This document shows, piece by piece, positions 1-64,000 of a DNA stretch of 64,000 bases (within the stretch, counting starts at the first letter, position 1; each line of letters begins with the position of its first letter). Under the pieces are notes generated by a model, which made no database searches, was not told the DNA's origin, and was given only the letters and a program-made list of their open reading frames with translations. The DNA is from Heterodontus francisci (taxonomy: Eukaryota). The translations under genes were made by a program, and so were the position numbers. The stretch is from the NCBI RefSeq assembly GCF_036365525.1, contig NC_090382.1:67111099-67175098 (forward strand). Direction: 5' to 3'.

Positions 1-2022
1 TGAGAAAGGGTTAATTAATAATCTTGTTGTGAAAGAACCTTTAGGGATGAGTGACCATATGATAGAATATTACATTATGTTTGAAAGTGAGGTAGTTCAA
101 TCTGAAGCCAGGGTGTTGAATTTGAACAAAGGAAATTATGAAGGTATGAGGGGCAAATTGGCTGAGGTGGATTGGGAAAATATATTAAAAGGTATGACAG
201 TACATAGGCAATGGGTAGTCTTCAAAGAATTATTACATAGTTTACAGCAACTAAGACGAATGTGGGTCTATCACAGGCAGAGTCAGGAGAATTTATAATG
301 GGAAATAGAGAAATGACAGAGAAGCTAAATGATTACTTTGTGTCTGTCTTCACTGAGGAAGAGACAAAAAAATCTCCCAGAATTAGAGATCCAAGGGACT
401 AGGGAGAATGAGGAATTGAAGGAAATTAGTATGAGTAAGGTTGTATTGGAGAAATTAATGGGGCTGAAGGTTGATAAGTCCCTAGATCTGATATTCTGCA
501 TCCCAGAGTGTTGAAAGAGGTAGCTATGGAGATAGTGGATGCATTGATCATCTTCCAAAATTCTATAGATTCTGGAATTATCCCTGCAGATTGGAAGGGA
601 GCAAATCTCACCCCATTACTTAAGAAGGGAGGGAGATAGAAAACAGGCAACTACAGACCGGTTAGCCTTACATCAGTAATAGGGGAAATGTTACAATCTA
701 TTCTAAAGGATGTGATAAATGGACACTTGGAAAATAATTATTTGACTGGGCATAGTCAATATGGATTCATGAATGGAAAATCATGTTTGACAAACCTGTT
801 GGGAGTTTTTTTGAGGATGTTACTAACAGAATTGTAAAGGGGAGTCAGTGGACATAGTATACTTGGATTTTCAGAAGGCTTTTGATAAAGTCCCCCACAG
901 GAGGTTCGTTAGCAAATTTAAAGCACATGAGATAGGAGGTAATATACTGGATTAAGGATTGGTTAACAGGCAGAAAACAGAGAGTAGGAATAAAACGGGT
1001 CATTCTCGCATTGGCAGGCTGTACTGCAAGGATCAGTACTTGAGCCCCAGCTGTTCACAATATACATCAAAGATTTGGATGTGGGGACCAAACGTGATAT
1101 TTCCAAGTTCGCAGATGACATAAAACTAGGTGGAAATGTGTGTTGTGAGGAAAATGCAAAGCTGCTTCAAGGGGATTTGGCAGACTAAGTGAATGGGCAA
1201 GAACATGGCAGATGGAATATAATGTGGAAAAATGTGAGGTTATCCACTTTGGTTGGAGGAACAGACGTGCAATGTATTTCTTAAACGGTAAGAGATTAGA
1301 AAATGTAAATGTACAAAAGGGACCTGGGTGTCATTGTCAATAAGTCACTGAAAGCTAACATGCAGGTGCAGCAAGCAATTAAGGCGGCTAATAGTATGTT
1401 AGCTTTTATCACAAGAGGATTTGAACACAGGAGAAGTCTTGCTTCAATTGTATGGTACCTTGGTTAGACTATAGCTGGAGTATTGTGTGCAGTTTTGGTC
1501 CCCTTACCTTAGGAAGGATATTATTGCCATAGAGGGAGTGCAATGAAGGCTCACCAGACTTGTTCCCGGAATGGCAGGACTGTCTTCTGAAGAGAGATTG
1601 GGGAAACTGGGCCTGTATTCTCTAGAGTTTCGAAGAACGAGAGGTGATCTCATTGAAACCTACAAAATACCTAAAGGGATGGACAGGGTAAATGCAGGTA
1701 AGATGTTTCCCCTGGTTGGGGAGTCTAGAACCAGGGGACACAATTTCAAAATAAAAGGGAGGCCACTTAGGACAGAGATGAGGAGAAATTTCTTTACTCA
1801 GAGGGTTGTGAATCTTTAGAATTCTCTATGCCCGAGGGCTGTGGAAGCTCAGTCATTGAGTATGTTTAAAGCAGAGATTGACAGATTTCTAAATACCAGT
1901 GACATAAAGGGATTTGGGGATAGTGTGGGAAAAAGGCCTTAAGGTGGATGATCAGCCATGATCGTATTGAATGGCGGAGCAGGCTTAATGGACGAATGGC
2001 CTACTCAGGTTCCTATGTTCCG
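1..2022 (+). mobile_element. CR1-clade LINE, degraded ORF2 (RT) plus 3' UTR; runs off window start
   Basis: Frameshifted CR1 ORF2 motifs (TPLLKKGG, YLDFQKAFDKV, KFADD, LEYCVQFW, GDLIETYK, NFFTQRVVNL) and typical 3' tail ...gaatggcctact...cctatgttc. Confidence 0.92.
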
Positions 2023-2040
2023 ATCTTCCTATTCCATAGA

Positions 2041-2817
2041 TGTTGAACTTTTTTTTTTAAAGTCATTGGAAGGACTTTGGGACATACTTACTGGAAGTCA
2101 CATGTCTTCAGTGAAGTAAACAGCAGCAGCCTTCTAAGGGAGCTGTTTACAGTACTGATTTATGATGGTTTAAGAGTTGGTTTCATTTTGGATATTGTTT
2201 TGAGTGAGTTGGGGGTAAGTTTACTGAGAGAAGTCACCAGCTTATTCTTTTCCACCTCTGAGAAACTCTGAGAATCCAGTGTGATAGCTGAAATCCCTGA
2301 TGTAGTGATTCTCCTGGAAAACCTGCCAGACTAATCTTTGATGTCACCTGAAAAGAACTGCTCCAAAAAGATTACAGTGACAGCCAACTATGCGTATTTA
2401 GATGCCAGAATAAATGACTGGGAACATACTATATCTTATCCTTTTCCTTCAAGAATTAACAAGTATTTGACCAAAGTATTTTGTGTTGCTTTTTTGTAAA
2501 CAGATCTCTGAAGAAAAAACTTTTCTTTTTTCTTTAAGCCGTGTGTGCGCGCATGTGTTGTGTTAATTTAGAAGGGAACTTTCATATTTCAACCCATGTG
2601 TTAATAAGCTTTGCATCTTTACTGAAGTCTTGTTCTATAACTAATAAACAAAATTATAAATTTAATAAACCTGGTTGGTGGATTGTATCCTGAAATAAAA
2701 AAGGAGTATATAATTGGCCATATTATTAACTGAGTAAAACATTTAAATATATGATGTGACCCTTGGAGAAGTGGAACTAGAGAAAGACAGCGCACTCCTC
2801 CAGTCTCAGTCCTAACA
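2041..2817 (+). mobile_element. Probable solo LTR (TGTT...AACA) between two CR1 copies
   Basis: Starts tgttga, ends ctaaca, ~777 bp, non-coding, AATAAA signals in its 3' third; no clean 4-6 bp TSD found. Confidence 0.5.
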
Positions 2818-4235
2818 GATGTAAGGACATTCCCAGTAACTGCAGGCCAGTCAGTTTATCAGTGGTGGGCAAGGTTTTAGAAACCATAATTGGAGAGGTG
2901 GGGGGGGGGGGGGGGGGGGAGGGGGGAAATCAATGGGCATTTGGAGAGGTTTGAGTTAATTAAGGAAATCAATGGGCATTTGGAGAGGTTTGAGTTAATT
3001 AAGGAGAGCCAGCACGGCTTTGTAAAAGGCAGATCATGCTTGACTAATCTAATTGAACTTTTTGATGAAGTAACAGAGAGGGTTGATGAAGAGAAAGCAA
3101 TGGATGTTGTTTATGTGGATTTTAAATGTTTGATACAGCACACATAAAAGGCTGGTTAATGAAACTGAGGCTCGTGGAATATCAGGATCAGTACCAGCTT
3201 GGATAAAAACATTGGCTTAAGGACAGAAAAAAGCAAATCATGGTAAATGGTTGTTTTTCACACTGGAGGATGGTAGACAGTGGTGTTCCCCAAGGTTCAG
3301 TGCTAGGACCACTGCTTTTTCTGATACATATAAATAACTTGTGTATTGGAATACAGAGTAAAATTTTAAAATTTGACAATGATACCAAACTTGGAGGTGT
3401 GAAGATGTGATCCCACAGTGAGGATGATACCAATCGACTGCAACAGGACATAGATAGGCTAGCAAAATGTGGAGACAAGTGGCAGATGGAATTTAAAACA
3501 TGCAAAGTCTGAGGTGGTGCATTCTGGCAGAAGGGATAGGGAGTGGTGATACAGAGTAAATGGCACAGTTCTAAAGAGTGTACTGGGACAGAGGGACCTA
3601 GAGATTCATACGCATAGATCTTTGAAGGTAGCAGGACATATTGAGACAGCAGTTAGGAAAGCATATAGGATCTTGAGCTTCATAAATAGAGGAGTTGAGT
3701 ACAAAAGAAGGGAGGTTATGCTGAACCTTTATAAAGCTCTGGTTCAGCCACAATTAGAGCACTGCATCCAGTTCTGGTCACCACACTTTAGGAAAGATGT
3801 GAGGGTCCTTGAGAGGGTGCAGAGGATATTTACCAGAATGGTTCCAGGGATGAGAAATTTTAGTTACAAGGTTAGGTTGGAAAAGCTGGGATTGTTCTCA
3901 GAGCAAAGGAGACTAAGGGGAGATTTGATGGAGGTTTACAGAAGGTAGACAAAGAAAAGCTGTTCCCATTAGCTGATGGTAGAAGGATGAGGGGACACAG
4001 ATTACAGGTTTTGGACAAGAGATGCAATGGGTTGTGAGGAAGAACTTTTTTTTACGCAGTGAGTGGTAATGACCTGGAACACTCTGCCCACAGGGTGGTG
4101 GAAGCAGATTTGTTGAAAGATTTGAAAAGGAAATTGGATGGGCAGGAAATAAATTTGCAAAGCTGATTGGATTGCTCTACAAAGAGCTGGAATGGACTCA
4201 ACGGGCCGCATAGCCTCCTTCTGCACCATAATGAG
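2818..4235 (+). mobile_element. CR1 LINE, 5'-truncated and degraded; contains a 39-bp tandem duplication (2925-3005) after a poly-G run
   Basis: ORF pieces SQHGFVKGRSCLTNLIELFDEVT, GVPQGSVLGP, LEHCIQFWSPHFRKD; duplicated ggaaatcaatgggcatttggagaggtttgagttaattaa. Confidence 0.9.
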
Positions 4236-5295
4236 ACTGACTTCTAATGTGTTTGTCTTGAATTTCCAAAGAGTGTTCCACAATCCCCTTCTGTAACTTC
4301 AATGTCAGATCAGTGGAAACTACCAAAAAAAGACAGAAGCAGGTTTTTACATTTTTTTCCTCTCATTTCCCAGGTCAGTGGATTAGGACCAGGAACAGGG
4401 ACGCTGGCTGATGTTCCCATTCTCTATCCCAGGGGCGCTGGGTATGGATTAGAACATAGTAATGGGGCAGATGGGTCAGGAAATTGACCCCAAAATTTGA
4501 TACATCCGTCATCACATTTTTTGTTCATCTGCTGAAGTCATGGTGGGAGAATCCCACAGAAATTAAAAGTCGTTATAAATTACTGTCACGATGTATTTAT
4601 TCTAAATCTATTAGTTTCAGCTGAAATACTTTAATCTGATGAGGTGGCATTTTCTGCCTTTTGAACAAATCAAAGGATCATGGTGGACAAGTCAATGATC
4701 TTCAATGGCTGATATCAGAATGAAAAGATGATTGGTAATGCCGTGCATACCACCTCTGACATGGCGATTTTCAGCTCACAGGAGACTTGGACACTGCCTT
4801 TTTGCTATAAACACCAAAGTTTTGAGAAAAAGCACAAGCTGTAACAAGGATCTCATCAGTTACGCTAAGTGTAAGCCTTTTAAACATCAATCTGGCAATA
4901 TTATTGAAACCTGATAAGATGCCAAATGAAAATGAACTACTTATTCAACATGACGAGAAAGAATTGCTTTAAAACACTTAAGACGGGATATGCCAAAAAC
5001 ATTATTTACATTGCACAATTTTAACTTTATCAAGCATTCTTCAAATATCTGCCTGGAATTTCTGCAAGTTACTCCGGACAGAAATTGGTGGAACTCCTAG
5101 AGAAATGGCTAAACATCAGAAGAGCCCGGCAGAAATTCTCCCCTTTTATACCATACCACCCCCAAGTTTAAAAATCTACCCTGTTTGTGAAACCAGTAAT
5201 GCTCAAACCAATTCTCAGAGTACTGCATCTGAAATGCAGAACCATGATGACACTCCATAATCTACCCAGCCCTGATTACTGCATCATAAAAGTAT

Positions 5296-5653
5296 GATTG
5301 GTTATGTTACTGGAGCAGTAATCCAGAGGTATGGACTAATGATCTGGAGACATGAGTTCAAATCTGACCATGCAGCTGGGTAAATATAAATTTAGTTAAT
5401 TAAATAAAATATGGAATAAAAAGCTAGCATCAGTAATAATGACCATGAAACTACTGGATTGCTGTAAGACCCATCTGGTTCACTGGAAATATGCTGTCCT
5501 TACTCAAAATGGCCTATATGTGACTCCAGACCCACAGCATTGTGGGTGACTCTCAGTCCTCTGAAATGGTGTAGCAAGCCACAAAGTTGTACAGGTATGG
5601 ACAGTAAAATGCTGACCTTGCTCGTGACACTCACATTCCATTAATGAATAAAC
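5296..5653 (+). mobile_element. tRNA-derived SINE sharing its 3' tail with the LINE at 7485/55215
   Basis: B-box-like gagttcaaatc; similar to the copy at 51100-51480; ends aatgctgaccttgc...cacattcca...aataaa. Confidence 0.7.
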
Positions 5654-6744
5654 AAACGATGCCTGCAATAGCAATCAAGAAGCCCAGAATAACACTTTAT
5701 GTTACAGGCACAGCATAACACAAGTTGTTGTTGTAAATGCATTCTAAATAATTGTATTCACATTAATTTATTTTGACTGTCATTTTCCCTGACTTTTATT
5801 CGATAAATATTTTCTAAATGTACATCTTATCCCAATTTTCAATTCCTTACCGTGATTTATTTGGACCATAATTTGCTGCAGCAGGCTATCCAACAGCTTT
5901 TACCTTTAATCAGACTTATCCTTGCATATTTAGCTTTTTACATTTTTTGCATGGTACCATTACAGCAAGGGAAACAGTATCTGGGACCCGAGTGAACTGA
6001 GTAAACAACTGTATAGCTCCATAACAACTCAGATTGAAGGACTGTGAAATAACCAGTGCAGGGACTGAGAAGGAAGTCTAAATTAGAGTGGGTGAATTCA
6101 ATGATAAATCAGGTGCAGAAAGAGAAACAGAGAAAGGAAGATTGGATTGAGAAAGAGACAGAAAAGTTTTTTTTTAAGTTTAAATTTAAAATGTTGCTTT
6201 TTTAAAATCTCCAACAATTTAACACCTGAAGGAATGAGACTTCAGAGTTGCAATAGTGAATTTTCAGTGCCAGAGAGGTTGATTGGCAGTAATTAACATA
6301 TCACATCATCTAAGGATTCTTTGACTTGAAATGACAAGACATAACTTTCTATAGCAAGTTTAATTTGTATCTACAATGTCAATACAGCAACTTCATGCAG
6401 CTTAATGCATTTCAATGGCGAGGCCTTCTGTAAGATACCATTTTCACAAAGTTAACAGCAGAGCAGTGCAGCCTGAGGAGAAACTTTTGGATTTTCCCAT
6501 TTAACCTCACCTCTGCCCTTCATCTGAAGTTGTGCCATTTGTGCATAAGTGACGGAACACCATTCGAATCACTGTTACTGTGATGGAAAATCTGGCTATT
6601 ATAATTTCAATTTTGCTCCACCATTACACATTCTCCATTTTACCATATTATCCTTTGACTTCCTTTAAGCAATGTCACAGAAGATTTGCTAGTATGTTAA
6701 AATTGCTGAATGGGTTGCAGGTTCCATTTAAAACACATTAAAAT

Positions 6745-7152
6745 TGCTTTTACAGCCTCACAGCATCGCAAAGCACTTTGCAGCCAATGAAGCACTTTTG
6801 AAGTGCAGTCACTATTATAATGTAGACAACACAGCAACCAATTTGTGCACAGCATAGTCCAACAAACAGAAACATGATGATAATGATATCATCCTGTATT
6901 AATAATGTTGGTTGAGCAATAAACATTAGCCAAGGTACTGGAGAGATCTCTGCTGTTCTTTTTCAAATAGTGCCATGCAACCCTTTACATCCACCTGAGG
7001 GGGCAGATAGGGCAGCGGGTCAACGCCTCATCCAAAAGACAGAGCTCACTCAGTTCGGCACTGAAATGTTGGCCTATATTTTGTGATCAAGTCTCTGGAG
7101 TGGGACTGAACCCGCAACCTTCTGATTCAGAAGCAAGAGTTCAACTGCTAAG
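6745..7152 (-). mobile_element. DeuSINE (SacSINE1/AmnSINE-like)
   Basis: Recognisable Deu-domain sequence caaagcactttgcagccaatgaag...aatagtgccatg...ccacctgag, with a tRNA head on the minus strand at ~7100-7150. Confidence 0.75.
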
Positions 7153-7216
7153 ATGTGATTAACAACTCAGACCCACATAAGAAAGAATTATGAAGCATGT
7201 GAATCATGAAGTATGT

Positions 7217-7308
7217 GGACAGTGACATGGTGGTAATGCTACTGGACTAGCAATCCAGACACCTGGATTAATGCTCCAGAGACATTAATTCAAATCCCAC
7301 CATGGCAT
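7217..7308 (+). mobile_element. SINE 5' (tRNA head) fragment
   Basis: ggtggtaatgctactggactagcaatccag...ttcaaatcccaccatggca matches the head of the SINE at 51100-51480. Confidence 0.6.
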
Positions 7309-7484
7309 TTAAAGTTGAGAAAGAAATCATGATGGCAGGGTAAATTTTATGTTGAAGGTTAGCAGACGAGAAGTTGTTTTGACATTTCAAGGACAATAGT
7401 AGCTTGTAACCCATCCATGTCTTTGTCGCCTCCAAATTTAAGACTGTGCCAATGCTGTCCTGAATGGCCTACCATCTTTCATCC

Positions 7485-8195
7485 TTTTCTTTTATTTGTT
7501 CATGGGATGTGAACATTGCTGGTAAGGTCAGCATTTGCTGCCCATCACTAATTACCCTCGAGAAGGTAATTTATGGCACAGAATGAGGCCATTTGGCCTA
7601 TCAAGTCCATGCTGGTGGTGGTGAGCCGCCTTCTTAAAGTATTACAGTCCATGTGTTGTAGGTACACCCACAGTGTTGTTAGGGAGGGAGTTCCAGGATT
7701 TTGATCCAGGGACAGTGAAGGAATGGCGATCAAGTTCCAAGTTGCGACTCAGAGGGAAGCTTGCAGGTGGTGGTGTTCCCAGGCACCTGCTGCCCTTGTT
7801 CTTCTAGGTGGTAGAGGTCACGGTTTTGGAAGGTGCAGTCAAAGGAGCCTTGGTGAGTTGCTGCAATGCATCTTGTAGATGGTAGAGATTGCTGCGACTG
7901 TGCGCATGTGGTGGAGGGAGTGAATGTTTAATGGGGTGGATGGTGTGCCAATCAAGCGGGCTGTTTTGTCTTGGATGGTGTCGACCTTCTTGAGTGTTGT
8001 TAGAGCTGCACCCATCAAGGCAAGTGGAGAGTATTCCATCACATTCCTGACGTGCCATGTAGATAGTGGACTGGCTTTGAAAAGTCAGGAGACGAGTTAC
8101 TAGCCACAGAATTCCCAGCCTCTGACCTGCTCATCTAGCCACAGTATTTATATGGCTGGTCCAGTTAAGTTTCTGGTCAACAGTAACCCCCAGGA
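7485..8195 (-). mobile_element. LINE 3' fragment (CR1/L2 group)
   Basis: Minus-strand peptide MEYSPLALMGAALTTLKKVDTIQDKTARLIG; second copy at 55215-55935. Confidence 0.8.
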
Positions 8196-8199
8196 TCCA

Positions 8200-8525
8200 G
8201 ATCCACAAACTCAGCTCATCCAAAGTTCTGCTCCTGTATCCTCTCACACACCAAGTCATGCTCACTCTTCACCTCTGTCCTTCTTGACCTACATTGGCTC
8301 ATGGGACCCCAGTTCCCTAAATTTAAAGGTTTCATTCTTGTGTTTAAATCCCTCCATGGCCTTGCTCCTCCCTATCTCTGTAACTGCCACCAGTACTCCA
8401 AACCCCTCCCCATTACAACACAGCATTACTCAGACTTTGGCCTTTTCTGCAAGCCCTTCCCTTGCTCCACCACTGGCAGCAATAGCTTCAGCTGTCTAGG
8501 TGTTACCCTCTAGAATTACCTAGGC
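8200..8525 (+). mobile_element. L2-like LINE 3' fragment
   Basis: LHWL...FKGFILVFKSLHGLAPPYL motif typical of the L2 ORF2 C-terminus. Confidence 0.7.
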
Positions 8526-9599
8526 ACAGAATTCTAGAATTGTTTAATGTATTTGAAACCTCCAAACACATTATTTTGCTCTATCGTGTTGCGCTGCCTT
8601 TCAGGTCTGCATCCTTTACCCCTATCAGGTGTTCTGTCCTTCCTGAACATTCTGCACCCCACTATACTGTATTCATTTCCACCTATTGGAATTAGATGCA
8701 TTTCACATCACTTTATAGCTCCCTCCAACTACAACAGTGTCTAGTTCAAGCATTCATAAACAATTATCCTAAGTAATTTTTGTTCTTCCTCTTATGCTGA
8801 CTGTTTCTGGAGGCCAGATCGAGTATTTCCTTCCTAATTGATGAATTCATGCTAGCCTATGATACTCTTGTATCATCTCTTATGGAATCCAATTTTTTGT
8901 CCTTTGATTCTGACCTTTCCTCCTGTGCAGCTTCCTGTAACTTTGAGCCAATATCACTTTCACTATCCCTATTTAGCTTAGTCCCTTTAACTTTAGGCTT
9001 TTCCTCATTTCTGCTCTGTGGAGTTACCTACCGAGTCCAGCACTAATTGCTCTACGTGAACATATCTACCAAGCCCATTCGTAACCACGGCACTATCTGG
9101 ACCCTTTTCATTGACTTGAGGTGCCATTTTGAAAGTACTACAGTGTTACTCTCTTCCATTTTCAAGATTTACACAATTATCTTCCTTGCGACAGTATACA
9201 CAAAAACACCGACATTGATTTCATCAACATGATTCTTCCAGTCAACCCCTATTAGAACATAAGAAATAAGAGTAGGATTAGGCCCTTCGAGCCTGCTCCG
9301 CCAATTAATACAATTCAATATAGCAATTTTTGTCGTAATTGCAAGACATGAGAAAACATTTGTAAATGTTACATACTGAAATTGGATAGATACATAATTA
9401 TGCAGGGCTGTTTAACACAGAACACAAGAGAGACTGCAGTAATATCATAGATACGTGAAACTGGAAAATTACCTCCAGAAGCCTTCAAGCGTATTCATAA
9501 GTCAACAGCTTTAGTCCCTTATTGGGGTTGAACTACAAAAATGTCACTTTTTCTCTGGTCAGTTTCCATTTTAACCATATGATATGGAAGGACCATATT

Positions 9600-10146
9600 T
9601 CATAGCACTGTAAATATCAGTTTCATAAAATGCATGCGAATCTCTTCACTGAGGCACTTAAAAAGCTACCAGAAACACCGTATATCTCTCAATGCAATGA
9701 TTTTAATTGTGGGTTTAACACCGCCGCTGAGCACGTTATCGAGACTTTCACAAGAAGAAATGCAGTAGCTACTTCCCATTTGCGTTCAGTCTCTTCGGGT
9801 GCGCTCTCTGCAAAAACATACAACTGTAACATTATGAGCGAATGGAAAAAAATACTCCATTCTCGTTACAAATGACCTAAGTAAATCAGCAGCAACTCCT
9901 CCATTCCTGTTGGAAGTTCCGGGGCCATGTAGTACGTTGCCCGGACGTACTGGAGATCGTGTCGGACGCAGGAGAACGTAATGTCGTGAGACGAGTCGCT
10001 TTCTCTTCTCTCACCATCGATTGTGCCAAGGTGGCAGCACTCTGATCAGGCCTTCCTAATAAACTGCACTTCACTGTTCGGCCATTATAGTTCTGACAGG
10101 TAATCACACCTAGATCTGCAAAGTCTGCGAGCAGGAAAGCTGCAGG
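9600..10146 (+). promoter_or_regulatory. CpG-rich distal promoter and candidate non-coding first exon of PURA
   Basis: Local CpG cluster; ETS-like ggaagt/ttccgg; ZNF143-like ACTACATGGCCCC on minus (9921-9933); donor CAGG|GTAAGG at 10146/10147. Confidence 0.55.
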
Positions 10147-13100
10147 GTAAGGTCGCAGTCCTCCTGTTTATTATTTTAATGATGTTTTCTGCATGTCAAG
10201 TGGGCATTATAAATTTCCTTCATTTCTAAAGGAAGCTGTATTGTCAGTAATATTGCTTGCTCAGTTTTAGGTTACAAAGTCCCATCCTATTGGTGGAAGG
10301 TGCTTTGCTTCAATGAAACGCCTGTCAGTGTTTTAGTCTCAATATATGGGGCTAAGATCAACAGACTAACAATATAAGAAATGGAAAAATATCATACTGC
10401 ATTTTACTTAATAAAAGGTTTTAATCTTTTTAAGGGAAATGGGTTGGACTTAAAAGCAAATTCTCACAATACTTTGATTACAAATTTTAATAAAGCATAT
10501 TTTGTACAATAGCCAGATGGCAGGTTAATTACTGATGTTTTAAGCTTAGTCATGCTTTTGCTTTGGTTATCACTTCTGGCATTTAATTGCGAAATTGCTC
10601 ATCCTCCTATCTCTATGAATAAAATCGAAATCTAATTGTGATCTATTAAAATGCCCACTTTTTGTAAATAAAATAAATGATCAGTAACCCATGGGCCTTT
10701 TTCATTATATTACTTCAATATTTATATTAGCAGTTAATAAATCATTAACCTTCTTACTGTGAAAAACTTTGATACCTGACAACTTGGGAAAATGTTTTGA
10801 GCTAGATATAAATTTGTTGCAACTGATTTACTTGTTTTGGTTGTAAGTATAATGCAGTAAACTGGTTTAAGAAACATGGAGCGAAAAATATGTTGTATTT
10901 GGAATAAAAAACGCGCGCTCAGCATTCTCCTCTGTACGTTGCCTTAAGATCGATAAACAGATATAGATATACATACATATAATGACACAAATATATACAT
11001 AATCAACTCGGATGGTATTTCTCATTAAAAAAACAGTAAACGGTAAAAGGCCTATCAAATTATTTTCGTAAACGCGCGTTCTGATTGCTTCGGGTGTTGG
11101 TCACAATTCCATGTGTTCTATAACCATTGGTATTATATATATATAAGATTGGTATCTGCGGCTATTCTAAAAATGCACCATATTAACTTATTCTGTACTC
11201 GGTGGCGAAGATACCTATCATCGTGTGTGCACTTCTCTTACGCGTCAATGAGAAACCATGAGAAATCTATCTTGCTAAGTACCAAAAAGCAATTTCCAAG
11301 CTATAGGACTTTTTCAAGTGGTTTCAGGGTGTAAAGGGTGACATGTATAACTTTTATCTTTATTTCTTTTCTTTAGATTATAGTATCTAACGTGCAAATA
11401 TGCTTTATAACGTACCTCAAGGGCATTGTGATTGAGGAACCTGCCTTTATAAAGCTCTAGTAGAAAAACTATACACTCTGCTTGTCTTTTCAGGGACTGG
11501 TATGAGCAGTCGCTTATAGAAATTGCTAATTAAACATTAAACTTAAATTTGTTACTTTAAGTAGATAAAAAAGGCCCATTTTCAAACAATTGAAAGTAAC
11601 GCGGGCTTTTCATTCGATTATTTTGAAGCGCGTTTTATGCAAGTCAAAAAAAAGACTGACTACTCTTCTCGTTATTTACAGATGATCTATTTTGAAAAAT
11701 ATCATACACTTTTCAAATGGACTATTAATTAAAAAGAACTTTCTGTCGAATTGTATATTCGACTGTTAGACAAAAAAAGTACACCACTTATTCTGATGAT
11801 ATTGTAGCATTTTGAAAACAACCCGTGCATCGTTTTAATAAATTGGGGTAATTACATTAGAGTTTTATGTTGTTAGTACATTAGCGGAGAGCTCACTGTA
11901 AGATAAACATTCAAATAAAGCTACGAAACCTTCGTCTTAAAACAGTGAAAAACATCATTTTCTTAACTTCTCTTGAGGGCCAAAAATGTTAATTTTTTTC
12001 ACAAAAGAAAGAACTTACATTTATCTAAGTGACAATGCTGGCAACTCTTTTAACATTGCAAAAACTGTACTAAATGTTCGCTCTCTGCAAAATATAAAAC
12101 TGAGGTTCCTCATCAGAGTCAAATTATGCAACAGATCAGTTTGGCTTTATTAAATACTGCTGGAGAAGAACAACCGATTTCCAGTGTACTTATCCCTTGA
12201 GCGAACCCAACGTTGGCTCAATATTTTACAATGAAGCACAGCGCATTACTGACATAGTTAATACATTGTCTGACTTGGAATAGTTTGGGCACGTTCTTTT
12301 ATCTGATCTATTCTTTACAATGAAACAAAGTTCTGATCGACGCGGGGAGGTTAATATTCTGATAATGCTTTGGTCATTGCAAAATTCTAACTTTTGTCAA
12401 TTCACGGAAATCAAGTGAAAAATTTAGGGATTAAAGGTGGCAAATTGAATTATGTTAATGTTAACGCTTTAAGTAACTAAATTATTTAAAAAAGATCAAC
12501 CTTTCCATTCAACGTGGATATTGCCGACTAAATGAAAAAATAAACGGAGTCACGATCATCTGAAGGCGTAAGTCTTAAGTTAATTAGTACAAATGCTGTA
12601 CATGTTATCTGAAATAAATAAATCCGTTATTAAAAATAAGGTTGAATGGAAATATTTCGTATTGTTTTCTTATTTGAGTTTGAATGATTTCGTTTCCGAT
12701 AAGTTTAGATAAAATTATTCCAAATGACCGGCGAATCTCTTCACGAGATTTTTAAAGCATATTTTCCGTTTGGATTTGATGTAAATTAGAAACAAAGATT
12801 TATTCTGTGGGTAAAATTGAGAATGTTAACTGTAGTGTAGTGTAGAAATTAGTCTTTCCGAAAGCCCTTTAGATGACTTTGTTAATTATTGCATATTAAC
12901 CAGGACAATTTGTGTTTCCAGAAGTTTATTTTGCTAAACACCCGCGATCGTTTTGTTTCAAATCCGTTATCTTTCCTAATTGATCTAGTTTCCATTTACG
13001 TTAACGTATTAATTCAAACTACAAAATTATACGAACATACGAAAGTGACAGCCAGGAGAAGACCATCTGGTCCATGAATACTGCCCCACACAGTCGTGAT

Positions 13101-14485
13101 GCCTGAAGTATCATGATTAGACAACCCTTACCCGGCAGAAACCATGTTATCTCCTGGGATAATTGTGCAATGCAACGTTTTATTAAAAGTAGATACCAAT
13201 GATTATCTAAAATGAGAAAAAGTTTATGGTTTTAACATGTTAGAATATTTAATCAGAAACTGTGCAACATAGATTGTCGTCTGGTTTGTGATTTTATTTG
13301 CCGTATTTAGCCAAAGCGAACAACATCCTCGCGCATCTAACAAGTGAAAACGAAGCAAGTATACAAGGTACTTTTTCTAAATGTAATATTATTATGACTA
13401 CTTAATTAATCACAGATAAAGTTCAATCACACCATATAAAATAGAGACCCAGATTTATTTGTGTAACTTCACTTTCGTTGTAGAAAATAAAAATAATTGA
13501 TTAATGCACTGTCCTGTGACGATTTGGATCTCTGTCAACTACGAATATATCGATTTTGATGAATTTGCGATTGCATACACGACTATTTCCATTACTTTTA
13601 ATACAAATATTAATCGAAATTAATATTCCTAGTTATTAATCCCCTTCGTTGAAGCTTTATAATGTGTCAGTTTTTCTTTGAGTTTCAAGCTGTTAGGCTC
13701 ATTTCCAGGAGCATTTCGTGAAATACAGATGATGTTGCCTATTTTATTAATCATGGAAATATTGAGAAGGTAATGGTTTCTAGTAAGTAGGATATGCTTG
13801 AAGAAATGCCAAAAAATTTAAGCTCGTTATTTATAATTGACCAGATAACGTATGTAAAGATTTCTATTTTAGTGACTTGAAAATCTTGAAACCCCAAACT
13901 ACTATTGTTACATTTTATTTTAACAAATAATATGTAAACATTACTAAACGGACATTAAGGTCACAATTTTGTGTTACCAGACTTTTCTTCGCAGTTATAT
14001 TTTTGTAGCATCATTTATAATATGTTGATCGTATTCATCTATGTCGTGATGTTCCGTCATAATCAAAATTAATGGTAGAAAATGCAATTTGCTTGCAATA
14101 TGGGATAACTCATCAAATATGATAAATTCTATTATTGCACCTTGACACTTATCATCGTGAAAATAAAAACGCAGTCTACTGCCATTCGTTTACTGCAATT
14201 TCACGTAAAATATTGTCTAATTATCAGATAAAGGTGCATATTTCAATTATGAGGAAGGGTTGCAAATTTGTTGTGAAGATATATAGTAACTTGGGATGAC
14301 TCTTTATATTTCCCCATTTAAATCAACTTGATTAACAGTAAAAAGGAAAATTGCAATCTTGCAATTTGAATTTTCTTGATTGTTTTCCAGTTTGTGGTAA
14401 AAGGGAAAGACTGTTACTGTAGTTTGGTTTGAGATATGCCAAATATTTCATGTGTAAAACAAAATAGCTACTAGATGAGGCAAAT

Positions 14486-14568
14486 AATCTGCCATGATCT
14501 GTTTGAATGGCAGAGCAGGCTCGACAGGTCGAATGGCCTATTCCTGCTCCTATTTCCTATGATCCTAT
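14486..14568 (+). mobile_element. CR1 3'-end fragment
   Basis: gccatgatctgtttgaatggcagagcaggctcga...gaatggcctattcctgctcctatttcctatg. Confidence 0.8.
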
Positions 14569-15045
14569 TATTGTGATGAAGTGTCACTCCAACACATGAA
14601 GTGCCACTAATTTATTTACTATATAATATGTATGTAATCGATTTATGCCTTTATTAGAGAATGCAGCCATTTTGGTTATCAACTGCTGTTATTTATATGT
14701 ACTACAATAACATAGTTGCATTATATTTCGCATTGTGTTTATGTTTCAACATTTGTTGAGCCTGAATGTTTATCAAAATTGGCTTAATTATCAAATAATA
14801 AATACCTATTGCAAAATTAGCATGTTAGGTGATTGATGTGGGAGACTTTCAATAGCTATGGTAGAGAAATGGGAATGATTAAAAATGCTAGTTGTAATGG
14901 AACGGGGACAATATCCTGTCCCATCACTTTACCCATATTATGGGTGCTCAATGTCTCACTTTGTCGAGGGCAGACATCAGCTGCTTTCTGCGATACTTGA
15001 GCAGTTGGAGGCAGACCGGGAGGTAGAGAGCTTGTAAAGGAACTA

Positions 15046-15974
<929 letters not shown>

Positions 15975-18900
15975 TAAAACTGTAATAAAAAAAACACTTC
16001 CTGTAAAACTGTAACTGTTTAACTACGAGGGAGCACCACCCACCAAACCTCCACAACTGACAGTTCGACTTGTCACCCATCGCTGGATGTTCGTCCACTT
16101 ATCAACCGTGTAAACCGTAAGCAGCTGCTAAGTAATAACATTATGAACTGTGTTTCCTACTTGATAAAAAAAACTGAGTGTTTATTTCCCTAATTAACCA
16201 AGACTTTTGTACACGTTCAAGCTATTAAAAGTGTTTGCAATCGTCAGATAATATGCTGAATTATAATGAAATAAGTCCTTTTCATGTGAGCTAACATTTG
16301 ACTTAGCACAAAATGAGAGATATTTTAGAAGAACACGTAAATAANNNNNNNNNNNNNNNNNNNNNNNNNNNNNNNNNNNNNNNNNNNNNNNNNNNNNNNN
16401 NNNNNNNNNNNNNNNNNNNNNNNNNNNNNNNNNNNNNNNNNNNNNNNNNNNNNNNNNNNNNNNNNNNNNNNNNNNNNNNNNNNNNNNTGCAGAAGTCTGT
16501 AGAGTTAAAAGGTACATAGGTTTATTCATGCAAGGTAAAACTATTAAGAAGTGCTCTCTTTTATACAATATGCATTGCATCTGGACCTTAAACATATAAA
16601 ACTGGTCAGTGGAACTTCTGTGAACATGAAGCAAATTATTAAAAAAGGCATTTAAATGAACTGCAAAGTTGTTTGATTTTTACAGACAAGTGTTAACCTA
16701 TGATTAACAATGCAAGTAGCACATTTTAAGTTAGGTTATGATAATTTTGCTCTTAACTGTGAATGTGAGTTACTGGTATTTAATGTATTTAGATTAGTTG
16801 TCAAATTATATGCATTCTATCAGATGGTACATAATTAACAATTGATAGGGAACTTTTAATGTGAGTGCATTCATGTAGCAAGCTATTGCCTGAATTACTG
16901 TTACCTGTAACAAGAGGAAATTGCATTTACTTACTTTGTAGGGGGAAGGGGTCGAATTAATGTTAAGTGGAAATCTGAGTGAGTGACATGTCAATGACAA
17001 CATTTTATGGGGGCCAACTCTTCCAGATTACGTTTCCTGTTTGGTTAATCCCATATTTTAGAACATTCTAAAGGCACAGATTATTCTGCACTTTATAATA
17101 TCACAGTATTAACACTATATACATAATTTGGTTTGTTTTATTTTTGTCATACAACCTATAAAAATGTTTTACATGTCTTACTGGTTGCTAGTGACTGTTG
17201 CATTCATGTGGATTATCTGTTGCTGGCAAGTTGGAAGTATTACACACATTCTAGATCCCTAATCACTGTAAAGGTCTTGTTTTGTTCTTTCTGGGTTTTT
17301 CCCAGCTTTCTTTCTGTAGATCTTCAGTCAGTTGTGACCTTGTCATTTGGGATTATGTAGAGATAAAATTCTTTGTTATATAGTTTAGACTATTTGGCTT
17401 TCGTGTGGTTTGTTTATAGCATTCTACAACCATTGTGGTAAAAATTTTCAGAACTATGCTTTTCCGTCGTGAGTAAAGCAAGGGCTGCTTTGTTCTAAAC
17501 ATGTATAAACAATAATTCCTGGCTCAAGTCATTTGAATCAGAGCCACACTTTGCATAAGAAATGTTTTAAATCATTGAACATTTGTACAGTAAAATGTGT
17601 ACATGAGATATTAAATATTACTGTTAAGCACATTCATATTTCATTGTTTAGTGGAAGAGGTTAGCCATTTTTAGCAGGCATTTCTTGATAGTTGTGAACC
17701 TAGATATTTCTGATCTGCCATTTGAGGGTTTCCAAGATTCAACGCAAATGACAATGTAACATTAAGGAATCTTTATTGTAACATTTGATGCATTTTTTTG
17801 TATTTTATTTTCTAATGCTGAGTTTAACAGACATTGCCAGTACTTGCCCTACCAGTTGCCTTTTACTACTTGCAAAAACAATTCGGTGCTACTGTAATCT
17901 GAGAGTTGTTATATTCATGTAGCACAACATTTCAGCAGCGGTGTTATAACTAGTGTGAAACTGGGCAATAAACATCACTAACCCTATTAATGTTCAATTG
18001 TAATTATACAGATCAATATATTAGAAGTAAGTATTGAATATCAAATATATTTACACAGTTTCCTGTATTAAAAAAAAAATTTGTTTATATTACATCTAAT
18101 ATATAGAATAGGCAATTGCTTGAGAACACAGATTTTAATCAGGCTTCCAAATTTGCTAATGGATTCCATCCCCACCCCAACAACCCCCATTCTTGCCATT
18201 CTTGTTTGGTGTTAACAAGTCATGCAGAGTCTGAGTCTTATTTATCTAATACTACTGCCAAGCTGGGATAAAGTAATCCAGCTCACACCATAACAGATTT
18301 TACACAAGTGGAGACTTAATTTGAAAACAAAATTGCAGCAGACAAGATCGGTAAATGCAATCAAATGTAATTTTACTTGATTTTAACCAGGAATGCAAAA
18401 GAGGTTAACCAGAAGCATAAACTATACATTTCATACAGATTCAATTGTAGATGACTTATTTCATGAAAGTACATATTTGAATGATTTACAGACCATGTAA
18501 CAATTGTGGCAGCCCTTGTTTTAAGTAGTGACCTGAAACCTGCCCCACCTCCACTCATATATTGTACGTGATTTTGAATTTGTGTGCTTGCCAGTTTGCT
18601 TCAAGTGCCAGCAGCTTTGCAGTGCAGCAGTTCGAAGATGCATTTGCTTTAATCAGACCAGTGATTCTGGCTTGAATGGTTATTTACTGAAAGCCACTCT
18701 GCCTTGTCTGAAGCCCACTGTATTCTCAATGATAAACTTCAAATGTGGCTATTTTCATACAAGCAGTGACAATGAATATGACTCAAAAATATTCCACAAA
18801 AATGACTTTTCTCTGATTTAAATCTGCAGAATTTTAAGAGTAGGACTATCTGTTTGAAAATACAACCTTATAATTTGCAGTACATTTGACTTGCAGCCAA

Positions 18901-21900
18901 GCAGCTAGAGTTGGCCTGAATTGTGCATAAAAGTTGAGAGTAGAAGCTTGCTGCATAAATAGCATCATTTTGCAAGGTGCCACAGATTTAAAAGGTGTCG
19001 TGATGCAAATTTAGTAGAAGAGTGATGTGCAATAACTGGGATTTTTAAATATTCAGACTTTTTGTTTCTTCCCCCATTTTCCTTTGCAAGTCTGACTGAT
19101 GTACACTAGTGAAAGTTCTTAAATTTGAATTGGTAAATTCCAATCTTTACCAACTTCTTTGAAGCAAGGCACTTTTATTATCAAAGAAAAATGCTTGTGC
19201 ATAAAAAATGCATTTTTGGCAAGGAGTCAAATTTGGAATTGATTTACTGTTTACAGTATGTGAGTAGGAACCAATTAAAAGAAAACCAAAAATAGTATGC
19301 TAGAAAGTTTCTTTGCTTTAAGTTTAAATTCTCAGTTTGTAAAACATGCTAAGTGTCAAAATGTGATACCATTATCTTTGCAGTATGTTTCAAAACTTTC
19401 ACCTAAAATATTTGACTGATTTACTGCCATTTAATATCAATTAAGCATGGTGCTGATTTAATTTTTAATTGTCAGAAATGAAGTTAATTTTAGAAGTTTT
19501 AGAAATATTTTTTGTTGTATTTTCACAATCCTAATAAATTCCTTTTGAGAATCTTTGGTGGTAGACTATTTTGTTGGAATATACTTTTAAGATGAAAATG
19601 GCTTGCAGATAACTTTTTTGAGATTATCCAAATACAGTAGAGGAATACCACAACATTGACATTTGCTGGCCATATACACTTGCAAGCTTCCCAATGCATA
19701 ATAACTTAATGGAATTTATATAGAGTTTGGTAGCATTGAGGAAATTCCCAGATTAACATTTTACAGGGCATTAAGAATAAAACTTGTAGTTTTTCTTGCT
19801 GATGTAGAAATATTGTTAGATCCTTGAGATTAATTGAATACTGACTTAACTCTAGGATAGTAGGACCCAACACTTTACACACTTTGGAATATTATTGATG
19901 GACTGTAAAGGAATGTTTGAATTTATGTCTTATTGTAGCAGATGGATATATCAGTTGATTTCAACAATTATTGGCAATAATATCAATACAATTACTGAAA
20001 GATGGCATTTACTGTATTGCGTCTCACTTCCCCAATCAAAAATGCAAGTTCACAGAGGCAATAGCTTATTGCCCATGCAACATGGCAATGGCTTTATGTA
20101 GAGCCCTGAAACAGCCTACACTTAGTATTCTCATACTGAATATTTTTATAGCGTCTTGAGTTATTTCAAGCCTAATTTTCACAATGTCCCCTGTGCCTCT
20201 GTACTTGAGACTACTGGTAGCTAGAATATCTTACTTGTCTGAATATAACTGGTATTAAACTTTATCCATATGTATCTGAATTTCAGAGGAACCTGTCAAT
20301 GGCAGTCAAATCTTGTTTTCCATTAGTTTCAAAAAGGGTTTGCTTTTGATACTACAGATCTAGCTGTAGTAATTAACTGATGACAAATTAGCATTAAGAC
20401 TTTGGCACAAAGTAAATTTGTCCAAAGTTAAAAGATGTTACTTTTAATCTAAGGGGTGTTAATCCTTTGACACTTAAACAAGCAACTGCAATCGGCACAA
20501 TTTGTTTCATAGTTATGTAAACTTGAGGTTAAGAATGCATCATAATGAACATACCTTTTTGTGCTCTTGCAATGCTCATTCTGCAAGTAAAGACTTGTGT
20601 CAGAGGAAGAAGAATTAGAAATGGCAACAGGTTTTCCTGTTCTTAGCAATTTATAACACATTTAAATTTACATTTTATTACCTTGCTCTTGAAATATTGG
20701 ACAATGAGTTATCTAAATTCATTTAAAGAGTGACAGATGGTAATAGTGTGCAGTTTAGAATTGAAGTGTCACATATTTGTTTGCTCCACTATTGATGAAT
20801 AGGAAAAAGTCCAGTTTACAGTAATCCCAAACCAGTTGTGAATCTATGATTTAATTTATGGTAATGTAGTCTGAACAACCTGATGCATTCTACTTGAGGC
20901 AAAAGAGACAAATTTGTACAAAGCAAGATTTAATATATGCCATGTCTGAAAAATAATGTAGTGCATTTAGTGTCATTTAATTCTGAAATTCTATTCATGT
21001 ACTTTAGATCAGTAACGAACCTATTGTAGTGAAAATTAAATAGAGTAAATGCGTGAATGATCCATTTAAAACAATATATTCTAGAACTCTTTTATGTTGC
21101 GCACAATTTTCTGACCAAGAGATAAGAGATCCATTCCCCAACCTTAATTTTTCTCCTAACCTGCAGGGAAGTTCCTTTTGCTTCAAGTCCAAGATTGCCC
21201 CAATCCACCAAGATGATGGAAAGGGTAGTGTTCTGGTCTGTCTGTCCTGCATATGTGTATTGTATCTGTATTGTATGGGCTCCCATTTGAAAACCAAAAC
21301 AAAATTAGCTGCACTTTTTAATATTGGAATGTTTGCCTGATAAAGCATCTGTAATAGTATATGGTTATCGGTTGTTTGATTCAATTTTTATTTTTTTTCT
21401 TGTATTGTGTCTAGCAGACGACAGGTAAGCAGCTACCTGCTAAGTTTCTGTTGGTGCCTATTCATATTTTTCACTAACATTCACTCTATTGGCCTTGGGT
21501 TTTTGACCCCCCTCTTCTCCTACTCCCCAAGAAGTTCTTGATTTTTGCTAATAAAGCAACTCAGAAAGGAAGTGAGACTTGATAACTAACCAACATATCT
21601 GATGATCAGGAAAATTCTTTACTGTGATCGAATAAGTTAGCCTCTGTTATTATGCAATGCTGGCATTTTTACCAATGTTTTGGGGATCACATTCAGCAGT
21701 TCCAACCATTTCTATTAAGAGCCACTAAGTAATGCCCGAATTATTACATGGGATATTAGGGCTTTCACTATTGTTTGACCGTTTATATATTAGAATTTAT
21801 AGTTTTTGCAGACAAAAAATCCTTTTGTATGCTATAGTCAAATTGGGAATCCCCATGTCCTGGTCTGCTGTGTTGCTTTATAATTTGATTACTTCCTTCG

Positions 21901-22700
21901 TGGTTTTATTTAAGTAAGTATATCTCGCTGTGCCTTTTAGTAAGTATTTATCACTGTCGCAGTGCAAGATCCTGAACCTAAACCAGAGGTATCTTTACTA
22001 TGTTCTGGTTATTAGTTAGACTTGCTACATAAGCTCAATACTGGTGGCTTGTGATAAGTAAACTTAATCTCAAACAACATTTAATATCATTCCCTTGCAT
22101 TAAATGAACAACTTGTATTTGTTTTTATTAATATATAGGGAATTATATTTGGAATTGAACAGTTTCGGGGATACATTTTTATAAGTGCTGGATATTCTCA
22201 ATTTCGTATACCCAGCGTAAACATTAAGAATTCTCAGGTGAGATGCAGCATAGACACCTGCAGAGCAAAGCCCCCTTTACTGAAACTCAGAAGTGCACCC
22301 CTACAACATCAGTATTAATTTTTCAACTTCTAACACTAATCATCTTTGAGTTGTGAGATTGCTAATGAGTGCCTGTATTGAGTTGTGGCCTTGGGTCCAT
22401 AAAAACATGACTGATCCACCCAAACTCAGTATTCTTTGAATCAAGAGAACAAAAATACTTTTATCAGCTGGGGCTGCTTTAAAACTAATACCCCAACGAG
22501 GCATGGGCAGTGTTTGTAACCCTTTGCCCTCTTGACCCCAAATTTTAATTTAAAATAATTAACATATCTTAAGTAGGTGTCAAAGTAGTTTTGGATAGTT
22601 ATTCCAATAATAGCAAAATTTGCCTAAACTAAAAGTGTTAGGTTGTTTTTTGGAATGCAGCAGTTGGTAATTAATTATGTAGGAACATTTGTTAATTGAG
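15975..22700 (+). other. Putative long PURA 3' UTR (TE-free, AT-rich, several AATAAA)
   Basis: No recognisable TE for ~6.7 kb after the stop; AATAAA at 15984, 17967, 19533 and others; true 3' end cannot be determined from sequence. Confidence 0.5.
16345..16487. other. Assembly gap (143 N)
   Basis: Run of n characters. Confidence 0.99.
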
Positions 22701-22829
22701 TCAGGAGGAAAAACCCTAAAATAACTTGATACCAGGCTGCATTTTCAATGTCTTGCTATAGTCTTAACTGCTTTTATAGTTATTTTGTTTGTTTGCATAT
22801 GTAAAGTCTCCTTTATGTGGGAGGAGAAT

Positions 22830-23125
22830 GAACTTGTATTTATATATGATCTTTCATGCACTCCATATATCGCAAAGGGCTTCATAACCAATGAATTTCT
22901 TCTGAAGTATGTAGGCAAACATGGCATCCATTTTGTGCACAGCAAGACCTCAATAGCAACAATAAAGCGAATGACCATTTAATCTTGAAGCACTGTTGTT
23001 TGAAGGATAGATGTTGGCCAGGATGCTGAGAGGAATTCTGTTTCCCTATTTTTGACTAGTGCCATGGTATCCTTTTTTTTTCACCCCCAACTGAGAGGGT
23101 AAGCAGGACCTCAGTTTAATGTTTT
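22830..23125 (-). mobile_element. DeuSINE fragment
   Basis: caaagggcttcataaccaatgaa...ttttgtgcacagcaagacc...tagtgccatgg similar to 6745-7152. Confidence 0.65.
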
Positions 23126-24587
23126 GGGCAAAGACAAGCAGGAGAGAATAGCCACTATGCAGCAACAGCTAATCAGGGTTTCCCAACTGGTTCTCTATCA
23201 GATGCATGTCTTCTCTATCAAATTGGAGGTGTAAGATAAGATATGGAATGGATTTTTACAAAAATTGGGCTTTACAAGGTGCTGTTAGACATTTCTGGTG
23301 GGAAAGCTTCAGTGTAAAGTGGAATTTAATTTTTTTGTATCCCTGGTTATTGCTTTAGATAAGATGAGAAAGAAGGGATCCAACCTGAGAAGATCTGTAT
23401 CGTAGTAAATTAACAAGGATTCAAAAGCATATGGAGCTGTTAAGGTTGACTACAAAGGATTTTTTTCTGGCTTTTGCCTAATATCAATTTAACTTCAATT
23501 CAAATACCCTGAAAAAAATTAATATTTGAATTCGCTGATTTTTCAAAAATTGCCTCTCTGCTTCGAAAGATGGAATTGTGTACTGGAGCCCAATAAGTGC
23601 AGTGCAAGTTTAACAATTAACCCCAAATTCATTAAATTTGCTTCTGGAAAATGCATAGGATGTCATCCTGTCATTTCTAAAGGTGAAAACCTATTGTCAC
23701 TAACCTACTGAGAAAATTAGGCTTAACGGACTAGATTTATTTACAAATGAAATGTGTTAAAGCTATAAGTGATAAGATACAAATGCAGTAACATTTATAC
23801 ATAGAACTGGAATTGGTCCACAAGTGGCTAAATATACCCTTTTACAAAAAAGCTGTTATTAGTCTCTTCTCGGCAAGTTCTTGGAAACATATTTTCTGAT
23901 GGTAAGTTACGTGAAATGATTCTTCATAGAGCTCCTATTGCCTTAAAGTGCATTACCAGGAAGGAGAATAGAGAGCTGAAGATCATAAGGGGCCCTTCAT
24001 TATAAGAGTGGCCTTTCCTTTGAAAATCAAACAATTTCTCCTCAAAGACCAGAGTGTTCAGTTTTTATTCCTTGGAAAACAACATGATAATGGCTGTAAA
24101 TTGCTGGCATCAGTTGTCTAGTCCCTGAGACAGGGCTTCACACTAGACCATGACCAGAAATTGCAATTTTGTCTGTTGAGCTGTGTACATTAACATTTCA
24201 AACAAGTCAAAGTGCACACAAAAATAACTAGCTTAATTATTCCAAATGCAAGACACTGCCCAATTACTAGGATGATGGTGTTATTCCATTTGGAAACTTG
24301 AAGAAATACAGTCCTTTTCTTTTTAAAAAAAAAAACTAGTTATTTTTGTCAAATTTTTTCCATCACATGTATTTGGTTTTTAGTACATAAGTGTAATAGT
24401 TCAAAACATTGGATAACGTTGGAACACAATTTTGTTAGAAATAAGGAATTTCTAATACCATTATTTAGAAATGCAAAGTATTGCATGGTATTTACAGCAC
24501 AGAAACAGGCCATTCAGCCCAACAGAGCCATGCTAGTATTTATACTCCACAGGAACTTCCTCCATCTAACCCCATCAACGTGTCCTC

Positions 24588-26850
24588 ATGAAAGAGTTGT
24601 CTAAAACAGGCTGGGAAGATAGACTAAGGGGAAGGTTAGTGGATGAGCAGTGGCAGACATTTAAGCAGATATTTCATAACGTTCAGCAAAAATTTATCCC
24701 GGTCAAAAAGAAGGACTCGATGAGAAAGCTGCACCACCCTTGGTTAACAAAGGCAGTCAAGGAGAGTATCCAATCAAAAACTAAGGCATACAAAGTGACA
24801 AAAACTAGTGGTAGGCCAGAGGATTGGGAATTTTTTTTTTAGGACTAAAAAGCTAATAGAGAGAAAATTGATGATCGTAAATTGGCAAGAAATATAAAAA
24901 CAAACAGCAAGAGCTTCTACAAGTATATAAAAAGAGAGCAGCTAAAGTGAGCGTGGGACCCTTGGAGGATGCGACTGGAGAATTGATAACCAGGAACAGG
25001 GAAATAGATAATTTAAACCAATATTTTGCATCGGTCTTCACGATGGAGGGCAGTATAACCATCCCACAGATATCAGGTAAGCATGGAGCTAATGGGAGGA
25101 AAGATCTTGTAACAGTCTCTATCACAAGGGACAAAGTATTTGACAAACTGATGGGACTAAAGGCAGACAGGTCGCCAGGACCTGATGGCCTACATCCAAG
25201 GGTTTTAAAGGAAGTGGCTGCAGAGATAGCAGAGGCATTGGTCGAAATATTCCAGAACTCACTGGATTCTGGGAGGGTCCCAGCGGATTGGAAAACTGCT
25301 AATGTAACGCCCCTGTTCAAGAAGGGAGGGAGACAAAAAGCAGGAAGCTATAAGCCAGTCAGCCTAGCATTGGTCATTGGAAAAATGCTAGAGTCCATTA
25401 TTAAGGAAGAAATAGCAGGACATTTAGAAAAGCATAACGCAATCAAACAGTCAACATAGTTTTGTGAAAGGGAAATCATGTTTGACAAATTTGCTCGAGT
25501 TCTTTGAGGATATAACAAGCAGAGTTGATACAGGGGAACCAGTAGATGTCGTGTATTTGGATTTCCAGAAGGCATTCAATAAGATGCCACATAAAAGATT
25601 ATTGCACAAGAAAGGAGCTCACGGTATTGGGGGTAATGTATTAGCATGGATTGAGGATTGGTTAACTCACAGAAGACAGAGTCGGGCCTAATGGGTCTTT
25701 TTCAGGTTGGAAAGACGTAACTAGTGGAGTGCCACAAGGATCAGTCCTAGGGCCTCAATTATTTACTCTCTATATTAATGACTTGGAGGAGGGGGCAGAG
25801 TGTAATATATCCAAATTTGCTGACAATACAAAAATAGGTAGGAGGGCATGTGATGAAGACATAAGGAATCTTCAAGGGGCTATAGATAGGTTGAGTGAGT
25901 GGGCAAAAACTTGGCAGATGCAATTTAATGTAGGAAAGTGTGAGGTCATGCACTTTGGTAGGAAGATGCAGACGGCAGACTATTTAAATGGAGAGACTCC
26001 AAAAAAGTGCAGCACTGGGATCTGGGTGTTCTTGTGCATGAAACACAAAAAGTTAGCATGCAGGTGCAGCAAGTAATTAAGAAGGCAAATGGAATTTTGG
26101 CCTTTATTGCTAGGGGGTTGGAATTTAAAAATAGGGAAGTCTTGTTACAACTGTAGGGTGTTGGTGAGGCCACACCTGGAGTACTGTGTACAGGTTTGGT
26201 CCCTGTGTTTAAGAAAGGATATACTGGCATTGGAGGCAGTTCAAAAGAGATTCACTAGGCTGATTCCTGGGATGAAGGAACAAAAACAAGAAATGCTGGA
26301 ATCACTGAGCAGGTCTGGTGAGTGATTCCAGCATTTCTTGTTTTTGTTTCAGATTTCCAGCATCCGCAGTATTTTACTTTTATCCTGGGATGAAGGATTT
26401 GACTTATCAAGAATGGCTAAACAGGTTAGGCCTTTATTCATTAGAGTTTAGAAGAATGAGGGGTGACCTTATTGAAACGTACAAGATTCTGAGGGGGCTT
26501 GACAGGATAAATGTTGTGAAGATGCTTCCACTAGTGGGGGAATTTCAAACTAGGGGACATAGTTACAGGGTAAGGGGACACTCATTTAAAACTGAGATGC
26601 AAAGGAATTTCTTCTGAGGGTAGTGAATGTCTGTAATTCTCTAACCCAGAGAGTTGTGGAGGCTAGATCACTGAAAGTATTTAAAGAGGAGGTAGATAGA
26701 GTTTTGAATATCGGGGAGTTGAGGGCGATGAGGAGCTGGCACGAAAGAGGAGTTGAGGTGTGGAGCAGATCAGCCATGATCTTATTGAATGGCGGGGCAG
26801 GCTTGAGGGGCCGAATGGCCTACTCTTATTTCTTATTTCCTTTATGTTCA
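24588..26850 (+). mobile_element. CR1 LINE ORF2 (frameshifted) plus 3' UTR
   Basis: SPGPDGLHPRVLKE, NVTPLFKKGG, YLDFQKAF, PQGSVLGP, KFADNTK, GDLIETYKILRG. Confidence 0.93.
26280..26382 (+). mobile_element. Miniature inverted Penelope-like insertion with 15-bp TSD
   Basis: Inverted repeat acaaaaacaagaaatgctggaatcact / agtgattccagcatttcttgtttttgt plus tail; same sequence family as 59068-59150; TSD tcctgggatgaagga at 26265-26279 and 26383-26397. Confidence 0.85.
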
Positions 26851-27970
26851 TTCTTTCTCCCTCATGTGTTTATCCAGCTTCCCCTTAAATGCATCTATGT
26901 TAGTCACCTCAAGTACTCCTTTGTGGTAGTGAGTTACACATTATAAACACTTGCTGGATAAAGACATTTCTTTTGAATTCCCTATCGGATTTATTAGTGA
27001 CTATCTTATATTTATGACCCCTAGTTCCGGCCTCCCCCACTAGTGGAAACATCTCTATGTCTATCAAACACTTAATAATCTTGAAGACCTCTATCAGGTC
27101 GCCCCTCAGTCTTTTTTCTAGAGAATCATTCAATCTTTCCTGATGGGTATAACCTCTCAGTTCTGGTATCATTCTAGTAATTTTTTTTTTTGCTCCTCCT
27201 GTGCCTCTATATCCTTTTTATAATATGGAGAGCAGAACTGTTTACTCTAAGTGTGGTCTAACCAAGGTTCTATGTGAATTTAGTATCACTTCTTCACTTT
27301 TCAATTCTATCCCTCCAGAAATGAACCCCGGTGCTTTTTCTAAATGACCTTGTTAACCTGCATCACTGCTTTTACTGATTTGTGTATCTATGCCCCCAGA
27401 TCCCTCTGCTTCTCTAAACAATATAGTTTCTTATTTTTGAAGGAGTATGTGGTCTCCTTATTCTTCCTACCAAAATCCAAAACCTCACACCATTTATATT
27501 GAAGTTCATTTGCTAATTACATGCCCATTCTGCAAGTTTATAAATGTTTACCTGTATTTTGTAACCACCTGCCTCTCTATTAACTACACCCTCTCCCCAC
27601 TCCCACCCCACCCAAATTTCGGGGTCATCTGTAAATTTTGAAATTGTACTTTCGATTCCTGAGTCCAAAACCTTTATGTAAATGGTTAATAATAGTGGTC
27701 CCAGCACCACTTCCCATCTTTTTCCATCTGAGTAACTACTGTTAATCCGCTATTCTCTGTTTTCTGCTTTGTAGCTAGCTTGCTATCCATTCTGGTACTT
27801 GTCCCTAGACACCACATGTTCTGACCTTAGTCATGAGTCTACTTTATGAAGTAACAAGGAATTGAAATGATTATTGTTTTTGTACACATTTAAACATTTG
27901 TATACAGTGATTTATCACACAGATTTTAGTAAAATATATTGGTGGCAGAAAAATGTTTTCTACTAGGTCT

Positions 27971-28890
27971 TGTTACGACTGGGTGAGAAAGGTGTCTTGG
28001 GGTCCTTTTTAGTCTTCACCTGGTGGTCTTGTAACAGGATTTAATTTTTAAACACTGTGTTTTGACCTCCCCCTTGGTGAATCCTTGTTCACCACTTTCC
28101 AATTATAAGGCAAAGAATTGAGCATAAACAGGCTTTCTTAGGTTTAAAGAAGAAAAGTGAAATTTATTAAGCCTTAAACTTGAACTCTAATTCGGTTAAC
28201 GTCTACGGATACATGCTGCGCCCCACACTAGCATGCATATACGATACGCACATGCAAATAGAGACAGAAAAGAGAAGGAAGAAAATAAAGTAGAGAGGTT
28301 TGAGGCAATATCAGAAGAGTTATTTGTTTACTGTGCTTCGATCTCGGTAGTCCTATTGGTAAGTAGTCTTGCTTTTCATTGGGGCCCAATATTCTTCTTA
28401 AACCTTGTTCACTGTAGGAGACTTTTCTCTCTTGGGGTTCATGTGTCTTCAATGGGTCTTCAGTTCCGTGAGAAAGAGATGAGAGCAGACAGGAGACAGA
28501 TGTTCTCTGTCCGGGAGCAAAGAACTTTGAGTTCAAATGCCTTGTGGCAAGTTCAAATTCAAAAAAACTCCAACAGTCATGTGACTAAACTGGTCTGACC
28601 ACATCTGTTTGTGTATTCGGCCATCTTAGCAGTTAATCTGAAATGCTAGCCTCTCCCCCTCCAACGTCTGGTAATCAAAAGTTCATTGTGGATTAAATTG
28701 GAGCAGGGAATGGCCCCTTTGTCCGTCACAAGTACTGTCTGTTACTATGCAAAAACGGTCTTTCTGGCGAGGGGCCTGGCAATTCTTTGTGTTAGGCCCT
28801 CTTTTCTTTCCAGCAGCAATTTTAAGTTTTAATGTTCATGTGGCGAAATAATGTGTGCCTCATTCTTGGCAGTTGGGGGCCTGCATGACA
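27971..28890 (-). mobile_element. Solo LTR (920 bp), Gypsy/ERV-type
   Basis: TGTTA...TGACA termini; perfect 4-bp TSD gtct on both sides; AATAAA on minus at 28163-28168. Confidence 0.85.
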
Positions 28891-29415
28891 GTCTTTTTAA
28901 AATGGAGGGAGAAAACCTCTGAGTGCAAATCTAAATTTTACCCTTCTGAACATATTGTGCCTGAAGGGAGCTATAAAATACCAGAGTGAAATCATGTTGA
29001 TGTTGGGAGCAGTTTCAGGTGATGAGTTAACTTTTGGCTCATGTGATTTTTTTTTTGTTTAAATCTATAGTGTGTTGGTTGTAGCATGTTAAATAAGCCT
29101 AGTGATAAAGGTGCTACAATCTAGTACATTTTTCTGCTGAGGAAGGAGTTGTTGTCAAGGAAACTGCTGTGCATGAATTCTATTTCTTCAGTCTCAATTC
29201 TCTGTTCGCTATTTTTCTCTCCTAACTTTAGGAGTGTAGTGGTGGAGGAAGATAGAGAAAGAAGGAAAGAACCCAATATGGCCATGATGTATGTCAGTAG
29301 TTATCTAGGCAGTACAATCCAGCAGAGTGGACTCCCTTAGCTCCCAGTGGTGTGCGACAGCAAAAAAAAAACCCTTAATCATTTCAGCTCCTTGTTACTA
29401 TTTACTAGTTTACTC

Positions 29416-29775
29416 CATAAAGTAGACTCGTGACTAAGGTCAGGACATGTGGAGTCGAGGGACAAGTAGCAGAGTGGATAGCAAGCTGGCTACAAAACAG
29501 AAAACGGGGGGTTAACAGTAGTTAGTCAGATGCAAAAAGGTGGGAAGTGGTGCTGGGACCACTATTATTAACCATTTACGGAAAAGATTTGGACTCGGGG
29601 AAACGGAAGTTCAATTTCAAAATTTACAGATGACCCTGGATTTTGGGAGGAGAGGGTGTAGTCAGTACAGAGGCAGTTGATTACAAAATACAGAAAAACA
29701 TTAATAAACTTGAACGGGCATGTAATTGGCAAATGAACTTCAATACGCAAAAGAAGTTTGTGCACTTTTTGGAAG
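29416..29775 (+). mobile_element. CR1 fragment, inverted relative to 27490-27848
   Basis: cataaagtagactcgtgactaaggtcagg matches the reverse complement of 27820-27848; VLGPLLL and KFTDD remnants. Confidence 0.75.
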
Positions 29776-30172
29776 AGGGATCTCATTTCCTATGCACCCA
29801 TTTCCCCCCACACCAACCCCGCCAAATTTTCTCCTTTCCTAAAAGTGGTTTGTCTTCCTGGCATGGTAGCAGCTAGGTCTCGGGCACTTCATTAAAGTAG
29901 CCATTCTCCAATATATGACCTGGACAGTGATTGTCAGTATGATGTTCTTCACGGCCAATCTGTCAGCAGTTTAGCTTCAATGTTAAGGCAGCAAATTGCT
30001 GAAATTAAACATCAAACACTTCAATCAGAAGACGATGGAGGATGGGAGCATCCAAAGAACAAAGAGGTCCACACAACAAAATCTTTTTAATGTTTCATTT
30101 TGTTTATTGCCCAAATCTTAGAATGATAACACCAAAGATGGAGTGGCTTCCCTGTAATTATACAATAAAATA

Positions 30173-31425
30173 CATTTTTGAGAGATTAAAGAGAGTTCAC
30201 CACATAGATGTCTTAGAAACTTGTTATACTATACCCATAAATCCACAATTATTCATTCCAGTTGGCAATAGCACTTGTTAGGTAATACTATATTTGAGCA
30301 ATGCAATATATGACAGATTGATTAGAGTCAGGGATAGGGCTGCCAGGCAGACAAAGTTCAAGTTTCAAGGCCGGAAAACAATATACATTTGAGGACTAAC
30401 GTATTAAAAGAAAAATGATCGATTGGAGTATTTGGACACCAATTAATCAGTTCATGAATTACAGATGGAAGCCAGAATGTGACAAAGTTGTCATGTGTAA
30501 TTGCTATAGATTGCAGAGTGACTTTCATTTTATAAACTGGTGGATCAAAAACCATCATAGTCTAAAGTGTATATGTACCAGATGTAATGCATTTTCAAAT
30601 AAATGTGTAAGTTTGGTATTTGAAAAGGGCAATGTGAATTTTAGCTGTTGAAGTGTTTGAAATATATCTGGTGATTCACAAGGCAGTTAGAAAGAAGATG
30701 GTTAGTGCAGAATATGATAATCTGCACACTTGCATATTTGGCTGTTGAAAGCTATGAACCATCTTTAAGCAAGTTTGCATCTATTGCTTACAGAACTAGG
30801 ATTGTTGCATTTGTTGGGTTAGCTCCTTTGGTGGTAATCAAATAATTAGTCGGAGGGTTTCATTCTTCAAGAATTCTTCCCTAGTAGACAAAATTTAATT
30901 GCAGCAATTCTCAAACATGTGTTAAACACAATTTAGATGACACATCCATTGAATTAGAGGGCTTGGATTCAGGTTAAAAATGCATGGGCAAGTGAAACAA
31001 TATCTGAAAGTGTTAATTGTATTGGTTGGGAATTGAGTTTTGACAGCATTTGAATGATCACAAGAGCACAAACGTTTGACCGATGGAGTCTGGAAACTGT
31101 TGCCAAGCAGGAGCACTGGAAATGAGGCAAAAGTACCAAGAGAAGTGTATACCAAAAAGATGTTTGTGATTGGGGCTTTAGCCCTTAAACTGCATTTTGT
31201 GTAGAAGTTGTATATTGTGTTTTCTGGCCTTGAAACTTAAACATTGTCTGCCTGGCACCCCTATCCCTGACTCTAATCAAGCTGTCATATATTGTATTGC
31301 TTGACTATGGTATTACCTAACAAGTGCTATTGCCAATTGGAACGAATAAATGTGGATTTATTGGTATGGTATAACAAGTTTCTAAGACAGCTATGTGGTG
31401 AATTCTCTTTAATCTCTCAAAAATG
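30173..31425. mobile_element. Non-autonomous DNA transposon with ~215-bp TIRs and TA TSD (Tc1/mariner/pogo-like)
   Basis: TA|CATTTTTGAGAGATTAAAGAG ... CTCTTTAATCTCTCAAAAATG|TA; arms 30173-~30390 and ~31210-31425 are diverged reverse complements. Confidence 0.8.
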
Positions 31426-32089
31426 TAAGCAATGCATACATTTGTGGATTAATACTATGAAAGGGTCTCTTCTTAAAGTTCTGAAAGGTCAAAGCTTTCA
31501 ATTCCTTTCATGAACCTCAACAACCCCATGTACAAAGAGGTGAAGGATTTCAATGGCCACTAAATCAAACTTAGTGTAACTAGGTTCAAGGCTTTGTTTA
31601 AACAATTGTTGGAAATAAAGACAGACCTTTTACGTGTCTGACTGTAAAGTGATTGCAGGCTAGAAGACAGATTTTCTTAATAAGAGTACATCCACTACAA
31701 GATTGGAAGACTTTTATTTACCAGTCTGTTCCAATTTGGGTACATCGGTTGCACACTGAGTTAGTGGCGATTTTGAGCTGCTGAGTAATACTTCAAAATG
31801 TTCATATTGTTTTTAGATTAGCAAAAGCAGTGCATCAGCCAGTTATTTTATTTTACATGCTGTAAGTGCACATTAGGCTGATCATCTGAAAGAAAAATAT
31901 AAAACATTAGGTTAAACGTGACGTTTTATAAGAATTTAACTTACATGTATTTCTACATATTTTGTGCTTAATTTTAACTTATTGAAAGCATTGCAACATA
32001 ATTTAAGTGATCCGTAATCATTTTGTTGCTGGTAATTCATATATAAAGTATTGAATTGGTATGAATACAGCAATCTAGATCAGCATTTC

Positions 32090-32310
32090 AAAGTGTACCA
32101 AATAAAATAAGACAGGTGTAAACTTAAACCCGATCAGGAACAATTTCTCTACTTAGTGAGTATTTGCAATAATCTACCAACCAATGTAATAAAAGCAAAA
32201 ACTTTTTGGTTATTCAAGATGCAATTAAATGCTGTGATGGGAGTTAATGGAATTTAGAGGTGAGCCTCAAGGGACTGAATAGTCTATTCTCATCCCTGAC
32301 ATTGCCTATA
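32090..32310 (+). mobile_element. Old CR1 3' remnant
   Basis: atcaggaacaatttctctacttagtgagt...ttcaagatgcaattaaatg...gggactgaatagtctattc resembles a CR1 3' end. Confidence 0.5.
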
Positions 32311-33649
32311 TTGTATTCAAGAGCTAAATTATCTGTGGAAGTTAACTGCTAGGAACTGTGACAAGTTCAAGCATTGTTCTACAACAGTGAACCCAGCTTG
32401 TGGGGAAGTAATAGAAGTCTGAGATGTTAGCTGTAATTGATATTAGTATTAAGCTTTTATGGAGTCAATAGTGCTTCACTTGGAGATTTTCAAAGAATTA
32501 CCAGAATGCAGGGGCACGGAGGGAATAGTTTCTTGAGTGCAAGACTGAGAAGTATTTGCCAAAGTTGTAATTGCAAACTTGTCAGATTTGAAGAAATGCA
32601 GTTCTGTTTGATTCAGGTATAACTTGCTATTCTATACCTATATAAAATGTAATCTGAATGAGGATCTGGATCCATTCTTTATTCTGGAATATAATTTCCC
32701 TTTTTGAGAGTTGAATGCAAAAGTAGTAGATGTTAGTAATAGCCCTGTTTAGAATTTGAACTCATTTCCTTTACAATATATAAAGGAGAAAGTGAGAATC
32801 CTTACACTTGAAAGTCAAGAAAAGTCACTTTAAGCAGTTGCTTACTATTAACTAAAGTGATGACTTTTGTTGACTTTCGGTTATAAAGATTCTCAGTTGC
32901 TGCTTAATATATTGTAAAGAAAATCAGGCAATGAAACTAAAACAGATTTCTTAAATAAAGATGAAACTCTGGTGTCTAACATGCAACATGCTAAAACATG
33001 ATCAACCGAATGTTGTAGTTTCAGTGGCTGATATCCTGTGCGGTGCTTAATTATTTTTAATTTATAGATTTTATGTTTATGAAAAATTGATGAATCTTGA
33101 GGCCTTTCAAGGTTGTCTAACTTCATCAACCATTTGAGATTATCATTTTGGATGCTGAAAAGGATGCAGAATGGGTCAGTAGTGACTCATCAGTTTGAGA
33201 ACTACAAAATGTGATTAGTACAATCTTTGTCTTAGCCAATTATAAACTGTTTCTCTATTTTCAAATTGATCTTAAATGAACTGTTCCTTTTAAAGTAAGG
33301 ATGCTCTAACAGTCTTGCTAGTATTTTACATTGAGTTCTCATACTTTCAAAAAAAGTTGAAGATCTTTCTTGTAATTGGAATAGAAACTGGGAAAGATGT
33401 AGCTCATGGGAACTAAAAAGAGGCAGCAACTTGAAAAAAGGTTAGGTTTAGGCCCACAGCTCTATTGATACCTTGTGTGGATTGCTTTGACCCAGATCGA
33501 AATACCTCTTTGACCCTAAAGTTAATACATTTTCCTCAGTGGATTTTTCCAACTTTAGAGTTAATCACCCTTTGGAGCCACTTCTGGGATGTTTTTCTAT
33601 TTTTGGTGTGTGTTTTTAAATAAATGTTACCAATATTTTGTTTTTGTGT

Positions 33650-35230
33650 TCAAGCATTTCTTCATCCTGTTCCAGAAAAAGTGTTTTTCATGGAAGGGAG
33701 CCCCAGCAGTTTTGTCTGAAGATCCACAGAAATTTCTGAAATACAAAACTAGTTCAGTATATTGAACAGGATATCCAAGGCAGCAGAACATTCCTGAACC
33801 CCCTTCCCTGAAGAGCACCAACAACACTTTTTTTCAGACTGAAAAATATCAAGGGTTTTGGTCAGTTCTGTATCGTATTTGGAACATCAATGAAGAATCC
33901 AAGAACAGAAAAAATGCCGCCTTTGATGGCTATTGGAACTGTAATGTTGTCCACCCTGCCTGAGGAAAGTTTTACTTGTCCTTCCAAACCAAATCTACAG
34001 TCAACCATAGAGATGTTGTAGCGGGAAGTACAGAAAACCCGTGAGGTAGATAACCTCAATAGACTCAGGACTGACCCATGAGTTAAAGCAAAAGGGATAG
34101 AAGGAAAGCTTACACTCAAAACTATTGTTTAGGCATTAAACTGAACAAGCAAGATCTGCCTTGGAGGTGTTGAGGTGTGTGTGCCAAAGGCTAGTATACC
34201 CTCCATTCTGAATTAGAAGATTCCAAAGGGTTGTCTTGAGTCAGCAAAATCCTCGAAACCAGTAAGTAATTTGGTCAAAGCAGACTGAACAACCATTACA
34301 GCTGACAAAGACAACTGAATTGGGACACCATCCAAGGCTAGTACCAGTTACCTTTTTGAAGCAAAGGTTGAAATCAAGGCTTGTACGTCTTTGGGTCAAA
34401 ACAACACTCTGGGCTGCCAAATCTCCATAGTGATATCAAGTCTAATTCTTTCATGGTGGATGATTTTAAAGGAGGGTGGTACCCATCCAAGAACTTTACA
34501 AAGTAAAGCCTTTCATCATCCAACTGCTTTAGGTCTGTTTCAGACAAAAGATTCCCCATAAGATAAAGGATTCAAGAGGATGCAGCAAACCTGTAATGTT
34601 GCTCGTGTTCTGTCTATGTTGGCCAGAGCAGAGGCGACTAAGTCAAAGACCTACCTGGAAATATGAGTGTTAGCCGGGGCAATTATAGATCCAAGGTCAG
34701 AGGTTCCTCTTGATGACACCTTCCTGACCGTGGTGGTGGTTGGAACAATCATGGAAGACATAATAGCAGATGTTGCAGCACTATGCAGTACCAGGGCTGT
34801 CTCCAGCATCTGCTGAGGTTACTGCGACACCATGTATTACCAGAGTCTACTCGGGTTTTGAGGCAAGAGCTGGAAAGACAGTTGTGTCATTGGAAAGTCT
34901 TGATGCTTCATAAAAGACAATTTACAACGTGATTTCATTGGTGTTGAAACAGTCGATGGTACAACCAATTACAATTGCTTACGGTGCTAGATGAATCTGT
35001 CTGACCTGGAGTGTTTGTGCTTCATTTTAGGTTTGGACTGAAGACAGACTCCTGGTGAGTTCAGGTGTATCCTGCAAAAACTTCTTGTGTTCAGCACAGC
35101 CCACAACAGGATGTGCAATATTTGAAGCCTGGTATGAACATGTAGTGGAGCACTTTTAATTGGAAAAAAGCAATGTATCAACACAGAAACTGAGGATGCC
35201 AAAGCTTCACAAGTTGCTGGGTAGATTTAG
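33650..35230 (+). pseudogene. Decayed coding-like sequence of unknown origin
   Basis: One + frame reads protein-like through scattered TGA/TAG stops (e.g. DKGFKRMQQTCNVARVLSMLARAEATKSKTYLEI*VLAGAIIDPRSEVPLDDTFLTVVVVGTIMEDIIADVAAL); composition differs from the AT-rich flanks; family not recognised. Confidence 0.4.
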
Positions 35231-35244
35231 GAATTGTCTTTGAA

Positions 35245-36715
35245 TTGTAAATGCCACACCATTATTTAAGAAATGAGGAAAAGAAACAACAGCAAATTAT
35301 AGACCCATTAAACTGATGGATCTATAGTTAGACTAATATCAATTGTGGAGAAGTTACTGAAATCTAGCATGAGAGAGAGAGTAACTGAGTACTTGGACAA
35401 GTATGCACTGATCAAAGTCGGGATGGATTTGTCAAGGCTAGGTCATGTCTGACCACTCTAGTTGATTTTTTTTGAAGAGATTACTGTCATGATGGATAGG
35501 GGAATATTTGGATTTTGTATATATGGACTCCCAGAATGCATTTGATTTTCTACAGAAGAGATAATTAGCAAAAATGAGTGCATTGGAATTGGAGGTAACC
35601 ATGTGACATGGATTGCTACTTAACTGGAAGGTAGAATTGATAGAATAGGGATACAGGGTTCATTCTCTGATTGGCAGGATGTGATGAGTTGTTATTATGC
35701 AGGGATCTGAACTAGGGCAGCAGCTTTTCACCGTTTGTATCAATGACTTGGATGAAGAAATAGTGTCATCTGCAAATTTGGATATACACTAAATTAAGAG
35801 GGACAGTGAGATGTATTGATGGAACCAGGAAGATACAAAAAACAAAACAAAGACTGAGCAAAATGTGGAGAAGTGTGAGGTAATCCACTTTGGATCTGAG
35901 AAAGATAAATTGGAATATTTTCTTAAGTGTGAAAAACTAGGAGCTGTGGGGTAGTAAAGGGATTTAGATGTCCACATAAATCATTAAAAAGCTAGTGCAT
36001 AGGTACAAAAAGTAGTGAAAAAACTAATGGAATGTCTTGGTCAGACCCTATTTAGAGTACAGCATTCAGTTTTGACCACTGAACCTCAGGAAAGATATAT
36101 TGAACTTGGAAGAGATGCAGCACAGATTCATCAGAATGATACCATGGCTTAACCAGTTAAATTATGAGGATGGGTTGCATAAAGAACACAAGAATTAGAA
36201 GCAGGAATAAGCCATTCAACCGCTCAAGCCTGCTCTGCCATTTGATAAGATCATGGCTGATATGATTGTGGCCTCAACTCCACTTTCCTGTCTGCACCCC
36301 CCCCCCCCCACCCAATAACTTGGGTTAGATTCCCTAGAAGGCTAAGATGTGATCTATTCAAGGTATTTAATATGATTAAGGGATTTAATATGAAAAATAC
36401 AGAGAAACTCTTTCCTCTGGTGAGAATCCAGAACAAAAAGGCATAATAAAATTAGAGCTAGGACATTTAGGAGTAAAATCAGGAAGCAATTTTCATGCAA
36501 AGGATAGTGAAAATCTGGAACTTGCTCTCCCAAAAGGCTGTGGGTGCTGGGCCATCTTGAAATTTAAGACTAAAGTCAATAGATTTTGGTTAGGTAAGGA
36601 TGTTGAGGATATAGAACAAAAGCGGATAAATAGATTTGAGTTACAGATCAGCCATGATCTAATAGAATTGCAGAAAAGGCTCGGGGCTGAATGAACTACT
36701 CCTGCTCCTTTTTGT
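35245..36715 (+). mobile_element. Degraded CR1 LINE with an inverted CR1 3' tail nested at ~36183-36330
   Basis: NATPLFKK, GRSCLT-like and FTVCINDLDE remnants; 3' tail gatcagccatgatc. Confidence 0.8.
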
Positions 36716-37499
36716 TACATCTATATGATCATAATGCACTGTCAAAAAAAAGCTAAAATGTTAGTCCTGATAAGAAAGGTTAAGATTTTGATATGTGTAA
36801 ACTTTTAAATTAACAAGTTATAGGTGTAGTTGGATATAAAACCCGTAAAGACAGTAAGTTTACTGTTTTGAAAAAAATAGAGAAAGCAACATTTAGCATT
36901 AGCATATACTTGTTAACCTATTTTGTACACAATATAATTGTGCGTAAACAAAATTTGATTCTTGTTTCTGTAAATTTGAAATGGGAATATGCTAATTGAC
37001 TACTTTTTTCTGCATTTATAGTTTATTGAAAATTTACTCATTAAATGAAGAATGTGATTTTTTAATGGAAAAAGTACATTTCTTAAACCAAAACATATTC
37101 CTAGAATAAGTTTGTGCTAATTTGTACGAAGTTTTTGGCCTTTCTCCTGTTCATCTGTTAAAATATGTAAAATAACCTGGTAATTAGACCAAATGGGGTT
37201 ATGGGGAGGTGTGGGGGGGGTGGGGGTGGGGAGCGGGCAGTAATCAGGGGTAAAATAGTGGTGGTGGTCTTTTCCTGCAATATGGAATTTTGCTACTTTC
37301 ATCATTTTTTTTTGGAGAAAATATGGAGGAAAAACTGGCATTTTCTAGCCTTTCACTAAAAGAAATAAAATGAGAGCTTCGGATAGCTGGAGGTTGGAAT
37401 GAACCTATCTTATTAAGATTAGGATTTTTTTGATTTGTTCAGGGGATGTAGGCGTCACTGGCAAGGCCAGCATTTTATTGTACATACCCATCAGCCACC

Positions 37500-38111
37500 A
37501 TCTATACCCTGCCCCATTGAAGTGCTCATCTGAGTCCTCTGCAGTAGAACTCTTGTGTGACCTCATGCTCTGGGGAGTTGTCACCTGCGCTATCCTTGTC
37601 CCTGCCCTGGCTGCAAGCTGCTGATGCCCAGTGTCCCACTGTATGCAGATCCTGCCTCTATGCTGTCCTCTAAATTGCACGCACTGTCAATAACTGAACT
37701 GATGACTGTGAGTGTGAAATCAAGTGATGGTGCTGTGTCTTGATCATTACTACCTTGCTGTTCTTCCACTGCCTGGTCAAGATGCGCTTCTTATGCCTTT
37801 CTCCTTTCAGATGCCCATTGAGTAAGGTTGAGGTGCAGGAAGGGGTAAAGTAAGAGGTGCATTCTTATCCATCTGCAGCTTGTAAATCAGGAGAGTGTGT
37901 GGGCTGAGGAGGTGGTGGAATGTGTGAAGGAGGATTAGGTAGGAGGATATCCTCATCTTCGTTTCAGCACCTGTGATGGCCAAGATGGTCACTCACCATA
38001 TTGGCCTCCTGCTCAGGCAGTTGGTGCCGGCTGGATGCTGCAGTCATGTTAAACAGCCTGCCTTGCAAGGGTTAATCCCTGCCCGGTTTCGGCAGCTATC
38101 AAATTTAGCCC
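37500..38111. mobile_element. Probable DNA transposon fragment (Harbinger-like terminus)
   Basis: GC-richer block ending ...gctatcaaatttagccc; family assignment is a guess. Confidence 0.3.
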
Positions 38112-38290
38112 ACAAGTTCATTTAAACCACGTTCATATTAAGAAGCAAGATTGTAGGTTGTATTTAGAGGTTTCTGGCTATGAACTACTGAAGAGAAAAC
38201 GTTTATCTACCGAATCTTGAAATGACAAGCTTAACGCGATATACAAGTTGTTTTTCACGCAGTTGAAACTTTTTTCAGTGGACGCTTTTG

Positions 38291-39435
38291 GTCATTTTGA
38301 TAAGGCGTTTGATAAGGTTCCCCATGGTAGGCTATTGCAGAAAATACGGAAGTATGGGGTTGAAGGTGATTTAGAGCTTTGGATCAGAAATTGGCTAGCT
38401 GAAAGAAGACAGAGGGTGGTGGTTGATGGCAAATGTTCATCCTGGAGTTTAGTTACTAGTGGTGTACCGCAAGGATCTGTTTTGGGGCCACTGCTGTTTG
38501 TCATTTTTATAAATGACCTGGAAGAGGGTGTAGAAGGGTGGGTTAGTAAATTTGCGGATGACACTAAGGTCGGTGGAGTTGTGGATAGTGCTGAAGGATG
38601 TTATAGGGTACAGAGGGACATAGATAGGCTGCAGAGCTGGGCTGAGAGATGGCAAATGGAGTTTAATGCGGAAAAGTGTGAGGTGATTCACTTTGGAAGG
38701 AGTAACAGGAATGCAGAGTACTGGGCTAATGGGAAGATTCTTGGTAGTGTAGATGAGCAGAGAGATCTTGGTGTCCAGGTGCATAAATCCCTGAAGGTTG
38801 CTACCCAGGTTAATAGGGCTGTTAAGAAGGCATATGGTGTGTTAGCTTTTATTAGTAGGGGGATCGAGTTTCGGAGCCACGAGGTCATGCTGCAGCTGGA
38901 CAAAACTCTGGTGAGGCCGCACCTGGAGTATTGCGTGCAGTTCTGGTCACCGCATTATAGGAAGGATGTGGAAGCTATGGAAAGGGTGCAGAGGAGATTT
39001 ACTAGGATGTTGCCTGGTATGGAGGGAAGGTCTTACGAGGAAAGGCTGAGGGACTTGAGGTTGTTTTCGTTGGAGAGAAGGAGGAGGAGAGGTGACTTAA
39101 TAGAGACATATAAGATAATCAGAGGGTTAGATAGGGTTGATAGTGAGAGTCTTTTTCCTCGGATGGTGATGGCAAACACGAGGGGACATAGCTTTAAGTT
39201 GAGGGGTGATAGATATAGGACAGATGTCAGAGGTAGTTTCTTTACACAGAGAGTAGTAGGGGCGTGGAACGCCCTGCCTGCAACAGTAGTAGACTCGCCA
39301 ACTTTAAGGGCATTTAAGTGGTCATTGGATAGACATATGGATGAAAATGGAATAGTGTAGGTCAGATGGTTTCACAGGTCGGCGCAACATCGAGGGCCGA
39401 AGGGCCTGTACTGCGCTGTAATATTCTATGTTCTA
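38291..39435 (+). mobile_element. Young 5'-truncated CR1 with uninterrupted RT C-terminal half (ORF 38248-39360)
   Basis: FDKAFDKVPH, GVPQGSVLGPLLF, SKFADDTK, HLEYCVQFWSP, GDLIETYK all in one frame; CpGs retained; tail ...ggcctgtactgcgctgtaatattctatgttcta. Confidence 0.95.
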
Positions 39436-41679
39436 ATTTTAAACCGTCATGTAAGAGAAATCCACGACAATTTAATTCGTTTTATAAAAAAAGATCTGAC
39501 GGTTGTTGCAATGTTATATAATTCCCATCTGTTGTGCTTATAGTTTTTATTTACAAATCATAGTTTCGTGGAGTTAGATCGTCACTTTGCTTTGCGTTTT
39601 TTCACATTTAAAATTCAAGATCAAATAATGTTTCTGTGCTGTATAACTCTAATAACGCAAGCCTTGTGAGAACCCTACAGGCTGATTGAAATGTGACAAA
39701 CTGGTGTCTGTTGTGTACGGATAAATATATTTTTAATAAGTGTTTGAAAATCAATGAACTTGAGAAAACCCCGTTATTTATGGAATAGGATTTGATCAAG
39801 TCTCCACGTTAAGTGTGAACACGGACGTTGCTCATAAATCATAATCAGAATGTCTAAAAGCAGGAACCGACAGAAGGAGCAAATGTTCTAACAATTCTAC
39901 GATTTGAATGGTCATTTTTGAACCAGTGGAAATAAGCGAGAGATCCAGTTTGTTTTAAAATACTGCTAGATCTTGTTACAAATAAACATTCTTTAATACC
40001 ACCAGTGTTTGCAAATCGGAGTCGGGTAGTGTTAAATTTAATGCTGCGGCATCAGAGTTAAAAGATAGATTAAAATATACATAACATAAAACATATATTC
40101 TGCACATTATAGATATTAGTACAGAGCTGCAATGCTTCAATTCAAGGACCAGCAGAAAACTGGATACAAAGTGGGATCTTTGTTTCTAATTCCATTCCTT
40201 TTTATAATTATAAATGCATAAACAACATAAACTGCCACACCGACTGACAACCATCTGTCTAACTACAACCCCACAAACAAGTTGGCAGTGTGTCCAGTCT
40301 GTTTAATGACAGTCCAGTAGAATCATGCAATAATCGTGTTCATTCAGCACGGAAACCTGTTTGAACAAGACATTATCAGAGCTACAGATTAACAAGTCGT
40401 CAGTTGCAATAAAGCAAATCAAAGATGCATGGGGTGATTTAAGAATGCAGAACCACAGATTTCAAAGAAGTCATCCTTTGACTAAACATAAAAGTGTAGG
40501 AGGAATCTGGTTAGGAGTCGTGTTTCTGTCCTGGTTGATTGCTTTGGAAAAGTTAACGAACGTCCATGCTTATAACCTGTTAAAAAATGAGAGAGAAGTT
40601 CAACAAAGAAATCTTAAGCTCCAAATGTTATCGTTTTATGTTTCTCTTGGGGTCAGATTTTGTTGTATAAAGTTGTTTTGACTGAAGCAACTAACTCCCT
40701 GACAGAACTTGACAATTCTGTAGTTTAACAATTGAAGCCAATAAACATTACTGAGTATGAGTACGATGGATAACACCGCAATTTTACACCAGCATTATAG
40801 TCACTCTGAAATATCTTTTTTAATAGGATGCGTGTCTAGTCCTATTTATTCAGAGCTTTTCCCAAGCTCAGATTAACTTTAAGAATTATAATTCAATTAT
40901 TTTAAAACAGCTGTTTTGAAATTTGTAGACCTAATTGTTGAGGTATTCATATTGTTTAGCTTTATTGGCGGTCTTTAGCAGACCCGATAACGAGTGAAAA
41001 CAATTCAGTGAAACGTGGTGTTATAAAGCTAAGTATCTTCTTTTGTAGAAAAAGCTGTTATCTTAAAGCTGTGGTAAATATAGAACAATAATATTTAGTT
41101 GTCAAGTAGTTTTGAGATTTTTTGGCGCTCCAGGAAGAAGGCAAAATAGTCGGAGAAAAAGTTATAGCCCAAAAAGATAATGAAGAGTCGAAGATAACAG
41201 TGCTGGACTGGAAAACATTCAATGAGGTAGGAAGGGATCCGACCCAAATTAATCGATCAAAAAGTAGCAAACAGATGTGTGGGAAAATGAGATGCATCGA
41301 GTGCAAAATAAATATATTCGCATAAGGCAAAAAAGAGGATGAATCAAATTATCGAGTTCTGTGGATAAATAGATAGTAAAACGAATTTGAACTTAAAGTG
41401 GAAGTATATGATAAAATTAATCTAACAATACTAAAGATCATGAATACTGAAAGTTAGCGCAGGTTTTTTTGGTAAATGCAGTAGATGGATTTTTTTGAGA
41501 GATGTTTAGTAACGATATCTCATGAGAGGCTTGTTTAAGAAAAATTCAGGCGTTTGGTTTAAATGGAAATGCAGCAGCAGGGGTGGACTGAAAGGGAGCG
41601 GAATTCTTCGCTATTCGGAAAAAATGGGGTGTGGATAATACAGCGCTACGGAAACATTCGTACAGATAGATATTCAGCA

Positions 41680-42725
41680 AATCTCCCGATTTTCTATATG
41701 GCCAATCTGCTCCTTTGTAGCAGCATGAATGGAAAGCCGATTGATAGACAGGACATAAAGAGGGCAAATGGCTATTTAGACTGGACAAGAGTTGGAACTG
41801 GTAGATTCTGCGGTTCGTGCTGGGTCCAGTTTTGTTCGAAGTATATATAGATGTTTTGGGATTGGGTATATGGAGCACAGTCTTGAATTCTGCTGACAAA
41901 AACGAGAACTGTAAAATACTTCAGGAAGATATAGATTGGTTGGCAGGGTAGGAAAACAGGTGACAAATATAATTTAATGTGATAAGTGAAGTTTTGGGGC
42001 AAAAAAAAGCGAAGGATGGAAATATACAATTAATGGAAGAAAACCTGAAGGTGTGGATGAAGACGGGATTATATATGTAATTTTCTGAAAAATGCAGGAG
42101 GATAAAGCTGTAAAAACAGGCAACTGAATTTGTTTTTTTATATAAATAATGTATTTGTGAATTTACACAAACGTTAGGTCACAATTCGAATACTGTATGC
42201 AGTTTTGGGTAGTCCATTAGGGAAAGGACATTTAAGCTATATAGACCATTCAGCATAGATTCACCAGGGCAATATCAGAGATGGGAAACATGTAGATCCA
42301 AGGAGAGAATTGACATATTGGGACCATTACCATTGCAGCAGAGAAGGCTGATGGGAGACCTAATCGAGCTTTTAAAAATTATGAAGAGGTATGGTAGAGC
42401 AAATAGGTTAAGACCATCTCCTCTGTATAGGGAGCCCGTGAGGAGGGATTATCAGCTTAAAGCCATCACTAAGAGAGTGAGGATAGACATTAGGAAAAAT
42501 TTGCTTAGGCAGAGGGTTGTTGTTATGTACAATGCTTTGCCATGGCTAGTGGATGAGGCAGAGACCATTTTTTTTAAAAGGGAAAATTCATTCAATATTT
42601 GAGGCAGAGAAATAGGGCTATGGGTAGAGGGTAGTACACTGGGATTAGTTTCGGAATTCTCTAACAAGTACTGGCACAGACATGATAGGTTGAATGGTGC
42701 CTTATGTGCTATAATCGTCTGTGGC
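41680..42725 (+). mobile_element. Old CR1 LINE remnant
   Basis: GSCWVQF/ADK-type remnants, RRLMGDLIELLKIMK, 3' tail gaatggtgccttatgtgctataa. Confidence 0.7.
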
Positions 42726-44614
42726 TTTATTGTTGAATGCCCATTTTAGATTGGTTTAGTATGGTCAGATTGTTTCAAACTCTAATGGGTATATCTATAG
42801 CTTCTAATTCAATTACAGTTTTATCAATAGTGAATTTTAGAAGAAATGTATATTTTAATCTCTAACTATATGTTGAATAATGTTTCATCATGTGATCAGG
42901 ATTTCTAGCGAGCCTTAAAATACTTCAAGGGAAACTGATATCAAACTTGAGCTCTGATTTTATTTTAATATTTTTAAAACAATAATACATCACTAGACTA
43001 TGAAAAAAATTGATCATCTGCAGTAGAGGTACTGCAGTTGATTATATATGTGCAAAATCAGAACTTTTTAGAGCTTTAAAAAGATTAGTGAATGTGAAAA
43101 ACTAGTTGAATGCCATTTCTTTAAAAGAAATACAGATGAGGTCTGATTTTATGTTATAGTTCCAAAGAGCTGCGTCATTCTTTGTATTTAAGGCACAGAT
43201 AATAAACTAACTTTTCTGATACTGTACCTATTGTCATAGATCAGCTTTAGTATATTGTATTAATATTGATGTACACCTTTTGAGATTTTTGCAGTCAGGT
43301 ATTGAATGATTCAAATTGAGTGCCTAAAATTTATTTTATACTATAAAATGTTTCTGTTTCTCTTGAATTAAATAACACAATTAGTGCAATTGACAACTAG
43401 CTTGATTTCACAACATTTATTTAGTATGAATGAATTAGCTTTTTAATGTTGAACAAATTCAAGCATCTTATCTAAAAACTTTAACAGATATGTCAGGGCC
43501 TACAATTCTGGATTATTTCTCAAAGCTCAATGTAATCAAATATGATTCATATGCACTTTATTTTATTTGAAAAGGTGTAGTATTCAAGTTGACTTGTGTT
43601 ACTGATTTAATGTGAATTCTGAAAGCACTCAATGCTAGATTGTCTCTTTCTAACTACCTATCAGTATCTTTATTTTTTTTTTAAAGTCCAGCAAACTGCA
43701 TATTTACTAAAGAATTGGTTTGGAAATTTGTTTCACTTGATAAGGGGACAGATAATGTGGCACTGAATTTTAGTGCTTGTCAGTTGCAATAGTTAAAATA
43801 AAGATTTAAAGTTCAAAATCTAAGCTAGTTGGCAAGAGCAGTTTATTTTTATCGGTCCATACTCTTGATACGTATCTCCCTACCCATTTCTCTCTCTCTC
43901 AGTACTCCCTCACTGATCCCTGCCACTGGTGTGTAGGGTGCTAACATGCTTTCTTCACATGCAGATGGACTTGGCAATCCTACGCCCAATCTCTTCACTG
44001 CTTGAGTAGTCTTTCCTACCCCTCACTGCATATTTACTTTTGCTCCCTCTCTTGTCCTTCCTCATATAGCAACATTGCATTTTTGTTATGACACATAATT
44101 ACTAGGGTAATTTTGCTTGAAACAAGTGTGAAAATTTTAACTAAAAGATTGGTGAGAACTTTTCAGGATGATCCACATTCATTGAGACTTAATTTTCCCC
44201 TGAATATGACTGAAAAATCGACCTCCTCCTTTATTTTGAGGTTAATCCATCTCTGAACTCTTATGTCAAATTTCCCTTCCTTTTCATTTTCATCTCTGAC
44301 CACTCTTACTCTAGTCAGCACTGCTTAAAACAATCACTCCATCTGTTTCCAAATTTGGGAATCATCCCTTTTGCCTGTACTTTAGGAGGGGAAGTTCGCA
44401 GCTAATATTATGCTTGTCTTGCTGCCTGTTCTTGTAGCCACATAGTTAGCCAGGCATAACAGGATCTAGTCTCAATTTCAGATCACAATTACACCCTGTA
44501 GCCCTCAGCTGACTAACTGCAGGATTCAGCACAATTGACAAGTACTGAAACAGCTATGATTTAAATATTCGTTTGGTGGCACAGAACTTGAGTATTACTA
44601 AAAACAGAGACATT

Positions 44615-44650
44615 TTGTCGAAGCTTTTCGTCTTTCACTCATCAGGATAA
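44615..44650 (-). ncRNA. Minimal type I hammerhead ribozyme motif
   Basis: Minus strand TTATC-CTGATGA-GTGAAAGAC-GAAA-AGCT-TC-GACAA: canonical CUGAUGA and GAAA boxes, palindromic stem III, UUC cleavage triplet. Confidence 0.7.
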
Positions 44651-45098
44651 TTTGCAAGAATACCAATGTAAGGATACAACAAATTTATACTATGAGAAGA
44701 GAGTGCTGATTGGTTGACAAGTGAACTCTGGTGGAGGCGTTGCCATGGAGAATGCACCAGTTTCTGGTGACTGACAATTAACCACCAAGCTTTGTTTGAA
44801 ATTTAAACCAGGCAGTTTGATTCCCTTTCTTTAGGAAGAACATGTACACACGTTGCGCCTGTTTCAGCTAAACAAAATAAGTGACAGCCATTTGCTGGTT
44901 CATTCCTCTGGGCAATGTTTTGACCAATGAGAGTAAAACTGCCTGGTTTAAATTTCAAACAAAGCTTGGCAGTTAACTGTCAGTCATGATAAACTGGTGC
45001 ATTCTCCATGGCAACGCCTCTACCACTCAGAGTCCATTTGTTAACTAATCAGCACACTCATAAGGTTGTTGCTTCTCTTACATTGGTATTCTTGTGAA

Positions 45099-45134
45099 TT
45101 GTCTTGATGAGTGCAAGATGAAAAGCTTCAACAA
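45099..45134 (+). ncRNA. Degenerate hammerhead motif (partner arm)
   Basis: TTGTC-TTGATGA-GTGCAAGAT-GAAA-AGCT-TC-AACAA; C3>U and CpG-type decay. Confidence 0.55.
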
Positions 45135-45642
45135 AATATCTCTGTTTTCAGCAATACTCAAGCTATGATTTAGTTAATGATATTTACTGATCGGGGTGGG
45201 GGGTGGTGGAAAAGCAAAGTTATCTACTTCGGGTATGAATCTGACCGTAATGACTAGATGGTTAGTCTGACTATCCTTGGTACATGGACCCAGAAAAATG
45301 CCTTAGAGTGTAAATGTAAACTCAGTTTTGTAATATTTTGGATCTTTATACTATGCAGGGCACAAGTCAAATTTCATTTTTATTAAATTACATTAAGATT
45401 TTTACTGGTGCTTGCTGATTGAATTCTGGGCATTATTCTGTGAAAACCATAAATGTGGATCCTGCGTTTTAATTTTCCTTTATGTATTTAATTTTTATCC
45501 CTTACTACTTTTAAGGCTGAGAATACACAGAAAGATGATACACAATATGCACAGTTTGCAGGCAGACATTGGACATTTAGAAACACTGGATAAAGGGAAT
45601 TTTGTTTAACTGTATTTGGAGAGCAGTCCTGCACTTAATTCG

Positions 45643-45835
45643 AGACACAAAATGCTAGAAACAGGTCAGGGTTGCTGTGCAGAAAGCAAAAAAAAAATAA
45701 CATTTCAAGTCTAAACCTGAATCACTAACCTAAACTGTTTCAATTCTCCACTGATGCTGCGTGATCTGGTGAGTGTTTTCAGCATTTTCATTTTTTATTT
45801 CAGATTTCCAGCATCTATGCAGTATTTTGCTTTCT
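45643..45835 (+). mobile_element. Old degenerate inverted Penelope-like end fragment
   Basis: cagcattttcattttttatttcagatttccagcatctatgcagtattttgcttt matches the tail of 26280/59068; a short inverted remnant precedes it. Confidence 0.6.
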
Positions 45836-46305
45836 GCACTTTGAGGGCATAGGGAATGTGTTGGGCTTTGGTAACATTAGGAAATGGTCTGGTGTTCTAC
45901 ACAACTTGGATGGAGTAATAAAGTGGGGCTGCTGGTGTTGGCAATTGTGGAGGTGGGGAGGTTGGTCTGGCATCACTGTGTAAGGAGAACCTATGTTTGG
46001 AAGAACTGTTGAAGGCAAACCTGAGTTTTGGCACATCTAGGAATGGAATATGAGGCTTGACTGGTATCTGTCAGCAATGATGGGAGGGGGAAAGGTATGG
46101 GCCTGACAACACTGATTAGATGTCATGCACAGCAACACTATTTTGAATATATTAGGGGATTGCTGCAAACATTAATTGTGGTATTATGGTTTTTTTCACA
46201 TGCTTCTCTCTCTGTCTTTCTCTCTCATTCCTTCAATGTCTGTCTGTTTCCAGCACCTGTAAGAAAATGTAAATATTCAAATCACAAACAATGCAAATTC
46301 AGTGA

Positions 46306-46488
46306 TATTTATTTATTTAGAGATACAGCACTGAAACAGGCCATTTGGCCCACCGAGTCTGTGCCGACCATCAACCACCCATTTATACTAATCCTACATT
46401 AATCTCATATTCCTACCACATCCCCACAATTCCCCTACCACCTACCTATACTAGGGGCAATTTATAATGGCCAATTTACCTATCAACC
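46306..46488 (-). mobile_element. SINE 3' fragment with CR1-type tail (HE1-like)
   Basis: tatttatttagagatacagcactgaaacaggccatttggccc...ggggcaatttataatggccaatttaccta. Confidence 0.6.
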
Positions 46489-47370
46489 AGTTAGAGATTT
46501 TCTGTTTGTTTTCAAAATTTAACCGCTTGCTATTTCAATTTGAAAAAAGAAAAATATCTCCTTCCACTGTCTGACAATTTTTTATACGTCATATGTTTAA
46601 CGTTTCCAACCAGCAACAAAACACAAGTGCTAAGCAGCTGGTAATAGAAGACATTCCATTTGCTTTAAAACTTAACTATTTTTAAATAAACTCATATTAG
46701 GATGAGGAAAGGCCCTCAGATTTTCAGATAGCTGCTAGGTATAAAACTGTGATTGCAGCTCAGCTGTCCATTATAGAAATATCCCAATTTTAATTTCCTG
46801 GGTGGCAATTTGAAAACCCACTGCTCTATGTCTCTGCTATGCTTTCTAAACTTTAAAGGATGTAAAATATAATCTGTAACTGGAGTGTAATCAATACAGT
46901 TTGTCATTTCTGTTCCTGACACTGAAGTACACACCCTCTCCAGTCAAAAAAAAAATCACAAAATTTGTCCTTTTTTTCTTGAAATAATTTTGAAGAACAA
47001 CTGAGCAGAAGCTGCTAGATGCTGAAGAATGTTCCAGTGGTTCAGCTGAGTAAATGCTGCTGATGCATCATGGGAAATTGGATGCACTGTACATAATCAG
47101 ACAGCACAATCTGCCTTCAGTAACAGAGGCCTGGTTCGGGGCAAAAAAAAAATAAAGTTTCAGCCCAGATTTTTAGGAGAGCTGAAGCCTTTAAATAAAA
47201 ACTTTAATGAAGATAATCAAAGACAATTCAAGTGAAAAATTTGATCATGATTGTGAAATATGTAATTACATGAATTTTTAAATTTTGTTTAAAACCATAT
47301 TTCAGAATTATAAATTTCAGTTACTTCAGTCGCAGAAAGCATTTTGAATGATTTGTGAGGAAAAGATAAA

Positions 47371-47386
47371 GTGCCACCTCGTGGTA
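47371..47386 (-). promoter_or_regulatory. Candidate CTCF site
   Basis: Minus strand CCACGAGGTGGCAC closely matches the CTCF core CCACNAGGTGGCAG; CpG retained in AT-rich unique DNA. Confidence 0.45.
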
Positions 47387-50300
47387 TAACGGATCATTAC
47401 AACTGTGTTGCAGGTAAGTATTGACATTTTAATATTGTAATTACCATTAGAAATTTTTGCATAACATTTAACAATGTGAATTTGTGACACAGGAAGTGCA
47501 TGCCACCATATACAAGACTTTTAATGTAATGCAAATGTAATTGCCATAAACATTTCAAAAATGTGTACAATTAAAACTCTATTCTTCCTAATTTATGTGT
47601 GCATAGCACTGAAATATAATGTTGTACTGGCTGTGGGAACAACAGTTATGTGATATTACAGTTGTACTGACCTGACCCAAGGTCTACTGTGTGTCTTGGA
47701 CAGATTCACTAGAAATGAAAGAAGGTTAAAGTTCAAAAAAGTGAATTTGATCAAAAATCATATTTTCACATTTTTGACTTACAGCTAAGTAAGTTTAATT
47801 AAAATAGATTGGTCTCTAAATGTTTCAAAAATTGATAAACATCTTGCACCAAGATACAGTATTTGACAGTATTACTGAAAATGGATGCAAATTTTATTTT
47901 GAACTAAATCAACTTTCTTAGATATTTTATGGAGTATTACTGAAAATAATTATATCATGCAGATTTGATTGTAACTTATAGCATTGTGTATTGAAAAAGG
48001 GAGTGATTATTTTAAAAATACAAATCTAATCAAATCAACACTAAATAAGCATTAAAATATTGTTTGGTGTATACTTATTACTGAATTGTTTAGTTTCAGC
48101 TCATTAAATTCAAATAAAATTGTGTACAAATAAAGGTACAGTCTCTCCTTTGTTGGACTACGCTTTGTTGAATTAGAATTGAAAACACACAGCATATGAA
48201 CTTAAAATTAAGTGATACAAAAAGAACAGCATTTGATTGTTGTCGGTATGCTGTGTGTATGCCTAAGCACTCAATAGAGAGAATCACCGTGGATGTAGTC
48301 TCTAAAATGCTGATGAGCAAGGCCACTGATTTAGTTTTCACAAAAAAATAGAATCAAAGTTCAATCCCCAGAATATTAGTGAAGATCCCAGAATCTCTTA
48401 TAATAAAATGGATTCCAACTCAGTCATTCTGTCAGTGGTTCCAATTATAAACAGAATAATATGGATAAAAATCCCAGATTCACATAATAAAAATGGAATT
48501 TAACTTATTCAGTCAATATAAGTAAGTGACCAATGTTGATGAGGTTGGGATAGCCACGTAATTCTTTGCTGCATCTTAAAGGTGTTTCCTCGGGCTGATA
48601 CATTGGTTCGTTTTGTCTGTCATTACAGCGAAGAAAACCAATACTGCTGCCCTCTGTTTTATTGACAACAAAAGGTCCATGTTTTGGTTTCTGCAAACTA
48701 GAAGATATAGATGGAACTTAGACGATGTATAAATAGTTGCTGAGCCTTCAGTGTTTGTTTTCCAAGCATAACTCAGCATCTACACAGTTTATACTCTTCC
48801 ATCCATACCAGTCTGCAGTAGTGCCAATAAATACCCATCTCCTGTCAGTGTCAAAAGTCCTGGGAAGTTTACAGAACCCAAGGATGAAAATCCTTGAGTC
48901 CTATGTGTTTCTAGGACACCTGGCCTTGATCTGTTCATTTTCCCCTGATATCGGATCCCAACTCTTTTTTCCAATATATTTTCAATACATTAACCCCATG
49001 ACACATGTGGCTAATTGTCCAGATGTGGCTAATAGTATTTTGATGAGTAAATAAAAATGAGTAATAGACAGCATCATTCAGCATGTCACCTCAGTACTCA
49101 TATTAGCCTGGTGTATGCATGTGTACTTTTAACACTTTTGCATAAATTGGTAAGATGAACAGTGTGAAAGTTTTTTGATCATTGTGCTTTCCTTCCTTGG
49201 TTACTGTTCATTGATTATCAACTAAAATGGTTTGAGACACGGGTGACAACGCCAGAATTCAGCACCATGGAAACACCAACTTTGTATGGAGAGGAGAGAT
49301 ATGATCATGGTCAAGTCAACCAACCAACAGAATAACCATTCAGCCCAGTAGGCCCAAACCGCATCCAACCTGGATGGAGAGCAGTGGCGTCTCTGACACA
49401 TTTCGTGCAAGTCAACCTTCTCAATAATCACCCTGACGTCAAAGATACCACCTGCAACTGCTGGACAAAAATTTAGAGGATTCACTAAAATGTGCTTTGT
49501 CTGAAATTCATGCCAGAATTTAAACGTTGAAAGAGAAAGACTGCAAGGTTTTGAACTGATTGGTAGATGTTTAAGTGAATATGCACATGAAGTACATTTA
49601 CTTGCATCATGTGTAAAACATTTTTCAGTAAAATTAGTACATATTGGGTAAGAGTGTTGTAGCCACATTGGACAACATTATCTTCGGGTAAGCCAGGCAG
49701 CACCAGGCATGAAGTCTCAAGATTGGAAGGATTGATACTGAGAGATGAGTGCTGTCTTAAGGTATGTGATCTTACATGTGGCATAGTCTTATAAAAGGAT
49801 GCTGTTCCTTTTTAATATTTTACATGATAACCATACATAGACTCACAGATGCAAATTAAAACAACTTTATCACTAGTGGTATCTATTATGTTAGCACCCA
49901 ATGCTGACTCCACCTTGTGTTTAGGTCTGTGTAAAATTCATATATTATGACTTGAAAAAGTATCATATTTAGTACAGACAATTGTTACAGCTGTCAAGGT
50001 CTTATCATCTGACCATGCACTATCTTAGAACAAGCAGGAAGCAGTTGTTTCTACCAACAGATATTAAACCCATGAGGGCCATTTAACCATGGCATAATAA
50101 CTGCAAAACTCAACAAATGTGACCGACTGGAGCGTCATGGGTAATTCCTGGTAAGATTATTTAAAAAGAGCACAACATATCAGAACAGTGACAGCACTCC
50201 CATTTAATGAAGAATCTGAAAAGTGACATCATGGCCAATGCACAGGAAGAAGCAGTGGAGTAAAAGCTAAGTGTTCAATTGTTTATTCATGCTTTATTTA

Positions 50301-51029
50301 ACTATATCATAGATTGAAGCAACTACATTTTTTTAAATTAATGTGCAAGAGGTAAGGCCAAAACCAAACTATCTGCTTTAAGTAAACAGACGTAACTAGC
50401 TAATCTACCAAACTGAGAAATACAATAACTAATGGAAACCAAATTATAGTTTAGTGTTGAAGGCAAATCAGAAAATAAATTTTTAAAACTACTATAATAT
50501 AAACAAATAAATAGAGTGATAATGGCTGCACAGGGGTGTGTCAGGACTGCAGAAATTGGGAATTTGTGAACAGTGGGACTGTCCCAGATGAACACACAGG
50601 AAATTTCTGTCTCTTGATTCACTTTGGGTCAGAGGCATTGGGCTGGAGCACAAGTTAGAGACACTGCCACACATAAGTGGGGCTGGGGGCTGGGGGGTGG
50701 TGGTGGAGGTGGTGATGGAGAAATAGCTGGATAGCTGCAGAACACCATCACACCACATAGAGAGGGACAGGAAGAGAAGTGTGTGACTGACAGTCGGGCA
50801 ATGAGAACCTAGCGGAGACAGAGAAGGAAGAACTGCAGAAATTGTTCCAGTCCAACATGTATAATATACATACTACCTCTGGGAATAAGGATGAAAGCTG
50901 TGGGGAGGATGACAAGGGTGCTAACTAGTGCACTTTGGAGCAGAAGGCAGTCCGGGGGTGGAGGGAGCTGCAGAAAGGAAATAATTAGGGGATATTTTCT
51001 TAATGGTGAGAGTCTGGAAATGGTTTAGA

Positions 51030-52935
51030 AGAAAAGGGTCCAAATTACTAAAAGCTACTGCTTCAGTACAAAAAGTAATCAAAAAGCTAATGGAATTTTT
51101 TTTCATTCTTACATGGGATGTGAGTGTCACTGGCAAGGCCAGCATTTGTTGTCCTTGACAACTGAGTGGCTTGCTGGGCCATTTCAGAGGGCAGTTAAGA
51201 GCCAACCACATTGCTGTAGGTCTGGAGTCGCATGTAGACCAGGTAAGGACAGCAGATTTCCTTCCCTAAAGGGCATTAGTGAACTAGATGGGTTTTTATG
51301 ACAATGATTGTTTTATGGCACCATTACTGAGACTAGCTTTCAATTCTAGATATTTTTATTAATTAATTGAATTTAAATTCCACCAGCTGCCATGATGGGA
51401 TTTGAACCTGTGTCCCCAGGGCATTAGCCTGTGGCTCTGGATTACTAGTCCAGTGACATTACCACTATGCCGCTGCCTCCGTGCAAATGTTGACCTTTCT
51501 CTCAATGGAGTTCAAATACAAAGGGGACAAAGCTACGCTTCAGTTGTATGCAGTCTTTGTAAAACCCCATCTGGAGTATTGCATTCAGTTTTGGGGACTA
51601 CACCTCAGGAAGGATAAGAATATACAAAGAAATAGGAGCAGAAGTAGGCCATTCAGTCCCTCGATCCTGCTCCACCATTCAATAAGATAATGGCTTAACT
51701 TTTACATAAACTTCATTTTCCCACCTGATCTCCATATCCTTTGATTCCCTTAGTGCCTAAAAATTTATCACATTCAGTCTTGAATATACACAGCAACTGA
51801 GCATCCACAGCCCACTGAGGTAGAGAATTCCAATGATTCACAACCCTCAGAGTGAATAAATTTCCCTTCATCTCAGTCCTAACAGGCCACCCCTTATACT
51901 GAGGTTATGATCACTATTTCTAGACTCTTCAGCCAGGGCAAACAGTCTCTCGGCACCTACCCTTGTCAAGCCCTCTTTAAAAAAAACTTTATACATTTCA
52001 ATGCGATTGCCTCTTTTTTCTAAAGTCCAAAGAATATAGGCCCATTAATCTCAATCTCTCCTTTTGGACGGTCCTTTTCATTCCAGGAATCAATCTAGTG
52101 AATCTTTGTTACAAGACAAGTATATCCTTCCTTTGGTAATGAGGCCAAAACTGTACACAGTGCTCCAGGTGTGGTCTCACCAAAACGCTATATAATTACT
52201 CTTATACTGCAGCTTCCTTTCAATAAAGGGCAGCATACCAGTAACCTCCTAGTTACTTGCTGTACCTGCATGCTAACCTTCTGCAAATGTATACAAGGAC
52301 ACCCAAGTCCCTCTGAACACCAACATTTACTGCTGTCTCACATTTTTAAAATATTCTCCTTTTCCATTCTTATTACCAAAGTGGATAATTTCACACTTCC
52401 CCACATTATATTCCATCTGCTGCCACCTTGTCCAATCACTTAACCAGCCTGAATCCCTTTGGATCTTCTTTAAACAGGATATATTGGCTTTGGATGGGGC
52501 TCAGCACAGCTTCACCAGAACGCTACCAGGGTTTAAAGGATTAAATTGAGGACATGTTGCATAAACTTGGGTTGTATTTCCTTCAGTTTTGAATCTAACA
52601 ATAGAACAGATGTAGTGAAGCTATTTCCTCTGGTGGAGGTATCTAGAACAAGGGAGCACAACCTTCGAATTCGAGTTATACCATTGAGAAGTGAAATTAT
52701 GAAGAACATTTTCCACACAAAGGTTAGTAGAAATAGGAAATTATCTCCCCAAGAGGCTGTGGATGCTGAGTCAACAGAAATCAGCAAATTTGAGATTGAA
52801 CGTTTTTTTTTAAAATTTGGTAGGGTATCAAGGGATATGGAACAAAGACTTGTAAATGGAGTTGAGTTATGATCAACCATGACTTAATAAGATGCTGCAG
52901 CAGGCTTGAAGGACTGAATGGCCTTCTGTTCCTCT
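51030..52935 (+). mobile_element. Old CR1 (+) interrupted by a SINE (51100-51480) and a minus-strand CR1 (~51615-52470)
   Basis: VKPHLEYCIQFWG at ~51560 resumes as gatatattggctttgg at ~52478; KLFPLVEVSRTREHNLRIR; a minus CR1 tail lies between. Confidence 0.75.
51100..51480 (-). mobile_element. Near full-length tRNA-derived SINE
   Basis: Minus head ggaggcagcggcatagtggtaatgtcactggactagtaatccag...GGTTCAAATCCC (A/B boxes); tail shared with the LINE at 55215. Confidence 0.8.
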
Positions 52936-52991
52936 GGGGTTTATCACAGACACTGTCAATATGCATAAGTTGGGACCATTCAGTGTCACGA

Positions 52992-53525
52992 GGCTGGATT
53001 TTATGATGGTTGGCGGGGACCCATCCACTGGCTGAAAAGTCGGTGGCAATCCCACCTCCACCAGGCCTGGGGATCCAGACTGGATTTTACAATCCCCAGG
53101 CCCTTAATTGGTCTAGGGTGGGACTTCCACCTCATTGAGGCAGGAAGTCCTGCCTAATGGAGCTGCTGGCCAGTCAGCTCAGGGTGCCCGATCAGGAAGG
53201 CCCCCCAGAATGCCGCCTGACTTCAGGTGGGTTTTCTGAGGCCTCAGTCACCGCCAGCCAAATGTAAAATACCTGTGGCGGAGGGTGGAGGCTCTTAAGT
53301 GGAAGACAATTGGCCACTTAAGGACCTTGATTGGCCTGGGGCGGGTCATTTCTCGCTGCCCTACATAAATTGCCAGTGGAGGCAGGAGTGGGTTGGGAAG
53401 GGGCCCCCAGCCTCCCACTCCATTTTACAACCCCATGCCCATCCCCACTGCCCACACCACCCCACCCCCCCCCCCCCCCCCCCCCACCACCAGCCCACTC
53501 TTTTGGGGGGCGTAAAAATCTGGCC
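52992..53525. mobile_element. GC-rich MITE-like element with short TIRs
   Basis: ggctggattttatg ... cgtaaaaatctggcc termini; internal inverted pieces (ccttaattgg / ccaattgg-like). Confidence 0.55.
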
Positions 53526-55214
53526 ACTAAATTTGAAAAATGCCCTCCTGAGAGTTAATTGTCAGTGTATACTTTTTTTTAAAAAAAATGCATGTTAGGT
53601 TCTACAGATATTTTAGTAAAATGTGTAAACTATTGGAAATCAAACCAAAAAGTAATTTAATCTTGGCCCCCATTGTCAAGTACTTCAGAACCAGTTCAAT
53701 CTCATTCATGCTCCAACCTTCTATCAATCTGCAAGAGCCTTCGCCATCCAAAAAATGCCATTTTTCCTTTTCTCAATCTAATGGCCTAAATCTCGATGCA
53801 GCATTTAGTGCTAGATTTACTGTCAACAATATCCAGCATGTCTAATGTAAGAAATGCCTTGTGTGGGGTTAATGTAAGTGCAACCTCAGTCCAGTAAGGT
53901 GAAAAGATAGATGCATGTTTGCATATTCCAGTAGCTCTATCTGTTTCTGTCAGTATATTGTAAGGATATACACCAGACGTCTTCAAGATACCCACTTAAA
54001 ATAAAGGACAGTAGTTGGATTTTTACAGCACAGCCCAAAAATGAATCTGTTAAAAGGCATAATCCATTACTTCACATACGGATTATCTTGACTTGAAATT
54101 AATTTTCTTAAGGACAATATAAGTATCCTCAGCTCAAAAGCATAAAAAAAAATTGTTATTCATGTGTGGAAATACTGTCTCTGTGTCCTTTGAATTGCTT
54201 GAAGATGCTGTTTATTCAAGTTACTTAGGATTAGCTTGAAATAAAAATTGTCAAACTCATTCTTAAAGCTATGTATAGGATTGCCAACCCTCCCAGATTG
54301 CCCAGGAGTATCATACTGGAATTCATGCTTTAAGTTTCTCACCGCAGCAATGTCTACTCCCTCTCCATTCTCACTCCGTGACACCACCAACTCCCTCCAC
54401 AGAGAAACCTGGCTTGGTAACACAACCCATAGTTCCCACCCCCACCCCAACTTGGCAGCTGCAGAGCCAGAAACAGTTGGGAGTCGGCCCTGGTTTGCAG
54501 GGGTTGCTTTGGAGTGAAGGAGGTACAGAAACAATAGTCAAGAAAAGGGAGACTGAGGCTGAAGGGATTGAGGAGAGTGAGGGAAATTCTGGAATGGTAG
54601 TCAGAAATGAAGGTTCAGGGGAAAGAAGGAGACTGTGAATGGGGGCTCCGGGTGAGGAGACTGAGGGTCGGAGGATTTGGGGCTCAGTCAGTGGGGGAGA
54701 GAGCAGGATTGGATAATGGGATGGATGTGATCAATGTTACCTTTAATTATTCTTTGTTTGCAGCCTATTATTTGCACTGTGCAGTCCCTTTAAGATTGCT
54801 GTGAAGTCACACACATGTGCATCTCAACGCGAACATTGGTTGTGCACAACCTGTTTGTTGCACTACATAGCATGTTCCTGATGGCTGCTCATATGCACAG
54901 CTCATAAGGAACATTGGACGTGGGGATCAGTATTTTCTGAAGAGGTGAGAACAACAGCTGCCACAGCAGAAGCAGTGCTAAGAGAGGAGCAGCCAGTAAA
55001 GGAATGAGTGAAACCTGGGGTCTTTACTGTGAGTGCATGGAGACAAGTAGATGTGGACAGTGGATTTTCACTGGAAGAACCAAGGAAGGAGAAGGAAGAT
55101 TCTTGAACTGAAGACTGTTCTACCATGGAATACTTCATCATAAGTGACCATTAAGGTATTGACTAGAATATTGTTTAAAACAATGTGATGTGTTTGAAAA
55201 GGATGAATATAAAG

Positions 55215-55935
55215 TTTTTTATTCTTTCGTGGGATGTAAGCATCGCTGGCAAGGCCAGCATTTCTTGCCCATCCCGAGTTGCCCTTGAGAGGTGGTGGTG
55301 AGCTGCCTTCTTGAACCACTGCAGTTTGTGTGGAGTAGGTACAACCCACAGTGCTGTTAGGGAGTTCCAGGTTTTTGATCCAGTAAGAGTGAAGGAACGG
55401 CGATACAAATCTAGGGATGATGTGTGACGGAGGGGAGCTTGCAGGTGGTAGTGTTCCCATACATCTGCTGCCTTTGTCCTTCTAGGTGGTAGAGGTCGCA
55501 GGTTTGGAAGGTGCTGTTGAAGGAGGCTAGGCAAGTTGCTGCAGTGCATCTTGCATGTGGTACACACTGCTGCCACTGTGCATCAATGTTGGAGGAAGTG
55601 AATGTTTAAGGTGGTGGATGGGGTACCAATCAAGCGGGCTGATTCGTCCTCAATGGTGTCGAGCTTCTTGAGTATTGGAACTACACTCATGCAGGCAAGT
55701 GACGAGTACTCCATCAGACTCCTGACTTGTGCCTTGTAGATGGTGGGCAAGCTTTGGAGAGTCAGGAGGTGGTTTACTTGCCTCAGAATTCCCAGCCTCT
55801 GCTCTTGTAGCCACATTATTCATATGGCTGGTCCAGTTAAGTTTCTGGTCAATGGTAACCCCCAGGATGTTGGTGGGAGAATTCATCGATGATAATGCTG
55901 TTGAATGTCAAGGGGAGATTGTTGGATTCTCTTTC
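55215..55935 (-). mobile_element. LINE 3' fragment, same family as 7485-8195
   Basis: ILGVTIDQKLNWTSH; TIYKAQVRSLMEYSSLACMS...LKKLDTIEDESARLIG. Confidence 0.85.
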
Positions 55936-56279
55936 TGGGGGAAATGGGATTATAGGAGCAAGCACAAGCCTCAGGGCCTAAATGACATTTCCAGTGCTGC
56001 AATTTCTAGGTTTCTACGAAAACACTGAGTCTGAGCGGAGGGGATGGTTTCGAAATGTTGGTGCTGAGCTAGGTGTAGGGTGGTATGCCCTGTGAGAAGT
56101 GCCCCAAACACACTCCTTTGTGTGATCTCTCATTTTGCATCAGGTCAGTTTGTGCGACAGGGAATCTGAGTGTTACTTATGAGTGTAATTTCATTAGTTA
56201 TATTTGGAATTAGTTCTTCCCACCTCTGGTTTCCCCTCTGCAAATCACTCCTACACCTTTTGGTTTCCCTTCATCTCCA

Positions 56280-56399
56280 CTCTGTTTCCTGTCTTTGCCT
56301 GCGCGCGGGGGACCTGGTTCTCGGAACTTCTCGTATTAACAGTTGCTGACGCGACCACAAGCAAAGACAGTGAACTATAGGAGACCCAACCTTTATAAG
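56280..56399 (+). promoter_or_regulatory. CpG-rich promoter and candidate non-coding exon 1 of a downstream gene
   Basis: gcgcgcgggg, cggaac; donor AAG|GTAAAT at 56399/56400; E-box GTCACGTGAT at 56423-56432; CpG enrichment continues to ~58080. Confidence 0.45.
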
Positions 56400-58106
56400 G
56401 TAAATGCATAATTTTTGCAGATGTCACGTGATCCAGTCATGTAAGAGCGTCGTCTTCCAGCCAGTGTTAACAATCCTAGCCACGCAAGAAAGCATTACTT
56501 TGATGTGATCCTCTTTCACGACGACATACTCTTAAATTGCTCTTGCCCTCTTTTGCATTTTCCTGCAAAATATATTTAAGGACGTATGCAGTTTTCAAGT
56601 CTTAATTTTTGATCCTTTTACAATTCGTCTTTTTTTCATTAGAGAACGGCCACAGGACAAACCGACCACACACAATGCATTTTTGTTTATTATCAAATTC
56701 ATAAGAGATGCTCATTGATTGGATCACGGTAATATCCTCTGAAATGTCATTGTCGTATCTGTATTGAGCAACCCGGAATATCCTGGAAGTAAATTGCCAG
56801 ATGACGATTTCTTTTTCTATCTGTAACCCAGAGGTTCCTTCTGCAACAACGACATAATGCTCCTCCAAAATGAAAATTAGACCAAGGTTAGGATTTTAAA
56901 AAGAGCTTCAAACCTTTCTGGCATATGGAAACAAATGTAAAAAGTGCGGACGAATGTGGTGATTTGCGCAAATGCCCAATATAGTGTAGGTAGATTAAAA
57001 TTCTGTTTGACAGATAAATCCAATATTAAAGGAATTCTGGAAACCTTTCAGCACACTGGTGCTTTAAACAGAAATCATCATTTCACTGAGAATGTTGACC
57101 AGTGATACTGGAATGTGGATGGTTGGAGTTTCGGAACCATTAAATCATGCCAATTATCAGCGATCACAAACTTGTCCCGTCCTGCGGGGAGCAATATTCC
57201 CCATTATCTAATGAGTTTTCTTTACAATTGAATATCCTACAATGTGACGATCGAACCTGCCCTCCGCTGTGGGGCAATCCCCGACGAGTTGAATTCACAT
57301 TATCATTTTTCTATGCTATTTATTTTCTGTCCATTTTGAATCTCTGTTTCTCGCTAGACTCCATCTTGTGGATTTTTTTTTTTTGTTATTCACTCCGTGC
57401 TGCAGCAGTGAGCGCTCACGCCATGAGCGGAGCCTCGTTACTTGCCAGCCGGGGCGCAGCGACCTCAGCCCGTGGATCCCTGCAGCTCTCGCTTCTGAAG
57501 TGCAACTCAAGTCTCAGGCTATCAGAGACTGGAACACACACCATTTCAGATTAACGGATAAACAGGAGGGAAAGACACGCATTTTTTATTCTGGTTTAAT
57601 TGTATTTTTTAACCTTGTTGATCCAAAACAGGCTGCTGTTAATATGCAGTTGATTTTGTTTTGTAACTTTCAGTTTAGACAAAATCGGTTCTTCTCTTAC
57701 ATCTGTCCCATTAATAATTTTGACAATACAATAACTTGTAATCTTCTAGGAAAATTCTTAGGGGATAACTATTTCAACAATCCAATGCAGCCCAAATCAA
57801 TGGCAGATAATGCACCATTCGCCGAATTGTCAGCCTGTCTATTCATTCAGAGGCATTTATTGAAATCAGTACTGGAAATGTAGAGTAACTAGTTGCACAT
57901 AATGTGGCAAGGGGTAGTTGAAGAGACAAAGAAGGATGAAATGCCGCAAAATAAAAAGACAACTAATACAAATGCAACGTAAAGCAAAACATTAACGGGA
58001 AGTAAAAGGGGTAATAAATGTGGGGGAGGGGTGGCATAGATAAGAGGGTTCTGAGTAGCTGCGCCGTGGACGTTTATCTCATTGGTTTTTTAAAAAAGGG
58101 GTTGGG

Positions 58107-58878
58107 AACAAAGAAGCAGGAGTAGGCCATTCAGCCCATCGAGCCTGGTTCTACACTCCCCAACCAGGGGAAACAGCTTGCCTGCATCTACCCTGTCTAT
58201 CCCTTTTAAGTACTTTGTAGGTTTCAATGAGATCACCTCTCATTCGTTGAAACTCTAGAGAATACAGGCCCAGTTTCACCAATCTCTGTTCATAGGACAG
58301 CCCCACCATCCCGGGAACAAGTCTGGTGAGCTTTTGTTGCACTCCCTCTCTGGCAATAATATCCTTCCTAAGGTAAGAGGACCAAAACTGCACACACTAC
58401 TCCAGGTGCAATCTAACCGAGGTTCTATACAATTGAAGCAACACTTCACTACTCCTGTAAGCAAATCCTCTTGCGATAAAGGCTAACATACCATTAGCCT
58501 TCCTAATTGCTTGCTGCACCTGCATGTTAGCTTTCAGGGTCTTATTGACGAGGACACCCAGGTTCCTTTGTACATCTACATTCTCTAATCTCTTGCCATT
58601 TAAGAAATACTCTGCACATCTGTTCCTCCAACCTCACATCACCTTTCCACATCATATTCCATCTGCCATGTTCTTGCCCAGTCACTAAATCTGTTCAAAT
58701 CCACTTGAAGCCATTTTGCATCTTCCTCACAACACACATTCCCACCTAGATTTGTGTCATCCGCGAACTTGGAAATATTACATTTGGTCCCCACATCCAA
58801 ATCATTGATATATATTGTGAACAGCTGGGGCCCAGTACTGATCCTTGTGGTACCTCACCAGTCACAGCCTGCCAATGC
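58107..58878 (-). mobile_element. CR1 3' portion, same subfamily as 1-2022
   Basis: QFWSSYLRKDIIAREGVQ...GDLIETYK; reverse complement aligns with ~990-1730. Confidence 0.9.
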
Positions 58879-59579
58879 AAGAATGACACGTTTATTTGCC
58901 AATCTATCTTCATAACTGAAATTCCTCATCCCTGGACCCATTCCCGTGAATCTCTTCTGTACTCTCTCCAATGCCCCCATGTCTTTCCTCATGTGCGGCG
59001 CCCAGAATTGGACACAATTCTCCAGTTGAGGCCGAACTAGTGTCTTATACAAGTTCAACATAACTTCTCAAATAAAAGCAAAATACTGCGGATGCTGGAA
59101 ATCTGAAACAAAAACAAGAAATGCTGGATTCACTCAGCAGGTCTGGCAGCATCTGTGGAAAGAGAAGCAGAGTTAACGTTTCGGGTCAGTGACCCTTCTT
59201 CGGAACTGACAAATATTAGAAAAGTCACAGATTATAAACAAGTGAGGTGGGGGTTGGGCAAGAGATAACAAAGGAGAAGGTGCAGATTGGACCTGGCCAC
59301 ATAGCTGACCAAAAGGTCACGGAGCAAAGGCAAACAATATGTTAATGGTGTGTTGAAAGACAAAGCATTAGTACAGATTAGGTGTGAATATACTGAATAA
59401 TGAACATCAGCAAGTGCAAACCTGAAGAAAAACAACCTGAAAAAAACAGTGGGTAAGCAAACTGAACAAACTAAGATGAAATGAAATAAATGCAAAAAAA
59501 GATTGTAAAAAATGTAAAAAGGAATGCAAAAAAAAAAGGAAGAAAAAATGACTAAAAATGAAAGTAAAGTGGGGGGCTG

Positions 59580-60326
59580 TCATGCTCTGAAATTATTGAA
59601 CTCAATGTTCAGTCCGGCAGGCTGTAGTGTGCCTAATCGGTAGATGAGATGCTGTTCCTCGAGCTTGCGTTGATGTTCACTGGAACACTGCAGCAATCCC
59701 AGGACAGAGATGTGAGCATGAGAGCAGGGGGGAGTGTTGAAATGGCAAGCAACCGGAAGCTCAGGGTCCTGCTTGCGGACTGAGCGGAGATGTTCCGCAA
59801 AGCGGTCACCCAGTCTGCGCTTGGTCTCCCCAATGTAGAGGAGACCACACTGTGAGCAGCGAATACAGTATACTACATTGAAAGAAGTACAAGTAAATCG
59901 CTGCTTCACCTGAAAGGAGTGTTTGGGACCTGGGATAGTGAGGAGAGAGGAGGTAAATGGGCAGGTATTACACCTCCTGCGATTGCAAGGGAAGGTGCCC
60001 TGGGACGGGGACGAGGTGGTGGGGGTAATGGAGGAGTGGACCAGGGTGTCGCGGAGGGAACGATCCCTTCGGAATGCTGACAGGGGAAGGGAGGGGAAGA
60101 TGCGACTGGTAGTGGCATCACGCTGGAGGTGGCGAAAATGGCGGAGGATGATCCTTTGGATATGGAGGCTGGTGGGATGAAAAGTGAGGACAAGGGGAAC
60201 CCTGTCACGGTTCTGGGAGGGAGGGGAAGGGGTGAGGGTAGAGGTGCGGGGAATGGGTCGGACACGGTTGAGGGCCCTGTCAACCACAGTGGGGGGAAAT
60301 CCTCGGTTGAGGAAAAAGGAGGTCAT
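59580..60326 (-). CDS. Penelope ORF C-terminal part (RT thumb/linker plus GIY-YIG endonuclease), 5'-truncated
   Basis: RVPLVLTFHP, CNRRRCNTC, NVVYCIRCSQCGLLYIGETKRRLGDRFAEH, PVACHF, LEEQHLI, PAGLN. Confidence 0.9.
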   Translation of the reverse strand: MTSFFLNRGFPPTVVDRALNRVRPIPRTSTLTPSPPSQNRDRVPLVLTFHPTSLHIQRIILRHFRHLQRDATTSRIFPSLPLSAFRRDRSLRDTLVHSSITPTTSSPSQGTFPCNRRRCNTCPFTSSLLTIPGPKHSFQVKQRFTCTSFNVVYCIRCSQCGLLYIGETKRRLGDRFAEHLRSVRKQDPELPVACHFNTPPCSHAHISVLGLLQCSSEHQRKLEEQHLIYRLGTLQPAGLNIEFNNFRA

Positions 60327-60423
60327 ATCAGAAGCACCGTCATGGAAGGTAGCATCATCAGAGCAGATGCGTCGGAGACGGAGAAACTGGGAGAATGGAA
60401 TGGAGTCCTTCCATGACGGTGCT

Positions 60424-61008
60424 CATATCCAAAGGATCATCCTCCGCCATTTTCGCCACCTCCAGCGTGATGCCACTACCAGTCGCATCTTCCCCTCCCT
60501 TCCCCTGTCAGCATTCCGAAGGGATCGTTCCCTCCGCGACACCCTGGTCCACTCCTCCATTACCCCCACCACCTCGTCCCCGTCCCAGGGCACCTTCCCT
60601 TGCAATCGCAGGAGGTATAATACCTGCCCATTTACCTCCTCTCTCCTCACTATCCCAGGCCCCAAACACTCCTTTCAGGTGAAGCAGCGATTTACTTGTA
60701 CTTCTTTCAATGTAGTATACTGTATTCGCTGCTCACAGTGTGGTCTCCTCTACATTGGGGAGACCAAGCGCAGACTGGGTGACCGCTTTGCGGAACATCT
60801 CCGCTCAGTCCGCAAGCAGGACCCTGAGCTTCCGGTTGCTTGCCATTTCAACACTCCCCCCTGCTCTCATGCTCACATCTCTGTCCTGGGATTGCTGCAG
60901 TGTTCCAGTGAACATCAACGCAAGCTCGAGGAACAGCATCTCATCTACCGATTAGGCACACTACAGCCTGCCGGACTGAACATTGAGTTCAATAATTTCA
61001 GAGCATGA
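60424..61008 (+). CDS. Second (inverted) copy of the Penelope GIY-YIG segment; the ORF-track N-terminal extension is antisense of the first copy
   Basis: Same peptide from HIQRIILRHF to the stop, with one C>Y change. Confidence 0.85.
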   Translation, partial: HIQRIILRHFRHLQRDATTSRIFPSLPLSAFRRDRSLRDTLVHSSITPTTSSPSQGTFPCNRRRYNTCPFTSSLLTIPGPKHSFQVKQRFTCTSFNVVYCIRCSQCGLLYIGETKRRLGDRFAEHLRSVRKQDPELPVACHFNTPPCSHAHISVLGLLQCSSEHQRKLEEQHLIYRLGTLQPAGLNIEFNNFRA

Positions 61009-61390
61009 CAGCCCCCCACTTTACTTTCATTTTTAGTCATTTTTAGTTATTTTTTCTTCCTTTTTTTTTTTGCATTCCTTTTTACATTTTTTACAATCTT
61101 TTTTTGCATTTATTTCATTTCATCTTAGTTTGTTCAGTTTGCTTACCCACTGTTTTTTTCAGGTTGTTTTTCTTCAGGTTTGCACTTGCTGATGTTCATT
61201 ATTCAGTATATTCACACCTAATCTGTACTAATGCTTTGTCTTTCAACACACCATTAACATATTGTTTGCCTTTGCTCCGTGACCTTTTGGTCAGCTATGT
61301 GGCCAGGTCCAATCTGCACCTTCTCCTTTGTTATCTCTTGCCCAACCCCCACCTCACTTGTTTATAATCTGTGACTTTTCTAATATTTGT

Positions 61391-61430
61391 CAGTTCCGAA
61401 GAAGGGTCACTGACCCGAAACGTTAACTCT
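61391..61430 (+). ncRNA. Minimal hammerhead-like motif in the Penelope pLTR (mirror copy ~59170-59210, minus)
   Basis: CAGTT-CCGAAGA-A-GGGTCACTGACCC-GAAA-CGTT-AACT: core with U4>C and an extra A, palindromic stem II and AACGTT stem III. Confidence 0.6.
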
Positions 61431-62405
61431 GCTTCTCTTTCCACAGATGCTGCCAGACCTGCTGAGTGAATCCAGCATTTCTTGTTTTTGTTTCAACATA
61501 ACTTCCTTGCTCTTGTACTCGAAATTCCTATTAAAACATACAGTATCCTGGGCTTTATTATTAACTGTTCTCTCAACCTATCCTGCCACCTTTAATAACT
61601 TAAGCACATATACACCTAGGTACCTCTGCTCCTGCACCCCTTTTAGAATTGTATCCTTTATTCTATATTGTCTCTCCATGTTCTTCCTACCAAAATGAAT
61701 CACCTCACATTTTTCTGCATTGAACTTCATCGGCCACCTGTCTGCCCATTCTACCAACTTGTCTATGTCCTTTTGAAGTTCTACACTACCCTCCTCACAG
61801 TTCATAATGCTTCCAAGTTTCGTATCATCTGCAAACTTTGAAATTGTACCCTGGACACCAAGGTCTAGGTCTTTAATATATATCAGGAAAAGCAAGGGTC
61901 CTAACACTGATCCCTGGGAAATTCCACGACAAACCTTCCTCCAGCCCAAAAAACATCCATTAACCACTACTCTTTGTTTCCTGTCACTCAGCCAATTTCA
62001 TTTCCAAGTTGCTACTGTCCCTTTTATTCCATGAGCTACAAGTTTGCTCACAAGTCTGATGTTGGTGCTGTATCAAGTGCCTTTTGAAAGTCCATGTACA
62101 TCACATCAACAGCATTGCCCTCATCAACCCTCTGTTACCTCCTCAAAAAACTCCAGCAAGTTAGTTAAACATGATTTTTCCCTTAAGAAATCCATGCTGG
62201 CTTTCCTTAATTAACCCATATTTGTGACTATTGATTTTGTCCTGAATTTTTTTTTCTAGAAGATTTCCCATCACCAAAGTTAAACTGCCTGGCCTGTAGT
62301 TGCTGGGCTTATCTTTACACCCTTTTTTGAACAAGGGTGTAATGTTTGCAATTCTCCAGTCCCCTGGCACTACCATCAGTCTAAGGAAGACAGAAAAATT
62401 ATGGC

Positions 62406-64000
62406 CTTCCTCAGTAAATATAAACACAAATTAATCATTTAGCTTCTCTGCATTTTCTCTATTCCCCATTATAAATTCTCCTGACTCTGCGTGCAATGGT
62501 CCCACATTTGTGTTGGCTAAACGTTTCCTTTTTATGTACCTGTTGACGCTTTTACAGTCCATTTTTATGTTTTTTACTAGTTTACTCACACTGAAGAATA
62601 CCTGCAGAGTCTCATCGACAGGTTTGCGTCTGCCTGCAATGAATTTGGCCTAACCATCAGCCTCAAGAAAACGAACATCATGGGGCAGGATGTCAGAAAT
62701 GCTCCATCCATCAATATTGGCGACCACGCTCTGGAAGTGGTTCAAGAGTTCACCTACCTAGGCTCAACTATCACCAGTAACCTGTCTCTAGATGCAGAAA
62801 TCAACAAGCGCATGGGTAAGGCTTCCACTGCTATGTTCAGACTGGCCAAGAGAGTGTGGGAAAATGGCGCACTGACACGGAACACAAAAGTCCGAGTGTA
62901 TCAGGCCTGTGTCCTCAGTACCTTGCTCTACGGCAGCGAGGCCTGGACAACGTATGCCAGCCAAGAGCGACGTCTCAATTCATTCCATCTTCGCTGCCTT
63001 CGGAGAATACTTGGCATCAGGTGGCAGGACTATATCTCCAACACAGAAGTCCTTGAAGCGGCCAACATCCCCAGCTTATACACACTACTGAGTCAGCGGC
63101 GCTTGAGATGGCTTGGCCATGTGAGCCGCATGGAAGATGGCAGGATCCCCAAAGACACATTGTACAGCGAGCTCGCCACTGGTATCAGACCCACCGGCCG
63201 TCCATGTCTCCGTTATAAAGACGTCTGCAAACGCGACATGAAATCGTGTGACATTGATCACCAGTCGTGGGAGTCAGTTGCCAGCATTCGCCAGAGCTGG
63301 CGGGCAGCCATAAAGACAGGGCTAAATTGTGGCGAGTCGAAGAGACTTAGTAGTTGGCAGGAAAAAAGACAGAGGCGCAAGGGGAGAGCCAACTGTGCAA
63401 CAGCCCCAACAAACAAATTTCTCTGCAGCACCTGTGGAAGAGCCTGTCACTCCAGAATTGGCCTTTATAGCCACTCCAGGCGCTGCTTCACAAACCACTG
63501 ACCACCTCCAGGCGCGTATCCATTGTCTCTCGAGATAAGGAGGCCCAAAAGAACTAGTTTACATTCATATTCTGTTCTCCTTTTATCAGTTTTTTGGTCC
63601 CCCTTTGCTGTATTTTAAAATCCTCCCAATACTACTATTTTTGGCAACTTTATAGGCCTTTTCTTTTAATCTTATATAATCCTTAACTTCCTTTGTGAGC
63701 CATGGTTGACTGCCTTTTATTTTGGGGTTTTTGTGCCTTGAAGGAATGCATAGTTACTGTAAACTATGTAATAATTCTTTGAAGACTATCCATTGCCTAT
63801 GTACTGTCATACCTTTTAATATATTTCCCCAATCCACCTCAGCCAATTTTCCCCTCATACCTTCATAATTTCCTTTGTTCAAATTCAACACCCTGGCTTC
63901 AGATTGCATTACCTCACTTTCAAATATAATGTAAAATTCTATTATATTATGGTCACTCATACCTAAATGTTCTTTTACAACAAGATTATTAATTAACCTT
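62406..64000 (-). mobile_element. CR1 LINE (subfamily of 1-2022) interrupted by the RTE; runs off window end
   Basis: MSDHNIIEFYIIFESEVMQSEARVLNLNKGNYEGMRGKLAEVDW nearly identical to ORF 29-298. Confidence 0.9.
62586..63552 (+). mobile_element. Young 5'-truncated RTE-clade LINE with intact C-terminal ORF (open 62587-63501) and 10-bp TSD
   Basis: FGLTISLKKT, EFTYLGS, YQACVLSTLLYGSEAW, RRLRWLGHVSRM, GRPCLRYKD, C2H2-like CSTC...HSRRC; TSD actagtttac at 62576-62585 and 63553-63562. Confidence 0.93.

Follow-up and report, generated by a model that had tools for sequence, protein, structure and literature searches.

A 64,000-nt stretch of the Heterodontus francisci genome (hereafter the window) contains three established inverted insertions, of 103 bp (26280-26382), 597 bp (44564-45160) and 2424 bp (59068-61491), all laid out as target site duplication (TSD), minus-strand arm, plus-strand arm and TSD. 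This layout had been proposed from the letters alone, and each insertion is indeed enclosed by an exact TSD, of 15 bp (copies at 26265 and 26383), 12 bp (44552 and 45161) and 14 bp (59054 and 61492), respectively; the longest match among 4032 mismatched flank pairs was 9 bases. An extra terminal tail is confined, as also proposed, to one arm of each insertion, measuring about 36 nt in family 1 (the 103-bp and 2424-bp insertions) and about 25 nt in family 2 (the 597-bp insertion). The three insertions belong to two families and do not form the one graded series described in the sequence-only reading.

In the 103-bp insertion, the left TSD (26265-26279, plus strand) lies within a CR1-like host fragment and is followed by a short (S) arm (26280-26318, minus; family-1 reference positions +62 to +100), a long (L) arm with its tail (26322-26383, plus; about +71 to +136) and the right TSD (26383-26397, plus), whose first base is common to the element end. 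The family-2 insertion consists of a left TSD (44552-44563, plus), a Poseidon-like long arm carrying the tail and a hammerhead-like motif (44564-44823, minus), a short arm that extends about 94 nt further 5' than the long one (44833-45160, plus) and a right TSD (45161-45172, plus). The largest insertion begins with its left TSD (59054-59067, plus) and a long arm (59068-60416, minus) spanning about -1200 to +141, which encodes the reverse transcriptase (RT) thumb, a CX4CxxC linker and a GIY-YIG domain and includes the 3' UTR, pLTR, hammerhead-like motif and tail. Its centre (60407-60423, plus) is a 17-nt reverse-complement copy of 60333-60349, a short snap-back followed by a jump to the short arm (60424-61491, plus; -952 to +100), and the first four bases of its right TSD (61492-61505, plus) match the element too. 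Of a decayed fourth pair suggested at 45643, the right arm is clear and tailed (45715-45833, plus), being an older family-1-related copy of +22 to +133 with about 80% identity. The possible left arm (45643-45714, minus) is weak, its score being reached by 4 of 1000 shuffles against the family reference and by 189 of 1000 against its own right arm; since the flanking repeat measures just 8 bp as well, we do not count this copy as an established pair. Other inverted repeats in the window (27497-29745, 30171-31427 and 32761-32927) were rejected as Penelope-like pairs, having no Penelope-like protein match and no TSD at their ends.

Family 1 is represented by 17,522 exact 27-mer matches in the genome. 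One natural copy (L085) retains an open frame of 924 aa with an RT plus a GIY-YIG endonuclease at the C terminus, both narrowly below the curated Pfam cut-offs (RVT_1, E = 6e-06; GIY-YIG, E = 4e-04), and its C-terminal 278 aa match the arm in the window at 99% identity. The family also has the structure given for endonuclease-containing (EN+) Penelope-like elements (PMC8557442), with complete or partial tandem pLTRs, an inverted 5'-truncated copy and a 30-40 bp tail at one end. Its CX4CxxC motif fits the CX2-5CxxC zinc-finger-like linker upstream of GIY-YIG, which defines Neptune elements but is common to Nematis too (PMC8557442), so that family 1 appears to be Neptune-type by a criterion that is also compatible with Nematis. 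Family 2 is separate, with an RT only about 25-29% identical to that of family 1. No intact frame of this family was found in 28 loci; decayed translations (L164, L167 and L183) contain GIY-YIG and no CX2-5CxxC linker upstream, and such a linker-free C-terminal endonuclease suggests the Penelope/Poseidon clade. The insertions are dead copies, and as elements they are unremarkable representatives of a known class.

The hammerhead-like motif in the family-1 pLTR was read by eye. Stems I (+1 to +4 with +34 to +37) and II fold, there is no Rfam match at the gathering score, and the fold of +1 to +174 is not better than that of shuffles (z = -1.21). Hammerhead cores have U at consensus position 4, where the family-1 motif has C. 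Helix III is palindromic, as in the minimal hammerheads of Penelope-like elements (PMC4209133), where opposite-strand motif pairs 100-700 bp apart have also been recorded. Like those hammerheads and the non-LTR retrozymes (bioRxiv 10.64898/2026.07.22.740005), the short copies examined here are dispersed, pLTR-derived units with a putative minimal type I hammerhead, but they are not arranged as tandem monomers with the cut site at their borders. Their starts lie 33 nt upstream of the cut, and subfamily markers of both older and newer type occur among them, which makes them look like by-products formed afresh. We rejected assignment to non-LTR retrozymes, as the short copies occur singly or head-to-head, with 39 of 101 arms starting at -3 to +8 as against 2 at the predicted cut, and assignment to MITEs or other non-autonomous DNA transposons, as the ends are asymmetric, the centres vary by locus and lengths range from 103 bp to more than 6 kb.

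Family-1 copies were located by exact patterns; a similarity search with the terminal 103 nt skips very common words. Among 101 exact-core matches, 53 arms end at +94 to +112 (class S), 45 at +135 to +145 (class L) and 3 read through, with no arm end at +113 to +134. The idea that the two target strands are primed at two defined RNA positions had been tied to the absence of scattered arm ends and of irreproducible TSDs; neither was found in the genomic copies and, with two discrete end classes and reproducible TSDs, the idea is now likely. The fixed breakpoint claimed for the 103-bp and 2424-bp insertions stands for these two, whose short arms end at +100/+101 with the TSD starting at reference position +101 in both, but across the family it widens into a cluster, with the TSD starting at +98 to +102 in 46 of 64 pairs. 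The long end had been taken for the true 3' end of the RNA. This does not hold, since in a natural tandem copy the tail runs directly into the ORF, 36 nt before the ATG, and both start sites are thus internal to the RNA, a location also seen in vitro for the anole element PAc (Poseidon from Anolis carolinensis; Frangieh et al. 2024, PMC11167929).

The two end classes combine in a highly restricted manner. These counts come from samples of contig C1 that favour young copies. Of 50 pairs picked by their centre alone, 40 joined an L arm to an S arm, 9 an L arm to a shorter one and 1 a read-through arm to a shorter one, and neither L+L nor S+S occurred (0/50 each). Pooling several samples by hand with the window insertions, exactly one L arm was present in 87 of 89 head-to-head pairs, as compared to 49% if ends were chosen independently (p about 1e-24), and no pair had two tails. 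The sole S+S pair (L102) has no TSD, and an apparent L+L pair (L039) was rejected as a single arm inserted within an older copy. In family 2, 9 of 11 pairs were clearly L+S or L+shorter and the other two were unclear. Single arms fall into both classes (19 L and 25 S, with a flanking repeat of at least 10 bp in 11 and 17, respectively), suggesting that both sites can prime alone.

One TSD of about 14 bp encloses the entire pair at each of the 64 loci where it was called, with lengths of 12-17 bp, a mode of 14 (25 pairs) and 15 as the next most frequent (18 pairs). Three bases outside the TSD, A is found in 41/64 pairs on the L side and 38/64 on the S side, and T in 5/64 and 1/64, respectively, which is the same base preference beside both nicks.

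At the 5' side, 39 of the 101 family-1 arms start at -3 to +8, and 1,345 head-to-head junctions genome-wide lie at this stop. Only 2 of the 101 start at +28 to +40, near the predicted hammerhead cut, and stopping at that cut was accordingly discarded. A TATAA sequence lies at -29, and the base preceding +1 is G in 3082 cases, T in 2108 and A in 1443. Many family-1 copies therefore likely stop at a capped transcription start rather than at a ribozyme cut, although +1 also coincides with the 5' edge of the hammerhead fold, and the TSD explains the G before +1 in 6 of 21 checked single-labelled loci. A general 5' stop was rejected for family 2, where starts are scattered from -42 to -988 with no pile-up. 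Contigs presumed to represent RNA, which cannot reveal start or strand and were given no weight as evidence, showed neither a position at which many molecules start or stop nor an intron-like joint at S or at L. The usual small product is a pair of 230-250 bp with both arms reaching +1 to +3. The 103-bp copy, proposed earlier as a minimal product, is smaller than the shortest pair of our first sample (126 bp) but is otherwise an ordinary 5'-truncated pair.

Already in print are both the anatomy described here, with its inverted pLTR, tail at one end and TSD, and the existence of two RT start sites on either side of the tail; the latter went unmentioned in the sequence-only reading. Adineta Pen2a, Drosophila virilis Penelope and Naiad (PMC3846280, PMC8557442, PMC2377424) likewise have direct and inverted pLTRs, partial tandems, head-to-head copies, a TSD enclosing the unit and a 30-40 bp tail at one end only, with TSDs of 8-10 bp in Adineta as compared to about 14 bp here. 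The tail is termed optional in these papers, with self-priming or endonuclease resolution suggested, and their available portions yielded no count of how tails are paired. In PAc, the two internal start sites flank the tail and lie downstream of a hammerhead that stays uncut; in vitro the enzyme cleaves and extends both strands, and a dimer is predicted (PMC11167929). The PAc sites lie in an AC-rich stem inside the ORF, whereas those of family 1 are U-rich and upstream of the ATG. The available main text of that study yielded no model for inverted insertions, cut stagger or the 5' stop. That study reports no strand difference in start site, and the pairing rule was accordingly not seen in vitro, albeit with single molecules not scored at both ends (PMC11167929). 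Our literature search did not find the rule stated, though Arkhipova 2006, Evgen'ev and Arkhipova 2005 and Pyatkov 2004 may treat twin priming. What the genomic copies appear to add is the two end classes, the pairing rule, the TSD and nick preference, the source variants common to both arms, and an S arm that often reaches further 5'.

Judging from finished insertions, we consider it probable that head-to-head EN+ Penelope-like insertions are made by twin target-primed reverse transcription, with each target strand primed at a different internal site of one RNA. A two-fold symmetric enzyme, probably a dimer, would nick the two strands with a stagger of about 14 nt that leaves 3' overhangs; one RT would begin at S (near +100) and its partner at L (near +136), about 36 nt further back, both copying toward the RNA 5' end. 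A template jump or end joining by the host would then connect the cDNA 3' ends, with each cDNA serving as template for the second strand of the other. If one end were left unprimed or its cDNA lost, a single arm of either class would result, often with a shorter TSD. [quoted passage not shown]

In L1 twin priming, too, both target strands prime cDNA on one RNA and an inversion arises within one TSD. There the internal site of the second primer varies and the arms are free of overlap; here that site is constant, and one stretch of the RNA is usually copied into both arms, yielding a palindrome.

It is possible, though unlikely, that the two arms are instead primed on two RNA molecules held in an asymmetric complex that positions its two protomers at S and L, respectively. 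Minimal hammerheads have been proposed to adopt an RNA-dimer fold (PMC4209133), and no strand displacement of the first cDNA would be needed. Two RNAs would require an extra cause for the strict asymmetry, and L arms that consist of the tail alone and stop near S suggest a collision on a single RNA. The two arms of a pair share 35 variants, as compared to a permutation mean of 9.5 and maximum of 18, and the A79T marker is concordant in 38 of 38 scored pairs despite at least two active subfamilies. Such sharing is also compatible with two transcripts from a single locus or with conversion of one arm by the other, and could likewise reflect one highly transcribed source locus or a cis preference.

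Twin priming on one RNA must also be weighed against fold-back synthesis, in which the L-primed cDNA would snap back, copy itself as far as S, be resolved there by endonuclease or a block, and be joined to the other target end. Self-priming and endonuclease resolution have been proposed in print (PMC3846280, PMC8557442), and fold-back would give one tail per pair and arm-common variants without a second priming event; in 5 of 9 long pairs, moreover, the 5' ends lie within 55 nt of each other. Such synthesis does occur, as the centre of the 2424-bp insertion holds a real 17-nt snap-back, but that one ends after 17 nt with about 180 nt skipped. Fold-back cannot, unless later deletion is assumed, yield a non-L arm that extends at least 15 nt further 5', as found in 11 of 27 pairs (the L arm extends further in 3 of 27, a modest excess with one-sided p = 0.03), nor arms that do not overlap, as at three loci where the L arm is the tail alone (L043, L048 and L208). 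Arms could also be trimmed after insertion by deletion at the centre of the palindrome. Neither does fold-back account for the 8 of 50 centres with 0-2 nt between the arms, too few for a hairpin loop, while the TSDs at 17 of 25 single S arms indicate that S is itself a start site. The data thus argue against the self-priming proposal, and we regard fold-back as the origin of the pairs as improbable. That the pairs arose secondarily, through insertion of one copy into another, recombination of independent copies or misassembly at palindromes, is highly improbable: although the element inserts into its own copies (L039 and L067) and L102 may be an example, a single TSD surrounds each called pair, arms differing by 1-13% are not assembly mirrors, and independent events predict L+L and S+S in half of the pairs.

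Twin priming on one RNA may be taken further, to an obligate asymmetric process that, in our judgement, could equally be right or wrong. A dimer would cut 14 nt apart, and its two RTs, sitting on two repeated motifs spaced by 36 nt and close to the capped 5' end of a single RNA, would copy in tandem, with the cDNAs priming each other's second strand. The tail would then reflect active-site spacing, every insertion would start as a retrovirus-like strong-stop DNA, pLTRs and tandems would arise through strand transfer or read-through, and the rule would be valid in two clades of this genome.

Penelope-like elements are the retroelements closest to telomerase, and at stake is how they complete integration. 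For two decades the inverted pLTR and the tail at one end have been on record without explanation, and in the sole in vitro study the later steps are not validated. A rule now emerges from thousands of young copies, by which each insertion has one long and one short start, a symmetric 14-nt stagger and one template. The pairing rule gives direct predictions for the existing in vitro system. It would offer a natural path to second-strand synthesis, and would explain many TSD-flanked hairpins that could be misfiled as MITEs or retrozymes.

Inverted Penelope insertions are a real feature of the window. Four had been claimed by the sequence-only reading, as a graded series with one fixed breakpoint. 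Three are clear, with lengths and TSDs of 103 bp and 15 bp (at 26280), 597 bp and 12 bp (44564), and 2424 bp and 14 bp (59068); each consists of a minus arm and a plus arm with a tail on one arm only. In a chance control of 4032 comparisons of mismatched flanks, the longest match was 9 bases. At 45643 the right arm is clear and tailed; since the left arm is weak and the repeat is only 8 bp, this copy is not established as a pair. A perfect 15-bp inverted repeat (45677-45691 and 45826-45840) takes in its tail end and some flank, and does not follow from the simple pair model.

The insertions are new members of a known element class. The arms of the 59068 copy code for an RT thumb, a CX4CxxC linker and GIY-YIG. 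Such a linker is named as a mark of the Neptune/Nematis type in PMC8557442, and by this feature the 59068 family (family 1, which includes the 26280 copy) would belong to that type. An exact 27-mer of family 1 had 17,522 matches in the 6.0-Gb genome. The 44564 copy represents a separate family (family 2), whose 18-mer had 757 matches against 81 for a control; its GIY-YIG lacks the CX4CxxC linker, and the family is therefore Poseidon-like.

Family 1 was numbered from +1, the A 29 nt downstream of TATAA, which places the ATG at +173. Arm ends were classified in the first 100 matches listed, corresponding to 75 stretches of contig C1 with 101 core matches. Short (S) ends at +94 to +112 were found in 53 core matches (+99 to +101 in 33), tailed long (L) ends at +135 to +145 in 45, and read-through in three; none of the 101 ended at +113 to +134. 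In tandem copies the tail runs on into the ORF, which places the S and L sites alike within the RNA.

The two classes are combined by a strong rule. A head-to-head centre pattern, blind to the outer ends, had 1,345 matches, and the first 50 were all classified: 40 were L+S, nine L+shorter and one read-through+shorter, with neither L+L nor S+S among these 50. A hand-pooled set of 89 pairs (33 from a first sample, the 50 minus 4 duplicates, 8 new pairs from 30 further loci, and 2 window copies) held 75 L+S, 12 L+shorter, one read-through+shorter, no L+L and a sole S+S pair (L102), which lacks a TSD. Single arms numbered 19 L and 25 S, so that if the two ends were chosen independently, 49% of pairs should contain exactly one L arm; 87 of 89 did (p about 1e-24). 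Family 2 had 11 pairs in 28 loci, nine clearly L+S or L+shorter, one probable and one unclear. The mechanism proposed in the sequence-only reading, priming of the two target strands from two RNA positions, was right in outline, and wrong in placing one of them at the true 3' end, as both are internal.

Under twin priming, for which L1 is the comparison point, each cut strand would be primed at a different internal site of one RNA. Variant sharing was scored in the 38 of 50 pairs that align gap-free: 35 variants were common to both arms, against a permutation mean of 9.5 and maximum of 18 (2000 permutations), and in these 38 pairs the commonest subfamily marker was never discordant between arms. 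At most two bases lie between the arms at 8 of 50 centres, and the L arm is tail only in three pairs (L043, L048, L208). Central deletion after insertion and gene conversion can imitate part of this evidence for two cDNAs from one source. Fold-back by self-priming has in its favour a true 17-nt snap-back at the 59068 centre, followed by a jump to the second arm, but among 27 simple pairs the non-L arm reached at least 15 nt further 5' in 11 and the L arm in 3, and a longer S arm is impossible by fold-back from L, as is the tail by fold-back from S.

Short templated duplications and GG runs occur at pair centres (window 60407-60423 and many of the 1,345), with GG before +3 in 18 of 50; their appearance is that of snap-back, or of end joining of the polymerase-theta type, with untemplated C added.

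Of 75 distinct pairs, 64 gave a TSD call and 11 none; the TSDs measured 12 to 17 bp, with 14 bp in 25 and 15 bp in 18. At the position three bases outside the TSD, the 64 pairs had A on the L side in 41 and T in 5, and on the S side A in 38 and T in 1; the excess of A has p of 2e-8 (L) and 1e-6 (S) against an assumed background of 30%. That the two nicks share this preference points to a nuclease with two-fold symmetry. On the L side as on the S side, 42 of the 64 junctions showed a target-RNA match of 1-5 bases, a raw count without shuffle control that is partly a product of the maximal TSD call. Among single arms, 28 of 44 had a repeat of at least 10 bp; these never exceeded 15 bp, which fits trimming of the unprimed overhang.

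Imperfect copies of one U-rich motif precede both S and L sites (window 59068-59130, minus strand; reference +77 to +137) and may be candidate binding sites for each protomer. The L site (L085 about 6833; reference +131 to +141) adjoins a splice-acceptor-like pyrimidine tract and AG, 31 nt 5' of the ATG; no spliced joint at this site was found in the contigs. A minor class of short arms ends at +36 to +41 (L066, L115, L128, L134, L137, L142, L152), with good TSDs in six of the seven loci. These ends lie at the 3' edge of stem I of a hammerhead-like motif (+1 to +37), 3-5 nt beyond its predicted cut after +33, and would be a third start site. The motif's core has C at position 4 throughout the young family (window 61394-61402), where the consensus has U.

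Family-1 arms start at -3 to +8 in 39 of 101 cases and near the predicted ribozyme cut in two. A capped transcription start is probably the cause of this +1 stop, given TATAA at -29 and an initiator-like context, although +1 also coincides with the edge of the hammerhead fold. The base before +1, where not a templated C, was G in 3082, T in 2108 and A in 1443. Nine of 30 loci with G were at inverted centres; the other 21 comprised 8 junction-added, 6 explained by the TSD, 1 substitution and 6 not assigned. Family-2 arms had no such 5' stop. In D. virilis Penelope, too, transcription starts a short distance upstream of the tail (PMC2377424).

Several other structures were recorded. A natural tandem copy outside the window (L085:294-9510, near 23.22 Mb of contig C1 of genome G000) holds about 2.8 perfectly identical 3290-nt units, with a 924-aa open frame, an S end and one 14-bp TSD; this is read as a single insertion event in which the unit was copied several times over, whether from a circular template, by repeated jumps or from a tandem source. 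L103 is an inverted pair near full length (6.2 kb, TSD 15 bp) with an L end and a short end near +46, and L100 carries a foreign 130-bp insert with a 10-bp repeat within an arm. Left out before pairs were counted were L039, a single arm that had inserted into an older copy (L067 is likewise nested within family 1), L068, an inverted piece without terminus, and L033, a duplicate of L032: the same insertion and flanks in opposite orientation 280 kb apart, which is a segmental duplication. Within the window, 215-bp inverted arms (91% alike) at 30171-31427 flank 827 bp of AT-rich DNA; this structure matches no PLE protein, lacks a clear TSD and is probably a DNA transposon of the non-autonomous kind; arms of about 360 bp at 27497-29745 (83% alike, CR1-like by eye) enclose an unrelated insert, with no TSD found; and 32761-32927 is a weak palindrome (167 bp, 74%).

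The mechanism is partly anticipated in print. Inverted pLTRs with a TSD and a tail on one pLTR are already described, with self-priming proposed (PMC3846280), the tail is put down to EN resolution (PMC8557442), and opposite-strand hammerhead pairs are on record (PMC4209133). Frangieh et al. report two internal start sites, one on each side of the tail; in their work both strands are cleaved and extended, a dimer is predicted, and no difference between strands is reported (PMC11167929). Neither the pairing rule nor twin priming was found stated for Penelope-like elements in the openly available texts searched. What is added here is a strong genomic rule, with which the open integration mechanism becomes testable.
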